Source of the DNA: an uncultured bacterium
GTDB lineage: Bacteria; Muiribacteriota; Ozemobacteria; Ozemobacterales; Ozemobacteraceae
Direction: 5' to 3'
Assembly (NCBI GenBank): GCA_937949615.1
Contig: CALEDQ010000004.1
Span: 326,326-390,325, forward strand
Length of the DNA stretch: 64,000 nt
Shown: positions 1 to 64,000 of the stretch, one piece after another
Layout: every line of letters begins with the position of its first letter
How positions within the stretch are numbered: position 1 is the first letter of the stretch
Position numbers and translations under genes: made by a program
The notes under the pieces: generated by a model
What the model saw: the letters and a program-made list of their open reading frames with translations, nothing else
Told to the model about the DNA's origin: nothing
Database searches by the model: none

Positions 1-2
1 CC

Positions 3-458
3 GGTTCGAAACTGGTTTTTCACGGTTCAGAACGCACCTGTGATTACCTGCGCGAAATCAACCGCAAGTTTCCGATCGAGGCTGAATTCAATATTTTCGA
101 AGACTGGAACGATTTTCTCATTCTGGCTCGCGACATAAAAGCCGACGACAACCTCATCATCGTCATGAGCCGCCGCAGAGGTCTCTCACACAACCCCGGC
201 ATGGAAAAGATCCCTTATTATCTAAACCGCTATTTCACCGGTAACAATTTCATTCTGGTTTACCCGATGCAGATCGGCGCTGATGAAAACCGCGAATTCG
301 ACATGGTCAGCCCGTCATTTCTCGAACCGCTGATGGAAAACTTCACCCGCCTCGACGAGCTGGGCCGCACGGTTGTGAAACTGTTCAGAAAATTCGACCA
401 CAAGCCCGGCAAAGCTGCCGGCAATAAACAACCCAAAGACCGCAAGCAAACAGATTAA
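3..458 (+). CDS. C-terminal fragment of a hypothetical protein; the ORF runs in from upstream of the window
   Basis: Frame 3 is open from base 3 to the stop at 458. No recognisable motif. Confidence 0.4.
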   Translation, partial: GSKLVFHGSERTCDYLREINRKFPIEAEFNIFEDWNDFLILARDIKADDNLIIVMSRRRGLSHNPGMEKIPYYLNRYFTGNNFILVYPMQIGADENREFDMVSPSFLEPLMENFTRLDELGRTVVKLFRKFDHKPGKAAGNKQPKDRKQTD

Positions 459-1339
459 AGCAGGCGTTTTACCATGCGCACCTGGTTGCCAGAGCCAAGA
501 AAAGTACATTCATCGAACTGCAGGCGGGCGAGCATGATACCGCGCCCATGGCATTTGATCAGGTTTTCGGGGTCGTTCGGATCAGGCAGATTGTTGAAGT
601 CGAAGCCCTCGCCCTGATCGGTAACCAGCCACTCACAGCGTTCACGGTTCAGCTTGAACTCGATCTGCACCTTGCGGTCGCAGTAGGGCTCGGCATGCAT
701 GCGTTCTTCGATTACCTGTTCGAGGCCATTCGGGCCCCGCTCGATCGCCAGACTCTTCTCGTTATAACCAATGCCAAGATTACCGTGTTCGATGGCATTT
801 ATGAGAATTTCCATCAGCCCAAGCCTGATGCCGAGGCGGTCTTTTGGCTCAAGTGCCGATTCGGTTTCGAGAAGCAGGCGATCGACAATCTTGCTCAGCA
901 GTTCAAGGCGGTTCGATATTTCCATGCTCAGCTCACACCTTGAAATACAGCCAAGCACCTCGCGGTGCAGAGTTCGATGTTTCAAAATATCGGCGTATTT
1001 GCTGATGATTTCCTGCAGGTCTTTCATGAGCGCCGGCTTGATCAGATAATCATTGGCTTTCAAGCGCAGGGCCTTCAGGGTATATTCAGGCGTATCGAGA
1101 GTGGTATTGATGATGACGAGAGCTTCGTTATCTATCTTACGCAGCTTTTCGAGCATTTCGAGACCGTTCATGACCGGCATCTGAATGTCGGCAAAAACAA
1201 TATCGGGCTTGAATGTATTGAATGCCTGCAGACCGGCCTTGCCGTCAGCGGCAGCCTGAGTTTCGTGGCCAAGGCCTTCAATGGCCATAACCATGAATTC
1301 TCTGGTGACTTCTTCATCTTCAACCACAAGAATTTTCAT
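455..1339 (-). CDS. Response-regulator receiver domain fused to an RsbW/SpoIIAB-like GHKL serine-kinase (HATPase_c_2) domain
   Basis: N-terminus [10 protein letters not shown]...DIVFADIQMPVMNGLE...DYLIKP is a canonical REC domain. The C-terminal EILINAIEHGN...DQGEGF region matches an anti-sigma-factor-type ATPase. Confidence 0.7.
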   Translation of the reverse strand: MKILVVEDEEVTREFMVMAIEGLGHETQAAADGKAGLQAFNTFKPDIVFADIQMPVMNGLEMLEKLRKIDNEALVIINTTLDTPEYTLKALRLKANDYLIKPALMKDLQEIISKYADILKHRTLHREVLGCISRCELSMEISNRLELLSKIVDRLLLETESALEPKDRLGIRLGLMEILINAIEHGNLGIGYNEKSLAIERGPNGLEQVIEERMHAEPYCDRKVQIEFKLNRERCEWLVTDQGEGFDFNNLPDPNDPENLIKCHGRGIMLARLQFDECTFLGSGNQVRMVKRLL

Positions 1340-2477
1340 GGGTGTCTCCTGCAGAACCGAGAGTAAAAATCAGCGTGGTTCCGTCTTTTTCATTCGAAAT
1401 GAACGATAGATTGCCGCCGAGAGTCAATGCCATGATTCTGGCAGAATAGGTACCGAGGCCTGAACCGCGGTCTTTTCCGAAAGTTACGTAGCGTTCGAAA
1501 AATCGGTCGCGGATCTTATCCGGAATACAACCGCTGTTATGAATTTTCACCATCATTTCAGGGCCGTGGCTGAGGCTGACTTTAACATGGCCACCGTCAG
1601 GCGAAGCTTCGATGGCGTTCTTAACCAGATTCGAGAAGATTGAAGAAAACAGCAGCTCTTCGCCATTCATCTCGAATACATCGCTGTCATGCGGCTCGCG
1701 TTCATCGACGAGAATCCTGCAGATGACAGCACGGCTTGCGGCCAGCCCTGAACATTCACGCAAAACTTCGCGCAGAACTCTGAGAACATCCACAGTCGCA
1801 GGCTTAAGTTCGTAATTGCCCTGTTCCATTTTGTAAAGATCGAGCGAATGGTGGATCATTTCCATCAACCGCCGGGTAGTTCTGGTCTGCAGGGCAAGAA
1901 TATTCTGCTGCGCCTGATTGAGTGGCCCGGCTGCCACCAACATCTCAGGCGCATTCATGAAAACGGTCATCGGCCCTTTGAGATCGTGACGGGCAATGCG
2001 TTCGATATCTTCGCGCAGTCTGATGTTTTCCTGAAGAATACTGTTCTGCTTTTCGAGCTGCCGCATCGCCGATGTCAGGCTCAGATGGGTTCTGACACGG
2101 GCTCTGACAATAGGCGGGCTGACCGGTTTAACGATATAATCGACCGCCCCGAGAGCAAAACCGTTCACTTCGTCGATTTCCTCGTCACGGGCCGAAACAA
2201 ATATAACCGGAATTCTGGCGGTATGCGGGCTGCCTTTGAGGCGACGACAGACTTCGCTGCCGTCCATTTCTGGCATGACAATATCGAGCAGAATCAGATC
2301 AGGTGGGTTGGGCCCGCCTGCAAGCTGCAATGCTTTCAGGCCGGTCATGGCCATGATTACATCGTATTCAGGCCGCAGAATGCTGCCAAGAATCTCGATA
2401 TTATCGATGATGTCGTCTACAACGAGTATTCTTGGCTTTGTCTGATTTTCCATGTTTCTCTTTCCATGATTATTCAT
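1320..2477 (-). CDS. Hybrid REC-histidine kinase (REC + HisKA + HATPase_c)
   Basis: [11 protein letters not shown]...[11 protein letters not shown]...DYIVKP is a REC domain. [12 protein letters not shown] is an H-box. [10 protein letters not shown]...[13 protein letters not shown] matches the N/G boxes. It overlaps the neighbouring genes by 20 nt and 8 nt. Confidence 0.8.
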
Positions 2478-5400
2478 CGGCCTCGATATCGATCTGCAGC
2501 CGGGCGGCCAGCTTTGTCAAAGGCTCAACAGCCTGATCGAACTCGCCAATTCTGATGGCCTTTTCCAGAAGCGAGAATTCTTCCTGACTACAGACAGATC
2601 GTAATTCTTCAGTGAGATTCTTATAATATTCTATCAGCTCAATGCTGCTTTGTTTAAGAAGTTTTATCAAAATCGGCAACTCTTTATTCAGTTTCTGGGA
2701 AATCTGCGGCGCAGACTGCCCGTCAAACTCGCCGGCAGCCGGTTGTTCTGCCGGCAAAGACACTCTGATAGCCGATATGACCGAGCTGAGTCGCGCCGCG
2801 AAGTTCTTCATTTCATTTTCAATCTGAGGCGCAGGCCGTGCTTCCTTGATGCAGCGTTCGAGAGTCTGGGCCTGAGTAAAGACTTCGGTCGCTCCAAGAT
2901 TGCCAGAAACGCCCTTGATGGCATGCACAAGCTGAGCCGCTCTGGTTGTGTCACCCTGTTCGAGCAACTGGGCGATTCTGGTGGAAACATTCGCCTGCTC
3001 TTCGACAAACCGCCGCAGCAGTTTGATATAGAGCGAAAAATTGCCCATCACCCGGCGCATGCCCGAAACGACGTCGAGTCCATCGATTCTGAAGTTTTCA
3101 GGGCTGCCCGCTGCGGTCAGCACATCTATCGACTGCGTCTTCGGAATATGCTGATCAGGACGACAGAAGCGTCTGATTGTCTGAAAAAGATCCTCAGGGT
3201 TGATCGGCTTGACGATGTGCGCATTCATGCCCGACTGCAGACAGCGATCGCGCGCATCGCTCATCGCGTGAGCGGTCATTGCGACAATCGGCAGATCGGC
3301 AAACCTCGCATCGGCTCTGATCATGCGGGTCGCATCAAGACCGTCCATGTGAGGCATCTGCACGTCCATCAGAACAATATCCCACGAAACATCAGCGGCC
3401 ATGATCTCTTCGACTGCCTGACAGCCATCGTTGGCAATGCGCACCGAACAGCCGGCCTGCTGCAGAAGCTCGAGCGCGATTTCCTGGTTGATCAGGTTGT
3501 CTTCGGCGAGCAGAACCCTGACGCCGTAGAGCTGGTTTTTCCAGTCGTGCTCTTCGAAATGCTTGATCCCCTGGCGGCGCAGCAGTGGGGCAAAAATGCC
3601 GATTACCGTGTTCATCATATCAGACGGGGTTATCGGAGCCATGATCACGTCGTCGGCAACCGTGCTGCGAATGGTTTTATCATTGCAGAGCGCCGAAAAT
3701 TCATCACGGTGGGCAACCAGCACCACCGCCGGGCGTTTTTTCAGAGCGGGGTCGTTGCGAATGCTGCGCGCCAGTTCGACACCATCCATATCAGGCAGTT
3801 TGACATATATGAAAACCAGGTCGCAGATCTGTTCTTCAGGCTGAGTTTTAAGCATTGCCAACAGCTCACGCCCCGAAGGCACAAGCCTGACCGAAGCGGA
3901 AGACATTTCGAGATGTGCCATGAGACCGCGCCACGGCAATACCCGGCTGTCGGTAATGATGAATCGGCGACCACTGAGAACCTCCGATACCGGCTGGGCT
4001 TTCGTAATTTCAACCCCGAACCAGGCCGAGAAAAAGAAACGGCTGCCGCAGCCAGACTCTGATTCGACTTCGAGCTGACCACCCATGGCGTTTGCCAGCT
4101 TGCGCGAAATGCTCAGGCCAAGCCCGGTGCCGCCATATTTACGCGTTGTCGAGCCATCAGCCTGCGAAAAATCTTCGAAAATACGCTTCTGCTGTTCTGT
4201 CGAAAGGCCAATGCCGGTATCGCGCACCGAAAATTCAAGTTTGACCTGTGACTCAATTTTTTCAAGCAGAGAGACTCTAACCTCGATCTCGCCGCGTTCG
4301 GTGAATTTGAAAGCGTTCGAAACGAGATTGGTCAGAATCTGACCCAGACGATGCGGGTCACCGATTAAATTTTCTGGAACATCTGGCGGAATCATGAAGA
4401 AAAAATAGATTTCCTTGCCATTACCACCTGTCGAAACGACGTTAGCAAGATCGCTCATCACTTCGTCGAGAATAAAGCTGGTATTTTCGATGCTGAGTTT
4501 GCCGGCTTCGATCTTTGAAAAATCGAGAATGTCGTTGATCAGCTCAAGAACCTTGTTGCCCGAAACGAGAATTTTGTTGAGATATTCATGCATTTTGTCG
4601 GGCATGCCAGATTTCAGCGCCAGATGCGAATACCCGATTACCGCATTCATCGGGGTTCTGATCTCATGACTCATATTGGCAAGGAACTGACTTTTGGCAA
4701 TACTGGCGGTTTCGGCGGCTTTTTTTGCCTCTTCGAGCGCCTTCTGGGTATTCAGGCTCTCGGTGATATCTTCTTTGACGGCGATAAAATGGGCAATCCG
4801 GCCTTCAGCATCGATAACCGGCGAGATGTTGGCCGATTCCCAGTACAGCTCGCCCGTCTTGCGCCGGTTACAGAAGCGACCGGTCCAGCTTTTTCCGCTG
4901 AGAATCGTCTGCCACATGTCGTGATAATACTCTGACGAATGGACCCGTGAATTGACGATGCGCGGCGTCTGACCGATCGCCTCATCACGGCTGTAGCCAC
5001 TGCTTTTGCAGAATGAACTGTTAACATACTCGATCACGCCATCGGCATCGGTTATGACCACCATATTGGCACTGTTTTCGATAGCGCGCGACAGCAGTTT
5101 CATGCCGTGCATCGAGTCGGCGAGCTCATTCAGGGTCTGCTGGCGGCCGTAGAGAGCAAAAGCGAATATCGAAAGCACAACGCTGAGAACAAAACTGCTG
5201 ACCAGCACGAAGGCCGAATCAAAACGCTGCATCGATTCTTCGTAAGCCGGCAGCGAGAAAAATCTGGCATGCAGAAACCGGCCGCAGATATCGACCGTAG
5301 AAGTTGCGACAAAGCGTGATCGGCGACAACTGCCAATACCAAGGCTGGTTGAATCACACACCAGCGTTTCGGCAGTTTCTGAGGCGTTGTCATACAGCTG

Positions 5401-6192
5401 AACGCCGATCTCGTCTTTGTAAGTGCCAAGAACTGAGCTGACGTATTCAACAAGACAAACCGGACTGATAACCATGCCAAACAACTGCCGGGTCGCCGAC
5501 GCCTGGTCTTCTGGATTCAACCTTCTGAAAACCGGAAAAACTCTGAGAAAGCCGGTTTTAGTCTCAGCCATCGCGGTACTCTCTATCAGATTTATCCGAC
5601 CTGAAATTGCTGAGTTACCGGTTTTTAAAGCTTCCTCGACTGCCTGCCGCCGAACCGGATCAGACAAAAGATCATAACCAAGAACCTTGTCGATCTGAGT
5701 GTTTTGTGGTGAAACCATAGCCACCGGCAGATACTTCTCTCTTTTGCCGGCCGGCATTATTTTCAAAGATGACGATGCGAGAATCATTGTTTCTGTGCCG
5801 GTCTGAAGCAAGTCGTCACCGGTTATAAACGGAGCGAAGCCGATCGCGTAAACCCCGGGGTAAAATCGCTGCACCTGCAGAGAGTCGATAAAAGAATCCC
5901 ATTCCTGACTGGTCACTTCTGTCGATGCCCCAAACAAAGCGGCACAACCGCGCAGCAGTGCATCGTGCCCATTTGAAACGGCAGCCAGTCGGTTCTGAAA
6001 CTCACGCACTGATGAGTTGAACTGAAGCCTGTCACGATCGGAATCATGGGTCGTCACTTCCCGCCAGACCCATACGGAAGCAACGAACGACACGATCAGA
6101 ACCAGCCATGGGATTAACCAGCCTGCGGTTTTTTGCCCCGCGCCATGCCTTTTGAGCGCCGAAGCATCGCCAGTCGATGGCTTCTGATCCAT
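2470..6192 (-). CDS. Large hybrid sensor histidine kinase: TM, CHASE, PAS, HisKA, HATPase_c, pseudo-REC, REC, Hpt
   Basis: N-terminal TM segment followed by a CHASE-like periplasmic region. PAS: [15 protein letters not shown]-box: [12 protein letters not shown]-boxes: DTGIGL / [12 protein letters not shown]: [12 protein letters not shown]...[11 protein letters not shown]...IVKP. Hpt: [12 protein letters not shown]. Confidence 0.85.
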
Positions 6193-6412
6193 TTCTCACC
6201 TCTTCGCCAGTCTTCCAAAGCTCAGGTCTGCCATGCAGTCAGATCGCCGGACGACTTGTACACTTCAGACACCAATTTTTACTATTTAAGTATAGCATGC
6301 CGAAAGTCTCATGCACCACAACACATTAAATGCTCCAGCCACAACCATCGGTCACCACTTGTAAAAAAGCATTTTTTACGGATACAATGATAAAAATATC
6401 CTTAAACGAGGT

Positions 6413-7810
6413 ATGCAGGTGAAACAATTCAGAATTTTCCTTGGCGTTCTTTTCATGTTTTTTGTTTTGTCAGCTGTTAATGCTCAGGACAGTGGTGAAA
6501 AAGATCTCCGTTGGGCTAAAAGCCTTATGGAAAAAGGCGATTATGCCTATGCCATCGAAAAATTCGAAGATATTGCCCGTTCTGAATACAATTCCGGGCG
6601 CATCAGAAAAGAAGCCCTGTATTTTGCCGGCTACTGTCATGTTAAAAACAACGACCCCTGGCAGGCCGTAAGAGTGTTCGAACGCTTTCTCGAAAAATAT
6701 GACGACGGCATTTCTTCAGAACTGATTCCTGATGCTCTTTACGTGCTCGGCAGGGTCTATGAAGAAACCAGCGACCAGCGCAATGCAATAAAAGTTTATC
6801 AGCGCTGTGCCAAAAACTACCCAGGCAATTCCTTCGCCCGTAAATCAAAGGACCGCCTGAAAGAACTCGGTGGCGGCAGCAATACCGACCCATTCGACGA
6901 TGGTCAGCCGGGCGGCTACGATCCAGAACCTGGCCACGGGCATGACAACGACCATGGGCACCCCGGCAGCGCTTCTGGTATTTCCAGAGAAATCCGCCAG
7001 CTGCTGAAAACTGCCGAAACCATCAGTAACTCATATACCCGCGACCAGATGCTGCTTGAAGGTGCCGACCAGGCCCGCACCGGTGATGATTTTGTCGCCA
7101 TCGCAAAAGCGATAAGCAATGACTTCACCCGCAGTCAGATTTTCGACAAGGTTCGTGCCAACAAGAATTACCAGCGCTTCACCGCGGCCAGCATGGTCGA
7201 ACTTGCAGGTTTTATCAATAACAGCTACCTGAAAGATCAGTTTCTCGTTAACCTGGCCGGCGACTTCGCCAGACGCGACTACGTCAGCAACTACGACTTC
7301 GTCGAGTTCTCGGCAGCCATGAACAATGACGCAATGCGCCAGCAGCTGTTTGACGCCGTTACCGGCAGTACCGCCTTCAAATTCATGAATGCCAGAACGG
7401 TGGCTGATCTGGCCAATACCTGTAAAAACGCCTATATCCATGACCAGCTGCTGGTAACCGCTGCCCAGAAGAACGGCTATTCGCGCCACGAACTTCTCAT
7501 TCTCGCCGATGCCTGCACCAATTCGTTCAATAAAACACAGATTCTCTCAATGTCAGGCAGCAGCTCCGGTCACTATCGTCGCAATGCGACAGCAGTTTCC
7601 GAAGCTTCCGATCCGTTTGCCGGCTTCACTTTCGACAAAGGCAGAATCAACAGAATCAACGATTTCATCAGCGCTGTGGAAAGCAGAAAGCTGGTCGGCG
7701 ACAAAGCAAGACTGCTTCAGAAAGACGATCTGCGCGTCAAAACCGTTGGCGAATACCTCGAAAAATATCGCCAGATGCAGAAATTCGACAACCTGCATCA
7801 GCAGAAATAA
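6413..7810 (+). CDS. Secreted TPR-containing protein with six C-terminal ~34-aa tandem repeats
   Basis: Signal peptide MQVKQFRIFLGVLFMFFVLSAVNAQ. TPR-like helices in the N-terminal half. Repeats fit xxNx(Y/F)xRxQ(L/I)(L/F): SNSYTRDQMLL, SNDFTRSQIFD, NNSYLKDQFLV, NNDAMRQQLFD, KNAYIHDQLLV, TNSFNKTQILS. Confidence 0.6.
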   Translation: MQVKQFRIFLGVLFMFFVLSAVNAQDSGEKDLRWAKSLMEKGDYAYAIEKFEDIARSEYNSGRIRKEALYFAGYCHVKNNDPWQAVRVFERFLEKYDDGISSELIPDALYVLGRVYEETSDQRNAIKVYQRCAKNYPGNSFARKSKDRLKELGGGSNTDPFDDGQPGGYDPEPGHGHDNDHGHPGSASGISREIRQLLKTAETISNSYTRDQMLLEGADQARTGDDFVAIAKAISNDFTRSQIFDKVRANKNYQRFTAASMVELAGFINNSYLKDQFLVNLAGDFARRDYVSNYDFVEFSAAMNNDAMRQQLFDAVTGSTAFKFMNARTVADLANTCKNAYIHDQLLVTAAQKNGYSRHELLILADACTNSFNKTQILSMSGSSSGHYRRNATAVSEASDPFAGFTFDKGRINRINDFISAVESRKLVGDKARLLQKDDLRVKTVGEYLEKYRQMQKFDNLHQQK

Positions 7811-7815
7811 GCCTA

Positions 7816-7860
7816 AAAGCAAAAGCCGGTCAGCAGATTGCTGACCGGCTTTTGCTTTTA
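7816..7860. terminator. Bidirectional rho-independent terminator between convergent genes
   Basis: GCAAAAGCCGGTCAGCA-gat-TGCTGACCGGCTTTTGC is a perfect hairpin, flanked by A/T runs. Confidence 0.8.
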
Positions 7861-7898
7861 GACTGCTTAAAGTGGATTTAACCTCAGAATCAGGGCGA

Positions 7899-9353
7899 TT
7901 ATTTATCGCGACGGATAATGTGATAACCGAACGGACTTTTTACCACACCTGAAATTTCGCCCACCTTCAGCGCATAAGCGGCATCTTCGAACTCTTTTGC
8001 CATCATACCCCGGCCAAATTCGCCAAGGGAACCGGCGGCCGACTTACCGCTCGGGCAATCGGAGTTTTCAGCGGCAATTTTGCCGAATTCCTCGCCCTTT
8101 TTGATGCGGGCAAGCAGTTCTTCAGCCAGCTTTTTCGCCTCTTCGTCGCTTCTCGTCGCCTCGCTGCGCTCAGCGCCCTTGTAAGCAAGAAGAATGTGGC
8201 TGGCGGAAACCTTGTCGCTGATCGCGGCAGCCACGCTGGCCACTTCGGCAGTGCCCGAAGCATTGGCAGGCGGTGCCGGTTTCGGTTTCGCTTCGCTGAG
8301 GTCAGCAGCCCTGAGCATCAGCGGCTTAACCCTGTGTTCCTGCAGAGTATAAAGCATTTTTTTCGCATTGGCAGACAGTTCATCAGCAAGAGAACGAACT
8401 GCGGCATCTGAACCTGCGTATTCAGCACCGAGCCACAGCAAATGCATTTTGCCTTTGCCCGGTATTTCGACTGAACCTGAACTGATCAGCATCTGAAGTT
8501 TCAGACCGTCGAAGCTTTCGACAGTTAACGCCAGGCGGTCTGCGAGATCTTTATGCATTTCGGGGCTGTCGGTTGCGATGACATCATCGAAAGTCAGATT
8601 GGCAAAGAAGTTCTGCAGCGCAGGCAGAGCCGACTGTTTTGTCTGCATATCTTCGGCAAGGCCGCTCAAAACCAGACTGTCAGTGGCAACAGCACGTGAC
8701 AGACTGAATTCTTCATTACTGCCTGAGTATTTCCAGGCGAGCCGCTTCAGTTTGTCAGCACTGATTTTTACCAGTTCTTTGCTCAACCAGTTTTTCTGGT
8801 CTTTATCGAGCCAGATAAAGCTCGACAGCAGATAAACATAGTCTGAGCCACCAAAGCGAAAATACTGACCATCGTTGCCAAAACCCTGGCTGCCGTCAAC
8901 TGATTTTGCCTGACGGCCCTTGCCCAGATATAATTCTCTGATAGTCGCATCGGCACTATCTTTGAGAGTGATCAGAGCACTGTCGTTACCGACAACAGGC
9001 GCATCGGCCGCCAGTGAAGCGACGCCGAGATCGGCATGGCGCTGCGGATTGCCGCTGACGCTTTCAACAACTTTTGCAGCGTTAACCCGTTGAAAAAATT
9101 CTTCCAGACGGTTTGCATCGACACGCATGTTGTGCAAAGCCGGCAGACGCCAGACGCCATTGACTTTTTTCAGTTCAATCTGCCCCTGGTCCGTCTTGAA
9201 TACCATACCAGACATGCCATCGATATCGGCAGCTTCAACCAGGCTTTTGCCGATAAACGGGTCAGGAGCCACGCCAGGCTTGCTGCCATGCTGCAGCGCA
9301 AACGCCACAGCCACAAGCACAATGGCAATCAGCAATAATTTCAGGTTTTTCAC
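7899..9353 (-). CDS. DUF4340-like periplasmic protein fused to a C-terminal PpiC-type (parvulin) peptidyl-prolyl isomerase domain
   Basis: N-terminal signal/TM MKNLKLLLIAIVLVAVAF. It sits immediately 3' of the GldG-like gene, the typical DUF4340 position. C-terminus HILLAYKGAERSE...GSLGEFGRGMMAKEFEDAAY...SPFGYHII is a rotamase/parvulin signature. Confidence 0.65.
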   Translation of the reverse strand: MKNLKLLLIAIVLVAVAFALQHGSKPGVAPDPFIGKSLVEAADIDGMSGMVFKTDQGQIELKKVNGVWRLPALHNMRVDANRLEEFFQRVNAAKVVESVSGNPQRHADLGVASLAADAPVVGNDSALITLKDSADATIRELYLGKGRQAKSVDGSQGFGNDGQYFRFGGSDYVYLLSSFIWLDKDQKNWLSKELVKISADKLKRLAWKYSGSNEEFSLSRAVATDSLVLSGLAEDMQTKQSALPALQNFFANLTFDDVIATDSPEMHKDLADRLALTVESFDGLKLQMLISSGSVEIPGKGKMHLLWLGAEYAGSDAAVRSLADELSANAKKMLYTLQEHRVKPLMLRAADLSEAKPKPAPPANASGTAEVASVAAAISDKVSASHILLAYKGAERSEATRSDEEAKKLAEELLARIKKGEEFGKIAAENSDCPSGKSAAGSLGEFGRGMMAKEFEDAAYALKVGEISGVVKSPFGYHIIRRDK

Positions 9354-11281
9354 AGCATTGACCTCCTGGTATTCTGTCTGAAATAGATGAAACTGCCGAG
9401 AAGCATCACGAGAACTGGCATCAGCAGAAGATTAACGAAAGTAACCCGGGCACCGAGGCTTTCGATATCCTGGCGCAGCAGTTTGCGTATTTCACGGCGC
9501 CGGCGCATGGTTTCAGACTGCTCGGCACGGGCCCGCTCGACTTCACCGCGCTGTTCGGCGCTCAGAATCAGGCGTTCGCCATCTTTTTTCTGAGACTGCA
9601 GCTGGTTGATACGGTTCTGAATCTCTTCGAGCTTGCGGGTCAGGGTGATTTCCTCTTCCTGCCACTTTTTCTGGGCTTCGCGCTCGATCTCTTCGACTCT
9701 GGTGAACGAGCGGTTCGAGCGGTTGCGCGAGCGCACCGCGATCAGGTCAGATGAACCGGCGAGCAGATCGACCGAGTTGGCGACGAAAGCCAGGTTGTCG
9801 TTGAGCGGCTGCAGCAGCAGACTGCCGAAAAAGTTGACCGCTCTGACCGAATAATCGTTCTGCAGCAGGTCGGTATCGGCGACGACCATGACCGAAACAG
9901 GTGAAGAAGCTTTGGCAACATGCTTTGTCTTAAGATCGGCATGGCGCGCTTCTCTGGCTTTTTTCGCATCTTCTGTCTCACCCTCGGGAGCAGTAACAGC
10001 CGGCGGTTCTGTAAAAGCCGAGGCGAACTGCCCTCTGATCATCGCGGCAAGCGTTTTCTGACTGCCGGTTGCCGGCAGGCTGCGCACGATCTCGTCAGGA
10101 ACCGTCATCGCCTTCATGATATCGGTTTCGTTACCGGCGGCTGTGGTCTGCAGAATGTTGGTGAATTCATAAGTCGAACCCTGAGCCTTGCTTATAAAAC
10201 CGGAGTTGACGAGCAGCATGGCATTCAGTTTGCCGCTGACAGCAGCTTCACGATTGAACGATTCACCTCTGATACTCAGCCACAGCGGGTGATTGCCAAG
10301 ACCCTGCGGGCCCATGTTGACCTGAGTGGCAGAGTTGACGTCGGCGGCAAGTTTCTGCGGGTTGTAATCGACGCCCCAGGCTTTGAACAGCGCCGGAACG
10401 TCAGACGAACGGTTCATCATGCCCATGAACGGATTGGCGGCGGCCTGCTGATTGTCGGCCATCGCTGCCGGGTCGACCATGACAATCGCCCGCCCGCCCT
10501 TGACGACAAACTGGTCGATTGCATAAACCGTTGATTCCGGCAGATTTTTCGGGTGAATGACCATCAGCAGATTGATTTCGGGGCTGATCGTGTCGCTGTT
10601 CTCTTCGACTTTGCGGATGTCAAAATTCTTGCGCAGCTCTTTGACAAAGAGCCAGTCGTCGGGCTGCCCCGGCTGCGGCGCCATAAACGGCATACTGTCG
10701 GCTCTGAGAACCGGCAGCGACGAAAGAATGCCGATCACCGGCTTTTTCGCCGCCGAAACCTGCACGATAGCACGGGTGATATCGTATTCAAGAAATTCTT
10801 CGCGGTCGACTGCAAAGAACGGAATCACCTCTTCCTTATCAGCGGCCATGGCCACCATGCCAAGATAGAATTTTTCACCGGTCGGCAGACCGGCAGCGGC
10901 AAGACCGTATTTGACCGCCCATTCTTCGACATCGGTATCAGGCTGCGGGTCGAGAACTTCGAGCTCGAGCCGGCCACCGCTGGCAGACACGTATTCGCCG
11001 AGAAATTCCTCTACCCTTTTCCCATACTGTTTATAGAGAAAAGGCACATTGGCCATCGAGCGTGAAAAATAAAATTTGAGACGGGTTTTGTCATTGAGTT
11101 TACCGAGCACCGCCCGGGTGCCTTCAGAAAGGGTGAACAGCTTTTCGGCGGTCAGGTCGGCACGCAGAACCGCAAAGCCAGCAATAAAATTCACCGCGAT
11201 GAGAATTACGCCGAACAGCAGCACTGAAGCCAGTGAAGCCGCAATGCCGCCAATTTTTGTATTATTAGTATTGCTCGTCAT
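9350..11281 (-). CDS. GldG-like auxiliary component of an ABC-2 transporter (ABC_transp_aux family)
   Basis: N-terminal TM followed by ADLTAEKLFTLSEGT, a GldG hallmark. Also has a C-terminal TM. Operon with the ABC-2 permease and ATPase; gene overlaps are present. Confidence 0.7.
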   Translation of the reverse strand: MTSNTNNTKIGGIAASLASVLLFGVILIAVNFIAGFAVLRADLTAEKLFTLSEGTRAVLGKLNDKTRLKFYFSRSMANVPFLYKQYGKRVEEFLGEYVSASGGRLELEVLDPQPDTDVEEWAVKYGLAAAGLPTGEKFYLGMVAMAADKEEVIPFFAVDREEFLEYDITRAIVQVSAAKKPVIGILSSLPVLRADSMPFMAPQPGQPDDWLFVKELRKNFDIRKVEENSDTISPEINLLMVIHPKNLPESTVYAIDQFVVKGGRAIVMVDPAAMADNQQAAANPFMGMMNRSSDVPALFKAWGVDYNPQKLAADVNSATQVNMGPQGLGNHPLWLSIRGESFNREAAVSGKLNAMLLVNSGFISKAQGSTYEFTNILQTTAAGNETDIMKAMTVPDEIVRSLPATGSQKTLAAMIRGQFASAFTEPPAVTAPEGETEDAKKAREARHADLKTKHVAKASSPVSVMVVADTDLLQNDYSVRAVNFFGSLLLQPLNDNLAFVANSVDLLAGSSDLIAVRSRNRSNRSFTRVEEIEREAQKKWQEEEITLTRKLEEIQNRINQLQSQKKDGERLILSAEQRGEVERARAEQSETMRRRREIRKLLRQDIESLGARVTFVNLLLMPVLVMLLGSFIYFRQNTRRSML

Positions 11282-11292
11282 TGTCTGCCTCC

Positions 11293-12027
11293 TTACTCGG
11301 CTTTCTTGCGTTCAAGCACCAGGGCATTGGCCGCCAGCATGAACACGATCACCGAAACAAAATATACCAGGTCACGACTGTCGATCAGGCCACGCTGAAA
11401 GCCCTGATAATGCGTAAAGAAACTGAAGGCCGAGATTGCGTCAGAAAGCCAGACCGGCAGATAGCGGTTCAAAAAGTCGGTAAAGACACCAACGCCGAGC
11501 ATCAGCATTGAAAAGCAGGCAACGACCGAAATTACGAAGCTGATAACCTGATTTTTGGTCATCGCCGAAAACAGGCAGGTTACTGCAAGAAAAGCGCCTG
11601 ACAGCATAAATGACCCGAGATATGAACTGAAAATGATGCCGTAATCAGGGCTGCCAAGGTAAGCGACCGTAAGCACCATCGGGAAAGTCAGAACCAGCGC
11701 GATGCCGATAAACAGCCAGGCAGCGACAAATTTGCCGGCCAGGGCTTCCCACAGGGTGATTGGCAGAGTGAACAGCAGTTCAATTGTGCCGCTTTTGCGT
11801 TCTTCAGACCAGAGACGCATACCGACCGCCGGCACCAGAAACAGATACAGCCAGGGGTGCCAGATAAAAAACGGTTCAAGGGTGGCAATGCGGTTTTCGA
11901 AAAATCTTGAAATGAAGAAAGTGCAGCCAGAGGTTGCCAGCAGGAAAATTACGATAAAAACATAAGCGACCGGCGACTCGAAATAACTTTTGAGTTCGCG
12001 TTTCAGCACAGCTTTGAAGTTTCTCAT
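11293..12027 (-). CDS. ABC-2 family transporter permease (GldF-like)
   Basis: Six predicted TM helices; motif SEERKSGTIELLFTLPIT. Stop overlaps the ATPase start (ATGA). Confidence 0.75.
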   Translation of the reverse strand: MRNFKAVLKRELKSYFESPVAYVFIVIFLLATSGCTFFISRFFENRIATLEPFFIWHPWLYLFLVPAVGMRLWSEERKSGTIELLFTLPITLWEALAGKFVAAWLFIGIALVLTFPMVLTVAYLGSPDYGIIFSSYLGSFMLSGAFLAVTCLFSAMTKNQVISFVISVVACFSMLMLGVGVFTDFLNRYLPVWLSDAISAFSFFTHYQGFQRGLIDSRDLVYFVSVIVFMLAANALVLERKKAE

Positions 12028-12995
12028 CTGGCAACGCCCCCTTTCGTCAGGTTATAGAAAACTTCGTTCAGATCGCCCTTTTCGACGGTGAAGCCGTCGA
12101 CCTGCCAGTTTTTCTGATGTATGAAGCTTGCGGTTTCGTGGGCAATCGATTTGCCGCTCATCGGGAAAAGGCGCATTTTAATGACCTTTTTGCCGTTCTT
12201 TTCTGAACCGCCCTCTTCGGAAGGTGTCAGGTCAGTTACGCGATCGACGAACTGCACCTTTTCGAGGCCAGCCAGGGCATCTCTGGCATCGACGCCGATC
12301 AGCTCGAGAGTGATGGCGCCGTGCAGTTTCGAACGGCTGCGCAATTCTTCAGGGCTGCCGTCGGCGACGATTTTTCCCTCACCGATGATGATGGCACGGC
12401 TGCAGACCGCTTCGACTTCTTCGAGAATATGGGTCGAGAGAATGATGCACTTTTCGCGGCCCATCTGCTTGATAAGATTGCGCACTTCCTGTTTCTGATT
12501 GGGGTCGAGGCCATCGGTGGGTTCGTCGAGAATCAGGTATTCTGGGTCATGCAGAAAGGCCTGGGCGAACCCAACACGCTGCCTGAAACCCTTCGACAGG
12601 GTGTCGATCTGCTGATAGGCAACCTCCTTGAGGTTGCATGTTTCCATGATCTTCTTGACCCGGCTCAGGCGTTCGTCGCCGTCATAGCCCCGCACTTCGG
12701 CCGCGAACATGAGAAAGTCGAAAACGTTCATGTCGCGATAAGATGGCGAAGATTCCGGCAGATAGCCAATTTTCGCGCGCGCTTCGAGCGGCTGGTTGAT
12801 CACATCGAAGCCACCGACGGTTGCCGTACCCGATGTGGGTGGCAGAAACGTGGTAATCATTTTCATGGTTGTCGATTTGCCCGCGCCGTTTGGCCCGAGA
12901 AAGCCAAGGATTTCGCCCTTGTCGACCGTGAATGATATGTTGTCTACGGCCTTTATCGAGCCAAAATGCCGGGTCAATGACTGTACCGCAATCAT
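12024..12995 (-). CDS. ABC transporter ATP-binding protein (GldA-like)
   Basis: Walker A GPNGAGKST. ABC signature LSKGFRQR. Walker B ILDEPTDGLD. Confidence 0.85.
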   Translation of the reverse strand: MIAVQSLTRHFGSIKAVDNISFTVDKGEILGFLGPNGAGKSTTMKMITTFLPPTSGTATVGGFDVINQPLEARAKIGYLPESSPSYRDMNVFDFLMFAAEVRGYDGDERLSRVKKIMETCNLKEVAYQQIDTLSKGFRQRVGFAQAFLHDPEYLILDEPTDGLDPNQKQEVRNLIKQMGREKCIILSTHILEEVEAVCSRAIIIGEGKIVADGSPEELRSRSKLHGAITLELIGVDARDALAGLEKVQFVDRVTDLTPSEEGGSEKNGKKVIKMRLFPMSGKSIAHETASFIHQKNWQVDGFTVEKGDLNEVFYNLTKGGVAR

Positions 12996-13232
12996 GGCAA
13001 AACCTCCTTACATTCTTTCTGAAAATCTCTTGACCCGAAAGAATTAAAAAGGTTTCAACTTTTTTAAAAAATTTTGCTTTCGGGCACTCAGACCGGCAGT
13101 AATAACCTTTTTCACTACCCCGTCGGCCAATTATACAGACCAGCATTACAAAAAGCAGAGACAATCCCGAGGAGCTTTAATTTTTTTTCGTGACAGGTTA
13201 AAATCAGGTCAATATACAACAGCGAGGCCGAC

Positions 13233-14390
13233 ATGGAAGCACCGACAGCAGCACACCCGTTCATCGTCAAAGACTGCGGTTTCGGGGTAATGGAATTCAT
13301 CAACACCGACCCCCTGATCGACGGTTCACACAGGTCGATCGGCGCGCTCAACATTCTGGCGCGCAAATTCAAGGGCGTGGTTTTCACGCTGCAACCACAA
13401 TGCCGACTGACACCAGACGTTGGCCCTCAGTTGAAGCTGATCTCTGAAAAAACGATTCTTAAAATGGCCTACCAGAACGAAGGGCAGGTGCCGTTCGCCC
13501 ACGACTTCGCCGAAGCGTTCGCTGCCCCTGACGATGCGGTCTGCAGCATCAAAAGTGCCATCGTCATCGAAAAGGTAATCAAGGATTTCGCTGATGTTAC
13601 GCCTTTCAGAACCTCGGCGCTGAACATTCTCGACATGCTCAAGCAGCCTGATATATCGTTCGATAAAATTCAGAAAGGCATCATTGATGAGCCGCTGCTG
13701 ATCGCCCGTATTCTACAGGTCGCTAATTCAGCATTCTACATGCGCCGCAACCCGGTCGACAACATCGAGAATGCGCTGGCATATCTCGGCCTTGAAGGTA
13801 TCAGACAGGTTCTCGTGCAGCTGATTTTTCAGAGTCTGGCGACCAAATATTTTGCGCACCAGAAAGACAAACTGATTCATGGCGAATGCTGCGCGCATCT
13901 TGCCGTCAAAATGGCCGAAAGAAAAACCAAAGATCTCATGACTCTCGGAAAAATAAGAGTCGCAGCTCTGCTGCACGATGTCGGTTCTCTGGCACTACAG
14001 TTCTGCTATCTTGACGAATACGCAAAGGCTGTTACAAAAGCCGTTTCTGAGAAACTGAATATTCTTGTCACAGAAAAAGAGATATTCGGTACAACCCACT
14101 GTGACGTCGGCGCCCGCCTGGCTACCGAATGGAAACTACCTGACTACGTTAAAACCTGTGCTTCAGATCACCACAGCATCGCCTCAGGGCCTTTCGACAA
14201 AATCGTTCGGCCGGTTATCTGCGCCAATGCCTTTCTCAATACGGCGATCGACAAGCTGCCGGGCCTTGATTTCTCACCGCTGGCCAAAGAATTCTCGGTT
14301 ACGCCAAATATCTCTGATAACGAGGCAAGAATGGAACTTCTCGCCTTCTTTACCGAAACCATGAAGTCTTTCACACCAGAATCGGCCTGA
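13233..14390 (+). CDS. HDOD domain-containing signalling protein
   Basis: ILDMLKQPDISF...LLHDVGSLAL...HCDVGARLATEWKLPD...ASDHH matches the HDOD (HD-related output) pattern. Confidence 0.7.
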   Translation: MEAPTAAHPFIVKDCGFGVMEFINTDPLIDGSHRSIGALNILARKFKGVVFTLQPQCRLTPDVGPQLKLISEKTILKMAYQNEGQVPFAHDFAEAFAAPDDAVCSIKSAIVIEKVIKDFADVTPFRTSALNILDMLKQPDISFDKIQKGIIDEPLLIARILQVANSAFYMRRNPVDNIENALAYLGLEGIRQVLVQLIFQSLATKYFAHQKDKLIHGECCAHLAVKMAERKTKDLMTLGKIRVAALLHDVGSLALQFCYLDEYAKAVTKAVSEKLNILVTEKEIFGTTHCDVGARLATEWKLPDYVKTCASDHHSIASGPFDKIVRPVICANAFLNTAIDKLPGLDFSPLAKEFSVTPNISDNEARMELLAFFTETMKSFTPESA

Positions 14391-14529
14391 AAAGCCATTC
14401 TATTTCGGGTAAGAATTCCTCTTCAAGCCTCTGTTCAAGAGACATACAGCAGATTGACTTCATAATCAGACAATGCTAGCTTTGTGTACCCTTTTCAAGG
14501 GAAAGTCAGGATGTTGATAAGGATCATAT

Positions 14530-15105
14530 ATGAAGAAAATTCTTGCTGCCCTCGCTCTTTTTTGCGTGCTTTTCACTGGCTATGCCTTTGCTGCCGTTGA
14601 AGAATTCACTTTTCCCGATGGAAAAGTTGATCTCGTATGCCCGGATGGCTGGAAACATGAAATGACTGACGAAGCCATCCGCATGGCTTCACCCGATGAC
14701 GCCGTACAGTTTGTTTTCGAAGTTCTCGATGTTAAAGATCTTGAAGCTGGCCTTGAAAAAGCCAAAACCGAAATCGATAAAGCCATCGGCGCCACCACTT
14801 TTGGTGAACCAGTTGAAGAAAAAATCAACGAAATGTCAGCCCTCACCTTTCAAGGCACCTGTGCCGAAAAAGGCCTTGAAGTAATGGTTTCGGTAATCGT
14901 TACTCCGGCCGAAAACGCCCTCTGTGTATATTATTTCGCCGCTAAAGCAGCTGAAGAAAAGCATGCCGCCGGCATCGCCGAAGTAATCAAGGGCATCAAA
15001 CCCGCCGTTCCTGAAACCGCTGCCCCGGCCACAGCTCCAGCCGCCGCTCCGGCCGCCACCGAAGAGACTGAAGATGAAGAAGAAGCTGCCGGCGACGAAG
15101 AATAA
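14530..15105 (+). CDS. Small secreted protein with an acidic Ala/Pro/Glu-rich tail
   Basis: Signal peptide MKKILAALALFCVLFTGYAFA. The C-terminus is low-complexity. Confidence 0.55.
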   Translation: MKKILAALALFCVLFTGYAFAAVEEFTFPDGKVDLVCPDGWKHEMTDEAIRMASPDDAVQFVFEVLDVKDLEAGLEKAKTEIDKAIGATTFGEPVEEKINEMSALTFQGTCAEKGLEVMVSVIVTPAENALCVYYFAAKAAEEKHAAGIAEVIKGIKPAVPETAAPATAPAAAPAATEETEDEEEAAGDEE

Positions 15106-15130
15106 TTGAGTATTTTTTCAAGATGTTAAT

Positions 15131-15162
15131 GCAGGTGTCTGCCCACGGGCAGACACCTTTTT
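15131..15162 (+). terminator. Rho-independent terminator
   Basis: GGTGTCTGCCC-acg-GGCAGACACC followed by TTTTTT. Confidence 0.8.
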
Positions 15163-15184
15163 TATCAATCACAGGAGAATCAAT

Positions 15185-16627
15185 ATCAGCAAGCATCTTT
15201 TAGCCATTCTCACCATTATCTTTATCTTCTGCTCAATTGAGGCAGGTTTTTCTCAGGACGGACTGAACGCTAAATCAGAAAAGGCTGCCGCCTCTCTGAC
15301 TGCAAAAGCAGCCGGCCTCTCGGGCAAAACTCAGCTTCGCCCGGCTGAACCCGGCCAAAAAGCCTCTGGCTGGACAAAGAAGCTGATTGACCAGGGTGTT
15401 TCAGATACTCCCGAAAATACCGATGCAGACGATTCTGCCCTGTCGGATTCAGACGAAAACAGCTCAGATGAAAGTGCGATTACAGAAGAGACAGAAGAAT
15501 CAGAAGAAAGCAAAGAGGCTGTCGAAGAAGAAAGTGAACCTGAATCAGAAGAGTCGACTGTGCAGAAGCCGGCAATGAACCTCGCCGCTCCGGGCGACTG
15601 GGAACCTTTTATAGAAATGGACGACAACTTTTTTCCATCATTTCTGATTTCCACGTCCATCATTAAACTCGATGCGCCTGAAACGCCCGATCCAACAATC
15701 CATGGCGATCAGAACGGTCTGGTCGGTATTGGCATAAGAAACCCCGCACAAGGCACCCATGTCCGCCTGACAATCAGCGAAAATCTCATAATGAAAGCTG
15801 CCACAATCGAAGCCACTCTGGAAAAAGCCGACGAGATCTACTTTCTCTGCCCGCAGATCAGCTTTAAATATGATGTTCTATTAAAACAGAGACAGCCTCT
15901 CCCGCTGAGCATCGATTTCACACTTTCAGTGGATGGCAAAGAACCTGCCACCAGGGTTAAAACAGCTCTCATCAGATCGATAAACGATTGCCCGACTTTC
16001 TATACCAGCCTTGCCGACGAATCCTGGGCCGACATCAGCTTTCTGTTCGCTGCCTATGTCAATGAAAGCCACCCGATGATCGACGTAATTCTCAAGGAAG
16101 CGTTGAAAACAAAGGTTGTCGACAGCTTCACCGGCTATCAATCCGGCGATGGTGATGAAGTTATCAAGCAGGTATATGCAATCTGGAAAGCACTTCAGAA
16201 GCGTGGCATAAAATACAGTTCCATCACCACACCGTCAGCACATTCTGAAGTGGTGTTTTCGCAGAATGTTCGATTCATTGAAGAATCTCTTAACAATATT
16301 CAGGCGAATTGCGTTGATGGCAGCGTTCTTATCGCTTCAGTGCTTTACAAAATCGGCATTAATCCATTCCTGGTCATCGTTCCCGGGCACATGTATCTGG
16401 GTTTTTACCTTGATGACAAGGCAGAATCTTACTGTTGTCTTGAAACCACGATGCTTTCAGCCGGCAAAGGCGAAGATTTCTTCGTCGAAACCCTTCAGGA
16501 AACCATGCAGGATTTTCAGAAACACGAAAAGAAATTCATTGCCGACGACGATCCAGACTACCAGATCATCGACATCGACGAAGCCCGGAAGCTTGGTATC
16601 GTTCCAATTGCTTTCAGCAGCCATTGA
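15185..16627 (+). CDS. Secreted acidic-linker protein with a C-terminal transglutaminase-like (Cys/His) domain. The start is uncertain; the first ATG in frame is at 15560
   Basis: Frame is open from 15110. SD AGGAGA at 15173-15178 is followed by a signal-peptide-like stretch (KHLLAILTIIFIFCSIEAGFS) and an acidic S/E/D linker, with no ATG/GTG/TTG. The C-terminal NCVDGSVLIASVLYKIGINPFLVIVPGHMYLGF resembles the transglutaminase-like Cys...His core. Confidence 0.45.
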   Translation: MSKHLLAILTIIFIFCSIEAGFSQDGLNAKSEKAAASLTAKAAGLSGKTQLRPAEPGQKASGWTKKLIDQGVSDTPENTDADDSALSDSDENSSDESAITEETEESEESKEAVEEESEPESEESTVQKPAMNLAAPGDWEPFIEMDDNFFPSFLISTSIIKLDAPETPDPTIHGDQNGLVGIGIRNPAQGTHVRLTISENLIMKAATIEATLEKADEIYFLCPQISFKYDVLLKQRQPLPLSIDFTLSVDGKEPATRVKTALIRSINDCPTFYTSLADESWADISFLFAAYVNESHPMIDVILKEALKTKVVDSFTGYQSGDGDEVIKQVYAIWKALQKRGIKYSSITTPSAHSEVVFSQNVRFIEESLNNIQANCVDGSVLIASVLYKIGINPFLVIVPGHMYLGFYLDDKAESYCCLETTMLSAGKGEDFFVETLQETMQDFQKHEKKFIADDDPDYQIIDIDEARKLGIVPIAFSSH

Positions 16628-16693
16628 CCGTTCACTCAGTGGCGGCACGAAAAGTTCGAGCGGTCCAACAGAGACAGGAACAAAGCCCTGAAT

Positions 16694-17821
16694 TCAGCTG
16701 CGCTTGTGTGAAAAAACGGAGCAGGCTTTCTGTGACTGCAGAACCCATTCATTGTCTTCGCGCTTGCTGGCGACTTCTGAAAGAGCTGCAAGTATCTGCT
16801 GCTCAAGAGGAGAGGCAACGCAGAGTATGCCGTATTCACACGGAACACTGCGGCCTTTTTTGTCGCCGGCAAGGTGAATGGCTCTGAGACGCGCGATAGT
16901 CGCTCCCTCGGCCCCCGACTTCATTGCGGCATGCACAAAAGCATCGCCCTCTCCCTCATGGCAGAGGAAACCGATTTCACGGTGCGTATATACCGGCTGA
17001 CCTGAGTTGTCGTAGTTTGATTCCATGCCGAAAAAGCGTTTGCGCCAGGCCGTACCTTTCTTGAGATCATCAATTGCAGCGATGATCTGCTCGATACTCG
17101 CCGCATGTTCCTGGCGGCCAATTCTGATCAGCGGGTCAACAATACCAGCCCGGACCGGGGTCTGATAGAGAAAACCGCCACCCGGCCGGTCAAGATGTCC
17201 CTCTTCGATCAGCAGTCGCTGCAGGCCATCGGCATCATGCGATGGCACCATCAGACAGACCAGTTCTTTTTCCGGCGAAATAGTTATGCGCAAAAGCCCA
17301 AGCCGGTCGCGAATCCCGGTTCCGATGCCGAGACTGACGACAGGTACACCGACGCCAAGTTTCAGAGCAACTCTGAAAAGATTGGCACCACTGCCAGACT
17401 TCGACTGAATACCGGTTATAAGCGACAGATCCTTGAGCAATCGAAGGTCTTCAACATCTTCGCATCTTATTTCTGAACTATCCAGGCGGGTAATTTCGGT
17501 GAGGTCCTGCGCAAAAACCGCCCCGCGACCAGGAATATGCAGATCGAGTTCTTTTATCAGCCGGCAGAGCACCGTATCAGTCGCCGCAACCGGAACGGTA
17601 ACCCGAAAAATCTCGGTTGCCACGTTACTGAATTCCAGACCCAGGCCCGGAATTCCGAGAAAGCTGGTATTGACCTTCTGCCTGACACAGCGGGAATTCT
17701 CGGCAAAAAGAGTTCTGACACCGAGCCCGGCGAATATCTCGATGATTTTTCCGCTCAGCCCCTGATGCGCGATAAGAGTGATTCGCGAAACTTCTCGCGA
17801 AATAGCCGTCAGATCATTCAT
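16694..17821 (-). CDS. Protein built from three tandem P-II-like (GlnB/DUF190-type) domains
   Basis: Three ~115-aa internal repeats (ITLIAHQGLSGKIIEIF..., LSLITGIQSKSGSGANLFRVAL..., FLCHEGEGDAFVHAAMKSGA...). Start overlaps the upstream DUF1538 gene. Confidence 0.5.
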   Translation of the reverse strand: MNDLTAISREVSRITLIAHQGLSGKIIEIFAGLGVRTLFAENSRCVRQKVNTSFLGIPGLGLEFSNVATEIFRVTVPVAATDTVLCRLIKELDLHIPGRGAVFAQDLTEITRLDSSEIRCEDVEDLRLLKDLSLITGIQSKSGSGANLFRVALKLGVGVPVVSLGIGTGIRDRLGLLRITISPEKELVCLMVPSHDADGLQRLLIEEGHLDRPGGGFLYQTPVRAGIVDPLIRIGRQEHAASIEQIIAAIDDLKKGTAWRKRFFGMESNYDNSGQPVYTHREIGFLCHEGEGDAFVHAAMKSGAEGATIARLRAIHLAGDKKGRSVPCEYGILCVASPLEQQILAALSEVASKREDNEWVLQSQKACSVFSHKRS

Positions 17822-19891
17822 CGCTGTTCACCTCCGCCTGCGCCTGAAGAAGCTGACGCTGGCGCATCTGCACGGAAATACCGTAGATCAGCATCGTCAG
17901 AATCGGAAACACTGATGCCATTGCCACGATGCCAAAGCCATCGACGACATTCAGCTCACCGCCGATTCCCAGGCCCATCGCAAGCACCAGTGGCACAGTA
18001 ATCGGACCGGTCGTGACACCGCCTGAATCCCAGGCGATACCGGCAAAATCGTCTTCGCTGAAATAGGTCAGGATCGTCACGATCAGGTATACGGGCAGCA
18101 GCAGCCAGACCACTGGAATCGAATAGAGAATTCTGGCAACCCCAACCACAAGCCCGACGCCAACTCCGAGCGAAACAGTGCGTATAACTCCGCTTTTTTT
18201 AACGGTCCCGACCGTCAGATCTTCAATCGTCGCGCCAAGAGCGCTCAATGCCGGTTCTGCAACCGTCGAGCCATAACCCATGCCGAAGGCAAAAATAAAG
18301 ACGAGCGCGATGCCAATCATTGTCAGTTCTGGCCCAAACAAAGGCGGGCGCTCGACGATATGCTCGTAACGACGGGATTTTTGATCGTATCTGGTCGTAT
18401 CAAAAGGCACGGGATGCGGGATGCCCTTGCGGTCCTGCAGATAAAAGAACCGGCTTACAGTGCCATGCTGAGAAAATGAGGTCAACACCGAGCTCATGTC
18501 GAATGGCTCAAGGATGATGCGCCCTTCCTCATGTGTTTCACTTCTGAAAACCTGCGGCAGCGGGCGACCGACCTGATCGCCGAGCGGGCCGAGCCCGAGT
18601 CTGATCCCGCTGGTAAGAATGCCCATGCCGGCCAGTGCAAACAGAATGCCCAGTAAAACTTCGTCGGTGCGCCGCGGCTTATCACGCAAAATAACTACAA
18701 GAACGAACACCAGCAGAATGACCAGTGGCACTACGGCTCTGAATGCCAGTTTCGCCTCATTTTTAACCACCTCGACACTGTCGAGGGCGACAACATTCGC
18801 AACCGTCGGGCGACCAGACAGTTCAAGAGCGACTATGGCTTTTTCACTATCTGAAGCGCGTCTGGCAAGCCAGTCGTTCAGCGCAAGCGCGCCCAGCAGA
18901 GAAACACGTCGTTGCTTGTCGGCAAGCACCCGCAGCGAAGTCTCGTAGGCAAGCTGATTGCCATAAAACGACCGCCGGGCTGTTTCGTCACCGCGTTGAA
19001 AGGCGATGGCTTCAAGGTCCTTTTCGCTTTTCACCAGCTTCATAGCATTGACACGATTGCCCGGTGAAAAGAACTCGGCGGCAGAAACAGGTTTGGGCGT
19101 GGTCGAGTTCAACCAGGCACCCATGCATAGAACGCCAATGACCGGGAAAAGCGAAGCGAGAGCAACGATGCCGAAGCCGGATGCCGTGCCTTCATGTTTG
19201 CCTGCCGAGCGACTGACCCCGATGCCCATGGCAAGAACCAGAGGAACGGTTACCGGGCCGGTCGTGACGCCACCGGTGTCCCAGGCAAGATTGAGAATGT
19301 GCCGCAGGTTCTCATCGCGTGAAAAGACGGCGGTCATCGCAAGCAGCACCGGCACCAGAAAATATATGAAGGGCTTGATCGAAACACCCCAATAGAAGCG
19401 AACCATACCGAAAGCGACCGCAAAGCCAACTCCGGCACCGACAGACATGACCAGCTTGTCGGTTTCGACTTCAAGCAGACGGTAAAGCAGCGGCGTTTCC
19501 CAGGGCGTAACGGTTATGCCGGCAAGCCTGAGAGCCGCAATGGCAGGCTCGGCCAGCGTGGCGCTGACTCCGAGCAGTAGACCGAACCCCATAATCACTG
19601 CAATATTGCATCGCTGCGGCAACTGCAGCCCCACTCTTTCCCCGAGCGGCATCAGGCCAAGAAACAGCCCTTCCAGAAAAAAGGCCAGACCCAGCACCAC
19701 CATTCCGACGCCGGCGGAAATCTGCAGTGCGTTGGTCGGCGGCGTATTGAGCACGACGATTTTGAAGGCAACCAGATAGAGAATGATGAAAGCGACCGAT
19801 TTGATCTGCTCATAAATCCGCACTTTGGCGTAATTCCAGATCATCGAGGCCGCAACCCGGAAAGGAATGTGAATTCGATCTGGCAATGCCA
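17814..19891 (-). CDS. Integral membrane protein with duplicated DUF1538 domains (putative transporter). Alternative upstream start at 19979
   Basis: Two homologous halves, each with multiple TM helices and a WDTGGVTTGP(V/I)TVPLVLAMG(I/L)G motif. Typical DUF1538 / P-II-partner gene context. Confidence 0.6.
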
Positions 19892-20247
19892 TAACTCCCC
19901 CGATTGAATTTAAGTGACTTAAGCATACCAACAGCCGCGCGCAGGCAGAAAAAAATGATATACATCTGCCGGGATGCACTTATATTAGCCCGTCTCAGGC
20001 TTCTTGTCAAACCAGCGGGAAAATATCCGGAGCAATGAAATTCTTTCAGATTCGCGTTCGGCGACCGGGATGACGCGAAATATCCAGGACTTGGCAATAT
20101 CGGATAATCATGCTTAAATTAAAGATGAAGACCATGATGCCAGGCACCGCAAAAACGATGGCAGCCTGCTGCAGGCAAAGCTGCGACTGACCATGAATGC
20201 AACCGCGCACCCCAGAAATATTCAATTGCCTTATCAGGGAGGCTAAA

Positions 20248-21474
20248 ATGCCAGAATCACGTTTTACAGGCACCGGCCTGCGACTGCTGCTATCAATAGT
20301 CCTTCTGCTTTTCACCATGCCGGCTGTCATGGCAGAACAGGCAACAATGGGTCTGAGCCCTGAACGGATCGAAGAAATAAAACAGAAAGTCGAACCCGTC
20401 CTGGAGGGCAAGCCTGTCACCGACATACCAGAAGAAGATCGGGCACAGCTGTTTCTCGCCGAAGGGCTTTTCCCGGAATCTTTCGAGCTTTTCTATCGCC
20501 ACGCCGAATACCTTGCGCTCGAAAAGCGCAGCTTCACCGAAGCGATACCCAGACTGAAAAAGGCTCTCGAAATCAGACCCAAAGATCTTGCCACCCTCGA
20601 ACTTCTCGCAACCTGCTGTAAAGAACTGAAAGAGACCGCCGAAGAAGTATCCTGCTGGGAAACCATTCGCCACCTCATCGAAAATGACGATTCAGAAGCA
20701 ACCCGCGAACTGCGTGAACGGGTCACCCTCAACCTCGGCCGCATGGCGGCCGAAAACGAGATGGTCATGCGCCAGGGGCACCGTTTCATCATTTACACGC
20801 CGGTCAGCAGCGATTACTTTCATGTCGACAAGGAACTGACTGACGAGCGGCTCGAAGAGGTTTTTGCGCAGATAACCGGCGATCTTGAGTGTTTTCCGGC
20901 TTTCAGAACCTCGATCATCGTTCTCGACCCGATCAAATTCAACGAAGTGAAGCCAACCTCGTGGGCCGGCGGCTTTGCGCAGGGTGGCAGATCGATGACT
21001 CTCAAAACCGAGAGTTTCCCGCAGACCGACCCGGAATCACGACTGCCGGCCAGAAAAATTCTGCTGCACGAATTCACCCACAACCTTGTCGCGATTGCCG
21101 CCGATGGTCGTTGCCCGACCTGGCTCAACGAGGGCCTGGCGGTTTTTGCCGAGAACAAAGACGACAGTTTCACCGAGTTCAAGCCGCAGATCCCTTCACC
21201 AGACAGCCTGATGACTCTCGAACAGCTCGAAAAGGAATTTGCCGACATCAGACTGCTCGATGGCGGGCCGCGGGTGCATGCCGCTTACAATCTGGCCGGA
21301 CTTTATGCACGATTTCTGATTCAGAATCACACAATGACCGCGCCGCGGCTGATTCTCAACGAACTTAAAAACCGAGAATCTTTCGAAAATGCCCTGCAAC
21401 AGGTCTGCACTCTCACGGTCAACGAGTTCGAGCAAAGGTTCCGCAACTGGGTACACGAACTGGCGAATCAGTAA
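20248..21474 (+). CDS. Secreted TPR-containing putative zinc metallopeptidase (HExxH...E)
   Basis: SD GGGAGG 6 nt before the ATG. Signal peptide MPESRF...LLLFTMPAVMA. Motif LLHEFTHNLV...NEGLAVFAE is a gluzincin-like HExxH+E. Confidence 0.6.
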   Translation: MPESRFTGTGLRLLLSIVLLLFTMPAVMAEQATMGLSPERIEEIKQKVEPVLEGKPVTDIPEEDRAQLFLAEGLFPESFELFYRHAEYLALEKRSFTEAIPRLKKALEIRPKDLATLELLATCCKELKETAEEVSCWETIRHLIENDDSEATRELRERVTLNLGRMAAENEMVMRQGHRFIIYTPVSSDYFHVDKELTDERLEEVFAQITGDLECFPAFRTSIIVLDPIKFNEVKPTSWAGGFAQGGRSMTLKTESFPQTDPESRLPARKILLHEFTHNLVAIAADGRCPTWLNEGLAVFAENKDDSFTEFKPQIPSPDSLMTLEQLEKEFADIRLLDGGPRVHAAYNLAGLYARFLIQNHTMTAPRLILNELKNRESFENALQQVCTLTVNEFEQRFRNWVHELANQ

Positions 21475-21515
21475 CTCTGCAGATCGCTTGCGTCGCCCGC
21501 ACCGTATCGCTATAA

Positions 21516-22583
21516 TTGGCGCAGCAAATTCAAATCTGTGCAAAAGGCGGGCCACCAGAAAAAATGCAGGAACTCTATAACAACCCAGCTGTTCCGACCC
21601 TGAACGTAAACACCAGCCAACCGGTCGAGCAGGAAAAGGTTCTTGCCGTATGGCCCGACGTCATTGCCTATATTTTCGCCGGCATCGGCCTGTCGTATCT
21701 GATCAACATCTCGATTGAAACCAGAGACCTCGATCAGGCTCTGACATGGGGTGCGGTCGGCTTTGCCGCGCTCTGGGGGTTCACCGGCTTCAGACACGGC
21801 CTGTTCAACGAAATAGTTTTGCTCGCACGCCTCGCAGTGCCCGCCTTTCTCGCCTGGCAGTTCGGAAGTGAAGCCGGCAGTTTTCTCGGCATGCCAAATT
21901 TTATCGGCCTCAGTATTGGCAGCCCGCTGATTTTCATGCTGTCATATTTTATCGTCGGCCGCGTCTTCCGGCAGCAGATTCTCAAGCCAAAGATACCGAC
22001 CGCTCCAGGCCAGATTCTTGGTTTGTTTGTCGGCGTTGCCGAAGCCGGGGCGGTGATTGCGCTAACCGGTTTTGCCCTCAGCTATATTCCGACCGGCAAT
22101 TTCAAAATGGAAAGCTCTCTGACAGCCGAACTCGGCAGGGCTGCTGAACAGGCCTTCATTCAGCCGATGCTGTCGTCGGTTGCCACCGGCCCCGCCACTC
22201 TTCTGCCACTGCTGGCCGATAAAAAATTCATCGAAAACGCCCCCAAAATGAACTGGCACAGCGTTGAAACTGAACTGGCGACCATTGGCCAGCACCCCAA
22301 AGTGCAAAACCTGCTCCAGGACACAGAACTGAAAGAGCTGGCAGTACAGAAGAATTTCGTCGCATTTGTTAAGCACCCAAAAATCAGAGCCATGCTCACC
22401 GACCCCGAACTCGGAAAAATCTCCGAAAACATCGACTGGCAGAAAATTCACAGCGCCATCGAACAGGGAATGCGTCAGCAAAGTCCGGCTCAACAGCAGC
22501 CAGCTCAGGCGCAGCCGCCAGAACCGGCTCAGACAACAGACATCACGCCTTTCCCGCCATCTGAAGAAGCTCCCCGAAATTGA
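21516..22583 (+). CDS. Membrane protein (CvpA-like 4-TM core) with a Q/P-rich C-terminal tail
   Basis: Four hydrophobic helices in the first ~170 aa. Tail is low-complexity (QQSPAQQQPAQAQPPEPAQ). Confidence 0.4.
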   Translation: MAQQIQICAKGGPPEKMQELYNNPAVPTLNVNTSQPVEQEKVLAVWPDVIAYIFAGIGLSYLINISIETRDLDQALTWGAVGFAALWGFTGFRHGLFNEIVLLARLAVPAFLAWQFGSEAGSFLGMPNFIGLSIGSPLIFMLSYFIVGRVFRQQILKPKIPTAPGQILGLFVGVAEAGAVIALTGFALSYIPTGNFKMESSLTAELGRAAEQAFIQPMLSSVATGPATLLPLLADKKFIENAPKMNWHSVETELATIGQHPKVQNLLQDTELKELAVQKNFVAFVKHPKIRAMLTDPELGKISENIDWQKIHSAIEQGMRQQSPAQQQPAQAQPPEPAQTTDITPFPPSEEAPRN

Positions 22584-22709
22584 ACCACCACTGCCTGTGA
22601 CCAGACAGATGGTTTGACTATAAGCCAACAGATTTCGGCCGGATTTGTAAAAAAAGCATTACTAAACACTTGCAAAGTTGCCATTTATGGTCTAAAAAGG
22701 AACTTACCT

Positions 22710-22795
22710 GGAGAGGTGCCGGAGCGGTCGAACGGGGCGGTCTCGAAAACCGTTGAGGGCTTTGCCTTCCGCGAGTTCAAATCTCGCCCTCTCCG
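22710..22795 (+). tRNA. tRNA-Ser (anticodon CGA), class II with a long variable arm
   Basis: Acceptor GGAGAGG/CCTCTCC. Anticodon loop CTCGAAA. T-arm GCGAG-TTCAAAT-CTCGC. Discriminator G. CCA is not encoded. Confidence 0.85.
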
Positions 22796-22868
22796 CTTTT
22801 TTTTTGCCATTTTTTCTTGATTGTCTTTATTGTGAACTCCGCAGAAACGAGAAACGGAACAGAGAAAA

Positions 22869-23486
22869 ATGCGAACCTGCCCTGACCTGCCGATGAAGCA
22901 GATGCCGGTGATCGTTAAAATCGGCAGCCCGATAAGCATTAATTTCGCGCTTTTCTGCGTCGCCATGGTTCTGGCCGGCACCTGGGGCATGGGGTTGATG
23001 TTCCGCTGGCCGGGCAAACATTTTGTGGTCATAACCATTCTCGCTCTTATGATGATCGTGCCTTTTCTCGGCATTTTCTACCGTAAAATAGAAATGTCGA
23101 TCACGAAAAAAATGGTCAGATGGGAATCGGAACGCTGGCCATTTCTCGCAATCAGATGGCAGGAACCCTTCTCCAGCTTCAAATACATTGTCATCGAAGA
23201 AACACAGCCATCTCTTGATGGGCCGGAACTGCTGCACTTTCGCCCTGACCGGCTGACTCTGATCAGAAAAGGCAAATACGGCCGAATTGAAGCGCGCCTG
23301 CTGCATATCATGCTCTACCACCCCGAAAATCCGGCAAAATTCTCGGTTTCGCTCGCCTGCTTCGGTTTCTCTGAAATAGAAAAAGCCAGAGAATATCTCG
23401 ACTCTGCGCAAAAACTTCTCGGCCTGCCCAAAGCAATTCTGAAAAACGGTCAGATTGAAGAAATCGAAGACTTCATGGGCGAGTAG
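22869..23486 (+). CDS. Hypothetical small membrane protein (2 TM)
   Basis: ORF with two hydrophobic helices. No recognisable motif. Confidence 0.4.
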   Translation: MRTCPDLPMKQMPVIVKIGSPISINFALFCVAMVLAGTWGMGLMFRWPGKHFVVITILALMMIVPFLGIFYRKIEMSITKKMVRWESERWPFLAIRWQEPFSSFKYIVIEETQPSLDGPELLHFRPDRLTLIRKGKYGRIEARLLHIMLYHPENPAKFSVSLACFGFSEIEKAREYLDSAQKLLGLPKAILKNGQIEEIEDFMGE

Positions 23487-23704
23487 GCTATTACGCCGAA
23501 CCGGTAAAGCAGTCAAAACGCCAGCGCCAGGCATCGCAAACCACTACCCTTTTCTCTAACGCCAAAACATTTTTTCGATCACGATCCGCAAAAACTGATA
23601 GACAGCCCGGTTTGTTGCAAACAAAAATGATCAGCAAAATCTGACTTTTCAATCAAATTTTTATATAGATATCTGGGCTAAAAGCATTTTTTTCGGCGCG
23701 AAAT

Positions 23705-25585
23705 TCATTTATGAACGCTCTTTTGCAGCCTCTCGCCTTTATCAAGATAATCCTGATAAGAAGTCTGCATAATCATTTTGCCAAGCTTTATAAAGTCATC
23801 AGATATCGTTTTATCCCTGTGCAAAAGCCGATTTGAAGAATTGTCGAAAGCCATATAGCCAGATTTGGTTACCATTGAAAAACCGTCGTTGAAAAAACAG
23901 CATGCGAATTCACTACTCGTATTCAAAAATAGATTGCGAGAAAAAACAAATTCATCCGAGTTCAACTGAAGTATTTCGAGCAATGTTTTGGCAATGTCCT
24001 GCTGAGAGCCAATTTTCGTTATCACACCCGATCCACGGTCCAAAGCCCCCCCCATGAACAGCAACGGAATATGATATTTTTCAGGTTCATAGCGCTGAGG
24101 GTGGCCAATATACGATGTTCCATGATCAGCGACAACAATTATCAGAGAGTTTTGGTAGCACGGAAGTTGCTCAATTTTTTCAATAAAACCTGTAATGGCT
24201 CGATCTGTATAAGCGAGAGCATTTTTATATTTTGAGACTTTATCGTTGCCTGAAAATACTGACGTATCCGGAACTTCAAATGGCTCATGACTGCTGAGAG
24301 TCAATATTACCGAAAAGAATTGCTGATCGCTTCTTTCAATATGTTCCAGGGCAAGGTCCAACACATTATGATCATGAACCCCCCATTTTGATCTTGGAAT
24401 TTTGGCAGAAAAAGATTTCTCATCGAAAATTCTGTCGAATCCTCCATGAAAAAGATAGTTTTTCATATTGTCGAAGTTGATGTCTCCACCATAGTAGAAA
24501 GAAGTCTGGTACCCGGCATTTTTTAGACTTTTCCCCAGATTCGGCAGAAAAAAAGCTTTTCGAGTCGAAGAAATAATCTCTGATCTTGGTTGAGCTGGAT
24601 AACCGCTTAATACTCCGACCAGCCCTTTTCCGGTTCTGTCACCGGTCGCGTAAATATTTGAGAACAGCAGACCTTCTTTCGCGAGGCGATTGAAGCCGGA
24701 AGTAACGCCAGCCTCACCACCAACGACCTCTACAGCGCTAGCAGAAAAGCTTTCCCATATAATTAGAATTACATTTGGCAAGTTTGAATTAATTGAATTA
24801 TCTACTTTTTTTGGAGGATTTGGCTGATAAGCTGCTTTTACGTTTTGCTCCGCTTCATCAGAAGAAAAATATTTGTATGGATTCCCTTTATCCTGGACTC
24901 CTTCAAGAAGAGTGCGAAAGAAACTCCAGTGAATGTTGATCGCTGCCTGATTGGCAAAATCATTATCGGAAAAACAGGCATAACTTGGATTGAGAGGGAT
25001 ATTGCAAAAACCACCTCTTCCAGCTATCACCATTAGCGCCAATATAGCTGTCGAAGAAATCCATTTTTCCAGGTTCGACGAATGTGACTTCCCTATTTTT
25101 GTAAGAAACAAATGAACAATCTTTTTGTAGGCAAGCAGAGAGAAGATGACAAGCAGAATTAGAATCCATCCCAGCATTAAAATGGGTGAAGAACAAGATG
25201 ACGCGAATGCTTCTTTTGGGCTGCAAAGATAATGCAAAGCTGAAGCATCAATGCGGAATCCCCATATTGAAAAAATTTCCATGTCAGAAACAGAAATCAG
25301 AGACAGGATTGTTGCCGTGAAAATACTGTAATAAAAAGTAAGCTTGCGAAAATACCGGTTTGACAGATCTTCGAAACAGAGAGAAAGTAAAAAAGGAAAT
25401 ACTAGAATGTAACTTGCCATTGCAAGATCCATCTTTAGGCCTTTTAGCAGCATTTCAGAGAACAGATTTGCTTGCATCTCTACGAGAAGATCGTGTCTGT
25501 AACCGAGAAATAGTAGACGAGTTATTACCGCAAATCCAACCCAAAAAAGAGTATAGCGTAAATAAAATTTGATTCTCGAACTCAT
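23705..25585 (-). CDS. LTA synthase/sulfatase-family membrane protein (phosphoglycerol/phosphoethanolamine transferase-like)
   Basis: N-terminal ~5 TM helices. C-terminal alkaline-phosphatase-superfamily region (ILIIWESFSA..., SSHEPFEVPD...). Confidence 0.65.
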   Translation of the reverse strand: MSSRIKFYLRYTLFWVGFAVITRLLFLGYRHDLLVEMQANLFSEMLLKGLKMDLAMASYILVFPFLLSLCFEDLSNRYFRKLTFYYSIFTATILSLISVSDMEIFSIWGFRIDASALHYLCSPKEAFASSCSSPILMLGWILILLVIFSLLAYKKIVHLFLTKIGKSHSSNLEKWISSTAILALMVIAGRGGFCNIPLNPSYACFSDNDFANQAAINIHWSFFRTLLEGVQDKGNPYKYFSSDEAEQNVKAAYQPNPPKKVDNSINSNLPNVILIIWESFSASAVEVVGGEAGVTSGFNRLAKEGLLFSNIYATGDRTGKGLVGVLSGYPAQPRSEIISSTRKAFFLPNLGKSLKNAGYQTSFYYGGDINFDNMKNYLFHGGFDRIFDEKSFSAKIPRSKWGVHDHNVLDLALEHIERSDQQFFSVILTLSSHEPFEVPDTSVFSGNDKVSKYKNALAYTDRAITGFIEKIEQLPCYQNSLIIVVADHGTSYIGHPQRYEPEKYHIPLLFMGGALDRGSGVITKIGSQQDIAKTLLEILQLNSDEFVFSRNLFLNTSSEFACCFFNDGFSMVTKSGYMAFDNSSNRLLHRDKTISDDFIKLGKMIMQTSYQDYLDKGERLQKSVHK

Positions 25586-25610
25586 TTGAGCGGACTCCCT
25601 TAAAGGATGA

Positions 25611-26159
25611 TTAGAAAAATTGAATTCTCAGGGGAGTTTCGTAAGGCTCTCGACTAAATTCAACCTCTGCTATTTCGACAATGGGCAACTTGTGTGAACT
25701 GAAAACCGACGCTTTTGAATTAAAAACTCTTTCAAAGCCAATGATCCTACCTTTGACCCTAATTTCTGATGAGTTATCGTTAATTCTTGGGTCATCTGGC
25801 ACGCTCCCGGGAAATTCAATTCCGAACACATAATCCATGTTGTAGTTTGGATTTACTGAATCTCTGGTGTTGGCAAAAAATCTGATTTTGCCCTGCTTTT
25901 TATCTGAAAAACAAAGTTTGCCGCTCAATTCAACTGCCTCACCTACCACCATATTGTCGTAGGTAGCTTCATTTATGGAAACTTTGCGATTGATGTATGC
26001 TTTTTGCGCTATTTTTCGACGTTCAAAGCCTTTTTGAAATACATCAGAGCTTCTCATTATCTGGGCAAATACTGAAGAGTTCACCATGACTGCCATCAAA
26101 ACAAGAACAGTAAGAATCAAGGTTTTTACAGAACATTTCTGGATACGTTGCATCTGCAT
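25611..26159 (-). CDS. Secreted hypothetical protein
   Basis: Signal peptide ...LILTVLVLMAVMVNSSVFAQ. A TetR-operator-like palindrome lies in its promoter. Confidence 0.45.
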   Translation of the reverse strand: MQMQRIQKCSVKTLILTVLVLMAVMVNSSVFAQIMRSSDVFQKGFERRKIAQKAYINRKVSINEATYDNMVVGEAVELSGKLCFSDKKQGKIRFFANTRDSVNPNYNMDYVFGIEFPGSVPDDPRINDNSSEIRVKGRIIGFERVFNSKASVFSSHKLPIVEIAEVEFSREPYETPLRIQFF

Positions 26160-26210
26160 ATAAACTCCTTATCATCTCCGACTCCGAATTGATTCAATCG
26201 GAGCCATAAA

Positions 26211-26232
26211 ATAGTGAAATAGCTTTCACTAT
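26211..26232. promoter_or_regulatory. Palindromic operator ATAGTGAAA-tagc-TTTCACTAT (putative TetR site 1)
   Basis: Perfect 9-bp inverted arms, seen directly in the sequence. Confidence 0.55.
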
Positions 26233-26312
26233 CTAGTCAAAAAAGTTTCATAACAAAACCGGTTCCGCCATTTTAGGTCGAAACCAATAAATCCGTTTTG
26301 GTTAAATCATCA

Positions 26313-26334
26313 ATAGTGAAAGTGCATTCACTAT
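26313..26334. promoter_or_regulatory. Palindromic operator ATAGTGAA-agtgca-TTCACTAT (site 2)
   Basis: Perfect 8-bp inverted arms with the same half-site. Confidence 0.55.
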
Positions 26335-26348
26335 CAATCTAAAAAAAA

Positions 26349-26948
26349 CTAATTTGCCTTTAACACCTCTTCAAAGACTTTCCATGCTAGTTCGGCATGC
26401 TTTAACAATTCAGATTTCGAATGTTTGTGAAGCGTAAGAAAGCCAATTTGCGCAACCATAGCAAATTGATATGTGGTAAGGGCTTCCGGGGAAAGATCTT
26501 TGCGAATCTGCCCGGCTTCCTGAGCCGCTTTAAAAAGACCGGAAACTAAATTTAGACGCCGTTCATGAATTTTACAGAAAATAGATTTCAGTTCACTGTC
26601 TGAATTCAGCATCTCGTCTGAAAACACGATGAACGGAACGCCAGGCGAGTTCATTGCTCTGGTGATTTCAGCAATATAAACATCATGAATCCGCTTGACG
26701 AAGTTGCCGTCACCCTTGGACGCCAGCCTTAGAATTTCTTCCGATTGATGAAGGAGCAGTTGAACAATAGCTTTGAAAATCTGTTTTTTGTTTTTAAAAT
26801 GCTTATATAGCGCCGACGGAACCACGCCTACCGCTGTAGCTATTCTCTCCGTAGTAAGCCCTTTAACGCCGTGAACCGCTACAAGCTCCAATGCTGCCTG
26901 AGCGATCTGTTCCTGGCGTATTTCCGTTACAACTTTTGCGGCTCTCAT
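26349..26948 (-). CDS. TetR/AcrR-family transcriptional regulator
   Basis: N-terminal HTH IAQAALELVAVHGVKGLTTERIATAVGVVPSALYKHFKNK. Confidence 0.85.
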   Translation of the reverse strand: MRAAKVVTEIRQEQIAQAALELVAVHGVKGLTTERIATAVGVVPSALYKHFKNKKQIFKAIVQLLLHQSEEILRLASKGDGNFVKRIHDVYIAEITRAMNSPGVPFIVFSDEMLNSDSELKSIFCKIHERRLNLVSGLFKAAQEAGQIRKDLSPEALTTYQFAMVAQIGFLTLHKHSKSELLKHAELAWKVFEEVLKAN

Positions 26949-26970
26949 ATTGTGAATATATATTCACTAT
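26949..26970. promoter_or_regulatory. Operator-like near-palindrome ATTGTGAAT-atat-ATTCACTAT (site 3)
   Basis: One mismatch between arms. Lies in the TetR promoter region. Confidence 0.5.
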
Positions 26971-26987
26971 TATATTTTGTCAAGCAA

Positions 26988-27009
26988 ATAGTGAATTAGC
27001 ATTCACAAT
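26988..27009. promoter_or_regulatory. Operator-like near-palindrome ATAGTGAAT-tagc-ATTCACAAT (site 4)
   Basis: One mismatch between arms. Same half-site as sites 1-3. Confidence 0.5.
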
Positions 27010-28089
27010 CCCTACGATGATCCATACGCCACCGAAAACACACACCAGACCATTTTCCCGCTTCATCAACCAAACTTGGCAATTGATCCATTAAGGGGTT
27101 GATCGTTGCGACTTCCAAACAATTGTTTTATATTTTGAGAACAGCAAAAGCATTATTAACAGCGGATTATTAAGATAGAACGTCATGAGAATCTTGATGA
27201 AATATAAGCGCAACCATAAGTTTCAAAGAAAAAGCCATTACTGGGAAGCAGTAAATACATTCGGAGAGGAAATTGTTAACAATAGAAATAAGCTACATAG
27301 TCCTAAGATTCTCCGGCTCTGAGATTTTGGGCGATTTGCTGCTTTGTGAGCGGGATATTCTCGATGTCATTAAATCCAGAACCTGAAGCCTAAACACTTT
27401 TCCAAACTTACTTTCTTTCCAATTTTCGGGCATACCCATACCAACCTCTATTTCAAGCCCCTCTATATTGGCATGCGCATCATCAATTACAGACTCAAAT
27501 TTGTCCTTCCATGTTTTGACAATTGAATTCCCTACGCCTCCCACAAAAAAGAAGTAGCGAACTATTGATATGACTGCCCAGATACGCTTTTCAGAAGTTT
27601 GAAAATGCTCGAAACCTTCAATAATCTTTGGCTACTGCGGACAAATCTGCAATTCCAGGCTCCAGAGTCTGCCATGGCGCGCACAAAGATTTCATACATA
27701 TACCAGGACATGCAACCAGGATTTAAACACCGGGCCGGGCAAACAAAATCGCTTGGCAATTTTATTCTGCAAAGAAGGAACTAAACCTGCAAACATGGTC
27801 GACAAACATCCGAAAGAAAAAATCTCAACTTCTGCCCAAACTGGCAAATTTGGATATTCGCAATACTTTTCCCCGAAATGTTAAACAAATATCTCTTTCA
27901 AGCATTCGACCTCTTGTAGCTATCTCGCGTCTTCTTTGAAACGATATTCATTGGTAAGGCTGTTTGGCTCATTATGACCAAAAGGCCCTAGCAAATGCGC
28001 CATTTCATATGCAATACCTGTTCCAAGCTCAATTTCAAATTGCTGATCTGACTTTAGCAAGCCCAAAAATTGATTCGGCTAAAATGAAA

Positions 28090-28116
28090 AAATCCTCGTT
28101 TTCACGAGGACTCTTT
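28090..28116 (-). terminator. Rho-independent terminator following tRNA-Leu
   Basis: Minus-strand reading: GTCCTCGTGAAAACGAGGAT followed by TTTTT. Confidence 0.7.
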
Positions 28117-28117
28117 C

Positions 28118-28201
28118 GGTGCCGGGGACGGGACTTGAACCCGTATGGCTCTCGCCACACGCCCCTCAAACGTGCGTGTCTACCAGTTCCACCACCCCGG
28201 C
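28118..28201 (-). tRNA. tRNA-Leu (anticodon GAG), class II
   Basis: Reverse complement: GCCGGGG...CACGU-UUGAGGG-GCGUG...ACGGG-UUCAAGU-CCCGU-CCCCGGC-A-CC. Anticodon loop U-U-GAG-G-G. Confidence 0.85.
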
Positions 28202-28217
28202 GGGGGACGTGAGGGTG

Positions 28218-28246
28218 ATTATAGCGCAACCTGAATTTACAGTCAA
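28218..28246 (-). promoter_or_regulatory. Consensus sigma70 promoter for tRNA-Leu (TTGACT-17-TATAAT)
   Basis: Minus-strand TTGACT at 28246-28241 and TATAAT at 28223-28218, with a 17-nt spacer, ~17 nt upstream of the tRNA 5' end. Confidence 0.75.
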
Positions 28247-28407
28247 CAAAAAATTAAAAGTTTTTGTTTTGTGTTTTTTTTCACAATAAATTAAACTGTT
28301 TCTGACAACCCCCGAAGCGAAAATAAATGTCGGGTATCTGGACAAAAGCAGCCAGTAATGGCAGAATCAGCAATGAAAATCAAATGACACAACAAGGAAA
28401 GTCGACC

Positions 28408-29268
28408 ATGCTCGACAGTTTTGAAAAATACCTGTATCAGACAGTTTTTCCGATGCAGCCGCCGGAAAACATCTACCACTACACGACTCAGAAAGGCATT
28501 CTGGGAATCGTCACCCGCCGCGAGATGTGGGCGACTCAGGTGCATTTTCTCAATGACAAAAATGAAGTATTCCTGACCTTCAAGCTGCTCGAACGTGAAC
28601 TGAAAAAGCAGGCCAGCCGCGCCCAGACCCCGGCCATCAAATCGATACTGAACAACATCAGACACAATCTGCCCCGCATCGATCAGGGGCATATCTGCAT
28701 CGCTTCCTTCTGTGAAGAAAGCGACCTGCTGAGTCAGTGGCGCGGTTATGGCAATCAGGGCAAAGGCTACGCCATCGGCTTCAACCTCAAGGAACTGACC
28801 CATATTGCCAAACGCCAGCATTTTGTTCTCTGGCCCTGCGTTTACAACACCGCCCTGCAGATGGAACTGGTGACTTACCTGATCGACAACTGGTGCCGCG
28901 AGTTCGGCGGCCATAAAACCGTTCAACACGAAAAAATGCTGGCGATCATCAATACCAGCGTCTGCCAGCTTGCACCGATCATCAAAGACGAAAGCTTTTC
29001 AGAAGAAAAAGAATGGCGCCTGGTTTCGTCGGTAGTTTCGAGCAAATCGCCGCAATTCGCCTTCAGAGAAGGCGAGTTCTCGCTGATTCCGTATTATAAT
29101 TTCCAGATCGAAGACGAGCATGGCCGACTGAGCATCAGATCAATCGTCGTCGGGCCGTCACCGCACATGGAACTGGCACGCAACAGCCTGTCAACCTTTC
29201 TCGCCGCCAACAAACTGCCGACCGTCGACATCGTCAGCTCAAAAATACCTTTCCGCAACTGGAAATAA
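28408..29268 (+). CDS. DUF2971 family protein
   Basis: SD AAGGAAAG before ATG (MLDSF). Motifs IYHYTTQKGILGI, HFLNDKNE, SFCEESDLLSQWRGYG and GYAIGF are typical of DUF2971. Confidence 0.65.
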   Translation: MLDSFEKYLYQTVFPMQPPENIYHYTTQKGILGIVTRREMWATQVHFLNDKNEVFLTFKLLERELKKQASRAQTPAIKSILNNIRHNLPRIDQGHICIASFCEESDLLSQWRGYGNQGKGYAIGFNLKELTHIAKRQHFVLWPCVYNTALQMELVTYLIDNWCREFGGHKTVQHEKMLAIINTSVCQLAPIIKDESFSEEKEWRLVSSVVSSKSPQFAFREGEFSLIPYYNFQIEDEHGRLSIRSIVVGPSPHMELARNSLSTFLAANKLPTVDIVSSKIPFRNWK

Positions 29269-29332
29269 CCCCGCCGGCGACTGCCAGCGGGGCTGTTTGC
29301 GAAAGTTCTGTGAAGAACGCCTGAGCGTTCGG

Positions 29333-29857
29333 TTAATCTTCGACGGTCGTAGCGTTGTTGAGGTATTTCTTGTATTCGGCGGCCGAGAGAACGATTTCGG
29401 GGTATTCATTACTGACCCAGAAGCGTCTGCCATCGGGTGCCTGGCGCCATTCACCGTCGAGCAGGTTGACTTCGTTGCCGTAGATCATCGCAACCTTCTT
29501 CTTGCTGCGCGGAAAATTCGGCACTTTGCCTTCGCCATGCCATTCTTCGAGCAGATAAGCGAGATCTGAACGTCTTTCATGCACGACTTCAAAGTTCACT
29601 CTTTCGAAAAAGCGGCTGAGAATATCTGATTCTGTGGCTTCGACAGTTTCGACGAAGCGCTGAATGTCAGTTTTCGAGGCCAGCAGCGCCGTAAAAAGTT
29701 CAGACTCGCGCAGCTGCAGGGAAACATCACGCGATGCTTCCTGAGCGCTCATTGCCTTGTCGTTGGTTATCAGATCGGCGACAACGTCACACCAGGCGGC
29801 AGATACGGTGAATAGTGTGAATAAAAGGACCAGCCATGTAAGCTTGTTAACTTTCAT
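29333..29857 (-). CDS. Secreted hypothetical protein
   Basis: Signal peptide MKVNKLTWLVLLFTLFTVSAA. Confidence 0.5.
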   Translation of the reverse strand: MKVNKLTWLVLLFTLFTVSAAWCDVVADLITNDKAMSAQEASRDVSLQLRESELFTALLASKTDIQRFVETVEATESDILSRFFERVNFEVVHERRSDLAYLLEEWHGEGKVPNFPRSKKKVAMIYGNEVNLLDGEWRQAPDGRRFWVSNEYPEIVLSAAEYKKYLNNATTVED

Positions 29858-29989
29858 ATCAGCCTCGGTTAGAAGATTTGCAATTATCTTGTTGCAAATT
29901 GCGTACCATTTCTCGAAGGGCTGCCAGCAGCGATAAATACAGAATTACTTTCTTATCGCGGGCAAAAGTGCTAAATTATCAGCAGCCGG

Positions 29990-31207
29990 TTGCTGAGAAA
30001 TTACATGAACAAGCCAAATCTGATTATTCGAATTCACAATTACAACAGGGTCAGCCTCGGCGCTATCCTGGGCGCCTGTCGCCCTGCCCTGCTGCAGCAT
30101 TTCAACATTCTCACCTGGGTCAGCGACGCCCCGCCACCAGCCGAGCTCGAACTGAAACCCTCGCTGCTCGTCTGTTCATACATGCAGCCGCACGAGAAAC
30201 CGGTCGAAGCTGAGTTGCGCGCAGTAAAGCAGCAGTTTCCGCATCTGGAAGCGATCTGCGGTGGTGCTCAGCCAACCTCGGCCCCGGAAGCCGCCGTCGA
30301 CATGGGCTTTGACTACGTGGTCGCCGGTGAAGCTGAAGATTTCTTCCCGGAATTTCTTGAAAAGTGGCTCGCCGGATGCGTTGAGAAGGGCATTCACCAA
30401 ACACCGCGCGGCAAGGTCAATCTTGACCTCTACCCCGGCTTTTCGTCGATCACCGAATACCTGCCCCCGATCGAAATCAGCCGCGGCTGCCGCTTCGGCT
30501 GTATGTTCTGCGGTGTGCCCCGCCTGAACGCGGCGACACTGCGCCACCGCAGCCTGGCCGGCATTGAAGCGGTCATCAAAGAATATTTCAGGCTCAAACC
30601 GAGCCGCAAGCGTATCAAATTTCTGGCGCCCAATGCCTTTGCCTACGGCTCAGACGGTCTTAAGCCCGACCTGAATGCCCTTCACGGTCTGCTCGAAATG
30701 CTCAAGAGAGTCGGCGTGCCCGAGATCAATCTCGGCAGTTTTCCGTCAGAAGTGCGTCCTGACTTCGTCACGCGCGAAGTCATGGAACTGGTGACCCCCT
30801 ATCTGTCGAACAAAACAATCGTCATGGGCGTGCAGACCGGCTCTGACAGTATGCTGAAACGCATGAACCGCGGGCACAGCCGCGAGCAGTCGATCAATGC
30901 AATCTCTCTTATCCGCGAATTCGGCTTTCAGCCGCACGTCGATTTTATCGTCGGCAACCCCGACGAGACCGAAGAAGACCAGTTCGAACTGATCGACTTC
31001 ATGGAGCAGATGCTGCGCGACTACGCGATACGCATTCACATGCACACTTTCGTGCCCCTGCCCTCGACACCCTGGGAAAACAAGCTGCAGTCACCGATCA
31101 ACGAGAAGGTCAAAAAGCACCTGCGCGATCTCGAAAAACGTGGCGTTCTCGACGGCTGGTGGGAAAACCACATCGGCCACGCCCGCCACGCGCGCGGCAA
31201 TCCTTAG
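29990..31207 (+). CDS. Radical SAM protein with an N-terminal B12-binding-like/Rossmann region
   Basis: SRGCRFGCMFCGVP carries a CxxxCxxC motif. Elongator/class-B-like downstream motifs are present. Alternative start at 30005. Confidence 0.7.
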   Translation: MLRNYMNKPNLIIRIHNYNRVSLGAILGACRPALLQHFNILTWVSDAPPPAELELKPSLLVCSYMQPHEKPVEAELRAVKQQFPHLEAICGGAQPTSAPEAAVDMGFDYVVAGEAEDFFPEFLEKWLAGCVEKGIHQTPRGKVNLDLYPGFSSITEYLPPIEISRGCRFGCMFCGVPRLNAATLRHRSLAGIEAVIKEYFRLKPSRKRIKFLAPNAFAYGSDGLKPDLNALHGLLEMLKRVGVPEINLGSFPSEVRPDFVTREVMELVTPYLSNKTIVMGVQTGSDSMLKRMNRGHSREQSINAISLIREFGFQPHVDFIVGNPDETEEDQFELIDFMEQMLRDYAIRIHMHTFVPLPSTPWENKLQSPINEKVKKHLRDLEKRGVLDGWWENHIGHARHARGNP

Positions 31208-31265
31208 CTTCACCGCATCTGCACAAATAACCCGCAAAAGAGCGTCTTTAAATAAAGATCTGACT

Positions 31266-32276
31266 CTAATTCACTTTCTTTCGCCTGTTATTATTTTTAT
31301 CTGGCCTGTCTTTTTCGGAAGGTCTTTCGCGATTTCTTTTCCCGGCTGAATTTTCCGGGGAAAATGATTTTCTGAATTCTCTTACCTTCTCCCAGCGCTC
31401 TTCATCAGTTTTTCCTGTATTATTTTCAGAATTCCGCTGCATTCGCTCACGGTATTCACCAACTTCTTTTTCTCTGCGTTCTTCGCGCCTTTCGCGCCTT
31501 TCAATCTTTTCCCGGCTTTCGCGTTCTTCACGATTTTCTCGCCTTTTGATTCTTTCCGGATCTTCGCGGTCTTTGCCATTTGCGTTTTCTTTTTCCCTCA
31601 ATTGACTACGGGCCGGTTTTCGCAGGTTATTCGGCCTTTCCGGCCTTCTCATCCTGTTCTTTTCTTCTTTCTGCTTTTCATTACGCGGAACTCTCCTGCC
31701 AATGCCGTCTCTATTTTCATCTGATTCCCGGTTCCTGTTTTTTTCACCCCGCCTTTCTTCATGGCGTTTGAATCTGGAATCATCTTTGTCAGCAAGTTTT
31801 TCTCTGCCATTATTATCAGAAATACTGCCAGGCCGGTTTTCTTTAGAATAGCCGTCATCGGCCTTTCTGCCGCCACGAAATCCTGATTTTTCTCTGTAGA
31901 AGCGCTTTTTTTCTACCGGCAGTCTTTCAAACTGCCGGAACTTTTCAAATATCTGCTTCTGACGCCCTGGTTCCAGGCCGCGCAACCGCTTAAAATTATT
32001 TTCAACTCTCTGTTTTTCTTCAGGTTCCAGTTTTTCGATCTTCTGGAAATTATCTTTCAGCTGCCTGAACTTCTCTTCGGACATCTGCCTGGCCCTGTTT
32101 CTTATTGCCTCTTTCTTTTCGTCCGAAAAACTGTTCCAGAGCTTCAGCTTCTCTTCAAAACTCATCGCCTGTAATCTGGCGGTTTCTGAAGAATTTTCAG
32201 CAAGAACTTCCGCCTTCAATCCACACAAGAGAAGGCAGATCAACGAAAGAATAATAATTCCATAAAATCTTTTCAT
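31266..32276 (-). CDS. Periplasmic Lys/Glu/Arg-rich repeat protein (DUF3106-like LxPEEK repeats), co-operonic with the ECF sigma/anti-sigma pair
   Basis: Signal peptide MKRFYGIIILSLICLLLCGLKA. Repeats KLEPEEKQR, GLEPGRQKQ and RLPVEKKR. Highly charged C-terminal half. Start overlaps the anti-sigma gene. Confidence 0.55.
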   Translation of the reverse strand: MKRFYGIIILSLICLLLCGLKAEVLAENSSETARLQAMSFEEKLKLWNSFSDEKKEAIRNRARQMSEEKFRQLKDNFQKIEKLEPEEKQRVENNFKRLRGLEPGRQKQIFEKFRQFERLPVEKKRFYREKSGFRGGRKADDGYSKENRPGSISDNNGREKLADKDDSRFKRHEERRGEKNRNRESDENRDGIGRRVPRNEKQKEEKNRMRRPERPNNLRKPARSQLREKENANGKDREDPERIKRRENREERESREKIERRERREERREKEVGEYRERMQRNSENNTGKTDEERWEKVREFRKSFSPENSAGKRNRERPSEKDRPDKNNNRRKKVN

Positions 32277-32827
32277 TTTTCTTCTTCCAGAGTTTCAACT
32301 GCTTCCAGATCCATCAGCAGGTCGAGATTCTCAAGCACATCGGCATTCTCATAAATTTCCAGATCCCGGATTATCTCTTCATCTTTGACGTTTCTTACGA
32401 GTTCAATTTTTTCGCTGGTGCTTATTCCGGTAGCGTCAATGGCTGCCGGAGTCGTTTTCAGATAAATTACCCCGGCACCAAGCAAAATCAGCAATGATGC
32501 AAATGCAGGTATAGCCACTGCCCGGTTGAATGTTATTTCGGCAATCAGCTTCTGCCATAAAGTCTGCTTCGACACTTCGTCTTTCTTCTGCTGAATACGG
32601 AAAATAACCTTCGAGGTAAAATTATCATCAACAACAGGAGCATTGTATTCAGACAACAGTTCCCAGCTCGATCTGAGCATTTCGAGCTCACGTCGGCACT
32701 CATGGCAACCGGCAAGGTGCTTATCAAGAAGTTTCTGGTCTTCAGATGAAAGACCCTGGTCAAGATATTCCGGCATCAGATTTTTTGCTTTTTTGCAGTC
32801 CATAGTTTCCTCAACTAAGCTAGACAC
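32273..32827 (-). CDS. Anti-sigma factor (zf-HC2 zinc finger, single TM, periplasmic C-terminal domain)
   Basis: CKKAKNLMPEY...HLAGCHECRRELE is an HxxxCxxC zinc-binding anti-sigma motif. One TM helix. Overlaps the sigma factor gene. Confidence 0.7.
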   Translation of the reverse strand: MSSLVEETMDCKKAKNLMPEYLDQGLSSEDQKLLDKHLAGCHECRRELEMLRSSWELLSEYNAPVVDDNFTSKVIFRIQQKKDEVSKQTLWQKLIAEITFNRAVAIPAFASLLILLGAGVIYLKTTPAAIDATGISTSEKIELVRNVKDEEIIRDLEIYENADVLENLDLLMDLEAVETLEEEK

Positions 32828-33476
32828 TTTCCCGCAGATATTCCTTCAAGAACTCTTTCATTGCCTGCCTTCCACGGAAGAGAAGCGACTTCACGGCCTG
32901 AATCGAACAACTCATTATCTCGGCAATTTCTTCATAACTCAGATCATCATATCTTTTCAGAAGAATTACCAGTCTCTGAGATTCTGGCAGGCGCTTCAAC
33001 GCTTCACCGATCATTCTTTGCTTTTCTGCTGACATTGCGGCTTCACAGGGCTCCGGACTCTTTTCATCCGGCAGGCCGGAACGGATTCCCTCGGGCTTTT
33101 CAGCAGAGTTTTCATCGAGAGAAAGACTGGATCCTCTCTTTCTCAGAGCCTGCAGACAGGCATTTCTGGCAATTACATACAGCCAGGTGGTAAATCTGGC
33201 TGTGGGCTGGTAAGTATTTCTGGCAAAATAAACCTTCACAAATACTTCCTGGGCAATATCTTCAGCATCCTGATTACCATCGAGGAATCTGAAGGTCAGA
33301 TTGAAAATTCTCTGTTTATGCCGATCTACGAGAACCCTGAAACATGCTTCATCCCCGCCTTTAAATTGAAGCATAAGTTCTTCGTCTGTTCTATTGTCGA
33401 CTTCTCTGGCCAAATTATCCCTCTGCAAAGCTAATCTGTGATATCTGAATACGATAACGCAAACCACATTATGCAA
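32820..33476 (-). CDS. ECF-family RNA polymerase sigma-70 factor
   Basis: Region 2 DAEDIAQEVFVKVY...FTTWLYVIARN. Region 4 LPESQRLVILLKRYDDLSYEEIAEIMSCSIQAVKSLLFRGR. Confidence 0.85.
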   Translation of the reverse strand: MHNVVCVIVFRYHRLALQRDNLAREVDNRTDEELMLQFKGGDEACFRVLVDRHKQRIFNLTFRFLDGNQDAEDIAQEVFVKVYFARNTYQPTARFTTWLYVIARNACLQALRKRGSSLSLDENSAEKPEGIRSGLPDEKSPEPCEAAMSAEKQRMIGEALKRLPESQRLVILLKRYDDLSYEEIAEIMSCSIQAVKSLLFRGRQAMKEFLKEYLRESV

Positions 33477-33519
33477 GCCCGGCCGGCACCAAAGATGCCG
33501 ACCGGCGCCAATGCCCGGA

Positions 33520-34461
33520 TCATTTTCTACCTTTTCCAGGATTTGTTCCAGAGTAATTTTTTATGCCCTTGCCTGCATCATTTTTTCGATTGCCAATATG
33601 CAGACCATTCGAGCCTTTGCCAGATTTCGCACCTTTTAAACCTGAGTCTTCGTTAGAAGAATTAACTGGCGCTTCTATCTTTCTGCCTTTTCTTTTCCCA
33701 GAAAAAACTTCCTGCCCAGATTTACCGTTACCCCGAAAACAATCACCGGTGATTTTTTCAGCGCCTCTGACTCTTCTGCGGCCGATCCTGTCCGGGCTTT
33801 TGCCAGGTCCACCCTGAGGACCGGGTTTGTTTTCCCAGTTGGTGCCAGGCCCGCCCTTTGCGCCTGGGGGATTGTTGTCATTATCATGGCGGCGGGCATG
33901 TCTTTTGCCACCTATTTTATCAGGACTTTTGCCAGGTCCGCCCTGAGGACCGGGTCTGTTTTCCCAGTTGGTGCCAGGCCCGCCCTTTGCACCTGGAGGA
34001 TTGTTGTCATTATCATGGCGGCGGGCATGTCTTTTGCCACGTGCCTGGTCATGAATCCTGCCTGGGTTACCCCGAGAGTTATTGTCATTATCGTTACCTA
34101 AAACATTTTCTTTACCATCAGAGTCGGTATTTTCACCCTTGCGGTGCCCCTGTCTCTGACCGGGCATTTCATCACTGTGTCCGGTTCTGACCCCGGATTT
34201 ACCATCTTCGTGGCCCTGTCCGTTTCCAGTATCATTTTCAAAAGAGAGGTCTTCGTTTTTCCTACCCTGCCAGGACTTTTCATTGCCTTTGGCTTCTTCG
34301 TTGGCACGGTTGCCTTTTTCAATCAAGCCTTCATCCACTGAAACATCAGACTCTTCCTGTGCCATTACAGGGCTGGTTAATCCAGAGACAGCCATGACAA
34401 CAATCAAGGCTGCACGAACGAAAAGTTTTGTACCGGATTTTGCACTTTCTGAAATTTTCAT
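33520..34461 (-). CDS. Secreted Gly/Asn/Pro/Lys-rich low-complexity protein containing a 43-aa tandem duplication
   Basis: Signal peptide ...LIVVMAVSGLTSPVMAQ. GKRHARRHDNDNNPPGAKGGPGTNWEN(R/K)PGPQGGPGKSPD(K/R)IG is repeated twice. Confidence 0.5.
   Translation of the reverse strand: MKISESAKSGTKLFVRAALIVVMAVSGLTSPVMAQEESDVSVDEGLIEKGNRANEEAKGNEKSWQGRKNEDLSFENDTGNGQGHEDGKSGVRTGHSDEMPGQRQGHRKGENTDSDGKENVLGNDNDNNSRGNPGRIHDQARGKRHARRHDNDNNPPGAKGGPGTNWENRPGPQGGPGKSPDKIGGKRHARRHDNDNNPPGAKGGPGTNWENKPGPQGGPGKSPDRIGRRRVRGAEKITGDCFRGNGKSGQEVFSGKRKGRKIEAPVNSSNEDSGLKGAKSGKGSNGLHIGNRKNDAGKGIKNYSGTNPGKGRK
33797..34054. repeat. Tandem direct repeat, 129 bp x 2 (~98% identical), inside the CDS 33520-34461
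   Basis: gccaggtcc(a/g)ccctgaggaccgggt(t/c)tgttttcccagttggtgccaggcccgccctttgc... recurs with a period of 129 bp. Confidence 0.8.
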
Positions 34462-34741
34462 TTCGATTCCTCCTGATTTTTGTGAACCTGCAGATTAAAT
34501 GCAAAAAAATTCAAAAAGTTGCGGTCTTTTTTTCGATTTTTATTTTTCCGTTGTCTTATAGAATACAGGCTCATCACGGCATAAAATTCCCATTCAAAAT
34601 TCAAGAAGAATCCGAAATGCAATTGCATGACGCTCAATTAAGGCAACTCTCTTTACTGAGTTCGAAAACAGCTTTGCTTAAGGTATGTCGCCCAGACAGA
34701 CACCCCAACATCGGCCCAAAAAGCAATTTTTCAAAAAATAT

Positions 34742-34770
34742 TTGACTCGCCACCCCGACAGTGCTATAAT
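34742..34770 (+). promoter_or_regulatory. Consensus sigma70 promoter for tRNA-Gln (TTGACT-17-TATAAT)
   Basis: TTGACT at 34742-34747 and TATAAT at 34765-34770; the tRNA begins 16 nt downstream. Confidence 0.75.
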
Positions 34771-34785
34771 CAACCCCATCGACGA

Positions 34786-34857
34786 TGGGGTGTCGTCTAA
34801 TGGCAGGACAGCAGTCTCTGGAACTGCTTATTGGGGTTCGAGTCCCTGCACCCCAGC
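34786..34857 (+). tRNA. tRNA-Gln (anticodon CTG)
   Basis: TGGGGTG...GCAGT-CTCTGGA-ACTGC...TTCGAGT...CACCCCA-G. Acceptor arms and 3' end resemble E. coli tRNA-Gln. Confidence 0.85.
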
Positions 34858-34862
34858 CGCAA
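34843..34862. repeat. attL: 20-bp direct repeat TCCCTGCACCCCAGCCGCAA (3' end of tRNA-Gln), repeated at 52870-52889
   Basis: Exact 20/20 match between the two positions, read directly from the sequence. Confidence 0.85.
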
Positions 34863-35051
34863 ACGGATCCGAAGAGATCCAAAAAGGTTCAAAATCCCGC
34901 ATCAATAGCGGGATTTTTCATTTTAGCGACACTTATTTGACCTCTTTGGTCTTATTTGATTGACCACCCCCTCCGGTGGTAATATCCGATGGTAATAATC
35001 CACCATTTTCAAGATTACCACCTTTTTGCAAACATTCACCGGAGGCGGCTT

Positions 35052-36314
35052 ATGGCAAAATATTTACTGACTGCCAGTCAGGTTAAAAGTCTGAAAACCA
35101 GACCGGGCAAAAAGATCACAAAGTATCATGACGGAGAAGGACTTTACCTCTGGGTCAATGACACCGATAATTACAAGCGCTGGTTCTTCCGCTACACAAA
35201 TAAGGCAGGCACCCGCAAAGATCTTTTACTCGGCACCTACCCGTTGGTGTCACTTGAGGAAGCTCGAAAACGAGCTGATGAAGCCAGAATCAACAAAGAG
35301 CGTGGTATTGACCCGGTCGAGCACCGCAGGGCAAAGAAGGTTGCCGAGAAAAGCAAGCTCACGAACAGTTTTGAAGTCGTGGCCAGGGAATGGTTCAACA
35401 CCAAGCGACTGCATCTATCAGAGTCAACCAGGACTCGTGACATGGCAAATCTTGAAAACGATATTCTGCCAGCAATCGGCAGCATGAGTATTTCTGAGAT
35501 AACACCGCCGATGATACTGGCAATGTTGAGAAAAATCGAAGCCCGCGGTGCTGGGCAAACTGCTCACCGCACCAGAAGTCAATGTTCGATGATATTCAGA
35601 TACGGCGTTGCCACCGAACGATGCAGTTCGGACCCGTGCAGAGACCTCGTCGACGCATTGAAGCCCACAACAAAGAAACATCGGGCAGCGATAACCGATA
35701 TGGCGAGATTTGCAGAGCTTTTGCGGGCAATCGACGGTTATCGCGGCACTGCGATAGTCAAAACTGCCTTAAAGCTGGCCCCACTGCTCGCAGTAAGACC
35801 AGGCGAACTGAGGTTTGCAAAATGGAAGGATATCAACTTCAATACCCGAGAATGGACGTTCCAGGCAGAAAAAACCAAGGTCGACCACATTGCCCCGTTA
35901 CCCAGGCAGGCAATAGAATTTCTTAACGATTTGAAGAAAATCACTTATGAAAACGACGAATCATATCTTTTCCCCCAGCTGGATCGCAAAGGCAGGGTCA
36001 TGAGCGAAAACACGCTCGTCTACGCCTTACGCGGCCTTGGGTTTTCGGGCGAAGAGATGACGGCACACGGATTCAGAACCACAGCAAAGACAGAACTCCT
36101 CGAACTTGGTTATCCGCTTGCCTGGCTTGAAAAAATGCTGGCTCACGCCCCGAAGGAAAGTCATGGCAGGGCATATAACCGAACCGAATATCGCCAGCAA
36201 CGCCATCAAATGATGCAGGCCTGGGCGGATTATATGGATGAATTAAGATCTGATGTAGAAAGAGACATCACAAAACTGAGAAAAAAACACACATATCGGG
36301 CAACTGAAGTATGA
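35052..36314 (+). CDS. int: Tyrosine-type site-specific integrase (P4-like, N-terminal DUF4102 arm-binding domain)
   Basis: N-terminus MAKYLLTASQVKSLK...GEGLYLWV is a DUF4102 pattern. Catalytic region ...AHGFRTT...LAHAPKESHGRAYNRTEY has R/H/R/Y. Sits next to the tRNA. Confidence 0.85.
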   Translation: MAKYLLTASQVKSLKTRPGKKITKYHDGEGLYLWVNDTDNYKRWFFRYTNKAGTRKDLLLGTYPLVSLEEARKRADEARINKERGIDPVEHRRAKKVAEKSKLTNSFEVVAREWFNTKRLHLSESTRTRDMANLENDILPAIGSMSISEITPPMILAMLRKIEARGAGQTAHRTRSQCSMIFRYGVATERCSSDPCRDLVDALKPTTKKHRAAITDMARFAELLRAIDGYRGTAIVKTALKLAPLLAVRPGELRFAKWKDINFNTREWTFQAEKTKVDHIAPLPRQAIEFLNDLKKITYENDESYLFPQLDRKGRVMSENTLVYALRGLGFSGEEMTAHGFRTTAKTELLELGYPLAWLEKMLAHAPKESHGRAYNRTEYRQQRHQMMQAWADYMDELRSDVERDITKLRKKHTYRATEV

Positions 36315-37183
36315 AAGAGCAAGATCGCCAGTTATATTTCCGTGATTTAGAGAAAGCTGTAGCCACCAAAGAAAAAGCGAAGCTGGTCTTGAAGCAGATA
36401 GAAGAACTAGACGAACAGTTTATATTCCCGCACTCTGAAAAATACCTCAACCTGTGCGAAGAATACGATAGTCTTATCAAAAAAATGGACTCTTTGCCCA
36501 GATTACCGTTCGATCCTTTCGACGCTGATACCTACGAAATCAAAATCGAAAAAGAGTTGATTTCCAGACGAAGAGAAGCCTTGGAATGGGCTAAGGAAAA
36601 CAATATTACTGAAGCTCCAGAATTGGCTAAATATAACTTTAGCCAGTTTAACGACCCCGCATCGCAGGTATGTCACGCTGAAATACTAAAGTTGATCGAA
36701 GCAAACTTGGATCAGCTGGACAGCCTCACTGTCCTGAACACGATTTTATCTGCCTTGAAAAGCAAACTCCTGCTGCCTGAAAAAATCGTTGACTGGTTTG
36801 AAAAAAAATTGTTACCGCTGAGACTTCATAAGAAGCCGTCTTTTAGTTCAAAAGAGAGTTTCGGGGAATTGCCAAAAAGAAATTCAACAGAAATTCGGTT
36901 GGCCAACGGAACCGCATTCAAAATATTCACCATTTTGGTGGAAGCCAAAAAAAACCCTGAGATCAAACTATCCAAACATGGAATACCTCGGGGGAGAGAT
37001 GTTAAACAAACATATGATCATATTTCCCAGGAGATGAAACGTAAACATAATATGACCTGTGGCCGGGGAAAGATTAAAACAATCCTGGATATGGTAGAAA
37101 AAAATCGAGAGGCGAAAAAGCTATATTTACTGGCCGAAAAATTATTTGAATTGCACGAGCTCCTAAAAGAAACAGGAATATAA
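36311..37183 (+). CDS. Hypothetical island protein, translationally coupled to int (ATGA overlap)
   Basis: 290-aa ORF with coiled-coil-like charged sequence. No motif recognised. Confidence 0.45.
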   Translation: MKEQDRQLYFRDLEKAVATKEKAKLVLKQIEELDEQFIFPHSEKYLNLCEEYDSLIKKMDSLPRLPFDPFDADTYEIKIEKELISRRREALEWAKENNITEAPELAKYNFSQFNDPASQVCHAEILKLIEANLDQLDSLTVLNTILSALKSKLLLPEKIVDWFEKKLLPLRLHKKPSFSSKESFGELPKRNSTEIRLANGTAFKIFTILVEAKKNPEIKLSKHGIPRGRDVKQTYDHISQEMKRKHNMTCGRGKIKTILDMVEKNREAKKLYLLAEKLFELHELLKETGI

Positions 37184-37321
37184 TTTTTTAGCTGTCAGTC
37201 TGCATCAGATCAAAGTGCGCAAATTTTTGCGTTTTTTCTTGCGCCTGTTTTCCCCGAAATCCTGATTTAATGAGGCTATAGGCTGTTTAAAGCCATTAAG
37301 TTTCATCAGGAGGTTTTTTCT

Positions 37322-37513
37322 ATGATCGATACACCCGTCCCTAAACGATATTTGCGCCTGAAAGACGTTTTACAGCGGATCCCAGTCTGCCGAACCACGC
37401 TTCTCACAGGCATTAAATCTGGTCGCTTCGAGCTCACACCAATCAAGAATGGTCGTTGCGTCTTTTACGATGAGGACGAGGTGAATCTGCTTCTTCAAAC
37501 AATCGCTGAATAA
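37322..37513 (+). CDS. alpA: AlpA-family phage transcriptional regulator / excisionase-like HTH protein
   Basis: KRYLRLKDVLQRIPVCRTTLLTGIKSGRFELTPIKNGRCVFYDEDEV matches the AlpA/Xis HTH. SD GGAGG is upstream. Confidence 0.75.
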   Translation: MIDTPVPKRYLRLKDVLQRIPVCRTTLLTGIKSGRFELTPIKNGRCVFYDEDEVNLLLQTIAE

Positions 37514-37623
37514 AAGCATCTCCACACCTCAACAAACCCAAAAGTAGCGTGCGGAAAGTAAAGGAGTAGGTAATCCGCACGCTACTCTACACAAAAAAGC
37601 CGCCTACAATAAGGAGAAACTGC

Positions 37624-38367
37624 ATGATCATTAAATTTTCTGCCATCTGCTCAGATAGCATTTTATCAAAATCTTTTCACCTCGGACCAGACGGAGAGCT
37701 CTTGCAAAAGGTGCGAGGTCAAATGACCGAGGGTTTTGTCGAAGTTCGCCAGGTAACTTCTCTGGCAGAGTTCGCTCAGGAACTGACAAATGCCACGCCA
37801 AATCATGCTTTTTGTTACGGAATCCCTCCTTTGCAGCCAGGAGAAATCAAAAAAATCGTAACCACAAACCAACTTCCTTTCGTGACCAATGCTATCGCCA
37901 GAAACAACGAGTTTTTTGAATGGTATCACGGTCCCAGCATTGTTATGATCGACTGTGATTCTCCACCCGATGGGTGCTATTATCCTCGCGACGAACTTGC
38001 TGAAATCTTTATCAAGGCCATTCCCGAGCTGGCGTATACCGAGATGCTTTGGGTTCCGAGCACTGGCAGCTGCATTTACAACACCGAGACTGGGTCTGAG
38101 TTACGCGGAATTCGAGGACAACGTTTTTATTTTGTTATCGACGACGGCCGCGAAATAGGGCGGATCGGTGAAACTTTGTTCCAAGCCCTATGGCTGATGG
38201 GTTACGGCTGGATAAAGATCGGGAAAAAGGGAGCACTGCTGAAACGCACGCTCATCGATGATTCCGTCTATCAACCATGTCGCCTCGACTTTGTTGGTGG
38301 CGCATACTGTGAACCACCACTGGAACAACGTCGCGGTGAGCCCATTTTAATCCAGGCACGCAATTAA
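37624..38367 (+). CDS. Hypothetical protein upstream of the primase; possibly a separate primase-polymerase-like catalytic module
   Basis: Position and stop overlap with the primase gene. Contains an acidic IVMIDCDSPPDG stretch. No confident motif. Confidence 0.35.
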   Translation: MIIKFSAICSDSILSKSFHLGPDGELLQKVRGQMTEGFVEVRQVTSLAEFAQELTNATPNHAFCYGIPPLQPGEIKKIVTTNQLPFVTNAIARNNEFFEWYHGPSIVMIDCDSPPDGCYYPRDELAEIFIKAIPELAYTEMLWVPSTGSCIYNTETGSELRGIRGQRFYFVIDDGREIGRIGETLFQALWLMGYGWIKIGKKGALLKRTLIDDSVYQPCRLDFVGGAYCEPPLEQRRGEPILIQARN

Positions 38368-38382
38368 AGGGAGACGCCACAT

Positions 38383-40335
38383 ATGTTAATAAGTTCATCT
38401 GTTAAAAATCTTTCCATTGCTCAAAAACATCGTTATAACGTACTGGTTAATGAAGCAAAGCTAGCATTGAAGCCAGAATCGGAAAAAATTAAAAATAAAT
38501 ATATCGATACTGAAGTGGACAAAACGCCTGACGATCAGAAGGACACGGTCAGAAAACGGTTAACGGCTATGCTCAATGATGAGGGCGTTTTATACGGCGA
38601 TCACGTGCTTGCATGCCCCAGTTCCGATGGCACGACTAAGAGTTTTTGTGTTGCTGACATTTTTGGCGACAGGAAACATTATGACAAAATGAGGGTTCTC
38701 GACCCTATCGATCAAGAATACGACAACGGTCGTCCAGTTGCTATCATCAATGCTTCAGGGCCGAGACCTTCTATTTACTCGTTCGCGCACGGCGGGAAAA
38801 AATATCTTTTGAACCGCGAGTCACTGGACCAAGCGGGTAATTTGTGCTCTCGGGCTCTTTACAACCCGCACAAGAACACGGACATGGGTAATGCTGAGCG
38901 TTTCCAGCGCCTAGCAAACAAAAAGGCTATTTTTGTTGAGAACATGGGCTGGTTCATGTGGGACGGCAGGCGATACGTGTCCAATCCAATGGGCGTAAAA
39001 GAGCTCTACAAAAGCCTTGTGATCAAGAAACTGTATGAAGAAGTCTCTAGCAGGGGTAAAGAACACGACACACAAGGCGTAAAAGACCTTGTTAGCTGGG
39101 CTAAACGGAGTGAGTCTGACAAGAACGTTATTTCAGCCTTGAATTCTGCTGCAAGTATGCCAGATTTTTTTGTCAAATCGGAAATGCTGGATGCCGACCA
39201 AATGCTTTTGAACGTCGAGAATGGGACCATCAATTTACGAACGGGAGAGTTACGCGAACATGATCCGGACGACCTAATTACCAAACTCGCACCAGTTGTC
39301 TTTGATCCTGAAGCACAAACCCCTACATGGAAACGAGTTTTGGACAGAATTTTCTCCAACAACCAAGATATGATCGGTTTTTTTAAGCGCGCATTTGGTT
39401 ATTCTCTGACAGGTCTGATCAATGAACAATGCTGGTTTATACTTCATGGCGCAGGTGCCAACGGCAAAAGCCTGACCATCAATTGCTTGAAGGAAATGAT
39501 CGGCGACTACTCTGGGCCGGCCGCACCAGAATTACTGATGGCATCTCGAAGCGGTAGCGATCGACACCCGACTGAGTTGGCTGATTTAAGAGGAAAAAGA
39601 TTGGTTGTCTGTCAGGAAACCGAGGAAGGTCGACGACTATCCGAGGTGTTGGTCAAGCAAATGACAGGTGGAGACGCAATCAAGGCCCGATTAATGCGAC
39701 AGGATTTTTTTGAATTTTTGCCAACTCATAAACTCTGGCTTGCAACCAATCACAGGCCCATTATCAAAGACACAACTGAGAGCACATGGCGACGAATACG
39801 CTTGATTCCTTTTGAAATCGTTATTCCTGCGACCGAAAGAGACAAAGACCTGCCTGAAAAACTGAAGAAAGAATGGCCTGGAATATTAAACTGGGCCTTG
39901 GAAGGGTGTTTGGAATGGCAACGTAGTGGTTTAAATCCCCCAACCGAAATTATGAACGCGACCACAGAATACCGCGGTGACCAAGACCTTCTGGCAAAAT
40001 TCATCTCGGAAGAATGTTACTTACATTCGAGCGTGAGAACCAAGCTGAGTGACCTTTATGAAGCCTACACCAAATGGTGCGAAGCCAATCACGAACAAAC
40101 GAAAACCAATAATGCCTTCAGTCGAGCCCTGGCAGAAAGAAGTTTCGAGAAAGAGGTCAGTGGCGTAACTTATTATAGAGGCATTGGGTTGAAAATTGAA
40201 ATACAAACCTCTTTACCAGACCCGGAATATGAAAAAATCCTCGCAGAAAGAGTCTGTGTGGGCGTTAAAACCGGGGACGTGGAAGAAGCCATTATACCTG
40301 AGTCGAAGAAGGAACCCGAACAGACGAAACACTAA
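38383..40335 (+). CDS. P4-family phage/plasmid primase with D5_N and SF3 helicase/NTPase C-terminal region
   Basis: Walker A HGAGANGKS. Walker B RLVVCQETEE. Conserved ...LWLATNHRP...WRRIRLIPF. Confidence 0.8.
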   Translation: MLISSSVKNLSIAQKHRYNVLVNEAKLALKPESEKIKNKYIDTEVDKTPDDQKDTVRKRLTAMLNDEGVLYGDHVLACPSSDGTTKSFCVADIFGDRKHYDKMRVLDPIDQEYDNGRPVAIINASGPRPSIYSFAHGGKKYLLNRESLDQAGNLCSRALYNPHKNTDMGNAERFQRLANKKAIFVENMGWFMWDGRRYVSNPMGVKELYKSLVIKKLYEEVSSRGKEHDTQGVKDLVSWAKRSESDKNVISALNSAASMPDFFVKSEMLDADQMLLNVENGTINLRTGELREHDPDDLITKLAPVVFDPEAQTPTWKRVLDRIFSNNQDMIGFFKRAFGYSLTGLINEQCWFILHGAGANGKSLTINCLKEMIGDYSGPAAPELLMASRSGSDRHPTELADLRGKRLVVCQETEEGRRLSEVLVKQMTGGDAIKARLMRQDFFEFLPTHKLWLATNHRPIIKDTTESTWRRIRLIPFEIVIPATERDKDLPEKLKKEWPGILNWALEGCLEWQRSGLNPPTEIMNATTEYRGDQDLLAKFISEECYLHSSVRTKLSDLYEAYTKWCEANHEQTKTNNAFSRALAERSFEKEVSGVTYYRGIGLKIEIQTSLPDPEYEKILAERVCVGVKTGDVEEAIIPESKKEPEQTKH

Positions 40336-40465
40336 CCACCTGGAGGTTTGGAGGATTTTTTTCAAATTCCGGTATACTTCCCAGTATTTATTTCTAGGGG
40401 TTTATATCGGGAAATGATCAAAAACCTCCAATCCTCCATAAAACTGTATTTTTCTTTTTGTTTAA

Positions 40466-43400
40466 CTACGCAGCCCACTCGGCGCAGAGCATTTCTGCCT
40501 GTGTTAAAACGGTTCTGGTCGCCTCTTCCTGGAGATCCGGTGGGTAACCGTGCTTTTTCAGGATGCGCTTCACCATGACTTTGATCCTGGCTCTGGCACT
40601 TTCACGAACGGTCCAGTCGATCGATACGTTTTTACGCACCTGGGTAACCAGTTCAGCGGCGATGACTTTCAGCTCATCATTCCCCATGGCTTTGACTGCA
40701 CTTTCGTTGGCAGCCAGAGCGTCATAAAAGGCGATTTCATCATCGTTAAGGCCAAGGTCTTCTCCGCGCTTCGTTGCCGCGCTCATATCTCTTGCCAGGT
40801 TTATCAGTTCTTCGATTATTTCCTGGGTTGCGATAGCCCGGTTATGATAGGCATTGAGCGTCTTCTGCAGCATCTCACTGAACTGCCGGCTCAATACCAG
40901 ATTCCGCGTTGACCTGGCCTTGATTTCATCTTTCAATAACTTCGCCAGCAGTTCCGCTGCGACGTTTTTATGCTTGAGGCCGCGCACTTCGTTGAGAAAC
41001 TGATCCGACAGAATCGAAATATCGGGCTTTTTAAGGCCAGCGGCGGCAAAGACATCGATGACGCCTTCGTCAGTCATGATCGCCTGCGACACCAGCTGCC
41101 GCACTGCATGATCGAGTTCTTCCGGGGTCTTCTGTGAGGCAGTGTTTTTGGCAAACTGTGCTTTTATAGCCTGGAAAAATGCCACATCGTCGCGAATTTT
41201 CAGAGCTTCATCCGAGGCAGCACAGAGAGCGAAGGCCCTCGAAAGCTCGGTTATTGTCTTAACAAAGCGCTGCTTGCCGTTTTCCTGCTGCAGAATGTGT
41301 TCCTGACCAGCCGGAAGCAGTGCAAGTTTCTGGGCCGGGGTTCCGCTGACCCAGGCATCCCAGTCGAAACCATGCAGCATATCGCAGGCAATATTATATT
41401 TTTCCAGCATGACGGCGATTGCTTTTTTGGTGTCAATACTGGGCGAGCCCTTACCGCCGCTCTGAGTATAGGTCGCCAGCGCATGTTTGAGCTGATCGGC
41501 AAGACCCAGATAATCAACGATAAGTCCACCCGGTTTATCGCGAAACACGCGGTTCACTCTGGCGATTGCCTGCATAAGGCCATGGCCGCGCATGGGTTTA
41601 TCGGCATACATGGTGTGCAGGCATGGCGCATCAAAGCCGGTCAGCCACATATCACGCACAATGACAATTCTGAACGGGTCTTTGCTGTCTTTGAAACGAT
41701 TAGCCAGAGCCCGGCGACGCAATTTATTACGTATATGCTTCTGCCATTCGGGGCCATCATCGGCACTTCCGGTCATGACGATTTTAACGACGCAGGATTT
41801 CTTTCTTTCGGCCTCAACATCATCTTCCGCATCACCGGCCCAGCCCGGTCGCAATTTAATTATGGCAGCAAAAAGATCGACGCAGATACGGCGGCTCATG
41901 CAGACAATCATGGCTTTCCCGTCCATGGCTTCGAGCCGGCGCTCAAAATGATCGACGATATCGCGGGCAATCAGAGCAATGCGCTTCGGGTCGCCAACCA
42001 GAGCTTCAAGCGCTGCCCACTTCGATTTAAGCTGCTGCTTTTTCTCGTCTTCTTCGCCTTCGGTGATCTCTTCGAACTCTTCGTCGATATGCGGCAGCTC
42101 GGCAGCGTTCAGTGAAAGCTTTGCAATACGGCTTTCATAATAGATCGGCACGGTCGCGCCATCGGCGACTGCGCGTTGAATATCGTAGATACTTATGTAA
42201 TCACCAAATATCGCCCGGGTATTGGCATCGGTCTGCTCGATCGGCGTGCCGGTGAATCCGATAAAAGAAGCGTTGGGAAGGGCGTCGCGCATGTTGCGAG
42301 CCAGGCCGTCTATCAGGTCATACTGACTTCTGTGCGCTTCATCAGCAATAACAACGATATTCTGCCGATCTGAAAGCAAATTTACTCTGCTGCCGCGTTC
42401 TTCCGGCATGAATTTCTGGATCGTTGTAAAAATTACCCCGCCGCTGGCGACTTTTAATAAAGTTCTCAAATGCTCGACCGACTCGGCCTGAACCGGCATC
42501 TGATGCAATATTTCATGGCAGCGCTGAAACTGCCCGAACAGCTGGTCATCGAGGTCGTTTCGATCAGTCAGCACTACGATAGTAGGGTTCTGCATCGCAG
42601 GGTGTCTTACGATTCTGGCGGCATAGAACAGCATGGAAAAGCTTTTTCCTGAGCCCTGGGTATGCCAGACAACCCCGGCCCGTCGGTCGCCCTTTTTGCC
42701 GCTCTGCATCGGCCCGGCCCAGTAAGTACCGGAATCCTCCCTGAAGGTGTTATCAATCATATTGCTGGCCCTGATCGTTTCCTGCACCGCCATGTTAACG
42801 GCATGAAACTGATGATACCCGGCAATGATCTTATTCAACCGGTCACTGTCAGTATCTTCTTCGAAAACGATAAAATGCTGCAGCAGGTCCAGGAAACGCT
42901 GTTTTTCAAAGACTTCTCTGATCATCGTTTCAAGTTCGAGCGAAATTTGCTGCGCTTCGACATCTTCTCCGACCGACCGCCAGACTTTAAACCATTCCTG
43001 CGACGCAGACAGTGAACCGATACGCGCCTGCAGGCCATCAGAAACCACAAGCACTTCGTTATAATTCATCAGTGAGCTGATCTGCGCCTTATAAGTCTGC
43101 AGCTGTTGATACGCAGACCAGATCGTAGCGTTCTCGTCAGCGGCGTTCTTGAGTTCGATAACACCCAAAGGCAGGCCATTCAGGAAAATAACTATGTCAG
43201 GTCGCCGGTTATGTTGCCCTTCAGTCACTGTGAACTGGTTCATTGCCAGCCAGTCATTGGCATCTGGTTTATCGAAAGAGACAAGCCTGACACGATCCCC
43301 GGCGATACTGCCGTCAGGTCGTTTATACTCGACTTCGACACCATTGCGCAGCATGCCGTGAAAACGTCTGTTATTCTGCAGTAACGACGGGCTGACCTGG

Positions 43401-43624
43401 TGGCAGACTTTGCTGAAGGCATCTTCTCGCGCCGCCGCCGGAATCCTAGGATTCAGCCGTTCTATTGCATTCCGCAGCCGATCATAAAGAATGACATCTT
43501 TGTAAGAGTCTCTTTCGGCCCCCGGTTCGCCGGGAGCGCATTCCGGGCCGTATGCTGTCGGATAACCAAGCTCTGAGAGCCAGGTCATTGCTGCCTGTTC
43601 AACTGTTGATTCGTTAAATGTCAT
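40466..43624 (-). CDS. hsdR: Type I restriction enzyme R subunit (HsdR)
   Basis: N-terminal [23 protein letters not shown]2 helicase motifs ([15 protein letters not shown]). Large size (1052 aa). Confidence 0.9.
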
Positions 43625-43664
43625 GTTATGCTTCCAAAGCGCAGTAATAACAGGTTTTTTCCGG

Positions 43665-43749
43665 CAAATGTTCGGAGCTCGACGACAAATGTACAGAGCT
43701 CGAAGCTAAATGTGCGGAGTTCGAGAACAAATGTTCAGAGCTCTGTTCG
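43665..43749. repeat. Four tandem imperfect 21-22-bp direct repeats (cAAATGTnCrGAGyTCGAnnn) in the hsdR upstream region
   Basis: caaatgttcggagctcgacga / caaatgtacagagctcgaagct / aaatgtgcggagttcgagaa / caaatgttcagagctctgttcg, lying between hsdR and the GIY-YIG gene. Confidence 0.7.
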
Positions 43750-43777
43750 TAATATTTTGATGTTGTCGTCATAACAT

Positions 43778-44629
43778 TCATTCCTGGGCCTGGGCTTCCT
43801 GAATTTCTTTGAGCGTTTTACCGTTCTTGGTTTTCCATGCAGTGCGCCCATTGGCAGAACGGCCCAGAACTACTCCGGCAGCGGTTGATGGTGAGTTGAA
43901 CAGATAATCCTGAGTGAAGACGTAATCATCGCCAGCAGCTTTCAACACACCATTTTCAACTAAAACTGCCCGCAAAAGCTTTATATAATGACCGCAAGAC
44001 GGTGATTCAGCTTTCGAAGATCCGCTGTCAGACTTTACTACGAAACCATCTGAAGTTTCCTGGCCCTCGGCCTTTATGCCCTTTCCTGACAGATAAAGAG
44101 TTTTACCGCTTTGAGGTGAGCTTGCGGCTGCGGAAAACACACTCAGACCCAACAACGGACAGCACAGCAGAATCTCAGACAGAAAACCCTCGGCATCAGC
44201 AGCGTCAGCTTCTGACAGTGAAGGCAAAGTCGGAACATTGCCGTTATCGAGCAGGCATCTTTTTGCTTTGGTTGCCAGTTCAACCAGGCGTGACTCCAGA
44301 AACTGAACATGGGCCTTGTTGAGATTTTCGTCTTTACTGGTAAAGGCGATGCAGCTGGTCCAGAAGTCTTTTTTGGCCGCGTGCTGTTCAAGTCTGGGCT
44401 TTATCGGGTCGCCTTCGCCGACGTAAATGCGCTGTAAACTGGACTCTTCGGCCGGGCCGACCAGAATATAAACCCCGGTGCGCGAAACTTCACGGCGCTG
44501 CCGGGCTTCCACCATCAGGGCCCTGGGAATAACAATTCCCGCCCCGCTCCAGTTCGATTTCTCGATAGTGCGCAATCCGTCAGGATCACCACCTGGCAGA
44601 AATATCTTGATTGAATACGGTCTTTTCAT
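43778..44629 (-). CDS. GIY-YIG nuclease-family protein with a DUF4357-like C-terminal region, embedded between hsdS and hsdR
   Basis: GVYILVG-x11-YVGEG is a GIY-YIG motif. Conserved HAAKKDFW. Start overlaps the hsdS stop. Confidence 0.65.
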   Translation of the reverse strand: MKRPYSIKIFLPGGDPDGLRTIEKSNWSGAGIVIPRALMVEARQRREVSRTGVYILVGPAEESSLQRIYVGEGDPIKPRLEQHAAKKDFWTSCIAFTSKDENLNKAHVQFLESRLVELATKAKRCLLDNGNVPTLPSLSEADAADAEGFLSEILLCCPLLGLSVFSAAASSPQSGKTLYLSGKGIKAEGQETSDGFVVKSDSGSSKAESPSCGHYIKLLRAVLVENGVLKAAGDDYVFTQDYLFNSPSTAAGVVLGRSANGRTAWKTKNGKTLKEIQEAQAQE

Positions 44630-45975
44630 ACGCCAGCCACCTCTTTCATGGCCTCGGGCACGCTCAACTCACCACTCAGCAACTTCGGCAACAGCGTATC
44701 GCGCAGGTTGGCGAGGGTGCAGGATTCTTTGCGGAGTTGGAGACACTCCCTCAGAAGCGGCTGGACTACGCGCTCAAAGCCTTCAAGGATTCCATCCGGC
44801 GGCTGCAAAATCGAAATTTGGCGAAGGTGCATAGGGCCGAAGTTCAATTGCACGCTACCCGCCGCCAACGCGAACATTTCAGCAAGGAAGTATTCCGACT
44901 GAAGGAAGCCCCAGACATACCCAAGGCCAACAGCGCCAAACCCGCGCATCCGAATAATCGACGTGTTGAGCATGACGGGCAGATGGTCAGCACGAACGAT
45001 GGCAAGGCGCCCGAGTGTCCCGGAGGTGGAAATCACTATGTCATCCGTTTGCAGCGCAAAGTGTCTGTATGTCTTTTCGAACTCCTCAAGGCTGATGCAG
45101 TTCGCTTTCGCAATGTCCAAGTCGCCGTCTACGATACAACGGATATTGAGGAACTTCATTCCTTCGTCGCGGTATTGCCAATTCCTCAACCCGGGCCCCT
45201 CTAGGAAGTCTATGGCTTCGGGCAATCCAATGACCTTCCATCCCTTCGGAATGTGTCCGAGCGGTGAGTCTTCCAAGTGCTCGGGGAAGAGGGCGGCAGT
45301 GGCGGCGTCCATGCCCGCGGGCTGGCGACCGTCGAGTTTGGCCCTGACCGGGTCGAAATCGACAAACCAGCTCTTGAACAACGCCCGCGCCATCGCTTCA
45401 AGCGTCACATTCATCTTCCGGTTAAGCTCGATCTTATCATCCAGCGTCCCCAGCACATGCGCAATCGCCTTCTGCTCTGTAAAAGTTGGCAACTCAATTG
45501 GGGCACCGAGAATCTGAGAAGGCGAGAGATTTGCTTGACCTCCTGAGCTTGTAGCAATCGCGATGAATTCGTTCTGGTAGAACTGAGAACTTAGTGAAAA
45601 CGCGAAGAATCTCGAATAAATCTCAGCTCCCCTCTTCGGACGTAGAATTCCAACACGTTGATTAAGCAGAAATGGTCCGTCCTCATTAAATTGTGCAACC
45701 TTACCAACCCAAGTGTCGGGAGAACCGTCGAAGCGATTACCCGACATTGTGATTAACAAGTCGCCCTTTTGAACTATCTTATCGCTGCGGGTTTTTAGGA
45801 AATCAGCAGAAACATAGCTCAAGTCATCCAAGAGCATCCGGTTGGCTTTTACGTTCTTGATTTTGATGACGGGAATTCCGTTCTCAAGGAATTCACCGCT
45901 CTTAAATGCATACCCCCCTACCAAGTCAAAGATATCACCAATTCGAGCAGTTTCCCATTCAGCCGCCATAACCAA
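44626..45975 (-). CDS. hsdS: Type I RM specificity subunit (HsdS) with two target-recognition domains
   Basis: Two TRD halves plus conserved coiled-coil regions ([25 protein letters not shown]; [14 protein letters not shown]). Overlaps hsdM. Confidence 0.85.
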
Positions 45976-47530
45976 GGCCTTTCAGATTTTTGCGAATTTC
46001 GGCTTCGAGCTTTGCAGACTCTGAGAACTGGGTGTTCAGTTCGGTGACGAGGCGGGTCATCTTTTCTTCGAAGGGTTCGTCGTCGGCTTCGACTTCTTCG
46101 GCACCGACGTAGCGGCCCGGTGTCAGCACGTAGCCATGACCGGCTATTTCGTCTGTTTTGGACGACTTGCAGAATCCGGCGATGTCTTCATATTTGCTGG
46201 CAGCTTTTTCGCCTCTCCAGGCCTGGTAGGTCAATACGATTTTCTTAATATCTTCGTCGGTAAGTTCGCGATGAACGCGGTCGACCAGCATACCCATCTT
46301 GCGGGCATCGATAAACAGAGTTTCACGATTTCTGCTGCGATAATGGCCGTTATTTTTATTTTTTGTCAAAAACCACAGACATACCGGAATCTGCGTGCTG
46401 TAAAACAGCTGGCCGGGTAACGCTACCATGCAGTCGACGAGATCTGCTTCGACAATAGCTTTCCTGATATCGCCTTCGCCAGACTGATTCGATGACATGC
46501 TGCCATTAGCCAGAACGAAGCCTGCCATTCCATCAGGAGCCAGGTGATGAATAAAATGCTGCACCCAGGCATAGTTGGCGTTGCCTTTCGGCGGTGTGCC
46601 ATATTTCCAGCGCACATCGTCATCGACGCGGTGCCAGTCTGAATCATTGAAAGGCGGATTTGCCAGCACGAACTGCGCCTTGAGATCTTTATGCAGATCG
46701 CGCCTGAAAGTATCGGCGTGTTCCGGGCCAAAATCGGCTTCGATACCACGAATTGCCAGGTTCATGATCGCCAGGCGCCGGGTGGTAGCGTTGCTTTCCT
46801 GACCGTAGATGCTGATATCGCCAATGCGACCACCGTGTTCGACGACGAACTTTTCCGACTGCACAAACATGCCGCCTGAACCACAGCAGGGGTCATATAC
46901 GCGGCCCTTGTAAGGCCCGAGCATTTCTACGAGCAGCCTGACAATACATGACGGGGTATAGAACTGGCCGCCGTTCTTGCCTTCGGCACTGGCAAACTGG
47001 GTAATAAAATATTCATATACGCGCCCGAGCACGTCTTTTGCACGATTCGCAGCATCACCGAGGCCGATAGTGCCAATAAGATCGATCAGCTCGCCGAGCC
47101 GGTGTTTGTCGAGGGCAGGACGGGCATAATCTTTTGGCAGCACGCCTTTCAATCTCGGGTTGTCACGCTCGATGGCTACCATGGCATCATCGACAGTTTT
47201 TCCGATTGTTGGCTGTTTGGCGTTGGCCTGCAGGTGTGACCAGCGGGCTTCTTTCGGCACCCAGAAAACATTTTCGGCGCGATATTCGTCGGCATCTTCC
47301 GGATCGGCACCAGCATAATCGCCTTCGCCGGCAAGCAGCTTCGCGCGCATTTCCTCGAATGAGTCTGAGATATACTTCAAAAATATCAGACCGAGCACGA
47401 CGTGCTTGTATTCAGCCGCATCCATGTTGTTGCGCAGTTTGTCTGCAGCCAGCCAGAGCTTGGCCTCAAAACCGATATTTGCCGTAGATTCCCCGTTTGC
47501 TGCTTTTGCCTGTTTTTTTGCCATGACCAT
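45959..47530 (-). CDS. hsdM: Type I RM DNA methyltransferase subunit (HsdM, N6-adenine)
   Basis: FYTP motif. [11 protein letters not shown] is an AdoMet-binding motif. LANPPFN is the catalytic NPPF motif. Confidence 0.9.
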
Positions 47531-47761
47531 TCCTGTTCTGTGAGCACGAAGACACCCTCAGCATGGCATCTCCCGTGCCAACCCCGTGTACGATTTTTTA
47601 TATCTGCATTGTACCAGCACATATTCAAGGCTGCAAGTTTTGTTTCCCCGGACCCAGCGTTGAATCTGCGGCATATATCTTTCGTGGCCTTTGTTCGCCG
47701 TGCTTTGTTCTGGTATTATATAATTCACAGACCGAATATTCAGAGAGACTGAACTGCAGCA

Positions 47762-48175
47762 ATGAAGCTTATAAACATTGAAAAAGACAACTGGTATGGC
47801 TGGCAGATGTTGCCAGGTTATACCGGTGAACATTGCATTCCGTATTTTTCACCCATATTCGTTACAGATTTTAAAGCCCACAAAAGCGGGAAAGGGCTTT
47901 TCAGGATTGAATTTTTAAACGCGACTTACGAAGAAGGCGTAAGCGATTTCTCTGTAGAAATGAGAGTGCTGAAGCGGGCAAAAGATTATCTGGTAGGTGA
48001 AATCGTTGAAGATCATGGCGTCAGTTCTGCCAGATGCGCCATCATCAGTAGCATCGAAGCCGAATGGTTGCGACGATTCTGCCCGGAACTGGTCACCCGA
48101 CACCCGCAGCTGACCAACTCAGATCTGGATTCAGAAAAACTCGCTCAGTATCTGAACGAAGCCCTCGTGCCGTAA
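47762..48175 (+). CDS. Hypothetical protein (island cargo)
   Basis: 137-aa ORF followed by a terminator. No motif. Confidence 0.4.
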   Translation: MKLINIEKDNWYGWQMLPGYTGEHCIPYFSPIFVTDFKAHKSGKGLFRIEFLNATYEEGVSDFSVEMRVLKRAKDYLVGEIVEDHGVSSARCAIISSIEAEWLRRFCPELVTRHPQLTNSDLDSEKLAQYLNEALVP

Positions 48176-48192
48176 TTTATAATAAAAAAATA

Positions 48193-48222
48193 ACGGGCCA
48201 GATAAGGCCCGCTGTTTTTGCA
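48193..48222 (+). terminator. Rho-independent terminator
   Basis: CGGGCC-agataa-GGCCCG followed by CTGTTTTT. Confidence 0.7.
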
Positions 48223-48303
48223 ATTCTGATGCCTGAAGAATACCCAACTAAACATTGGTATGATTTCTTATGGTTTCCTCTTTTCGTGTGTCGTCAAGCA
48301 ATG

Positions 48304-48549
48304 TTATTTTTTTAGGTTGGCGATCGCTGACAACATGCCAGCAAGCGTTAGGCCTCCAAGGATCATTATGCCTTTTCCATCCCCGCCATCACCAACTTGT
48401 ACAGAGTAATTTCCATTATTATCAGAGCTGCTGTAAATTGGCCGATTGTCTGAGGTAAACCCCTCAAAATTCTGTGCAAAAACCTGACCGGAAAAGAAAC
48501 AAAGGAACACTAAGCAGATAAACACAGAAAGAAAAGACTTGTTATTCAT
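48304..48549 (-). CDS. Small secreted or membrane-anchored protein
   Basis: Signal peptide MNNKSFLSVFICLVFLCFFSGQVFA. Hydrophobic C-terminus. Confidence 0.4.
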   Translation of the reverse strand: MNNKSFLSVFICLVFLCFFSGQVFAQNFEGFTSDNRPIYSSSDNNGNYSVQVGDGGDGKGIMILGGLTLAGMLSAIANLKK

Positions 48550-48908
48550 ATATCCTCCCCCGTCGTCTTTTGACTCGCATCAGCAAACTAGCAAGCTATA
48601 TGCCAACTAAAAAACTTCACTGATTATAAAAGGAAATGCAATCAAAATCAGTTCTTAAAGGGAAGGATTCTCTAGTTTCGCGTTAGAAATATTTTGCGGG
48701 CTAGGAAAATTTCCGCACCCATGAGGTGCAGTTACCACATCCGAATAAAAATTACAGTCCGCATAATCATCTATGATGGAGCGGGGGATTGAATTGTCAG
48801 ACGAATAATTTGTATGTAATGCCGCGTCGTTTCAATCAATTTTTCACCTCTCTTTGTAACATCACTAAAAAAGCGGGTCTGCACGGACCCGCCGAGCTTC
48901 GGCGTCAG

Positions 48909-49763
48909 TTATTCTTCAACAACTGAAGCCTTTTCGCGCTGATACTGTTCGCAGAATGGCGCGGCAGGGCAGTAGTTTTCGCAACGTATGCTTTTGCCTG
49001 GGCGGAAGACAAGGTGGTGCTTGTCACCGGCGGCTTTGCATGCTGCCTCTGCTTCGGTTTCGTCTTCGAACAGTTTAACTGCAGTCTTGCGGCCTTCTTT
49101 CATGAGGGCGAAGACATTGGCAGTCTGCCAGCGTTCTTCTGCTGAGCATTCGGGTAATTTATCCCGGGCTGCCTGGTGGAGGCGGATGCGTTCGTCGATA
49201 TACTCTTCGCATTTTTCCTCGCTCCAAAGCGGGATTTCGATAGTTACCACGGGCTGAGTCGGGTAGTCTGTGCTGCGCTGAGCCTGGCTTTTACTCCAGT
49301 CGCGCAGTATCACAACGATCTGCAGTTGGTTGACGGCATAACCGTTTTCTCTGAGCAGTGTTGCCAGAATATTCATCTGGGCAATCCACTCTGAGCGTGA
49401 GCCATTCTTAACGGAATAGCACGATGTGACTTTGTAGTCTGTGAGAACGCCGGAAACAGGGTCGAACCTGTCGAACTGGCCGGAGATATTCCAGCCCTGG
49501 CGTTCTATTGTGAGCCGGGTTTCTGTGTCTGCAACGTGTTCTGCACGTTCGAGCACGGCATGGATGGCTTGTCCCCAAAGGCACCACCACATGTCAGCGG
49601 CCTCTAATTCAAGGTCTTTGAAGTGTTGACGTTCAAGTGCAATTTTGCGTGGCGGGCTGATAAGCCTGGTTACGCTGATGTCGCATGGGCCGGAAGTATA
49701 GGGATCATTTCTGATCGCGTTGACGATAGATTCCGGAAGATTGAACTTGTTGGTGATCTGCAT
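48909..49763 (-). CDS. PD-(D/E)XK nuclease-family protein with a Cas4-like four-cysteine cluster (phage recombination exonuclease-like)
   Basis: FDRFD...LTDYK is a (D/E)xK core. Cys residues at GPCD and CENYCPAAPFC (C-x3-C-x5-C). Adjacent to the ERF gene. Confidence 0.55.
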   Translation of the reverse strand: MQITNKFNLPESIVNAIRNDPYTSGPCDISVTRLISPPRKIALERQHFKDLELEAADMWWCLWGQAIHAVLERAEHVADTETRLTIERQGWNISGQFDRFDPVSGVLTDYKVTSCYSVKNGSRSEWIAQMNILATLLRENGYAVNQLQIVVILRDWSKSQAQRSTDYPTQPVVTIEIPLWSEEKCEEYIDERIRLHQAARDKLPECSAEERWQTANVFALMKEGRKTAVKLFEDETEAEAACKAAGDKHHLVFRPGKSIRCENYCPAAPFCEQYQREKASVVEE

Positions 49764-49764
49764 A

Positions 49765-50517
49765 TTATGCGGCCTCCTTGAGTTCGAGTTCTTTGCTGAA
49801 AGCGTTGATGACGGTATCGAGATCTGAGTCTTTGATCTCTGCGGATTCTTTGATGGGCCGGTCGAGGCCGATAAGATTACCGATGACAGCTTTCATGTCA
49901 TCAGGTGTCTGACCGAGTTTGGCAGAGAGATTGAACAGGAGTCTGATCTTCTGCACTCTCTTCTGAGCTTGTTCACCCTTGTTATCGGGTTTCTGAGGGG
50001 CCTTTTCTGCTTTGTCAGCTGATTCCGATTTCGGGGTGCTGCTGACGCGGGTTTTCTTGTGTTCGTCAAGATTGGTTACCTGCGAGGGTTTTGCAGGTTT
50101 CTGGGTATTTTCTTTTACCTGGTTCTTGGGCATTGCTGCCTCTGCGTCATCGTCTTCGTCGGAGACAACGCCAACCAGACTGGCGAGGGAATAGCGTCTG
50201 GCATAGGTAATGGCGCTACCAATAGCCTGAGGGCTGTCTTTTATGATGTTCATAGACAGCTGATCACTGATGAATTCGCCTGATGCGTGAACGAGCATGG
50301 TGGTCACTATCACGCGGTCTTCGATTACTGAAGTTCCCTGAATTACGGCGATCTGATTCTGGGAAAGAGCGGTGCGGCACGCTTCCATGATACTGGCAAG
50401 TGTGGCATATTTGCTTCTGAAGTGCGGGTTCTGGGCGTCGAATGACGCGGGTTTCATTTCTCCCTGGGCTTTAGCAAGGGCTTCTGAAAGTTTTCCGATT
50501 GTTTCACTTCGTTCCAT
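49765..50517 (-). CDS. ERF-family single-strand annealing protein (phage recombinase)
   Basis: NPHFRSKYATLASIMEA...AITYARRYSLASLVGV resembles the Erf superfamily. SD GGAGG before ATG (MERSE). An alternative upstream ATG extends the ORF to 50589. Confidence 0.6.
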   Translation of the reverse strand: MERSETIGKLSEALAKAQGEMKPASFDAQNPHFRSKYATLASIMEACRTALSQNQIAVIQGTSVIEDRVIVTTMLVHASGEFISDQLSMNIIKDSPQAIGSAITYARRYSLASLVGVVSDEDDDAEAAMPKNQVKENTQKPAKPSQVTNLDEHKKTRVSSTPKSESADKAEKAPQKPDNKGEQAQKRVQKIRLLFNLSAKLGQTPDDMKAVIGNLIGLDRPIKESAEIKDSDLDTVINAFSKELELKEAA

Positions 50518-50585
50518 ATTATTTTCCTCCTGAAAGTAAGAAGGGGAGCAGCTTTTGATGGCCACTCCCCGGGTTACGGTAAGTT

Positions 50586-51606
50586 TCATGCAGCATGAGC
50601 GATATATTCCGCTGCTGCGTCTTCGAGCTGTTTACGGTCTTCTGGTATGAGACCGAGCTGTTCGTGTGTTTCAAAATCTGTAATTGCCTGGGCAACGCCG
50701 AACATGGTGTCATGCGGTTCCTTGTTGTAGGCGAGCATGAAAGGCTCTACAAGTTTGGCAGGCATGTGAGCCCGCTTAATAATTGCTTCGATGGCAAGCT
50801 GGGGATTGGCGATACGCTTTTCCTGCGACTGCCTGAGGTTGTTCACTGCAATGCTGAGCCTTTCGGGCACATGCTGCAGGACATGGGAAATCTGATTCCA
50901 GAGATCTGCTTCTGGGCGGCCACTATGGCGACGTCTGAGAAGAGTAGCGCCTGCAATCGGCGCTGTTAGCCCGTTTGAACAAATCAGCCTTGCAAGACAA
51001 AGGCTAATACTGAGGCTGGCATAACCAACCCCTGAGTTCTGAATGAAAATACCACCCCAGATAGTGCCAACGGCAGAGCTGCCGTGGTTATCGATGGGGT
51101 CGCCGATCCTGATTGAGTAGGATACGGTTTTGTCGGTGAAGTTTGCTCTGATCACTGGGATCTGAGATTCGCTCTGTTGAAGCGAATGAAGTATCAGGCT
51201 GCTGAGCATAGCGTCTGATACCGGACTGTAGGTAGGGCTGACGAATGCTTTGAGGGTTCCGTCAGCATTGGCTTGTGTAAGGTCGGTCAGTCTGAGTTTG
51301 ATCTGACCGGTGGCGCGGCTGAAGCGCCTGTTAAGTTCGTATGCTTTTTCGTCATTGCTGGCATTTTCGAACCAGCGGTCGAAGCGGCAGCCGAGAAGAT
51401 TTGCTATCTGTCTGCGGCTCCAGGGGGTGAGGGCGTAGTTGCCTTCACTGGGAACAACGATGTTGAGATCGTCGTTCATTTTAAGATCTGAGAGATTCGT
51501 GATTATATCGGGTATGTCGTGTGATTCCACGGTGCCGATATGGTCTGCAAGGGTCTGCAGGGTCATAGGTCTGTTGTCTTTCAATGTGTTGAAAGTGAGT
51601 AACATA
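50586..51606 (-). CDS. Hypothetical phage/island protein (~340 aa; an upstream in-frame extension to 51761 is possible)
   Basis: SD AAGGAGA before ATG (MLLTF). Stop overlaps the ERF region. No confident family assignment; possibly DUF932-like. Confidence 0.4.
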
Positions 51607-51834
51607 AGAATATTCTCCTTGGAAATGGTTAAATAGCGCCATCTGGCGCAGTTGTGATTGGGTAGGCGTAAAAATGCCTGGGTGACGCGATATTTGCGTC
51701 TGGTAATTGGCACAGATCTGTGCCGGGAGTCACTGAACAGCCAGTGGCGAGCTTTTCGCACGTGCGCGAATTTTTACAGCTAAATTTTCTGCTGTGAGAA
51801 ATTGTTCAATAGATCCATTTTCTGCTGAGTTTCA

Positions 51835-51957
51835 GTCTTCTGAGCGCGGTTCTGAGCTTGTCGGGACTTTCTCTTCACGTTTTTTGAGCCTGTCTACGGT
51901 TTCTACGAGCGTGGTCGCAATTGTGATGATATCTTTGAGCGTCTGAATCATGGTCAT
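51835..51957 (-). CDS. Small ORF (40 aa) with a strong RBS
   Basis: GGAGAAAAAGG upstream of ATG. MTMIQTLKDIITIATTLVETVDRLKK...; not in the ORF track because it is under 60 aa. Confidence 0.3.
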
Positions 51958-52178
51958 AAGCCTTTTTCTCCTTTGAAAAATAGGATTTAAAGCGAGGTCA
52001 TCGCTTCTACAGGGCTTATAACGCGAAATAATTATTTTTTTTACGACTCAAAACCTTTTCCAGAGAAGAGCTTCTCAAAAAATATTTTGAAATTTCACAG
52101 GAAAATCCTTGACTAATCGGCTTTGCATTCCTATAGATTCGATAACAATTTTTTAAAATCTTTATCAGGAGCCAGTTT

Positions 52179-52664
52179 ATGAGTAAAAATTTAACAAAAT
52201 CTGAACGCAAGACCCTTGTCGAGCTGAGTTTCATAATGCGATACGAGCAACTTCCGCCTTTCAACGATGGTTTCGTGACAGCAAAATCCAATGGATCAGG
52301 AAAAAAGCGGCTTAGACGGATTCAGGCGAACCTTCAGGCCAACTTTAACGGAGGTGTGTCGGATATATGCAAAATTGCCGCCATTTCCCTCGCTGCCGGC
52401 GTTCATTTTACACAGATAGGGAAGAAGTTCGCAGGCTCAAAGACTATCCGAACCACCCTCGAAGCCAAAGGATGCGATGACAGCTTTATCAGAAAGGTTC
52501 TGGCTCTCGCAGAGAAATTCCCAAAGCTTGTTCTTGTTTCGTGCTGGCCCAGCTCAGAGTTGATGGACGATTGCCTCTTTGACCTGTGGCTGCCTGGTTG
52601 GCGCGAGTGTGAGACCAAACCAGGGGAAATCAAAACTGCAGCCAGCGCCATGGCAAGAGCGTGA
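52179..52664 (+). CDS. Hypothetical protein (last gene of the island)
   Basis: 161-aa ORF preceded by a TTGACT-17-TATAGA promoter-like element at 52110-52138. Confidence 0.4.
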   Translation: MSKNLTKSERKTLVELSFIMRYEQLPPFNDGFVTAKSNGSGKKRLRRIQANLQANFNGGVSDICKIAAISLAAGVHFTQIGKKFAGSKTIRTTLEAKGCDDSFIRKVLALAEKFPKLVLVSCWPSSELMDDCLFDLWLPGWRECETKPGEIKTAASAMARA

Positions 52665-52869
52665 ATTCAGTGATATAAATTATAAATACCGTTGTGAGCC
52701 GGTAAAGAAACAGAAGTGCTTCAATATGTGATAAGATTATTTTTGATATGATTTTATGAAATCAAGAATTTAAGCTTGGCCAGCCACACAGGTGGTAATG
52801 ATTGGTGGTAATATTTTTTTATAATTTTTAACACCAGCACCCAGAAAGCAAAACAAGCCAAACTTTGAC

Positions 52870-52889
52870 TCCCTGCACCCCAGCCGCAA
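52870..52889. repeat. attR: second copy of the 20-bp tRNA-Gln 3'-end repeat
   Basis: TCCCTGCACCCCAGCCGCAA is identical to 34843-34862. Confidence 0.85.
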
Positions 52890-52919
52890 GCCCGCTGCAA
52901 AGCGGGCTTTTGTATTTTT
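52889..52919 (+). terminator. Rho-independent terminator (the displaced native tRNA-Gln terminator)
   Basis: AGCCCGCT-gcaa-AGCGGGCT followed by TTTTGTATTTTT, immediately after attR. Confidence 0.75.
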
Positions 52920-53106
52920 CGGCGGCTTTCAAGGTGTCAGAATGGCATCTTGGAAACCAGGCGATGTAGGCAATTGCAATCGTCGCCAGCCTTATAACTA
53001 TCTCAGGTTTTATAAAGTTTATCCGCAGATTATGCGCACACTGTCGGCACTATCTCGGAATCCTACTGAAAAGTTCGACCCATCACCAGAAATACAGGCT
53101 GATTTG

Positions 53107-53156
53107 AAAGTTTGCGACAAATTTACGCCAAGCTATCTGGGAATGCTCTGTAAATG
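53107..53156. repeat. ~50-bp imperfect direct repeat, copy A; copy B is at 54681-54741
   Basis: aaagtttgcgaca...gccaagctatctgggaatgctctgtaaatg vs aaagtttgcgaca...gccaaactatccgggaatgccatgcaaatg, about 80-85% identity. Confidence 0.6.
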
Positions 53157-53208
53157 GGCTTACCACAAGTGATAAATGCCCCTTATCTTCCCTCAGGAAA
53201 AGCTTCGT

Positions 53209-54252
53209 TCATTCTTTGTCCTCGTCGCTTTTGTCTTCCTGCAGAAGCTTTTTTATGTGGCGGTCAAAGTCTGATTCAAACAGGCGATCCTGAACGATGC
53301 GGTATTTTTCAAATTCACTTTCGGCATGATCTTTTGCTATTTTTGCCGTAACTTTGCCGGGGTTCTGCAGAATTTCACGATCATCGAATTCGAGAAACAT
53401 ATCGAGTCGCTTTGCCCAGTCTTCCATGGTCATGGGTATTTTGCGACGGGCCCGTTCTTCAGCCAGATCGAGATAGGCGTTCACTATACGGCCCAGCGAT
53501 TCAAGCTCTTCTTTACTGAGATAGTTTTTGGCAACCACCACATCGGTTTTTACGATTTTGCCATCGGGGGCTTTTTCCCAGGAGGTCAAGCCCATTTTGG
53601 GCTTCTTGCTGTCAGCGCGTTCCATGATCAGTTCTGCGGCCGTATGACCATGAATGGCGAAATGCAGCTTGTTCTGAACTTTGGCAAAAAACTCTCTGGT
53701 TGTTGGTGCATCGCGGTTATAGTCGACGCTGGTGGAGTAAATATCAGTGATTTTCTGATAAAACCGGCGTTCGCTGAGCCTGATTTCCCTGATTTCTTCG
53801 AGCAAGTGTTCAAAGTAATCTTCGCCAAGAAAAGCGCCGTTTTCCATGCGCTTTTTATCGATCACATAGCCCTTTATTGAAAATTGCCTGAGAACATTGG
53901 TAGCCCATTGTCTGAACTGGATAGCACGTTCGGAATTAACACGAAAACCGATGGCAATGATGGCATCGAGATTGTAGTGATCGATTTTGCGGGAAACCTT
54001 TCTATTGCCTTCCTGTTGAACTATTAGGAAATTCCTAATAGTTGCTTCCCGGCTTATTTCGCCGCTTTCAAAGAGTTTCGTCATGTGTTCATTGATTGTT
54101 GGTATGGTAACTGCGAACAACTCGGCTATCAGTCGCTGAGTCAACCAGACGGTTTCACCTTCCACCCGAACTTCAATACTATTTTCACCGGCCTGGCCGG
54201 TAAATATCAGAAACTCGGCAGTGCTGTTACGAATCTGCAGTTGTTTTTTCAT
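53209..54252 (-). CDS. RhuM-family (virulence protein RhuM / DinD-like) protein
   Basis: IRNFLIVQQEGNRKVSRKIDHYNLDAIIAIGFRVNSERAIQFRQWATNVLRQF is a conserved RhuM core. Confidence 0.7.
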   Translation of the reverse strand: MKKQLQIRNSTAEFLIFTGQAGENSIEVRVEGETVWLTQRLIAELFAVTIPTINEHMTKLFESGEISREATIRNFLIVQQEGNRKVSRKIDHYNLDAIIAIGFRVNSERAIQFRQWATNVLRQFSIKGYVIDKKRMENGAFLGEDYFEHLLEEIREIRLSERRFYQKITDIYSTSVDYNRDAPTTREFFAKVQNKLHFAIHGHTAAELIMERADSKKPKMGLTSWEKAPDGKIVKTDVVVAKNYLSKEELESLGRIVNAYLDLAEERARRKIPMTMEDWAKRLDMFLEFDDREILQNPGKVTAKIAKDHAESEFEKYRIVQDRLFESDFDRHIKKLLQEDKSDEDKE

Positions 54253-54680
54253 CTTAAAGTTCCCCTGAAAATGCCAGGTGCAGCAGCGTTTTTTTTCAAC
54301 CCATCAAGCGCGACGAGCTTTTTCTGGCATTTTTTGGGAAACACCGCATACGCTTTCTGCTCAATTCCGTGTGGGCTGAGCTTCCCTGCACGGCATCTGT
54401 TCGGGATAATTTAACCACGATTGAGCCAGCTGTGCAAGAACCTTGTCTGCAAAGTCGGGTAAATCAGTTCTTCGATTTTCAGACTCAGAAACCTTCTCGC
54501 ATGTTTATACCTGCGTGAACGAAGTAATGCAATTTCTCAAAAAGAATCAGGCTGTTTCACCACGGCAATACCTTTTGCCTACAGCTATGACAAGCTGTGA
54601 AATTTACTGTGACATTACTGTGACAGCTACTATGACAAAATTCTGCAATTAATTGAGCTGGTTTTAAGACATTTAACCAC

Positions 54681-54741
54681 AAAGTTTGCGACATATTCGC
54701 AACATGTTTGCGCCAAACTATCCGGGAATGCCATGCAAATG
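54681..54741. repeat. Direct repeat copy B (with an internal 20-bp duplication)
   Basis: See copy A at 53107-53156. Confidence 0.6.
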
Positions 54742-54809
54742 TCTCACTGGTGGCGAGACTATTTTGTTACAGGCGCAGGTGTCGCTAAATTGTCATAAAG
54801 TAAAATAAG

Positions 54810-54855
54810 TTTTTCGTTATGTTACTTTCGGGGCGAAAAGTAACATAACGAAAAA
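54810..54855. promoter_or_regulatory. Perfect 19-bp inverted repeat TTTTTCGTTATGTTACTTT-(8)-AAAGTAACATAACGAAAAA upstream of hsdM-2
   Basis: Arms are exact reverse complements, flanked by T- and A-runs. Could act as a bidirectional terminator or an operator. Confidence 0.65.
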
Positions 54856-54952
54856 GTCACTCCAGGGCGCAATTTTGGATAAAATTGCTGACAAGGGCGC
54901 GGGCAGAGAGTAATATGGTGGCACGACACCATAAAAATTGCAGAGGTAGCCA

Positions 54953-56410
54953 ATGCTGACCGGGGAAATACGCAACAAAGTCGATGCACTGTGGACCGCA
55001 TTCTGGACCGGCGGCATCGCCAATCCGCTGACCGTTATCGAACAGATTTCATACCTGCTGTTCATCAAGCGTCTCGATGATATTCACACGCTGAAAGAAC
55101 TGCAGGCCAACCGAACCGGCAAGCCGGTCAAAGACCCGATATTCAACGATAAACAACAGCATCTGCGCTGGTCGAAGTTCAAGCACCTTGAACCGGGCGA
55201 AATGCTCGGGCTATTTCAGACAGAAGTTTTTCCGTTCATCAAGAACATGGCGAGCGCCTCTGACACCACATTTGCCAGAGCCATGGCCGATGCCACCTTT
55301 ATTATACCGAAAGCCAGTCTGCTGGCACAGGCGGTCGAACTCATCGAGGATATTCCGATGAAAGACCGTGATACCAAGGGCGATGTTTACGAATACATGC
55401 TCAGCAAGCTTTCTACTGCCGGCCAGAACGGCCAGTTCAGAACGCCGCGCCACATCATCAAAATGATGGTCGAGCTGATGCAGCCGAAAATCAAAGATTT
55501 CATCTGTGACCCGGCCTGCGGCACCGCCGGCTTTCTGGTTGCGGCGGGTGAATACATCAGAACCCACCACGAAATCGACTATCACGCGGCCGAAAACCGC
55601 GAGCATGTGAACGGCCGCCTGTTCAACGGTTTCGACTTCGACACGACCATGCTGCGCATCGGCAGTATGAACATGATGATGCATGGCGTCGAGAACCCGC
55701 ATATCATGTATAAAGACTCGCTGGCAGACAGCAACAAAGAGTCTGAGCAATACACCCTGATTCTTGCCAATCCGCCGTTCAAGGGCAGTCTCGCCGAAAA
55801 CGAAGTTTCGAAGAAGCTGCTCGAAACCGTAAAAACCAAGAAAACCGAGCTGCTGTTTCTGGCCCTGATGCTGCGCCTGCTGAAGGCCGGCGGCCGCTGT
55901 GCCGTCATCGTTCCTGACGGGGTGCTTTTCGGCTCATCAAAAGCCCATCTCGACATTCGGAAAGAGATCATCGACAATCATCGCCTTGAAGCGGTCATTT
56001 CGCTGCCTGCCGGGGTTTTCAAGCCTTACGCCGGCGTCAGTACCGGCATCATGGTTTTCACCAAAACCGGCACCGGTGGCACTGACAATGTCTGGTTCTA
56101 CGACATGCAGACCGATGGTTTCAGTCTTGACGACAAGCGCACCGAGATTGCCGACAACGATATTCCGGATGTTATCAGGCGCTGGCATAATCTCGCGGCC
56201 GAAAACAGCCGCAAGCGCACCGACAAATCTTTCCTGGTGCCCGTCGATGACATCAGAAAAGAAAAATACGACCTGTCGATCAACCGCTACAAACAGATCG
56301 TCTACGACGAAGTCAAGTATGACAAGCCCAAAGAAATCCTGGCCGAAATCATGCAGATCGAAAAAGAAATCCAAAAAGGCCTCGAAGAACTCGACGGTAT
56401 GCTGGGATGA
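54953..56410 (+). CDS. hsdM: Type I RM DNA methyltransferase subunit (HsdM), second system
   Basis: HsdM_N-like N-terminus. QFRTPRHI. DPACGTAGFL. ILANPPFKG is the NPPF catalytic motif. Confidence 0.9.
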   Translation: MLTGEIRNKVDALWTAFWTGGIANPLTVIEQISYLLFIKRLDDIHTLKELQANRTGKPVKDPIFNDKQQHLRWSKFKHLEPGEMLGLFQTEVFPFIKNMASASDTTFARAMADATFIIPKASLLAQAVELIEDIPMKDRDTKGDVYEYMLSKLSTAGQNGQFRTPRHIIKMMVELMQPKIKDFICDPACGTAGFLVAAGEYIRTHHEIDYHAAENREHVNGRLFNGFDFDTTMLRIGSMNMMMHGVENPHIMYKDSLADSNKESEQYTLILANPPFKGSLAENEVSKKLLETVKTKKTELLFLALMLRLLKAGGRCAVIVPDGVLFGSSKAHLDIRKEIIDNHRLEAVISLPAGVFKPYAGVSTGIMVFTKTGTGGTDNVWFYDMQTDGFSLDDKRTEIADNDIPDVIRRWHNLAAENSRKRTDKSFLVPVDDIRKEKYDLSINRYKQIVYDEVKYDKPKEILAEIMQIEKEIQKGLEELDGMLG

Positions 56411-57174
56411 AGCTAATTTACATCGATGAATCAGGGGACACAGGTTTTAATCTGAATGACCAGCAACAGCCTATATTTGTTTTAACAGCCTTAGTAATAC
56501 CAGATTTAATGTGGCCACATCTTGAAAGCGAATACAGGTATGCAATCAATGAATTTTTTCCTGATGGAATACCGGAAGATTTTGAGCTTCATGTTACAGA
56601 CATGAAGGCTAGAAAAAACCATTATAAAAATTTCGACAAAGAACTTGGTGCAAAGTTTAGAGACAGAGTCCTTGAATTTATTTCCGGGCTGGGAGTAAAG
56701 ATTTTTTACCGAAGAATAATAAAAAAACAGTTTCAAAAGTTTTGCGAAAAGCGTTTCGGTATTGTTAGGCTGAGCCCATATCTCATGGCGCTTTCGATGC
56801 TTTGGTTTGAAATTAACAAATATCTTAACGCCCAAGAAGATTTTGGTATGCTGATCTTTGATGACAACAAACATTATTTATCAGACGTAGAAAAAGCCAT
56901 TCGGTCTCTTCGACTTGATCTTAGATTCATGCTGTCGAACAATAAGCTTATTGAAAAAGGCTTCTTTGTTGATTCAAAAAAAAGCATTCCAATTCAATTA
57001 ACAGACCTGCTTGCTTACTATATCAGAAAATATGAGGAACATAAGTTTGGGAAAACAGTAAGCAAAACTGACCAAGACTGCTTTTCTGCGCTAGAAGGAA
57101 TTGCACAGATGGGAACAAAAGTACCAGCCGAATTTAATGAGTTGTTAAAATGGGCAGAAGAAAATTGGAGATAA
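56407..57174 (+). CDS. DUF3800 family protein inserted between hsdM and hsdS
   Basis: N-terminal LIYIDESGDTGF is the signature DUF3800 start. Start overlaps the hsdM stop (ATGA). Confidence 0.7.
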   Translation: MKLIYIDESGDTGFNLNDQQQPIFVLTALVIPDLMWPHLESEYRYAINEFFPDGIPEDFELHVTDMKARKNHYKNFDKELGAKFRDRVLEFISGLGVKIFYRRIIKKQFQKFCEKRFGIVRLSPYLMALSMLWFEINKYLNAQEDFGMLIFDDNKHYLSDVEKAIRSLRLDLRFMLSNNKLIEKGFFVDSKKSIPIQLTDLLAYYIRKYEEHKFGKTVSKTDQDCFSALEGIAQMGTKVPAEFNELLKWAEENWR

Positions 57175-57289
57175 AAAAGCGGCCGCCTCTTTCGATGGAA
57201 CCGTCAATTGACGATTCACTGGCAGTCGCTGTTCAGAATATACGCAATGCGTGTAAATTTGTCAACAAGTATGAAAGGAAGGGCTGCGT

Positions 57290-58465
57290 ATGAGTTGGCC
57301 TGTAAAGCCATTAGGGCAAATTTGCGGAATAGTAGCAGGCCAGTCGCCGCCATCAGAAACTTACAACAAAAATCGGGATGGCATGCCTTTTTTTCAGGGA
57401 AAAGCAGATTTTGGAGAACTATTTCCAACCGTCAGAACATGGTGCTCAAAGCCAAACAAAGTAGCCGAACCGAATGACATTCTGATCTCAGTGAGAGCAC
57501 CAGTAGGAGCAACGAATATCTGTAATGTTACTGCCTGTATTGGTCGCGGTTTGGCTGCCATAAAACCTTCAGAAAAAGTTGTCCAGAAGTATTTACTGTA
57601 TTACTTTCGTTATTTTGAGCCTATTTTATCAGCATCAGGGAACGGTGCAATTTTTTCAGCAATAACAATGTCTGATTTAAAGGAAGTCCAAATCCCACTG
57701 CCGCCACTGGAAGTGCAGAAAAAGATTGCGGCGGTGCTGGAGAAGGCCGATGAGTTGCGACTCAAGCGTGAAGAACAGATAAAGCGCCTCGACGACCTGC
57801 TGCAGGCAACCTTCCTCGACATGTTCGGCGACCCCGTCACCAACCCGAAGGGCTGGCCCGTGAAAAAACTTCAGGATTTATTAAAGGATAAAAAAGACCT
57901 TGTGGACGGCCCATTTGGCTCTTCTGTAAATACCCAAACAGACTATATTGAAAATGGTGAGATACCAGTTATCAGAACAAAAAATGTTGGACTTCTTTGT
58001 TTTAAGCCAGAAGACCTGAAATTCATGACTCGCGAAAAGTATGAAACGGTCAAGAGAAGCCAAGTTCTACCGGGCGATATAGTTCTTACAAAAGTTGGGA
58101 CAATTGGTAACTTATGTCTATTTCCATCTGTTTTTGAAGAAGCAGTGTTGTCAACAACAGGTAGTTGTAGGATCAGGCCCAACAAAGATGCGTTGGAACC
58201 GCTCTTTTTGCTTCATTATCTATACCATTATCGCCCCAGAATGTTGGAAATTGCTTCAACAGCTGTTCAAGCCTTTCTAAATATGAATCATATTAAAAAC
58301 TTTGATATCTTTATTCCGCCCGCTGATAGGCAGAAAAGGTTTGGCGAAGTTTGCAATAGTATTACGTTAAAAGCCAGTAAGTTGGAAAACGGGAGTTCTA
58401 GGATTTCTAGTCTCTTCAACTCCCTCATGCAGCGGGCGTTCAAGGGGGAGCTGGAACTGAGATAA
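57290..58465 (+). CDS. hsdS: Type I RM specificity subunit (HsdS), second system
   Basis: Two TRDs with conserved spacer and coiled coil (LPPLEVQKKIAAVLEKADELRLKRE; LMQRAFKGELEL). Confidence 0.85.
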   Translation: MSWPVKPLGQICGIVAGQSPPSETYNKNRDGMPFFQGKADFGELFPTVRTWCSKPNKVAEPNDILISVRAPVGATNICNVTACIGRGLAAIKPSEKVVQKYLLYYFRYFEPILSASGNGAIFSAITMSDLKEVQIPLPPLEVQKKIAAVLEKADELRLKREEQIKRLDDLLQATFLDMFGDPVTNPKGWPVKKLQDLLKDKKDLVDGPFGSSVNTQTDYIENGEIPVIRTKNVGLLCFKPEDLKFMTREKYETVKRSQVLPGDIVLTKVGTIGNLCLFPSVFEEAVLSTTGSCRIRPNKDALEPLFLLHYLYHYRPRMLEIASTAVQAFLNMNHIKNFDIFIPPADRQKRFGEVCNSITLKASKLENGSSRISSLFNSLMQRAFKGELELR

Positions 58466-58530
58466 CTGGCGGGGCGAAATAGGTGTTGATAAAATGTTGT
58501 AAACAGATAGAATAAAGCATTGAGAGCAGC

Positions 58531-61500
58531 GTGATGAACAACGATAATACACAGAGCGATAAACAGCAGAATCAGAGACAGAGTAACTTCAGTTTTATCG
58601 ATAATAAACTGAAGCAGATCAGAGAGTTTGCGCAGAAAGCCGAACTGCGCGGCCGGCTCGATGCCAGGTATGCGTGCTTTCAGGCCAGGCTGACGGCAGA
58701 AACTGCTCTTAAATGGATTTTCAAAGCTGATCCCGAGCTGTCTCTGCCGTATAACACAATGCTCAGCAATCTGATCAATGATGCGGGTTTCCAGAAGATT
58801 GCCCCGATTCAGGCCAAACGCAGTCTCACCATCATTCAGAAATACGGCAACCTGGCCGCGCACAGCGAACATGCAATAATGGCCCAGGATGCCGTTCTGG
58901 TCATTAAGCAGCTGCACAGCTTTCTATTCTGGCTGCACCGCACCTATTTCGATGTGAACCTGCAGTCAGACTTCGACGAAAAACTCATTCCCGATGCCGG
59001 TGATATTGCCAAAACCAGCAGAAACAAGATTCTTGAGCTCGAACAAAAACACGAAGACGAAGAGAAAAAGCTCAAAGAAGCCCTTGAGGCAGAAAAAGCA
59101 GATAAAGAAGCCTATAAGGCAAAGCTGGCAACCCAGGAAGCAGAAATTGCGCAGCTGAAAGCTCAGATCGCAGCCAAAAAGGCTGAAGCAGAGGCTGTTC
59201 CTGATACACATGATTACTCTGAAGCCGAAACCAGAAAACTGCTTATCGATGTATTGCTGAAGGAAGCAGGCTGGCATAAGGGCTCCCCCGGCCTGAAAGA
59301 AGAATACGAACTCGATGGCGTAGACCGCAACAAGAATTACACCGGCACCGGTTTTGCCGACTACGTTCTCTTCGACGACAACGGCCTGCCGCTCGCGGTC
59401 ATCGAAGCCAAGAAAACCACCAAAGATGCGAAGATCGGCAAATACCAGGCACTCGATTACGCCAACGCCCTCGAAAAGAAGTTCAAGCAGCGCCCGGTCA
59501 TCTTTTATACCAACGGTTACGAAATCTACATCTGGGACGACCACTTCTACCCCGAACGCAAGATTCAGGGCTTCTACAAAAAAGACGAGCTGCAGCTTGC
59601 CATCGAACGCAGAAAAACACGAAAGTCGATTCTCAACCCGGCTATCAACCGCAAAACGGTCGAACGCCCATATCAGCATCTCGCCATTCGGGCAGTTTCC
59701 GAACATTTTGAGACGGGCAATCAAAGAAGAGCCCTGCTGGTTATGGCTACCGGCTCAGGCAAAACCAGACTTACCATCGCTCTGGTCGAAGTGCTGCAGA
59801 AAGCCAACTGGGCCAAGCGCGTGCTGTTCCTCTGCGACCGTGATTCGCTGGTTAAGCAGGCAAAAGGCGCGTTCACGAAGTTCTTGCCGAACTGCCCGGC
59901 GGCTGATTTGAGAGATGCGAAGTCTGACAATCTTTCCAGGGTCTGCCTGTCAACCTATCACACGATGATGAACCTGATCGATGAGTTCAAAGACGGTGAG
60001 AGACTGTTTTCGCCAGGCCATTTCGATCTGCTGGTCATCGACGAGGCTCACCGCAGCATCTATCAGAAGTTCGGAGCGATCTTCGATTACTTTGATTCGT
60101 TCCTGGTCGGCCTGACCGCGACGCCCAGAGATGAAGTCGACAAGAACACCTACCAGATGTTCAACCTGACCAAAGAAGCCGGCCCGGTGTTCGGCTATGA
60201 CCTCGGCGAAGCCATAGATCAGGGCTACCTGCTGAATTATTACAAGGCGGCAGTGTCGACGAAACTCAGCCGCGAAGGCCTTACCTACTCGAAACTCAGC
60301 GACGAAGACAAAGAAGAATACGACCGGCACTTTATCGACGAAGTCACCGGCGAAAGGCCCGAAAAAGTCGGTAAAGAGGCGATCAACAAATGGCTGTTCA
60401 ATATTCCGACCGTCGACAGCTTTTTAAAAGATCTCATGGAAAAGGGCATCAAAATCGCAGGCGGCGACCGGCTTGGCAAAACCATCATTTTCGCGCGTAA
60501 CAGCGACCATGCAAAGTTTATAGTCGAAAGATTCGACGCCAATTATCCGCAATATAAAGGGCATTTCTGCGCTCAGATCGATTACACGCTTGGCAAAGAC
60601 GCCGAAGGCATGATCGACAATTTCAAGAAAGCCGACGGCATGCCACAGATAGCGGTTTCGGTAGACATGCTCGATACCGGAATCGATGTTCCTGAGGTTG
60701 TTAATCTCGTGTTTGCCAAACCCGTTTATTCGAAGGTGAAGTTCTGGCAGATGATCGGCCGCGGCACGAGAAAATGCGAGAATCTGTTCGGCCCCGGTGA
60801 TGACAAGAAGTGCTTCTACGTCTTCGATTACTGCGAAAATTTCGAATTCTTCGAGACCAACCCCGATGGCGTTGAGAGTAACGCGGTGATACCGTTGAGC
60901 CAGCGGATCTTCAGAAATCGTCTGCTACTGGCCGACCTGCTGCAGGATGACAGCAGCGAAGATTCGGTGGCAATCAGAAAAGAGTTTCTGGATAACCTGC
61001 ATGAATATGTGTCGGGCATGTGCGATGCGAACTTTCTGGTGCGGCCGCATCTGCAAAGCGTCACGAAGCTGAAAAACCGGGAAACCTGGGAAAAGCTCGA
61101 TTCTGAGCTGAAGGCGGCGGTGGCGAAAACTATCTCAGGCTTACCCAGCCAGCTGGAACAGGATGATGAATATGCCAAACGATGGGATCATCTGCTGCTG
61201 AAAACAGAGCTGGCGCTGCTTGAGAAGTCTGGCGAATACGTTTCCCTGATGAAGAAGATCAGAAAGATTGCCGACAAGCTCGAAGACAAGACGACGATAC
61301 CAGACGTCAAAAAACAGCTGGAATTCATTCAGGCGATCAAGACCGATGAATTCTGGGAAGGCATGAACCTTAAAGCTCTCGAAGAGATCAGAAAGCGTCT
61401 CAGACTGCTGATCAAATACATCGATCCGGGCGAGAAGCAGATCGTTTATTCGAACTTCAGCGACACCCTGACTGCGCCTGCAGTATTCGAGCCAGGCACC

Positions 61501-62031
61501 GAGGCATTCAAGAACGACGAACTGGCAGCCTACCGACAGAAAATGAACGCTGTAATCGATCAAAACCTCGATAAAGAGGTGATCTGGAAGGTCAGATGTA
61601 ATCGACCTCTGACTGCTGCCGACCTGAAACAGCTCGAAAAAATTCTCGAACTCAGCACATCAGAAGACAAAGAGTTGTTCAGGGAAGCTTATCAGAGCGG
61701 TTTCCGGGCAAAGACCGGCACAGACAACTCCAGTCTTGAGCTGCTGATCAGGTCTATCGTCGGCCTGGATCGAAAAGCGGTCGAAAAAGAATTTGCGGAT
61801 TTTATCGAGAAATCGAACCTTACCTCATTACAACTGGCCTTTGTGAGCAAGATCATCGACTACTTCGCCGAAGACGGCTTTGTCAGGGATGACATTCTCT
61901 ATGAACCGCCATTCAGCGACATGTATCACGACGGCCCCGAGGGCCTGTTCGGCGACCGCGTCGAAACCCTCTTCGCCCGTATCCAGCGATTAAACGGCCT
62001 GAAATCTGCCGACCGCCCGGCAAAGAATTGA
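58531..62031 (+). CDS. hsdR: Type I restriction enzyme R subunit (HsdR) with an N-terminal DUF4145-like extension
   Basis: Nuclease core GFADYVLFDDNGLPLAVIEAKK. Helicase motifs MATGSGKT and DEAHRS. An extra ~230-aa N-terminal domain plus a coiled coil. Confidence 0.9.
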   Translation: MMNNDNTQSDKQQNQRQSNFSFIDNKLKQIREFAQKAELRGRLDARYACFQARLTAETALKWIFKADPELSLPYNTMLSNLINDAGFQKIAPIQAKRSLTIIQKYGNLAAHSEHAIMAQDAVLVIKQLHSFLFWLHRTYFDVNLQSDFDEKLIPDAGDIAKTSRNKILELEQKHEDEEKKLKEALEAEKADKEAYKAKLATQEAEIAQLKAQIAAKKAEAEAVPDTHDYSEAETRKLLIDVLLKEAGWHKGSPGLKEEYELDGVDRNKNYTGTGFADYVLFDDNGLPLAVIEAKKTTKDAKIGKYQALDYANALEKKFKQRPVIFYTNGYEIYIWDDHFYPERKIQGFYKKDELQLAIERRKTRKSILNPAINRKTVERPYQHLAIRAVSEHFETGNQRRALLVMATGSGKTRLTIALVEVLQKANWAKRVLFLCDRDSLVKQAKGAFTKFLPNCPAADLRDAKSDNLSRVCLSTYHTMMNLIDEFKDGERLFSPGHFDLLVIDEAHRSIYQKFGAIFDYFDSFLVGLTATPRDEVDKNTYQMFNLTKEAGPVFGYDLGEAIDQGYLLNYYKAAVSTKLSREGLTYSKLSDEDKEEYDRHFIDEVTGERPEKVGKEAINKWLFNIPTVDSFLKDLMEKGIKIAGGDRLGKTIIFARNSDHAKFIVERFDANYPQYKGHFCAQIDYTLGKDAEGMIDNFKKADGMPQIAVSVDMLDTGIDVPEVVNLVFAKPVYSKVKFWQMIGRGTRKCENLFGPGDDKKCFYVFDYCENFEFFETNPDGVESNAVIPLSQRIFRNRLLLADLLQDDSSEDSVAIRKEFLDNLHEYVSGMCDANFLVRPHLQSVTKLKNRETWEKLDSELKAAVAKTISGLPSQLEQDDEYAKRWDHLLLKTELALLEKSGEYVSLMKKIRKIADKLEDKTTIPDVKKQLEFIQAIKTDEFWEGMNLKALEEIRKRLRLLIKYIDPGEKQIVYSNFSDTLTAPAVFEPGTEAFKNDELAAYRQKMNAVIDQNLDKEVIWKVRCNRPLTAADLKQLEKILELSTSEDKELFREAYQSGFRAKTGTDNSSLELLIRSIVGLDRKAVEKEFADFIEKSNLTSLQLAFVSKIIDYFAEDGFVRDDILYEPPFSDMYHDGPEGLFGDRVETLFARIQRLNGLKSADRPAKN

Positions 62032-62068
62032 AAAAAGTGGAAATTTTGTGAAAAAGAGGATAAAGTTG

Positions 62069-62084
62069 ACTTAACTTTAAAGTT
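62069..62084. promoter_or_regulatory. 16-bp perfect palindrome TTAACTTTAAAGTTAA overlapping the higB ribosome-binding region (putative TA operator)
   Basis: Read directly from the sequence, 5 nt before the higB ATG. Confidence 0.5.
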
Positions 62085-62088
62085 AATT

Positions 62089-62511
62089 ATGCTTTTATTA
62101 GATCTTCTTACTGACGATGAATATATATGGAAGTTTTATGTATTGGCCAGATCTGAGGAAGATTGCGAATTACACGACTTCCTGAATTCATTGTCTGTAA
62201 AAGATAAGGAGGCCTGGAGCGGTTTGCTGGCAATTATGGAAACAATGGCGGCAGCACCTGAAGGGCCGAGGCTGATGGATTCACTGTCTCACGAAATGGG
62301 AAGCGCAAAATATAAAATTTACAGATTTGAAAAAGGCAGATTAAGAATCGCCTGGTTTTACGGAGAAGGTAATAAAGTCGTCATCTGTTCGCACGGGTAC
62401 TACAAAAAATCTCAAAAGACTCCGGAAAAAGAAATAAAAAAGGCAGAAAAGAATGTTGAGGCCTACCTCAGAGCGGTAGAAGGAAAAGGTGAAAGAAATG
62501 GGAAAAATTGA
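62089..62511 (+). CDS. higB: HigB/RelE-superfamily toxin (Gp49-like)
   Basis: KIYRFEKGRLRIAWFY...VICSHGYYKKSQKTPEKEIKKAEK is a Gp49/HigB pattern. Overlaps the downstream antitoxin gene. Confidence 0.7.
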   Translation: MLLLDLLTDDEYIWKFYVLARSEEDCELHDFLNSLSVKDKEAWSGLLAIMETMAAAPEGPRLMDSLSHEMGSAKYKIYRFEKGRLRIAWFYGEGNKVVICSHGYYKKSQKTPEKEIKKAEKNVEAYLRAVEGKGERNGKN

Positions 62512-62920
62512 CTTCAGAAAGCTCATAAATGAAGCAAAAGAAAGCGAAGCATACCTGGTGGAAAAGGCTTCCATGTCTTTTCTGGTTAAGGTCTGGAAGC
62601 TGATGCGGGAAAAAGAAATAACCCAGAAACAGCTTGCAGAAAGAGCCGGCCTGAAGGAGTCGTATATCTCGCGAATCTTTTCAAGAAAAGGCAATCTTAC
62701 TCTTGCAACCATGGTTAAACTGGCAAAATGCCTCAGTGCTGATATCGAGGTTGGGGTTGAAGCCACAAAAACAGCCTCGAAAAAGCTCGATTATATTTTT
62801 GAAAAACAAGCTCCCACATCTGAAGAAAAAGTAATTTATACAAACATTCACCACCTCAATACCAGTCACTGGAAAACCAGCGAGGATGAAGGCTATGAAA
62901 GAATCAGTCCTGCAGCTTAG
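62489..62920 (+). CDS. higA: HTH-XRE antitoxin (HigA-like) with a ~50-aa C-terminal extension (putative chaperone-addiction region)
   Basis: LMREKEITQKQLAERAGLKESYISRIF is an XRE-family HTH. A C-terminal tail lies beyond the HTH. Overlaps both neighbouring genes. Confidence 0.7.
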   Translation: MKEMGKIDFRKLINEAKESEAYLVEKASMSFLVKVWKLMREKEITQKQLAERAGLKESYISRIFSRKGNLTLATMVKLAKCLSADIEVGVEATKTASKKLDYIFEKQAPTSEEKVIYTNIHHLNTSHWKTSEDEGYERISPAA

Positions 62921-63326
62921 AGACTACTTTATAACTAAAACATCTGTTGAACTGAACCAGGAATTCAGACTTGATGAACCATCAAGTCTGAATGTTGGGG
63001 ACTTAAGCCTGGAGATCAGCTCAAATACTCTTGCTCACCCCGACACCAGAGAAGAAATTTTCAAAGTTGAACTGAGAGTCGCAGTAAAAAGCGAAAATCT
63101 TAAAAAATGCAATATCCCCTATTGTTTCGATATTTCCTCAGTAGGAATTTTCGTGCTTGGGGAAAGCTGCCAGGAAAATAGAGAAAAAGTCGCGGTAATA
63201 AATGGCGCGTCAATACTGTTTTCATCTGTAAGAGATTATCTCGCCGGAATTACCGGGCAAGGCCCTTTTCGGCGAATAGTTCTGCCAACAGTTGATCTGA
63301 GAAGCCTGGAAAAGAACGAAAAATGA
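62886..63326 (+). CDS. SecB-like chaperone (third component of the toxin-antitoxin-chaperone module)
   Basis: Collinear with E. coli SecB: EIFKVELRVAVKSE...CFDISSVGIFVLGE...ILFSSVRDYLAGITGQGPFRRIVLPTVDL. Confidence 0.65.
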   Translation: MKAMKESVLQLRDYFITKTSVELNQEFRLDEPSSLNVGDLSLEISSNTLAHPDTREEIFKVELRVAVKSENLKKCNIPYCFDISSVGIFVLGESCQENREKVAVINGASILFSSVRDYLAGITGQGPFRRIVLPTVDLRSLEKNEK

Positions 63327-63385
63327 ATCCAGGATCGAATTTTTTCAAACCTGGATTCTTCAACAACCCGGGGCTTATTGCCGAA

Positions 63386-64000
63386 TCAGTTCTTTTCTGT
63401 CTGATTAGCCGAATCGAAGATCGAGCCGACTTCGAAGATGGTGCGGCGGGCAGGCTGCCAGTTGGCTTTGAAAAACTGGGTGGTAAGTTCTTCGGGGGCG
63501 CTTTTCGCAGTTTTCGAAGTGTATTCGTCGCTGATGAGCAGCAGCAGACTGCTCAGAAACTTTGTCGGGCCCTGCGGCATCGGCAGCGTTTTCCAGTTGT
63601 CTTTGAACTGCAGAGGGTTTTTCATGACTCTGAGAACCTGGGCCCGGCCGGGTGCGTAATGGCGAAGAAAACAGTGATAAGCTTCGTCATCGCTTTTCAG
63701 AGTCTGAAAATTCTTTTCACAGGCCTGCAACAGAGCCTGATGAAAAGCAGTCACACCGAGCATGCTGTGTTCGACACTGCCGGGGCTGGCTTCAGCAGTT
63801 ATGCCGGGCATGGATTTCGGTTTGAGATAAATTGAATAAAACACAACCGAAGCAAGAAAGCTTTTCTGCTCAGCCTGGCCGGCATTTTTAACCAGCAGTG
63901 GCGGAAACGGCGTCGGCGCTGTGAACTGACGTTTCGAAGAGTCGATAAGACCCATTTTTACAACGAGATTGCGCCGATCGGCCATGAACGTCGAGATCTC
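63386..64000 (-). CDS. Hypothetical protein, 5'-partial (frame open to the window edge)
   Basis: The ORF continues beyond 64000. No motif recognised. Confidence 0.35.
   Translation of the reverse strand, partial: EISTFMADRRNLVVKMGLIDSSKRQFTAPTPFPPLLVKNAGQAEQKSFLASVVFYSIYLKPKSMPGITAEASPGSVEHSMLGVTAFHQALLQACEKNFQTLKSDDEAYHCFLRHYAPGRAQVLRVMKNPLQFKDNWKTLPMPQGPTKFLSSLLLLISDEYTSKTAKSAPEELTTQFFKANWQPARRTIFEVGSIFDSANQTEKN

Follow-up and report, generated by a model that had tools for sequence, protein, structure and literature searches.

The locus beside tRNA-Gln(CTG) raises the question of whether its ~28 kb of defence-related genes form one mobile island, separate units lying side by side, or in part the core genome. 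The first-pass annotation had described a composite defence island whose first part is bounded by att repeats and whose second part may be an older island or a tandem accretion. Here "the window" means the whole stretch of 64,000 nucleotides that was analyzed. We consider it very likely that positions 34,863 to ~63,380 comprise two neighbouring accessory units in a long-standing integration and defence hotspot of a Candidatus Rifleibacteriota (Ozemobacteraceae/Rifleibacterium-like) genome. Unit 1 (34,863–52,889; 18,027 bp) is an integrative element adjoining tRNA-Gln, while unit 2 (52,890–~63,380; ~10.5 kb) contains a RhuM gene, a second Type I restriction-modification (RM) system and a toxin-antitoxin-chaperone (TAC) module. 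The components listed earlier, namely two Type I RM systems on opposite strands, a DUF3800 protein, RhuM and TAC, were all recovered where they had been placed, and the PADLOC search returned matches to MTase_I/REase_I, PDC-S14, PDC-S05 (RhuM) and PD-T4-9_C. As a whole, the region is a defence island of an ordinary sort.

The boundaries of unit 1 are exact. The integration target, tRNA-Gln(CTG), lies at 34786–34858 (+) and was identified by ARAGORN and the Rfam tRNA model (54 bits). Its 3' end forms attL (34837–34862, +), a direct repeat of 26 bp whose exact core, TCCCTGCACCCCAGCCGCAA, is 20 bp long. The second copy, attR (52864–52889, +), is identical to attL at 24 of 26 positions; the two mismatches lie at its 5' edge and stem from the element's attP. 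It is followed by the native tRNA terminator hairpin (52888–52909). Moreover, a contig of the same population (L019) carries the empty site: its positions 1–2674 correspond to window 55537–52864 and 2649–3500 to window 34862–34011, with one att copy common to both and the tRNA-Gln intact. A chance match of the two att copies is excluded by this contig, in which window positions 34862 and 52864 are joined precisely over a single att copy. The exact empty site indicates, from sequence comparison, that unit 1 is a currently mobile integrative element. In L019 the 18-kb element is missing while RhuM and the beginning of the second hsdM are still in place; the two parts are therefore separate units, and the composite reading is borne out.

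A tyrosine integrase of 420 aa (35052–36314, +; Pfam Arm-DNA-bind_3, Phage_int_M and Phage_integrase), also called as a gene in L001, starts 194 bp past the end of tRNA-Gln. Putative integrase arm-type sites are present at both ends of the element, on the left (34972–35022) as GGTGGTAAT and GATGGTAAT 13 bp apart together with an inverted copy, and on the right (52791–52816, +) as two GGTGGTAAT copies 13 bp apart. In fact, the motif GGTGGTAAT occurs five times in the window against 0.17 expected, four of them at the element ends, and the same sites adjoin att in L029 and L145. The integrase would recombine the element's attP with the tRNA-Gln(CTG) 3' end, its arm-binding domain recognising the GGTGGTAAT sites at either end.

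Downstream of the integrase is a 290-aa protein (36311–37183, +), whose start overlaps the integrase stop; searches of Pfam, PHROGs, PADLOC and NCBIfam gave no match for it. The sole excisionase candidate is a 63-aa ORF (37322–37513, +; gene call in L001) with a possible, weak excisionase-type HTH (HTH_17 E 0.043, below threshold). The replication module consists of a protein like the N-terminal part of a primase (37624–38367, +; phrog_16593 "DNA primase" E 8e-49, profile 1–226 of 823) and a D5_N/DUF5906/Pox_D5 primase-helicase (38383–40335, +; Pfam, and PHROGs E 3e-125) with 593 IMG/VR relatives at ≤44% identity. The recombination module (48909–51566, −) contains an exonuclease (48909–49763; PHROGs exonuclease E 2e-54, PADLOC Cas4-like hints weak), an ERF single-strand annealing protein (49765–50589; Pfam ERF E 4e-28) and a DUF932-like protein (50586–51566; Pfam DUF932 E 2e-4, below its cut-off). 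This module recurs at 66–98% identity in L023, where it lies beside another integrase at tRNA-Arg, and in L127–L133. The element's last gene encodes a 161-aa protein (52179–52664, +), for which no family match was found; the L029 element has a 71%-identical orthologue in the corresponding place.

Between the two modules lies the cargo, the first Type I RM system (40466–47530, −; Pfam, PADLOC), with HsdM at 45959–47530, HsdS at 44626–45975 and HsdR at 40466–43624 (PADLOC REase_I 1122 bits). Both Type I RM loci of the region have intact hsdM, hsdS and hsdR genes (Pfam N6_Mtase/HsdM_N, Methylase_S and HSDR_N/ResIII/SWI2_SNF2; PADLOC MTase_I/REase_I). Nested between hsdS and hsdR is a 283-aa PDC-S14 (DUF4357) gene (43778–44629, −; PADLOC PDC-S14 E 1e-106). 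The first-pass annotation had called a GIY-YIG nuclease; the gene is there and the label fits less firmly, the sole scoring Pfam match being DUF4357, with PF01541 (GIY-YIG) at E 0.14 and 12.9 bits, below cut-off. The motifs GVY, YVGEG, R79 and E112 are present, close homologues are named "GIY-YIG nuclease family protein" by NCBI, and the AF2 model has pLDDT <50 across the N-terminal half, too poor for a fold reading. The product may be a GIY-YIG protein, a label that is weakly supported. The RM system would restrict unmethylated incoming DNA and help to retain the element, as known RM biology suggests. Past it, a 137-aa (+) and an 81-aa (−) ORF (47762–48549), without family match in Pfam, PADLOC or PHROGs profile searches, mark the edge of a variable cargo slot; mosaic relatives of unit 1 differ in cargo past the exonuclease gene, and the related elements L134 and L142 carry other genes here.

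Near the left end of unit 2 is a pseudogene remnant of a YhcG/DUF1016 (PDC-S02) nuclease (52963–53049, +), 29 codons that correspond to residues 77–105 and are 86% identical to the full L029 gene (tblastn, E 6e-12); the full genes of L029 and L145 are 84% identical. A RhuM-family protein follows (53209–54252, −; PF13310 E 2e-113), a PADLOC candidate of type PDC-S05 (E 2e-158). The second Type I RM system (54953–62031, +; Pfam, PADLOC) comprises HsdM (54953–56410), DUF3800 (56407–57174), HsdS (57290–58465) and HsdR with an EcoEI_R_C C-terminus (58531–62031). The same gene order is found in L144 and L145, the latter with a DUF4160/DUF2442 pair between hsdS and hsdR. The TAC module (62089–63326, +; Pfam) consists of overlapping ORFs for a predicted Gp49/HigB-like toxin (62089–62511; Gp49 E 1e-9), a predicted HTH antitoxin (62498–62920; HTH_3 E 8e-11) with a ~50-aa tail C-terminal to the HTH, and a predicted SecB-like chaperone (62895–63326; Pfam SecB E 7.5e-10). 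Unit 2 has no boundary repeats, and its left and right limits were drawn from alignment break-points against relatives. Past the right end at ~63,380, genes of 340, 54 and 446 aa are common to the nearest relatives; in L026 (FloA 99%) similarity ends at window position 63383 and the remaining ~540 bp do not match the TAC genes.

The nested DUF3800 protein (PF12686 E 1e-21) is predicted from its AF2 model (pLDDT 86.6) to have an RNase H-type fold, RNase-HII-like, with Foldseek matches to RNase HII/H2/H3 (E 1e-4, probability 1.0). Of its N-terminal acidic residues D7 is invariant and E8 nearly so, and members of the same subfamily are also found outside RM operons. Directly 3' of the gene we also observed a 53-nt structured element (57178–57230, +) with a 6-bp outer helix and an 8-bp hairpin. 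It is present beside every DUF3800 homologue fetched, in four independent lineages and with compensatory changes, always on the gene's strand, either immediately following the stop codon or overlapping with it. From these sequence patterns the element is conserved and RNA-like. No Rfam 15 family, including DUF3800-*, matched it at E≤10 in either the window or L148.

We then compared the locus with its relatives. The hotspot is flanked by an LF313/tRNA-Gln side and an Ank/Na-Ca-exchanger/FloA side, and the content between them is defence-enriched and variable per species. About ten configurations were found between the conserved flanks, all in metagenome assemblies of which several are short contigs, so that some "absences" are contig ends; the flank-to-flank stretch differs in every Rifleibacteriota species sampled, in agreement with the proposed hotspot. 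One might suppose that only the 18-kb element is foreign and that 52.9–63.3 kb is ancestral core with RM and TA genes. Part 2 indeed has no integrase or att, it is found in both element-bearing and empty-site strains, and its GC of 0.40–0.53 shows no clear difference from the remaining window. However, the island is missing between the same flanks in three distant relatives (L032, L040 and L041), where Ank lies ~0.8 kb from LF313, and closer species carry other cargo or deletion scars. Part 2 is replaced in three: in L020 tRNA-Gln is followed by another Type I RM system, which includes an Abi_C gene; L029 has YhcG, ankyrin-repeat protein, EamA and Sel1 genes; and L030 has genes for a PLD nuclease and an HsdR1-like protein as well as a fragment of RhuM. 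In L043 scars alone remain. They comprise a 159-bp piece of the SecB gene, the terminal 83 bp surrounding the HsdR2 stop and 61 bp from upstream of HsdM2, and short microhomologies mark the joins. The DNA identity of these scars and the RhuM region is 90–93%, against 77–81% for the flanking core genes (64–81% counting the poorly conserved Ank), which points to more recent shared ancestry, that is, transfer. Moreover, the RM #2 cassette lies among unrelated neighbours in L144. The ancestral-core explanation is therefore largely refuted and keeps only a small residual probability; as 52.9–63.3 kb is variable among the relatives, it is not conserved core, and unit 2 is, by this sequence comparison, accessory.

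The opposite possibility, that the whole ~28 kb is one large island moving as a unit, is suggested by the contiguity and defence-gene richness of both parts. We regard it as highly improbable, since the empty site drops 18,027 bp alone and part 2 stays, attR lies at 52864–52889, and neither an integrase nor a third att copy was found in the next 19 kb (52.9–72.5 kb, the window being extended with L004), as had been proposed for the second part. The locus does come from a metagenome assembly, so that the juxtaposition might have arisen in assembly or binning. However, element-bearing contigs from ENA, Logan, JGI and NCBI, assembled independently from different samples, show the same junctions at 99.9–100% identity, and the probability left to this explanation is close to nil. 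That unit 1 is a decayed prophage rather than a satellite-like or mobilisable element is unlikely, though less so than these. Its replication and recombination genes are phage-type by PHROGs, and viral contigs contain hundreds of D5 helicase relatives. Against this, precise excision or integration is still seen in the population (L019), all ORFs of unit 1 are intact, no virion genes (capsid, tail, terminase) were matched by Pfam or PHROGs, and the compact architecture without structural genes recurs in L029, L023 and L127–L134.

We thus return to a mobile unit 1 beside an accessory unit 2. No relaxase, coupling protein or type IV secretion genes were found among the 34.9–52.9 kb ORFs (Pfam, PHROGs), and no ORF matched the helper-packaging families for capsid-size redirection or terS (Pfam, PHROGs, NCBIfam), several small ORFs having no family assignment; a helper phage or another route would probably be needed for transfer. 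Unit 2 is probably a set of defence cassettes that accreted in the chromosomal flank and is not itself mobile, built and eroded via horizontal transfer, element decay and microhomology deletions. The suggestion of an older island or tandem accretion gains support from the YhcG remnant, from an integrase-less remnant in L145, with full YhcG and bounded by two att-plus-terminator copies, from the unit 1-family element of L029, which has the same att, arm sites, 161-aa protein, DUF932 and full YhcG, and from the L043 scars. The YhcG remnant and the segment 54467–54615 stand in permuted order relative to L145. Gene content, the att repeats, the empty site and the variability among relatives are thus shown at the sequence level, and the activity of each system and the way in which unit 1 is transferred are inferred.

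Genomic islands integrated at tRNA genes and defence islands at integration hotspots are of a known kind, and clustered defence genes have reportedly been described as defence islands. The present locus resembles these in its integrase by a tRNA, its tRNA 3'-end repeat, its presence/absence polymorphism and its RM, TA and candidate defence genes clustered between conserved flanks. It differs in its host, a member of an uncultivated phylum, in having a mobile element and a static accretion side by side, and in that the hotspot tRNA itself shifts relative to the ECF-sigma block between species. Phage satellites such as P4-like elements and PICIs are also said to carry defence cargo. Like them, unit 1 is small, combines an integrase and a D5-type primase-helicase with a variable slot for defence cargo, and has no virion genes; unlike them, it has an ERF/exonuclease/DUF932 module, psu/sid/delta, terS and capsid-remodelling genes were not detected among its ORFs, and it lacks a known helper phage, the D5 helicase being ≤44% identical to any IMG/VR contig. 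The anticodon nuclease PrrC is encoded by a gene nested in a Type I RM locus (EcoprrI). Here too each hsd operon contains an extra nuclease-type gene: in the first, PDC-S14 separates hsdS from hsdR, and in the second, DUF3800 stands between hsdM and hsdS. These families differ from PrrC.

The 53-nt element recalls the DUF3800-associated RNA motifs DUF3800-I to -XI (Weinberg 2017, PMC5737381) in being structured, conserved and physically tied to a DUF3800 gene, and differs from them in matching no curated covariance model. Finally, TAC systems are represented by the HigB1-HigA1-SecB-like system of M. tuberculosis and by CmdTAC/PD-T4-9 (PMC9519451; bioRxiv 10.1101/2024.02.24.581848). The SecB match is weak here (Pfam 39 bits; NCBIfam below cut-off), and the toxin is Gp49/HigB-like, whereas that of CmdTAC is an ADP-ribosyltransferase. 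The order of toxin, antitoxin and SecB-like chaperone is nevertheless the same, the module matches PADLOC PD-T4-9_C, and the C-terminal extension of the antitoxin lies where one would expect a chaperone-addiction element.

The ~28-kb composite defence island beside tRNA-Gln that the first-pass annotation had proposed is real and was correctly interpreted, and all of its listed components were recovered by ORF listing, tRNA search and family scans. The tRNA-Gln(CTG) gene (34786-34858) is followed by part 1 (34,863-52,889), which contains a tyrosine integrase gene with an arm-binding domain (35052-36314), a 290-aa gene assigned to no family whose start overlaps the integrase stop, a 63-aa ORF whose excisionase-type HTH match is weak (E 0.043), and genes for a primase N-terminus-like protein and then a D5_N/DUF5906 helicase. 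Part 1 also holds a complete Type I restriction-modification system on the minus strand (RM #1; HsdM, HsdS and HsdR) with a 283-aa gene of the PADLOC candidate family PDC-S14/DUF4357 in its hsdS-hsdR gap (43778-44629, minus strand), two small ORFs without family after RM #1, an exonuclease-ERF-DUF932 module (exonuclease by PHROGs, E 2e-54) and, last in the gene order, a 161-aa protein without family. Beyond 52.9 kb, part 2 (to about 63,380) comprises RhuM (PDC-S05), a second complete Type I system on the plus strand (RM #2) with a DUF3800 gene between hsdM and hsdS, and a toxin-antitoxin-chaperone (TAC) module of a Gp49/HigB-like toxin, an HTH antitoxin and a SecB-like chaperone, whose database gene call starts elsewhere than the ORF used here. 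The TAC gene order and antitoxin tail fit the TAC family, and TAC systems are reported as anti-phage defence (PMC9519451; bioRxiv 10.1101/2024.02.24.581848).

Part 1 is a currently mobile element. The 3' end of tRNA-Gln is copied at 52864-52889 (24 of 26 positions identical, with a 20-bp exact core), and the native tRNA terminator hairpin stands directly after this repeat. Exact-protein look-ups showed that the window population has been assembled many times from metagenomes at 99.9-100% identity. One contig, L019, represents the empty site: its positions 1-2674 correspond to window 55537-52864 and 2649-3500 to window 34862-34011, the two stretches overlap in one att copy, and tRNA-Gln is intact. 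The insert is therefore 18,027 bp, with a predicted attP that would link 52863 to 34863, and the repeat and the exact empty site together bear out the proposal that att repeats bound the first part of the island. Both attR mismatches lie on the element side, as expected if attP is their source. Moreover, the window contains five copies of GGTGGTAAT where 0.17 would be expected; four of them are paired near attL and attR, and in relatives att is flanked by these sites too. The copies are plausible arm-type sites for the integrase.

The replication and recombination modules of the element are of phage type, and family scans of its ORFs found no capsid, tail, terminase, relaxase or secretion genes. 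In IMG/VR, the DUF932 protein has no relatives and the D5 helicase has 593, all distant, phage-type and at most 44% identical; it follows that no catalogued virus corresponds to the element. Small integrative elements related to this one are present in Rifleibacteriota metagenomes and make up a family whose cargo slot is variable. L029 carries the 161-aa protein, DUF932, arm sites and the same att as the window element, and L023 (16572-20825) carries a DUF932-ERF-exonuclease module of 66-73% identity that adjoins a different integrase at tRNA-Arg(CCG). Contigs from digester metagenomes (L127-L134) carry mosaic forms of this module, with for example an ERF of 98% identity beside an exonuclease of 68%. 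After the exonuclease, L134 has Sel1-repeat and unknown genes and then an HsdM1-like start, and L142 has a P-loop NTPase and weak Double-GTPase-2 and Schlafen-helicase matches.

Part 2 is accessory, not core: when conservation of 52.9-63.3 kb as core genome was tested on relatives, the flanks were joined or the cargo differed. Contig L004 lengthens the window by 8.5 kb, with 340-, 54- and 446-aa genes in order; these precede genes for an ankyrin-repeat protein, a Na/Ca exchanger, FloA and a flavoprotein. Scanning genomes with FloA yielded 20 loci, and their synteny was compared by tblastn and blastn. At three of these (L032, L040, L041; FloA 75-81%), the ankyrin-repeat gene lies ~0.8 kb from the left-flank block of LF313 and ECF-sigma genes with no cargo, and the ~32-kb stretch from the tRNA to the 446-aa gene has no counterpart. 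A sister species (L020) has, after tRNA-Gln, a different Type I RM system with Abi_C and small genes, without integrase, its HsdM being 60% identical to HsdM1. A same-family element with a full YhcG/PDC-S02 nuclease, then ankyrin-repeat, EamA and Sel1 genes, is present in L029 (FloA 92%), and a PLD nuclease, a RhuM fragment and an HsdR1-like gene in L030 (FloA 91%). L026 (FloA 99%) has the 340/54/446 genes in common with the window at 86% DNA identity; the similarity ends at window 63383, and its final ~540 bp have no TAC match. In another Rifleibacterium species (L145-147, core ~90%), RM #2 with DUF3800 (95%) comes after tRNA-Gln, with an IS and a full YhcG before it and ORF6N and an integrase fragment after it, and L144 has the RM #2 cassette as in the window among unrelated neighbours. 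To the right of part 2, neither a third copy of att nor a degenerate piece of the tRNA was found in the window and the 8.5 kb beyond, and base composition was not decisive as evidence of foreignness.

The relatives also record how this locus has changed. In L043 (FloA 92%), the RhuM start is kept and positions 10024-10324 replace RM #2 and TAC with three short pieces joined at short microhomologies: 159 bp of the SecB 3' end (window 63164-63322), 83 bp spanning the HsdR2 stop (61981-62063) and 61 bp upstream of HsdM2 (54885-54945). Since fragments of the genes persist there, the difference arose by deletion in L043 and not by insertion in the window. DNA identity to the window is 90-93% in the pieces and in the RhuM region, against 77-81% for FprA, FloA and the Na/Ca exchanger, which indicates that part 2 postdates the species split. 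Between attR and RhuM, window 52963-53049 (plus strand) is debris of a YhcG gene, its 29 codons matching YhcG/DUF1016 (PDC-S02) residues 77-105 at 86% identity (E 6e-12); L029 and L145 carry an intact copy of this gene. Two att-plus-terminator copies in L145 (5411-5460 and 8358-8407, the second preceded by an arm site) bound a 2.9-kb remnant with the IS and full YhcG and without integrase. L145 5650-5799 matches window 54467-54615, and the order of this segment relative to the YhcG remnant is permuted between the two. ORF6N genes and truncated integrases lie beside tRNA-Gln/tRNA-Thr in L033, L041 and L145. Taken together, these scars, debris and remnants support a locus shaped by repeated integration, decay and cassette turnover, in agreement with the earlier suggestion of an older island or tandem accretion.

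Variation was also seen close to the island. A block of DUF3106, anti-sigma, ECF-sigma and LF313 genes occupies window 31205-34722, between a radical-SAM gene and tRNA-Gln, and the same is found in L020. It is missing from this interval in L145 (5280-5291), adjoins the ankyrin-repeat gene in L032, L040 and L041, and in L041 (14826-20616) stands on the opposite side of tRNA-Gln/tRNA-Thr; the tRNA position has therefore shifted relative to core genes. The interval from tRNA-Ser(CGA) to tRNA-Leu(GAG) (window 22800-28100; GC 0.39-0.43; sulfatase, TetR and small genes) is likely a second variable spot; it measures ~1 kb in L145, with a nucleotidyltransferase/NTase_sub_bind pair, and L020 has a serine recombinase beside tRNA-Leu. 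The 313-aa flank gene (33520-34461) contains a 121-bp sequence twice at 33791-34040, the copies being 129 bp apart and 95% identical, and a database variant of 270 aa (86% identity) is consistent with repeat-number variation.

We further focused on the genes nested in the hsd operons. The GIY-YIG label given to the PDC-S14 protein is tentative, being based on its motifs, on NCBI naming and on a sub-threshold Pfam match. This protein has more than 6000 homologues, many of them 70-75% identical across distant phyla and one from a Methanosarcinaceae archaeon, a conservation unusually high for an uncharacterised gene. Its AF2 model (mean pLDDT 58) is too poor in the N-terminal half to bear on a GIY-YIG fold, and PDB sequence searches with PDC-S14 and DUF3800 gave nothing meaningful. 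The AF2 model of DUF3800 (pLDDT 86.6) has its best structural matches in RNase HII/H2/H3, and an RNase H-like fold agrees with the literature (PMC7736814, PMC13594972). A DUF4160/DUF2442 pair lies between hsdS and hsdR in L145 (12164-12680), in an RM #2 cassette otherwise the same, and is a third small module nested in these operons. The DUF3800 subfamily concerned has about 126 homologues or more. In two diverged lineages (L148-L151 and L153-L158), a DUF3800 gene of this subfamily has a fixed housekeeping place in the order FAD-binding oxidoreductase, DUF3800, PCMT and RecG; the defence context of DUF3800 is therefore not constant.

HsdS2 starts at the ATG at 57290, with a Shine-Dalgarno sequence, which leaves a gap of 115 nt after DUF3800; tblastn alignments with HsdS of L145 and L144 run from residue 1. 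We examined this spacer because Weinberg et al. (PMC5737381) had reported eleven structured RNAs, unrelated to one another, with a link to DUF3800 genes. It is 82% identical to that of L144, where the DUF3800 coding sequence is 70% and neighbouring hsd 75-78% identical; for L145 the values are 88.9% and 89.4% for spacer and coding sequence, i.e. no excess. The spacer folds better than shuffled sequences (z -2.5; 2 of 200 shuffles as good). A 53-nt core (57178-57230, plus strand) is present beside all fetched homologues, directly 3' of the gene or overlapping its last 16-35 nt, including those in a different Type I RM system (L152) and in the housekeeping context (L148-151, L153-158). Copies are found at L144 5003-5055, L145 10772-10824, L148 5800-5852, L152 4395-4448 and L153 4774-4826. 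In a hand-made structural alignment, the element consists of an outer helix of 6 bp and a hairpin of 8 bp; three pairs in the hairpin are changed on both sides, one outer pair goes from C-G to U-A, and two positions show isosteric exchange (G.U to A.C, or C.A to U.G). A covariance model run on 519 kb of fetched DNA matched only beside DUF3800 genes; it scored 69-86 bits on the strand of the gene and ~21 on the opposite one, and the same sequences had served as its training set. No Rfam family was found for the element at E<=10, searches of the whole region and of the spacer by itself giving the tRNA only, and neither a pattern scan of viral contigs for the element nor tblastn of DUF3800 against viral contigs and plasmids gave a match.

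With only four independent lineages, the structured element is suggestive, and we regard it as a candidate conserved RNA linked to DUF3800, which may be a further DUF3800-associated RNA without Rfam match. The pair of DUF3800 and element recurs in two unrelated Type I RM operons and a stand-alone locus. It is possible, if on balance doubtful, that the DUF3800 of RM #2 is half of an RNA-protein module with the 53-nt RNA 3' of its gene. An RNase-HII-like nuclease would then travel with a structured RNA as a pair, and the RNA could be its inhibitor, substrate or guide. The hsd-nested genes (DUF3800, PDC-S14 and DUF4160/DUF2442) might form a second defence line, firing when restriction is disabled. 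If the module reading is true, it would add a further, tractable class that Rfam lacks to the enigmatic DUF3800-associated RNAs. The element, if real, would make the role of DUF3800 proteins and associated RNAs more directly testable, and it is the one item that might repay more work.

The main value of this locus is documentary: it records defence-locus build-up in a phylum without cultured genetics, in a case that is cleanly resolved and includes the empty site, the arm sites, relatives and scars of decay. A mobile RM-carrying element landed beside an older pile of defence cassettes, in which turnover by transfer and microhomology deletion outpaces species divergence. The window, L144 and L145 offer natural contrasts for PDC-S14, PDC-S05/RhuM and DUF3800, with nested genes present, absent or different. 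The element would behave much as a defence-carrying satellite or a mobilisable island does, but of the two traits that define satellites, packaging hijack and helper dependence, family scans found no genes for the first. The locus as a whole belongs to a familiar type, in which a tRNA-linked mobile island adjoins a defence hotspot, and only the host phylum, the element family and some cargo combinations are new here.

What the first reader, a model, noticed from the sequence alone, without database searches (positions are those of the whole stretch)
54953..62031. Second Type I RM system with a DUF3800 gene inserted between hsdM and hsdS, and a DUF4145-HsdR fusion
The hsdM-hsdS junction is a known landing site for abortive-infection or anticodon-nuclease-type effectors. 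Here it holds an uncharacterised DUF3800 protein that is translationally coupled to hsdM. HsdR additionally carries an N-terminal DUF4145-like domain. Both features suggest an augmented, possibly novel defense configuration.
Basis: partly seen in the sequence, partly recalled or inferred. Interest (0 to 1): 0.7.

Follow-up and report, generated by a model that had tools for sequence, protein, structure and literature searches.

The report
Nuclease-RNA cassette inside restriction operon
A standard type I restriction-modification operon has a small inserted cassette between two of its genes: an RNase H-like nuclease gene (DUF3800) plus a roughly 60-nucleotide structured RNA gene, absent from the RNA family catalogue, that accompanies every relative of the nuclease examined, which offers a compact system for studying a protein-RNA pairing whose function has been unknown since 2017.

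Summary
hsdM (54953-56410), a DUF3800 gene (56407-57174, ATGA overlap with hsdM), hsdS (57290-58465) and a 1165/1166-aa hsdR (58531-62031) form one operon on a tRNA-Gln island.

The DUF4145-HsdR "fusion" is the normal architecture of a large HsdR family, and its HEPN arginine is missing here.

DUF3800 is not a lone gene. It is one half of an AT-rich cassette of about 0.88 kb. The other half is a convergent small-RNA gene (minus strand, about 57230 to 57168) with its own sigma-70 promoter, a three-way-junction fold and a U-tail that overlaps the DUF3800 stop codon.

- A covariance model, nhmmer or inspection finds this RNA at the same place in the window and all 87 relatives examined.
- It shows strong covariation and matches no Rfam 15 family.
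- Orphan RNAs exist. In this sample no DUF3800 lacks the RNA.
- The cassette sits in type I, type III-like and SNF2/Eco57I-type operons in about one third of species. It is tightly coupled to the upstream gene there. It also occurs in housekeeping neighbourhoods.

The parts
54888..54916 (+). Probable promoter of the RM operon (CTGACA, 17 nt spacer, TAATAT).
   Evidence: Consensus scan. These hexamers are the only upstream stretch conserved with L090, L215 and L087. Function is inferred.
54953..56410 (+). hsdM, the type I N6-adenine methyltransferase (485 aa).
   Evidence: Pfam N6_Mtase and HsdM_N. PADLOC MTase_I 639 bits.
56407..57174 (+). DUF3800 gene (255 aa). RNase HII-like fold. Its start overlaps the hsdM stop (ATGA). 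GC is 35.8% against 52.7% for hsdM.
57168..57230 (-). Small structured RNA gene, convergent with DUF3800. P1 is AGCGACUGCC/GGCGGCCGCU. P2 is GAAUCGUC-AAUU-GACGGUUC. P3 is UC-GAAA-GA. A U-tail follows and overlaps the DUF3800 stop codon (57172-57174).
   Evidence: Covariance model R1 scores 71.8 bits, E 1e-14. Covariation. MFE fold gives the same three helices, z -2.6. No Rfam match. Transcription itself is not shown.
57237..57265 (-). Promoter of the small RNA. The -35 box TTGACA is at 57265-57260 and the -10 box TATATT is at 57242-57237. The predicted start is near 57230.
   Evidence: 11 of 12 consensus match. The same -35, -10 and T-rich upstream element sit at fixed distance in 67 loci from several phyla.
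57268..57292 (+). Degenerate duplicate of the hsdM 3' end (GAAGG-GCTGCGTATGA). It forms the right border of the cassette and supplies the hsdS ribosome-binding site and start.
   Evidence: Comparison of both junctions with the empty site in L215 and with L087, where the repeat TGCTGGGATGAGCTGG is almost exact.
57290..58465 (+). hsdS, the specificity subunit (391 aa, two target-recognition domains).
   Evidence: Methylase_S in two stretches. PADLOC Specificity_I 278 bits. The N-terminal MSWP is shared with L215 hsdS.
58531..62031 (+). hsdR (1166 aa from GTG 58531, probably 1165 aa from ATG 58534). It has an N-terminal DUF4145/HEPN-like domain (aa 44-127) lacking the canonical Arg, a coiled coil, the HSDR_N nuclease domain (229-338), an SF2 helicase (378-750) and EcoEI_R_C (1000-1153).

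Best explanation
The locus is an ordinary type I RM operon (hsdM-hsdS-hsdR) of the common DUF4145-HsdR/EcoEI_R_C family.

A self-contained, AT-rich cassette of about 0.88 kb is inserted exactly at the hsdM|hsdS overlap. The cassette has two parts:
- a DUF3800 gene encoding a metal-dependent RNase HII-like nuclease;
- a convergent sRNA gene of about 60 nt with its own promoter and U-tail terminator.

The sRNA folds into a three-way junction, and its 3' end overlaps the DUF3800 stop codon. The protein-RNA pair is the functional unit.

I propose (inferred) that the RNA keeps the nuclease silent, in the manner of a toxin-antitoxin pair. It could do so by binding the protein, or by pairing with the read-through DUF3800 mRNA. 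In RM operons the nuclease is made in step with the restriction enzyme, through translational coupling to the upstream R or M gene. It would then act as a second-line, abortive-infection-type effector when RNA supply or the RM complex is disturbed by an invader.
For: Shown:
- Gene order, domains and the ATGA overlap.
- An empty site and alternative cargo occur in the same RM family. A duplicated hsdM terminus flanks the cassette. Cassette GC stays near 36% whether the host operon is 43% or 54%.
- The spacer after DUF3800 is more conserved than the flanking genes: 82% against 68% and 64% nucleotide identity to L087.
- The RNA lies on the antisense strand at the DUF3800 stop in 73 of 88 sources by covariance model at E<0.03. 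The other 15 were found by nhmmer or inspection. No off-target hit scored above 22 bits in 1.1 Mb.
- 85.9% of cells are paired, against 26-51% when partners are slid. 13 pairs show double changes. RNAalifold recovers P1, P2 and much of P3 independently.
- A conserved -35/-10 promoter and a U-tail are present. G-U pairs outnumber A-C 74 to 35 on this strand.
- An RNA-first scan gave 50 of 80 metagenome loci with a convergent DUF3800 ORF, most ending within about 40 nt of the RNA's 3' end. 14 had a true RNA but no DUF3800, at sites where relatives hold the full cassette. The reverse case, DUF3800 without the RNA, was never seen.
- 25-26 of 80 species loci sit inside type I, M-S-fused type I, SNF2-NOV_C/Eco57I, Res/Mod-like or DUF1156 operons. 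One more is beside a TOTE helicase and one beside Cas3.
- All four closer relatives in which an RM context was found are type I embedded.
- The gap to the upstream RM gene is -4 to +24 nt in 26 of 28 scored loci. In housekeeping loci it is mostly 44-154 nt.

From the literature: DUF3800 is linked to retron type VII, to Cas12a2/a3 and Cas13 loci, and to 11 other RNA motifs.
Against: - No experiment shows transcription of the RNA, nuclease activity, toxicity or phage defence.
- 21 of 80 species loci lie in one conserved housekeeping neighbourhood (TauE-DUF3800-RNA-PCMT-RecG-TrkH). They form one clade, which looks like long vertical inheritance and is unusual for a toxin-antitoxin or defence gene.
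- Most remaining loci are between plain metabolic genes.
- PADLOC gives only a 21-bit partial match, to PDC-S51.
- There was no pattern hit in viral contigs, no plasmid hit, and one distant phage hit.
- Orphan RNAs kept inside RM-like operons could mean the RNA has a role of its own.
- A strongly structured RNA with few free nucleotides fits protein binding. That does not tell an inhibitor from a cofactor.
Confidence: 0.5

Rival explanations
1. Ribonucleoprotein reading. The small RNA is an obligatory subunit (scaffold, activator or substrate mimic) of the DUF3800 nuclease rather than its inhibitor. The RNP would process RNA-DNA hybrids, R-loops or structured RNA, either for the cell or alongside restriction enzymes.
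For: - The RNA accompanies every DUF3800 gene of the clade.
- The compact three-way junction has conserved non-Watson-Crick positions, A-C alternating with G-U at two sites.
- The fold is RNase HII-like.
- One clade is syntenic with RecG, an enzyme that acts on R-loops and branched DNA. That role of RecG is from established knowledge.
- Other RNase H-fold nucleases work as RNPs. This is from established knowledge.
Against: - The RNA has no variable segment that could act as a guide.
- Orphan RNAs persist after loss of DUF3800, which is odd for a mere subunit.
- In two near-identical loci an HNH nuclease ORF replaces DUF3800 beside the same RNA. That fits a regulator better than a dedicated cofactor.
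Confidence: 0.2
2. Selfish addiction cassette with no role in defence. The pair is a small toxin-antitoxin-like or otherwise self-propagating element. It lands in many places, and RM operons are merely tolerant, frequently exchanged targets.
For: - The contexts are scattered.
- A duplicated target flanks the insert.
- GC is foreign to the host operon.
- The same RM family carries other cargo at the same junction.
Against: - In RM operons the gene has lost its own upstream spacer and is coupled to the R or M gene in 26 of 28 scored loci.
- It recurs in at least five unrelated R-M architectures, always between the R, M or S genes.
- The wider DUF3800 family is tied to retrons and CRISPR systems.
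Confidence: 0.15
3. Housekeeping enzyme. DUF3800 and its RNA carry out a normal nucleic-acid maintenance task, and their presence in RM operons is incidental.
For: A monophyletic group of 21 species keeps the pair in one syntenic block with PCMT, RecG, TauE and TrkH.
Against: - The family is small and patchy: 414 representatives at E<=1e-3 among 1.84 billion.
- It is absent from 5,426 E. coli genomes at the DNA level and from plasmids.
- It has been horizontally inserted into RM operons.
Confidence: 0.1
4. The conserved spacer is not an RNA gene. It would be a DNA-level site (recombination or operator) or simply a terminator for DUF3800.
For: - The element is nearly palindromic in P2.
- It marks the right side of the insert.
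Against: - Compensatory changes keep three helices.
- A conserved -35/-10 promoter sits at fixed distance on the antisense strand, and a U-tail follows only on that strand.
- On the DUF3800 strand the stem is preceded by an A-run rather than followed by a U-run, so it is not a sense terminator.
Confidence: 0.05

Closest known systems
Genes embedded in type I RM operons (PrrC, RloA/RloB, and the guilt-by-embedding candidates of Payne et al. 2024, bioRxiv 10.1101/2024.01.29.577857)
   Same: A same-strand accessory gene is wedged between hsd genes. The junction is variable among close relatives. One relative (L216) carries RloA/RloB there.
   Different: The cargo here is an RNase H-fold protein plus its own RNA gene. 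It is not an ATPase-nuclease. DUF3800 and PF12686 do not occur in that preprint or its held supplements. PADLOC gives only a 21-bit partial hit.
DUF3800-associated RNA motifs I-XI (Weinberg et al. 2017, PMC5737381)
   Same: A structured RNA lies next to a DUF3800 gene, can be on the opposite strand, and ends in a terminator. Function is unknown.
   Different: This RNA matches no Rfam 15 family, even at E<=10 on 201 nt or E<=1 on nine loci with strong copies. Rfam holds at least DUF3800-I and DUF3800-IX. I could not read the paper's supplementary alignments, so identity with a motif missing from Rfam is not excluded.
DUF3800 in retron type VII and in CRISPR loci (TPR-DUF3800 with Cas12a2/a3; Csx32 with Cas13)
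   Same: The Pfam family is the same. An RNase H-like fold was predicted before. The protein is paired with a structured nucleic acid or an RNA-guided system.
   Different: Here it is a stand-alone 255-aa protein with no TPR or RT fusion. Its partner is a dedicated small RNA, and the host system is restriction-modification.
Type I toxin-antitoxin pairs with convergent, 3'-overlapping antisense RNAs (for example txpA/RatA and bsrG/SR4 of Bacillus subtilis; from my own knowledge) and type III pairs such as ToxIN
   Same: The RNA gene is convergent and its 3' end overlaps the protein gene. Orphan RNAs are tolerated, but the protein is never without the RNA.
   Different: Those toxins are small membrane peptides (type I) or endoRNases with repeat-array RNAs in the same orientation (type III). 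Toxicity and neutralisation are untested here.
RNase HII / H2A / HIII
   Different: Identity is 8-19%. No Pfam RNase H match appears. The equivalence of the third and fourth carboxylates is inferred. Earlier authors noted a rearranged active site.
DUF4145 (HEPN)-HsdR proteins and RAZR
   Same: An N-terminal DUF4145 domain is fused to the REase and SF2 helicase module, as described in 2013. DUF4145 is a working HEPN RNase in RAZR.
   Different: In this HsdR clade the domain falls below the Pfam cut-off. The motif arginine is Q103, and only H111 is kept. RNase activity is therefore doubtful.

Membership tests
Type I restriction-modification system | HsdM with an HsdM_N domain and an N6-adenine methyltransferase domain. 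| tested here: met
   PF12161 58 bits and PF02384 220 bits. PADLOC MTase_I 639 bits.
Type I restriction-modification system | HsdS with two target-recognition domains. | tested here: met
   Methylase_S in two stretches. Specificity_I 278 bits over the full length.
Type I restriction-modification system | HsdR with a PD-(D/E)xK nuclease domain and an SF2 translocase, in the same operon. | tested here: met
   HSDR_N, ResIII, Helicase_C and EcoEI_R_C. REase_I 573 bits. PDB 3h1t at E 1.7e-42.
Pfam DUF3800 (PF12686) | Score above the gathering cut-off. | tested here: met
   78.4 bits against a cut-off of 21, profile positions 1-148 of 149.
Pfam DUF3800 (PF12686) | N-terminal DE motif and C-terminal QxxD motif, as described in PMC7736814. 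| tested here: met
   D7-E8 and Q197-x-x-D200 are conserved in 98-100% of 88 sequences.
Pfam DUF3800 (PF12686) | RNase H-like fold. | tested here: met
RNase HII/H2 enzymes proper | Sequence-level membership in the Pfam RNase HII family, and demonstrated hybrid cleavage. | tested here: not met
   No RNase H family appears at E<=0.01. Identity to structural matches is 8-19%. Activity cannot be tested here.
PrrC/RloC-type anticodon nucleases | N-terminal ABC-type ATPase plus a C-terminal anticodon nuclease domain. | tested here: not met
   The protein has a single DUF3800 domain and no ATPase match.
DUF4145 / HEPN RNase domain (in HsdR) | Pfam PF13643 above its cut-off. | tested here: not met
   18.9 bits against 23.1. 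Homologues at 44-52% identity do pass.
DUF4145 / HEPN RNase domain (in HsdR) | A catalytic Arg and His, spaced as in RAZR (R146, H154). | tested here: not met
   The window has Q103...H111. Arg is present only in some family members, such as P0138.
DUF3800-associated RNA motifs in Rfam (DUF3800-I, DUF3800-IX and others) | A match to one of the covariance models. | tested here: not met
   No DUF3800-* hit at gathering score, at E<=10 or at E<=1.
DUF3800-associated RNA motifs, as a general class (Weinberg 2017) | A conserved structured RNA consistently adjacent to DUF3800 genes. | tested here: met
   Present in all 88 sources. Covariation.
RNA-antitoxin toxin-antitoxin systems (type I or III) | The protein is toxic and is neutralised by the cognate RNA. 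| not testable with these tools
   Only indirect evidence exists: the convergent overlap, and orphan RNAs without orphan proteins.
PADLOC candidate PDC-S51 | A full-length match to the model. | tested here: inconclusive
   21.2 bits, residues 149-221 against model positions 250-320 of 376. The name was not found in the literature held.

The most novel reading that the evidence does not exclude
DUF3800 and its dedicated small RNA form a new kind of RNA-controlled RNase H-fold effector. It would be a two-part protein-RNA immune or addiction module, with either an RNA antitoxin or an RNA activator. Restriction-modification systems of several types would have repeatedly captured it as a built-in fail-safe. 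The other eleven DUF3800 RNA motifs, retron type VII msDNA, and the Cas12a2/a3 and Cas13 associations would then be variations on one mechanism.
Probability: 0.3. Interest if true: 0.8.

Novelty: new variant of a known kind. Interest (0 to 1): 0.6.

Why it matters
DUF3800 proteins have been linked to structured RNAs since 2017, and since then to retrons and to CRISPR types V and VI. No function is known for the protein or for any of the RNAs.

This locus gives a minimal, well-bounded example: a 255-aa protein plus an RNA of about 60 nt with a mapped promoter and terminator. It sits inside a system with an easy read-out, type I restriction.

Natural controls exist in close relatives:
- an empty site (L215);
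- RNA only (L216 and others);
- the cassette at a different junction (L088).

That makes the open question directly testable. The locus also shows that a gene embedded in an RM operon can hide a non-coding partner that protein-based surveys miss. Finally, it removes a false lead, because the DUF4145-HsdR architecture is ordinary.

Tried and rejected
- Known RNA families: Rfam at gathering score on the whole window gave only 3 tRNAs. Rfam at E<=10 around the operon and on the 201-nt spacer gave nothing relevant. Nine related loci gave nothing either.
- Organism and annotated relatives: there was no DNA match in E. coli genomes. There was no protein match in plasmids. One distant DUF3800 (29% identity) occurs in a Pf1-like phage, with no detectable RNA partner.
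- Viral contigs: no exact match to the RNA pattern.
- PADLOC: only weak PDC-S51 and PDC-S26 hits. "PDC-S51" was not found in any paper. DUF3800 was not found in the supplements of the embedding preprint.
- Weinberg 2017 supplements are not held, so the motif could not be compared with DUF3800-II to DUF3800-XI directly.
- Sense-strand reading of the spacer (3' UTR of DUF3800 or 5' UTR of hsdS): it folds well (z -2.7). I rejected it as the primary reading because the promoter and U-tail lie on the other strand.
- The 46-nt palindrome upstream of hsdM as an operator: it is not conserved in related operons.
- PrrC-like anticodon nuclease: no domain support.
- My first strict regular expression found the RNA in only 16 of 88 loci. 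The covariance model showed this was a limit of the pattern and not absence of the RNA.


Full report
**1. What is at the coordinates**

Four co-directional ORFs fill 54953-62031.
- hsdM, 54953-56410: HsdM_N and N6_Mtase.
- A DUF3800 protein, 56407-57174: PF12686, 78.4 bits against a cut-off of 21.
- hsdS, 57290-58465: two Methylase_S stretches.
- hsdR, 58531-62031: HSDR_N, ResIII, Helicase_C and EcoEI_R_C.

These domains come from Pfam. PADLOC agrees, with MTase_I 639 bits, Specificity_I 278 bits and REase_I 573 bits.

The hsdM stop and the DUF3800 start share ATGA. The DUF3800 gene has 35.8% GC, against 52.7% for hsdM and 50.6% for hsdR.

The surroundings look like an integrative island. They comprise tRNA-Gln (34786-34858), a P4-type integrase, a D5-type primase-helicase, and a first type I RM on the minus strand with an embedded DUF4357 gene. 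ERF, RhuM, the second RM and a Gp49/HTH/SecB trio follow.

The exact locus recurs in several metagenome assemblies. Closest relatives are labelled Candidatus Rifleibacterium or Riflebacteria.

**2. The HsdR "fusion" is ordinary**

The DUF4145 hit is sub-threshold, at 18.9 against 23.1 bits. Homologues of the N-terminal 230 aa do carry PF13643.

Of 8000 HsdR candidates scored, 7990 reach E<=1e-50. The listed full-length ones are about 1095-1175 aa, and nearly all at 44-52% identity carry PF13643. The PADLOC REase_I model spans the N-terminal extension.

Fusion of DUF4145 (a HEPN family) to REase-helicase modules was described in 2013 (PMC3710099). DUF4145 is a working HEPN RNase in RAZR, through R146 and H154 (PMC13017515).

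In the window the equivalent positions are Q103 and H111, and the arginine is variable across the family. The domain is therefore a family trait and is probably not a canonical RNase here.

**3. DUF3800 protein**

Literature held in the library gives no function. It is called an RNase H-fold protein associated with:
- retron type VII (PMC7736814);
- Cas12a2/a3, as TPR-DUF3800 (PMC10910872 and PMC13594972);
- Cas13 CASK loci, as Csx32;
- class 2 accessory proteins;
- eleven different RNA motifs (PMC5737381).

D7, E8, E60, D152, E162, E183, Q197 and D200 are conserved in at least 98% of 88 sequences. An intact acidic active site is therefore under selection. Which residues bind metal is inferred.

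The clade is small. It has 414 representatives at E<=1e-3 and 21 at E<=1e-30, among 1.84 billion.

**4. Where relatives live**

Close relatives in which an RM context was found are all inside type I operons.
- L090, 95% identity: M-D-S-DUF4160-DUF2442-R.
- L087, 67% identity: M-D-S-R.
- L088, 46% identity: M-S-D-R, in a different HsdR family.

In one genome per species, 229 relatives were confirmed and the best 80 were kept. I clustered their neighbours and annotated them. The contexts were:
- type I operons: 5 loci, or 6 counting L080, including forms with fused M-S;
- between an SNF2-NOV_C helicase and an Eco57I-type or DUF1156 methyltransferase: 17 loci;
- between a ResIII/TnsA-like protein and an N6_N4 methyltransferase: 3 loci;
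- beside a TOTE primase-helicase: 1 locus;
- beside Cas3: 1 locus;
- a conserved block TauE-DUF3800-PCMT-RecG-TrkH, forming one clade: 21 loci;
- the rest, mostly between unrelated metabolic genes.

In RM contexts the gap to the upstream R or M gene is -4 to +24 nt in 26 of 28 scored loci. In the housekeeping block it is mostly 44-154 nt.

**5. The insertion**

Operons with HsdR 86% identical to the window's show other states of the M|S junction.
- L215 has an empty junction, with hsdM and hsdS overlapping by ATGA. A GIY-YIG gene sits at S|R.
- L216 has RloB and RloA at M|S and an ATPase pair at S|R.

Aligning the junctions shows that the cassette starts at the shared ATGA. It ends with a second, partly decayed copy of the hsdM 3' end. 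That copy is nearly exact in L087 (TGCTGGGATGAGCTGG) and degenerate in the window.

Cassette GC stays near 36% whether the host operon is 43% or 54%.

**6. The hidden partner, a small RNA gene**

The 115-nt spacer between DUF3800 and hsdS is better conserved than the genes around it. Against L087 it is 82% identical, compared with 68% and 64%. A core of it recurs after DUF3800 genes that share only about 41-46% protein identity and lie in other contexts.

Read on the strand opposite to DUF3800, it has these parts in order:
- a TATAAT-like box;
- AGCGAC...;
- a hairpin;
- a tetraloop hairpin;
- ...GCCGCU;
- a U-run.

A covariance model built from 16 copies found it in 67 of 88 sources at E<=1e-3 and in 73 at E<0.03. 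It was always antisense and always at the DUF3800 stop. Nothing else in 1.14 Mb scored above 22 bits. The other 15 copies are divergent and were found by nhmmer or by eye.

On 65 distinct sequences, 85.9% of cells are paired, against 26-51% for slid partners. 13 of 20 pairs show double substitutions, in 200 cells. That alignment was fitted to the model, so I also ran RNAalifold, which recovers P1, P2 and much of P3 on its own. Examples are UA30/CG27/UG8 and GC34/AU29. Two positions alternate between G-U and A-C.

Upstream on the RNA strand, 67 loci share three features at fixed distance from the first nucleotide: a T-rich element, TTGAC at -35 and gATAAT at -12 to -7. G-U outnumbers A-C 74 to 35 on this strand.

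In the window the features are:
- the -35 box at 57265-57260;
- the -10 box at 57242-57237;
- the RNA from about 57230 to 57177;
- the U-tail to 57168, overlapping the TAA at 57172-57174.

The single sequence folds into the same three helices. No Rfam 15 family matches. Rfam holds at least DUF3800-I and DUF3800-IX.

**7. Reverse test**

Scanning metagenomes for an RNA-only pattern gave 119 stretches, of which 80 were kept.
- 50 have a convergent DUF3800 ORF, most ending within about 40 nt of the RNA's 3' end.
- 11 lack enough sequence to tell.
- 5 are chance matches, with no covariance-model hit.
- 14 are good RNAs (36-59 bits) without DUF3800.

The orphan RNAs sit where relatives have the full cassette. 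Examples are the TauE|PCMT site, the position between a PLD-SNF2 helicase and a methyltransferase, and a site next to CstA.

L216 also keeps the RNA (57.9 bits, with compensatory changes in P1) beside RloA/RloB, with no DUF3800 remnant. Two near-identical loci have an HNH ORF in place of DUF3800.

So the RNA can outlive the protein, and in this sample the protein never lacks the RNA.

**8. Mechanism**

Shown:
- an RNase HII-like protein with conserved carboxylates;
- a co-inherited, structured, independently promoted antisense RNA;
- precise insertion into RM operons, with coupling to RM genes.

Inferred:
- The RNA controls the nuclease. The asymmetry of orphans and the convergent 3' overlap resemble RNA-antitoxin systems. 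This comparison is from my own knowledge.
- In the operon the read-through mRNA is fully complementary to the RNA, so antisense control is possible. The conserved junction structure points equally to protein binding.
- Co-expression with R or M subunits suggests a back-up effector.

The main counter-evidence is the vertically inherited housekeeping clade next to RecG. It keeps an RNP or genome-maintenance role open.

**9. Verdict**

Its emphasis on DUF4145 is misplaced, and its abortive-infection idea is plausible but unproven.

The new element is the RNA partner, together with the recurrent capture of the pair by several R-M architectures. I rate this a new variant of known kinds (genes embedded in RM operons, and DUF3800-RNA pairs) and of moderate to high interest because it is directly testable.

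Noticed in passing
window 40466-47530 (minus strand): The first type I RM system (hsdM 45959-47530, hsdS 44626-45975, hsdR 40466-43624, of the T1RH-like_C family) also has an embedded gene. It is a 283-aa DUF4357 protein at 43778-44629, between hsdS and hsdR.
   Followed up: no
window 34786-64000: The region looks like a tRNA-Gln integrative island loaded with defence genes. It holds tRNA-Gln, a P4-type integrase (34989-36314), a D5 primase-helicase (38383-40335), two RM systems, ERF (49765-50589), RhuM (53209-54252) and a Gp49(HigB)/HTH/SecB trio (62089-63326). The far end of the island was not located.
   Followed up: partly
window 54810-54855: A perfect 20-bp-arm palindrome (46 nt) lies just upstream of the RM promoter. 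It is not conserved in related operons, which have other hairpins there, so it is probably an insulating terminator.
   Followed up: partly
L216 3796-3856 (minus); L131, L117, L143, L103, L097, L106, L136, L162: These loci hold orphan copies of the small RNA with no DUF3800 gene. They sit at the same genomic sites where relatives have the full cassette. L216 is a close relative of this very RM operon, and there RloA/RloB occupy the place of DUF3800.
   Followed up: partly
L148 489-1007 and L160 720-1238: The same small RNA has a convergent 149-aa HNH endonuclease ORF in the position normally held by DUF3800. This suggests the RNA can pair with unrelated nucleases.
   Followed up: no
L088 4384-4447, L092, L093, L009, L010: In one sub-clade the DUF3800 ORF runs about 44 nt into the RNA gene. 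The shared C-terminal tail LPPKDGAVS is simply the antisense translation of the conserved RNA.
   Followed up: partly
L007-L035, L054, L095 (for example L011 8001-11600): A conserved block TauE-DUF3800-sRNA-PCMT-RecG-TrkH occurs in Phycisphaerae, Sedimentisphaerales and 'Pirellulales' MAGs. Here the nuclease-RNA pair behaves like a vertically inherited chromosomal gene next to RecG.
   Followed up: partly
L217 (Pseudomonas phage Pf1-ZS-PA-05, PV296013.1) 2073-2930: A filamentous phage carries a distant DUF3800 (29% identity) next to its integrase, followed by 565 nt of non-coding DNA. Neither Rfam nor the new model finds an RNA there.
   Followed up: partly
window 23705-27544: A low-GC stretch (about 39-44%, against about 50-55% for flanking genes) lies between tRNA-Ser (22710-22796) and tRNA-Leu (28118-28201). 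It may be another acquired segment and was not examined.
   Followed up: no

Follow-up and report, generated by a model that had tools for sequence, protein, structure and literature searches.

A likely HigBA-type toxin–antitoxin–chaperone operon beside a type I restriction–modification system in an uncultured bacterium

Introduction

Detailed studies exist of the genetics, the structure and the anti-phage role of tripartite toxin–antitoxin–chaperone (TAC) systems of HigBA–SecB architecture (PMC5105189; PMC6377645; PMC9098466; bioRxiv 10.1101/2024.02.24.581848). Three overlapping genes near one end of a 64,000-nt stretch of DNA from an uncultured Rifleibacterium-like organism (the window hereafter) raise the question of whether they form such a system or an ordinary toxin–antitoxin pair followed by a gene of another purpose. 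The affiliation comes indirectly from a GldG protein of the window, which falls into one 90%-identity cluster with proteins labelled Candidatus Rifleibacterium or Ozemobacteraceae. A first-pass annotation had proposed the former, naming a HigB-like toxin, a HigA-like antitoxin with an extra C-terminal tail and a SecB-like chaperone in the order of Mycobacterium tuberculosis Rv1955–57, together with a palindrome in the promoter and ribosome-binding region. Examination of gene families, predicted structures, conservation and genomic context leads, with good confidence, to the reading of this locus, including a mechanism proposed by homology, as a tripartite type II TAC operon of the HigBA (Gp49–HTH) class.

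Module architecture and conservation

The module consists of co-oriented, tightly linked genes for a type II toxin, an antitoxin and a SecB-like chaperone, which is the arrangement that defines a TAC (Table 1). The likely antitoxin start is the ATG at 62498, preceded 5 nt upstream by AAGGTGA, and that of the chaperone the ATG at 62895, with GAGGA 8 nt upstream; with these starts, toxin and antitoxin overlap by 14 nt and antitoxin and chaperone by 26 nt. The proposed overlapping trio on the plus strand is thus present in the proposed order, and each sequence-level element of a TAC (gene families, antitoxin tail, SecB fold and conserved gene order) was found.

Table 1. Coordinates of the module and its associated sequence features within the window.
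Feature	Position (nt)	Strand	Description
Conserved regulatory block AAAAGAGGATAAAGTTGACTTAACTTTAAAGTTAATTATG	62051–62091	+	Probable promoter core plus antitoxin operator
Perfect 16-bp palindrome TTAACTTTAAAGTTAA	62071–62086		Ends 2 nt before toxin ATG
Toxin gene	62089–62511	+	140 aa; Gp49/HigB-type, RelE superfamily
Antitoxin gene	62498–62920	+	140 aa; alternative start at 62489 gives 143 aa
Antitoxin XRE-type HTH	62555–62752	+	Residues about 20–85; preceded by an N-terminal helix
Antitoxin C-terminal tail	62753–62917	+	Residues 86–140; candidate ChAD segment, Ala-Ala end
SecB-like chaperone gene	62895–63326	+	143 aa; alternative ATG at 62886 gives 146 aa
Perfect 14+3+14 hairpin	62963–62993	+	Inside chaperone gene; RNA MFE −23.5 kcal/mol
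Inverted repeat	63325–63358		15-nt arms, 87% complementary; overlaps chaperone stop codon

The encoded proteins are members of the Gp49/HigB, XRE-HTH and SecB families, and the overlapping genes, all under purifying selection, stay together as a unit in the relatives. The same genes in the same order occur in six related loci (L001, L003, L005, L006, L007 and L010), and the order is common to six different genomic contexts with unrelated flanks (five diverged relatives), the 14-nt and 26-nt overlaps being seen again in the gene calls of L006/L007 and L010. In all three genes dN/dS lies well below 1, with the toxin the most conserved (dN 0.14–0.22, dS saturated), and 21 contigs of the window's species carry one and the same antitoxin. 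The SecB-TA clade to which the chaperone belongs is rare, with only some eight clusters at 90% identity in a set of 5.8 billion proteins, and the next relatives beyond it share 36% identity or less. Wider searches for the family added one locus from a genome scan and one from a metagenome scan, and a scan of viral contigs returned zero copies of the module family.

Decayed copies are also informative. In the relatives L018, L020 and L021 the toxin is lost, and the antitoxin tail and chaperone N-terminus have been lost together, while a related genome has lost the toxin, the antitoxin and two thirds of the chaperone in a single deletion. Judged from their sequences, these decay products behave as functional coupling of the components predicts, and the joint loss of tail and chaperone N-terminus lends indirect support to a proposed dependence of neutralisation on the chaperone.

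Toxin

Family assignments were made by judging Pfam matches against Pfam's curated cut-offs. The toxin matches Gp49 (PF05973) at 38.4 bits (cut-off 23.9) over profile positions 2–89 of 90, and it also matches PHROG 2523 (E 5.4e-10). In a profile search, its residues 9–122 align with Streptococcus pneumoniae HigB (PDB 6af3, E 3e-6), such that Y104-x-K106-x-x-Q109-K110 falls on F90/K92/Q95/K96 of that protein, with the same spacing as F93/K95/Q98/K99 of M. tuberculosis HigB-TAC, for which functional roles of the residues are described in PMC9098466. K106, Q109 and K110 are invariant across the family alignment. The upstream catalytic Arg/Lys could not be mapped with confidence, as the N-terminal half is not aligned reliably. 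Family match, solved homologue and catalytic motif together bear out the proposed HigB-like identity, and the protein is predicted, by analogy with its relatives, to be a ribosome-dependent mRNA endonuclease. The assigned ATG start is backed by homologues in which the Leu codon at position 6 varies synonymously; other in-frame starts are absent, and the first codons are clearly coding.

Antitoxin and its C-terminal tail

The antitoxin matches Pfam HTH_3 at 42.2 bits (cut-off 23), and in its AlphaFold model residues 21–80 reach a mean pLDDT of 84–93 per 10-residue block, the nearest folds being restriction–modification (R-M) controller proteins and HipB. The earlier label "HigA-like" is apt for an XRE/HTH_3 protein with a Gp49 partner but does not extend to the HigA equivalog, since NCBIfam TIGR02607 scores 22.3 bits, below its cut-off of 47.7.

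Beyond the HTH the protein does continue for about 55 residues, as had been noted from the sequence, compared with about 11 beyond the aligned HTH in S. pneumoniae HigA (97 aa). Residues 90–140 have pLDDT below 50 save for two isolated residues, and this region is therefore predicted to be disordered. The tail contains five aromatic residues (3 Tyr, 1 Phe, 1 Trp) as well as 3 His, and carries the conserved motifs V(I/V)(Y/F)TNIHH(L/V), ER/GI and a terminal (A/T)A; Trp127 is invariant and Tyr/Phe114 is kept in most homologues. Amino-acid changes accumulate faster in it than in the HTH (dN 0.25–0.68 versus 0.09–0.28). The antitoxin thus bears what characterises a ChAD, namely a C-terminal extension that is absent from two-component relatives, unstructured (here by prediction) and aromatic-containing, and it has counterparts in the ChAD features and ClpXP degrons of published systems (bioRxiv 10.1101/2024.02.24.581848; PMC5105189; PMC6377645). 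Comparison with known ChADs gave zero sequence similarity, as expected from the literature, so that the identification of the tail as a candidate ChAD segment rests on its position, predicted disorder and composition.

SecB-like chaperone

The third protein matches Pfam SecB (PF02556) at 39.3 bits (cut-off 26). A single-sequence phmmer search of the PDB returned zero SecB, and a profile was needed to recover the Haemophilus influenzae and Escherichia coli proteins (E 5.6e-9 to 1.5e-8). The AF2 model is confident (pLDDT 91.8), and the top 17 PDB matches in Foldseek are all SecB or M. tuberculosis Rv1957 (5mtw), with E about 1e-5. The first-pass annotation had held that a third reading frame without the SecB fold would count against a TAC; profile search, AF2 model and Foldseek all give SecB. 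Among defence-system models the best PADLOC match is PD-T4-9_C (E 3.8e-9, full length). Scores against the export-SecB equivalogs TIGR00809 (26.9 versus 102.8 bits) and NF004392 (39.8 versus 143 bits) lie below the cut-offs, which fits a dedicated SecB-TA protein. The window chaperone is without the Lys-rich C-terminal tail that is present in all diverged homologues and in the remnant of the related genome, and its activity could therefore be altered.

Upstream control region and other repeats

Immediately upstream of the toxin, and reaching into its start codon, lies a 41-nt block in which the window, L001, L005 and L006 agree at 39 columns. The same four loci are unrelated further upstream, and in their coding DNA only about 50% of columns are identical, with dS saturated. 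This conservation probably reflects an antitoxin operator and promoter core. Within the block, the palindrome TTAACTTTAAAGTTAA is invariant in the four diverged loci; a third half-site, AAGTTGA at 62063–62069, flanks it, and an extended imperfect palindrome spans 62062–62095. Perfect 8+8 palindromes are not above chance in the window (3 observed versus 1.0 ± 0.9 in shuffles), and the weight of this one comes from its conservation rather than its mere presence. We infer from these patterns a role as operator. The earlier description of the palindrome is thereby upheld as to its presence, conservation and place at the usual position of a ribosome-binding site, and corrected in two respects: its occurrence alone is at chance level, and upstream of the toxin there is no Shine–Dalgarno sequence with which it could overlap.

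Several other explanations of this region were set aside. For an RNA element there was no Rfam match and a fold no better than that of shuffles (z = −1.36), and a DNA operator/promoter is preferred. A sigma-70-like TTGACT-N16-TATGCT was dropped as the toxin promoter because transcription would start inside the reading frame, whose first codons are coding and which offers no other in-frame start. An upstream two-codon mini-ORF (TTG ACT TAA) behind AGAGGA was likewise dropped because L005 carries TTA in place of TTG.

Two further repeats lie downstream. The inverted repeat at the chaperone stop codon is probably a terminator shared with a convergent 340-aa gene, and is followed by a T-rich run on the minus strand only. 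The hairpin within the chaperone coding sequence has no counterpart in L001, L005 or L006 and, by this sequence comparison, is specific to the window's lineage.

Genomic context and alternative readings

A type I hsdR gene precedes the module by 57 nt, and the surrounding defence context comprises the type I R-M system and RhuM/PDC-S05. R-M genes adjoin the module in three of six independent contexts, and the defence neighbours of the relatives include HsdM/S, SLFN_AlbA_2, Fic-like and AbiEii genes. In this setting the most likely role of the module would be in abortive infection or addiction, as part of a defence island.

Adjacency to hsdR, together with nearest solved sequences and folds that are R-M controller (C) proteins (C.Esp1396I, C.BclI and C.AhdI) and with matches to PADLOC "Control_protein" models (E 5.8e-7), could suggest that the HTH protein is the C protein of the neighbouring type I system and not an antitoxin. 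Genomic context leads to rejection of this extremely improbable reading: C proteins are HTH proteins of about 80 aa without a 55-residue tail, encoded ahead of type II R genes, whereas the antitoxin has 140 aa, is encoded between toxin and chaperone on the downstream side of hsdR, and keeps its place between Gp49 and SecB genes in L005, L006 and L009, from which R-M genes are absent. Furthermore, XRE-fold proteins in general share this similarity, HipB antitoxins scoring about equally, and the PADLOC model PDC-M64C matches better (E 1.1e-10). Another objection concerns the third gene, because membership of the SecB family alone cannot separate export SecB from SecB-TA; the locus could then be an ordinary two-component HigBA whose antitoxin acts independently, followed by an unrelated passenger or a chaperone for general protein export. 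The protein keeps two of the three acidic positions that E. coli SecB uses for SecA binding (E19 and D79 in the profile alignment), and PGAP labels such genes "protein-export chaperone SecB". Nevertheless, such a reading is very unlikely, given that the chaperone gene overlaps that of the antitoxin and follows the Gp49–HTH pair in every relative despite unrelated flanks, and that antitoxin tail and chaperone decay together once the toxin is gone. An export role is further opposed by equivalog scores far below the cut-offs, by a C-terminal tail that is basic and not acidic in the homologues, and by a best defence-library match to the CmdTAC chaperone model.

It could also be that the module is domesticated or inactive, with a toxin that, like M. 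tuberculosis HigB2/HigB3, has ceased to cleave mRNA, and an HTH protein acting mainly as a transcription regulator. Some Gp49-like HigB paralogues are indeed non-toxic (PMC9098466), the window chaperone has lost its C-terminal tail, and decayed copies exist in other genomes. Against this stand the conservation of the toxin as the most constrained gene of the three, the invariance of K106, Q109 and K110 at positions essential in M. tuberculosis HigB-TAC, as well as three intact reading frames and an antitoxin identical in the 21 contigs of the species, so that inactivity appears quite unlikely.

Comparison with known systems

The TAC reading gains substance from comparison with characterised systems. 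The M. tuberculosis TAC (Rv1955 HigB1/Rv1956 HigA1/Rv1957 SecB-TA) has the gene order of the window module, and the parallel drawn earlier extends to the toxins, both of which are Gp49-like with a long C-terminal helix and an F/Y-x-K-x-x-Q-K motif, and to the antitoxins, which combine an HTH with a disordered C-terminal extension and a small aliphatic end (VA in M. tuberculosis, AA in the window). Rv1957 is among the top structural matches of the window chaperone although only 14–18% identical to it. The systems differ in that the antitoxin tail is about 55 residues long in the window versus 46 in M. tuberculosis, without sequence similarity, and in that the window chaperone (143 aa) is without the long N-terminal helix and the beta3–beta4 insertion of Rv1957 (184 residues in the 5mtw chain); in addition, the host here is uncultured and the module adjoins type I R-M genes.

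HigBAC of E. coli NT1F31 (bioRxiv 10.1101/2024.02.24.581848) likewise pairs a toxin of HigB type with an HTH antitoxin whose ChAD is patterned with aromatic residues, and adds the SecB-like HigC, which is proposed as a phage sensor; it too lies in a defence locus. Its ChAD has 96 residues with four spaced aromatic motifs, compared with about 55 residues in the window tail; moreover, it is prophage-borne, whereas the window family has no viral-contig relatives in the scan. The HigBA-class TAC of Geobacter lovleyi (Glov_3492–3490; PMC5105189) has a ChAD that begins at antitoxin residue 86, as the window tail does, but is 30 residues long, and its protein termini (toxin start MFIKSLIP, antitoxin end VYRHAQG; deduced from published primers, PMC5105189) differ from those of the window family. 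CmdTAC/PD-T4-9 of E. coli (PMC11618068; PMC9519451) supplies the chaperone model that best matches the window protein, and its antitoxin CmdA, like that of the window, ends in Ala-Ala, which in CmdA is a ClpX degron; however, its toxin is an mRNA ADP-ribosyltransferase rather than an RNase of RelE fold, and the two antitoxins are unrelated. The two-component HigBA of S. pneumoniae provides the closest solved toxin, and its HTH antitoxin aligns over the HTH; that antitoxin is without the C-terminal extension, and the system is without a chaperone.

Proposed mechanism

By analogy with these systems, we infer that the module combines toxicity, chaperone addiction and an anti-phage role. The toxin would cleave mRNA at the ribosome and thereby arrest translation, while an antitoxin dimer would bind the toxin and, through its HTH, the conserved palindromic operator, repressing the operon. 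The disordered, aromatic-containing tail of the antitoxin, whose terminal Ala-Ala resembles a ClpX degron, would be prone to aggregation and degradation, and under this proposal the antitoxin would therefore work only while a tetramer of the SecB-like protein holds the tail. Titration of the chaperone, whether by a phage structural protein, a trigger demonstrated for E. coli HigC (bioRxiv 10.1101/2024.02.24.581848), or by unfolded-protein stress, would then free the toxin and stop growth. Counting against this reading are the missing Shine–Dalgarno sequence ahead of the toxin, the loss of the Lys-rich tail from the window chaperone and the lack of copies on the viral contigs scanned.

A more far-reaching and unlikely version would make the whole clade a dedicated partner of type I R-M, in which the SecB-like protein senses a phage protein and triggers abortive infection if restriction fails. 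The window lineage would, in that case, have been re-tuned by loss of the Lys-rich tail, by the new hairpin in the chaperone gene and by toxin translation that dispenses with a Shine–Dalgarno sequence and a leader, from a 41-nt region under unusual constraint.

Significance and outlook

The window module is a new and divergent TAC within a class, Gp49–HTH–SecB, that is already well characterised and known from M. tuberculosis and E. coli, and the current understanding of TAC systems is unchanged by it. Its value lies mainly in annotation and in the cataloguing of defence islands, because such chaperones receive generic "SecB" names or none. A further gain is the definition of a rare, divergent SecB-TA clade in which natural variants are on hand, ranging from intact modules and a tail-less chaperone to a toxin-less copy that has also shed the antitoxin tail and the deletion of an entire module. 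Such variants could help to map the needed parts of antitoxin tail and chaperone, and the invariant operator/promoter block offers a ready target for binding studies. Altogether, the module extends the HigBA-type TAC architecture to the uncultured candidate phylum Rifleibacteriota.

Architecture and genomic neighbourhood

Three overlapping open reading frames occupy the + strand between 62051 and 63358 in the order toxin, antitoxin and SecB-like chaperone, as the first-pass annotation had proposed, and all three score above their Pfam cut-offs (table below). The toxin ATG is the sole in-frame start, and it finds support in the homologs, where the first 12 residues are conserved and codon 6 shows synonymous exchanges between Leu codons. 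Comparison with homologous loci was used to choose the likely starts of the antitoxin, with AAGGTGA 5 nt upstream, and of the chaperone, with GAGGA 8 nt upstream, giving gene overlaps of 14 nt and 26 nt whose sizes are identical in relatives. Both downstream genes carry a Shine-Dalgarno sequence, and none is present upstream of the toxin, an arrangement that would favour antitoxin excess.

The module begins 57 nt past hsdR of a type I restriction-modification (R-M) system (hsdM, DUF3800, hsdS, hsdR), which together with a RhuM-family gene (PADLOC PDC-S05, E 2e-158) forms a second defence block directly to its left. Further left, and not including the module, lies an integrative element at tRNA-Gln. 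As to the host, a GldG protein encoded in the window falls into one 90%-identity cluster with proteins named Candidatus Rifleibacterium or Ozemobacteraceae.

Features of the module and its surroundings
Feature	Position	Strand	Description
Integrative element	34786-52889		At tRNA-Gln
Direct repeat of element	34843-34862 (tRNA 3' end); 52870-52889		20 nt, TCCCTGCACCCCAGCCGCAA
Tyrosine integrase	34989-36314		Inside element
D5-type primase-helicase	38383-40335		Inside element
Complete type I R-M system	hsdR 40466-43624; hsdM to 47530	-	Inside element; hsdR, DUF4357 gene, hsdS, hsdM
ERF and DUF932 genes			Inside element
Second defence block	53209-62031		RhuM-family gene and type I R-M operon
DUF3800 gene	56407-57174		Inserted between hsdM and hsdS of second block
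Palindrome	62071-62086		16 bp
Toxin ORF	62089-62511	+	140 aa; Gp49 PF05973, 38.4 bits (cut-off 23.9)
Antitoxin ORF	likely from ATG 62498	+	140 aa; HTH_3, 42.2 bits (cut-off 23)
Chaperone ORF	likely from ATG 62895	+	143 aa; SecB PF02556, 39.3 bits (cut-off 26)
Hairpin in chaperone CDS	62963-62993		Perfect 14-nt inverted repeat, 3-nt loop, codons 23-33; RNA MFE -23.5 kcal/mol
Inverted repeat	63325-63358		Spans chaperone stop codon; T-rich run after it on - strand only

The SecB-like chaperone

A single-sequence PDB search with the chaperone did not detect SecB; a profile of 77 homologs matches Haemophilus influenzae and Escherichia coli SecB over the full length (E 5.6e-9 to 1.5e-8). The AlphaFold model (pLDDT 91.8) comprises four strands and a long helix, and a Foldseek comparison with the PDB gives 17 best matches, each of them to SecB or to the Mycobacterium tuberculosis TAC chaperone Rv1957 (5mtw), with E about 1e-5, probability 1.00 and TM 0.48-0.65, the following match being weaker by two orders of magnitude. 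The SecB fold anticipated for the third ORF is therefore found, and the objection that this protein might not fold like SecB falls away. Scores against the NCBIfam export-SecB equivalog models are far under cut-offs, and the best match among defence-system models is PD-T4-9_C, the CmdTAC chaperone (E 3.8e-9). The family can be aligned weakly with 5mtw (E 0.16), which puts its conserved segment GPF-R-R-I-V-LPT opposite M. tuberculosis A153-L157, a stretch that contacts residue Y114 of the chaperone-addiction segment (ChAD) (PMC6377645); a correspondence between the two stretches is tentatively suggested.

The window chaperone ends in ...LEKNEK (63309-63326), whereas all diverged homologs compared (L001, L005, L006, L009) continue into a Lys-rich tail of 14-20 residues, which is also kept in the chaperone gene remnant of a related genome (L011:1279-1500, ...EKNEKTEPATPVKPSKKRK); the loss of the basic tail in the window lineage is therefore recent. 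The window contains only five distinct perfect hairpins whose arms measure at least 12 nt, and the one within the chaperone coding sequence was not found in the diverged homologs L001, L005 and L006. The inverted repeat spanning the stop codon is probably the terminator of a convergent 340-aa gene that has no Pfam match.

Toxin and antitoxin

The toxin family profile matches Streptococcus pneumoniae HigB (6af3) over residues 9-122 (E 3e-6), with Y104, K106, Q109 and K110 aligned to F90, K92, Q95 and K96, and these residues have the same spacing as F93/K95/Q98/K99 of M. tuberculosis HigB-TAC, a toxin called Gp49-like whose toxicity is abolished by K95A and by K99A (PMC9098466). K106, Q109 and K110 are invariant in the toxin family alignment, which takes in two-component relatives at 30-36% identity.

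The antitoxin had been described as HigA-like with a C-terminal extension; the HTH and the tail are both present, but the protein fails the HigA equivalog threshold, and the nearest likeness of its HTH is to R-M controller proteins and HipB. Its AlphaFold model is confident over the HTH core (mean pLDDT 84-93 in 10-residue blocks, residues 21-80) and falls below 50 across residues 90-140, except at two isolated residues. ChADs described in the literature lie at the C-terminus and are unstructured; they vary in length and sequence, are recognised via aromatic residues and may terminate in a ClpX-type degron, as with VA in M. tuberculosis HigA1 and AA in CmdA (PMC5105189; PMC6377645; bioRxiv 10.1101/2024.02.24.581848). 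Although it has no sequence in common with them, the tail as modelled fits this description: it contains three Tyr, one Phe, one Trp and three His, and its conserved motifs are V(I/V)(Y/F)TNIHH(L/V), an invariant Trp, ER/GI and a terminal Ala-Ala or Thr-Ala.

Control region

No other part of the module is as well conserved as the 41-nt block running from 62051 to the toxin ATG: 39/41 columns are identical across four loci whose DNA is unrelated further upstream. The block carries three AAGTTRA/TTAACTT half-sites (62063-62086), has no Rfam match and shows no significant structure on RNA folding. The block is read as a putative antitoxin operator overlapping the promoter; HigA-type antitoxins autoregulate via promoter palindromes (PMC11980606). 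The palindrome that the first-pass annotation placed over the promoter and ribosome-binding site does exist, but its significance lies in its conservation: taken alone it does not exceed chance (three such palindromes in the window versus about one expected). It occupies the ribosome-binding-site position, where no Shine-Dalgarno motif is present. Transcription may start from TGGAAA (62038)-17-TAAAGT (62061) or, alternatively, leaderless from TAAAGT at 62078. TTGACT-16-TATGCT, returned by a consensus scan, was rejected because it would put the transcription start within the ORF.

Conservation, decay and related modules

The family is small: a word-indexed search returned only 7 chaperone, 8 toxin and 8 antitoxin clusters, and in an exhaustive representative search a single cluster exceeded 50% identity, the next relative standing at 36%. 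The Gp49-HTH-SecB order is kept in every relative with sufficient flanking DNA, across six unrelated contexts: downstream of hsdR (the window and L012-L017, same species), divergent from hsdM-hsdS (L001), adjoining a TGT-like gene (L005), adjoining SLFN_AlbA_2 and Fic-like genes (L006), divergent from an HsdM_N fragment (L007, L008), and adjoining Fic-like and AbiEii genes (L009). Synonymous sites are saturated between these loci, and dN is 0.14-0.22 for the toxin, 0.17-0.38 for the chaperone, 0.09-0.28 for the antitoxin HTH and 0.25-0.68 for the antitoxin tail.

Decayed copies also occur. In L011, from the related MAG binchicken_co117_419, a single deletion took the equivalent of window 62064-63163, namely toxin, antitoxin and two-thirds of the chaperone. 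This genome also lacks the entire second type I R-M system, and L011:1137-1437 keeps only the hsdR 3' end, a piece of the control block and the final 53 chaperone codons. Three further loci, L018 (1-860), L020 and L021, have short tandem REP-like repeats (tggattcccgctttcgcgggaatgac) in place of the toxin gene, an antitoxin ending at residue 90 (90 aa) with its tail gone, and a chaperone reduced to its C-terminal 94 aa by loss of the first ~65 residues. Such a pattern would be expected if tail and chaperone were of use only alongside a live toxin.

The next-closest SecB-like protein (P0008, 36% identity) is encoded by the last gene of an overlapping three-gene module (L022:2015-3432) adjoining a PIF1 helicase and a MuF/ART-PolyVal gene; its partners (182 aa and 156 aa) match no Pfam family, and the module is possibly a TAC built on a toxin-antitoxin pair not yet described. 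On plasmid pTs485 of Candidatus Thiodictyon syntrophicum (L024; NZ_CP020372.1 464291-465768), an MqsA-type antitoxin gene and a SecB gene, the latter annotated with the generic export name 'protein-export chaperone SecB', immediately precede DISARM drmA; this locus is an MqsRA-class TAC in a defence island.

Implications

The TAC interpretation is supported at all points open to sequence analysis. TACs with this architecture are already well studied, and the window module is a new, divergent one. Its minor peculiarities are that the chaperone has no tail, that the chaperone gene contains a perfect hairpin, and that the invariant control block lacks a Shine-Dalgarno sequence. By analogy with characterised TACs, the antitoxin would be chaperone-dependent, the toxin would act as a ribosome-dependent RNase, the operon would be autoregulated via its operator, and the module would likely serve in abortive infection.
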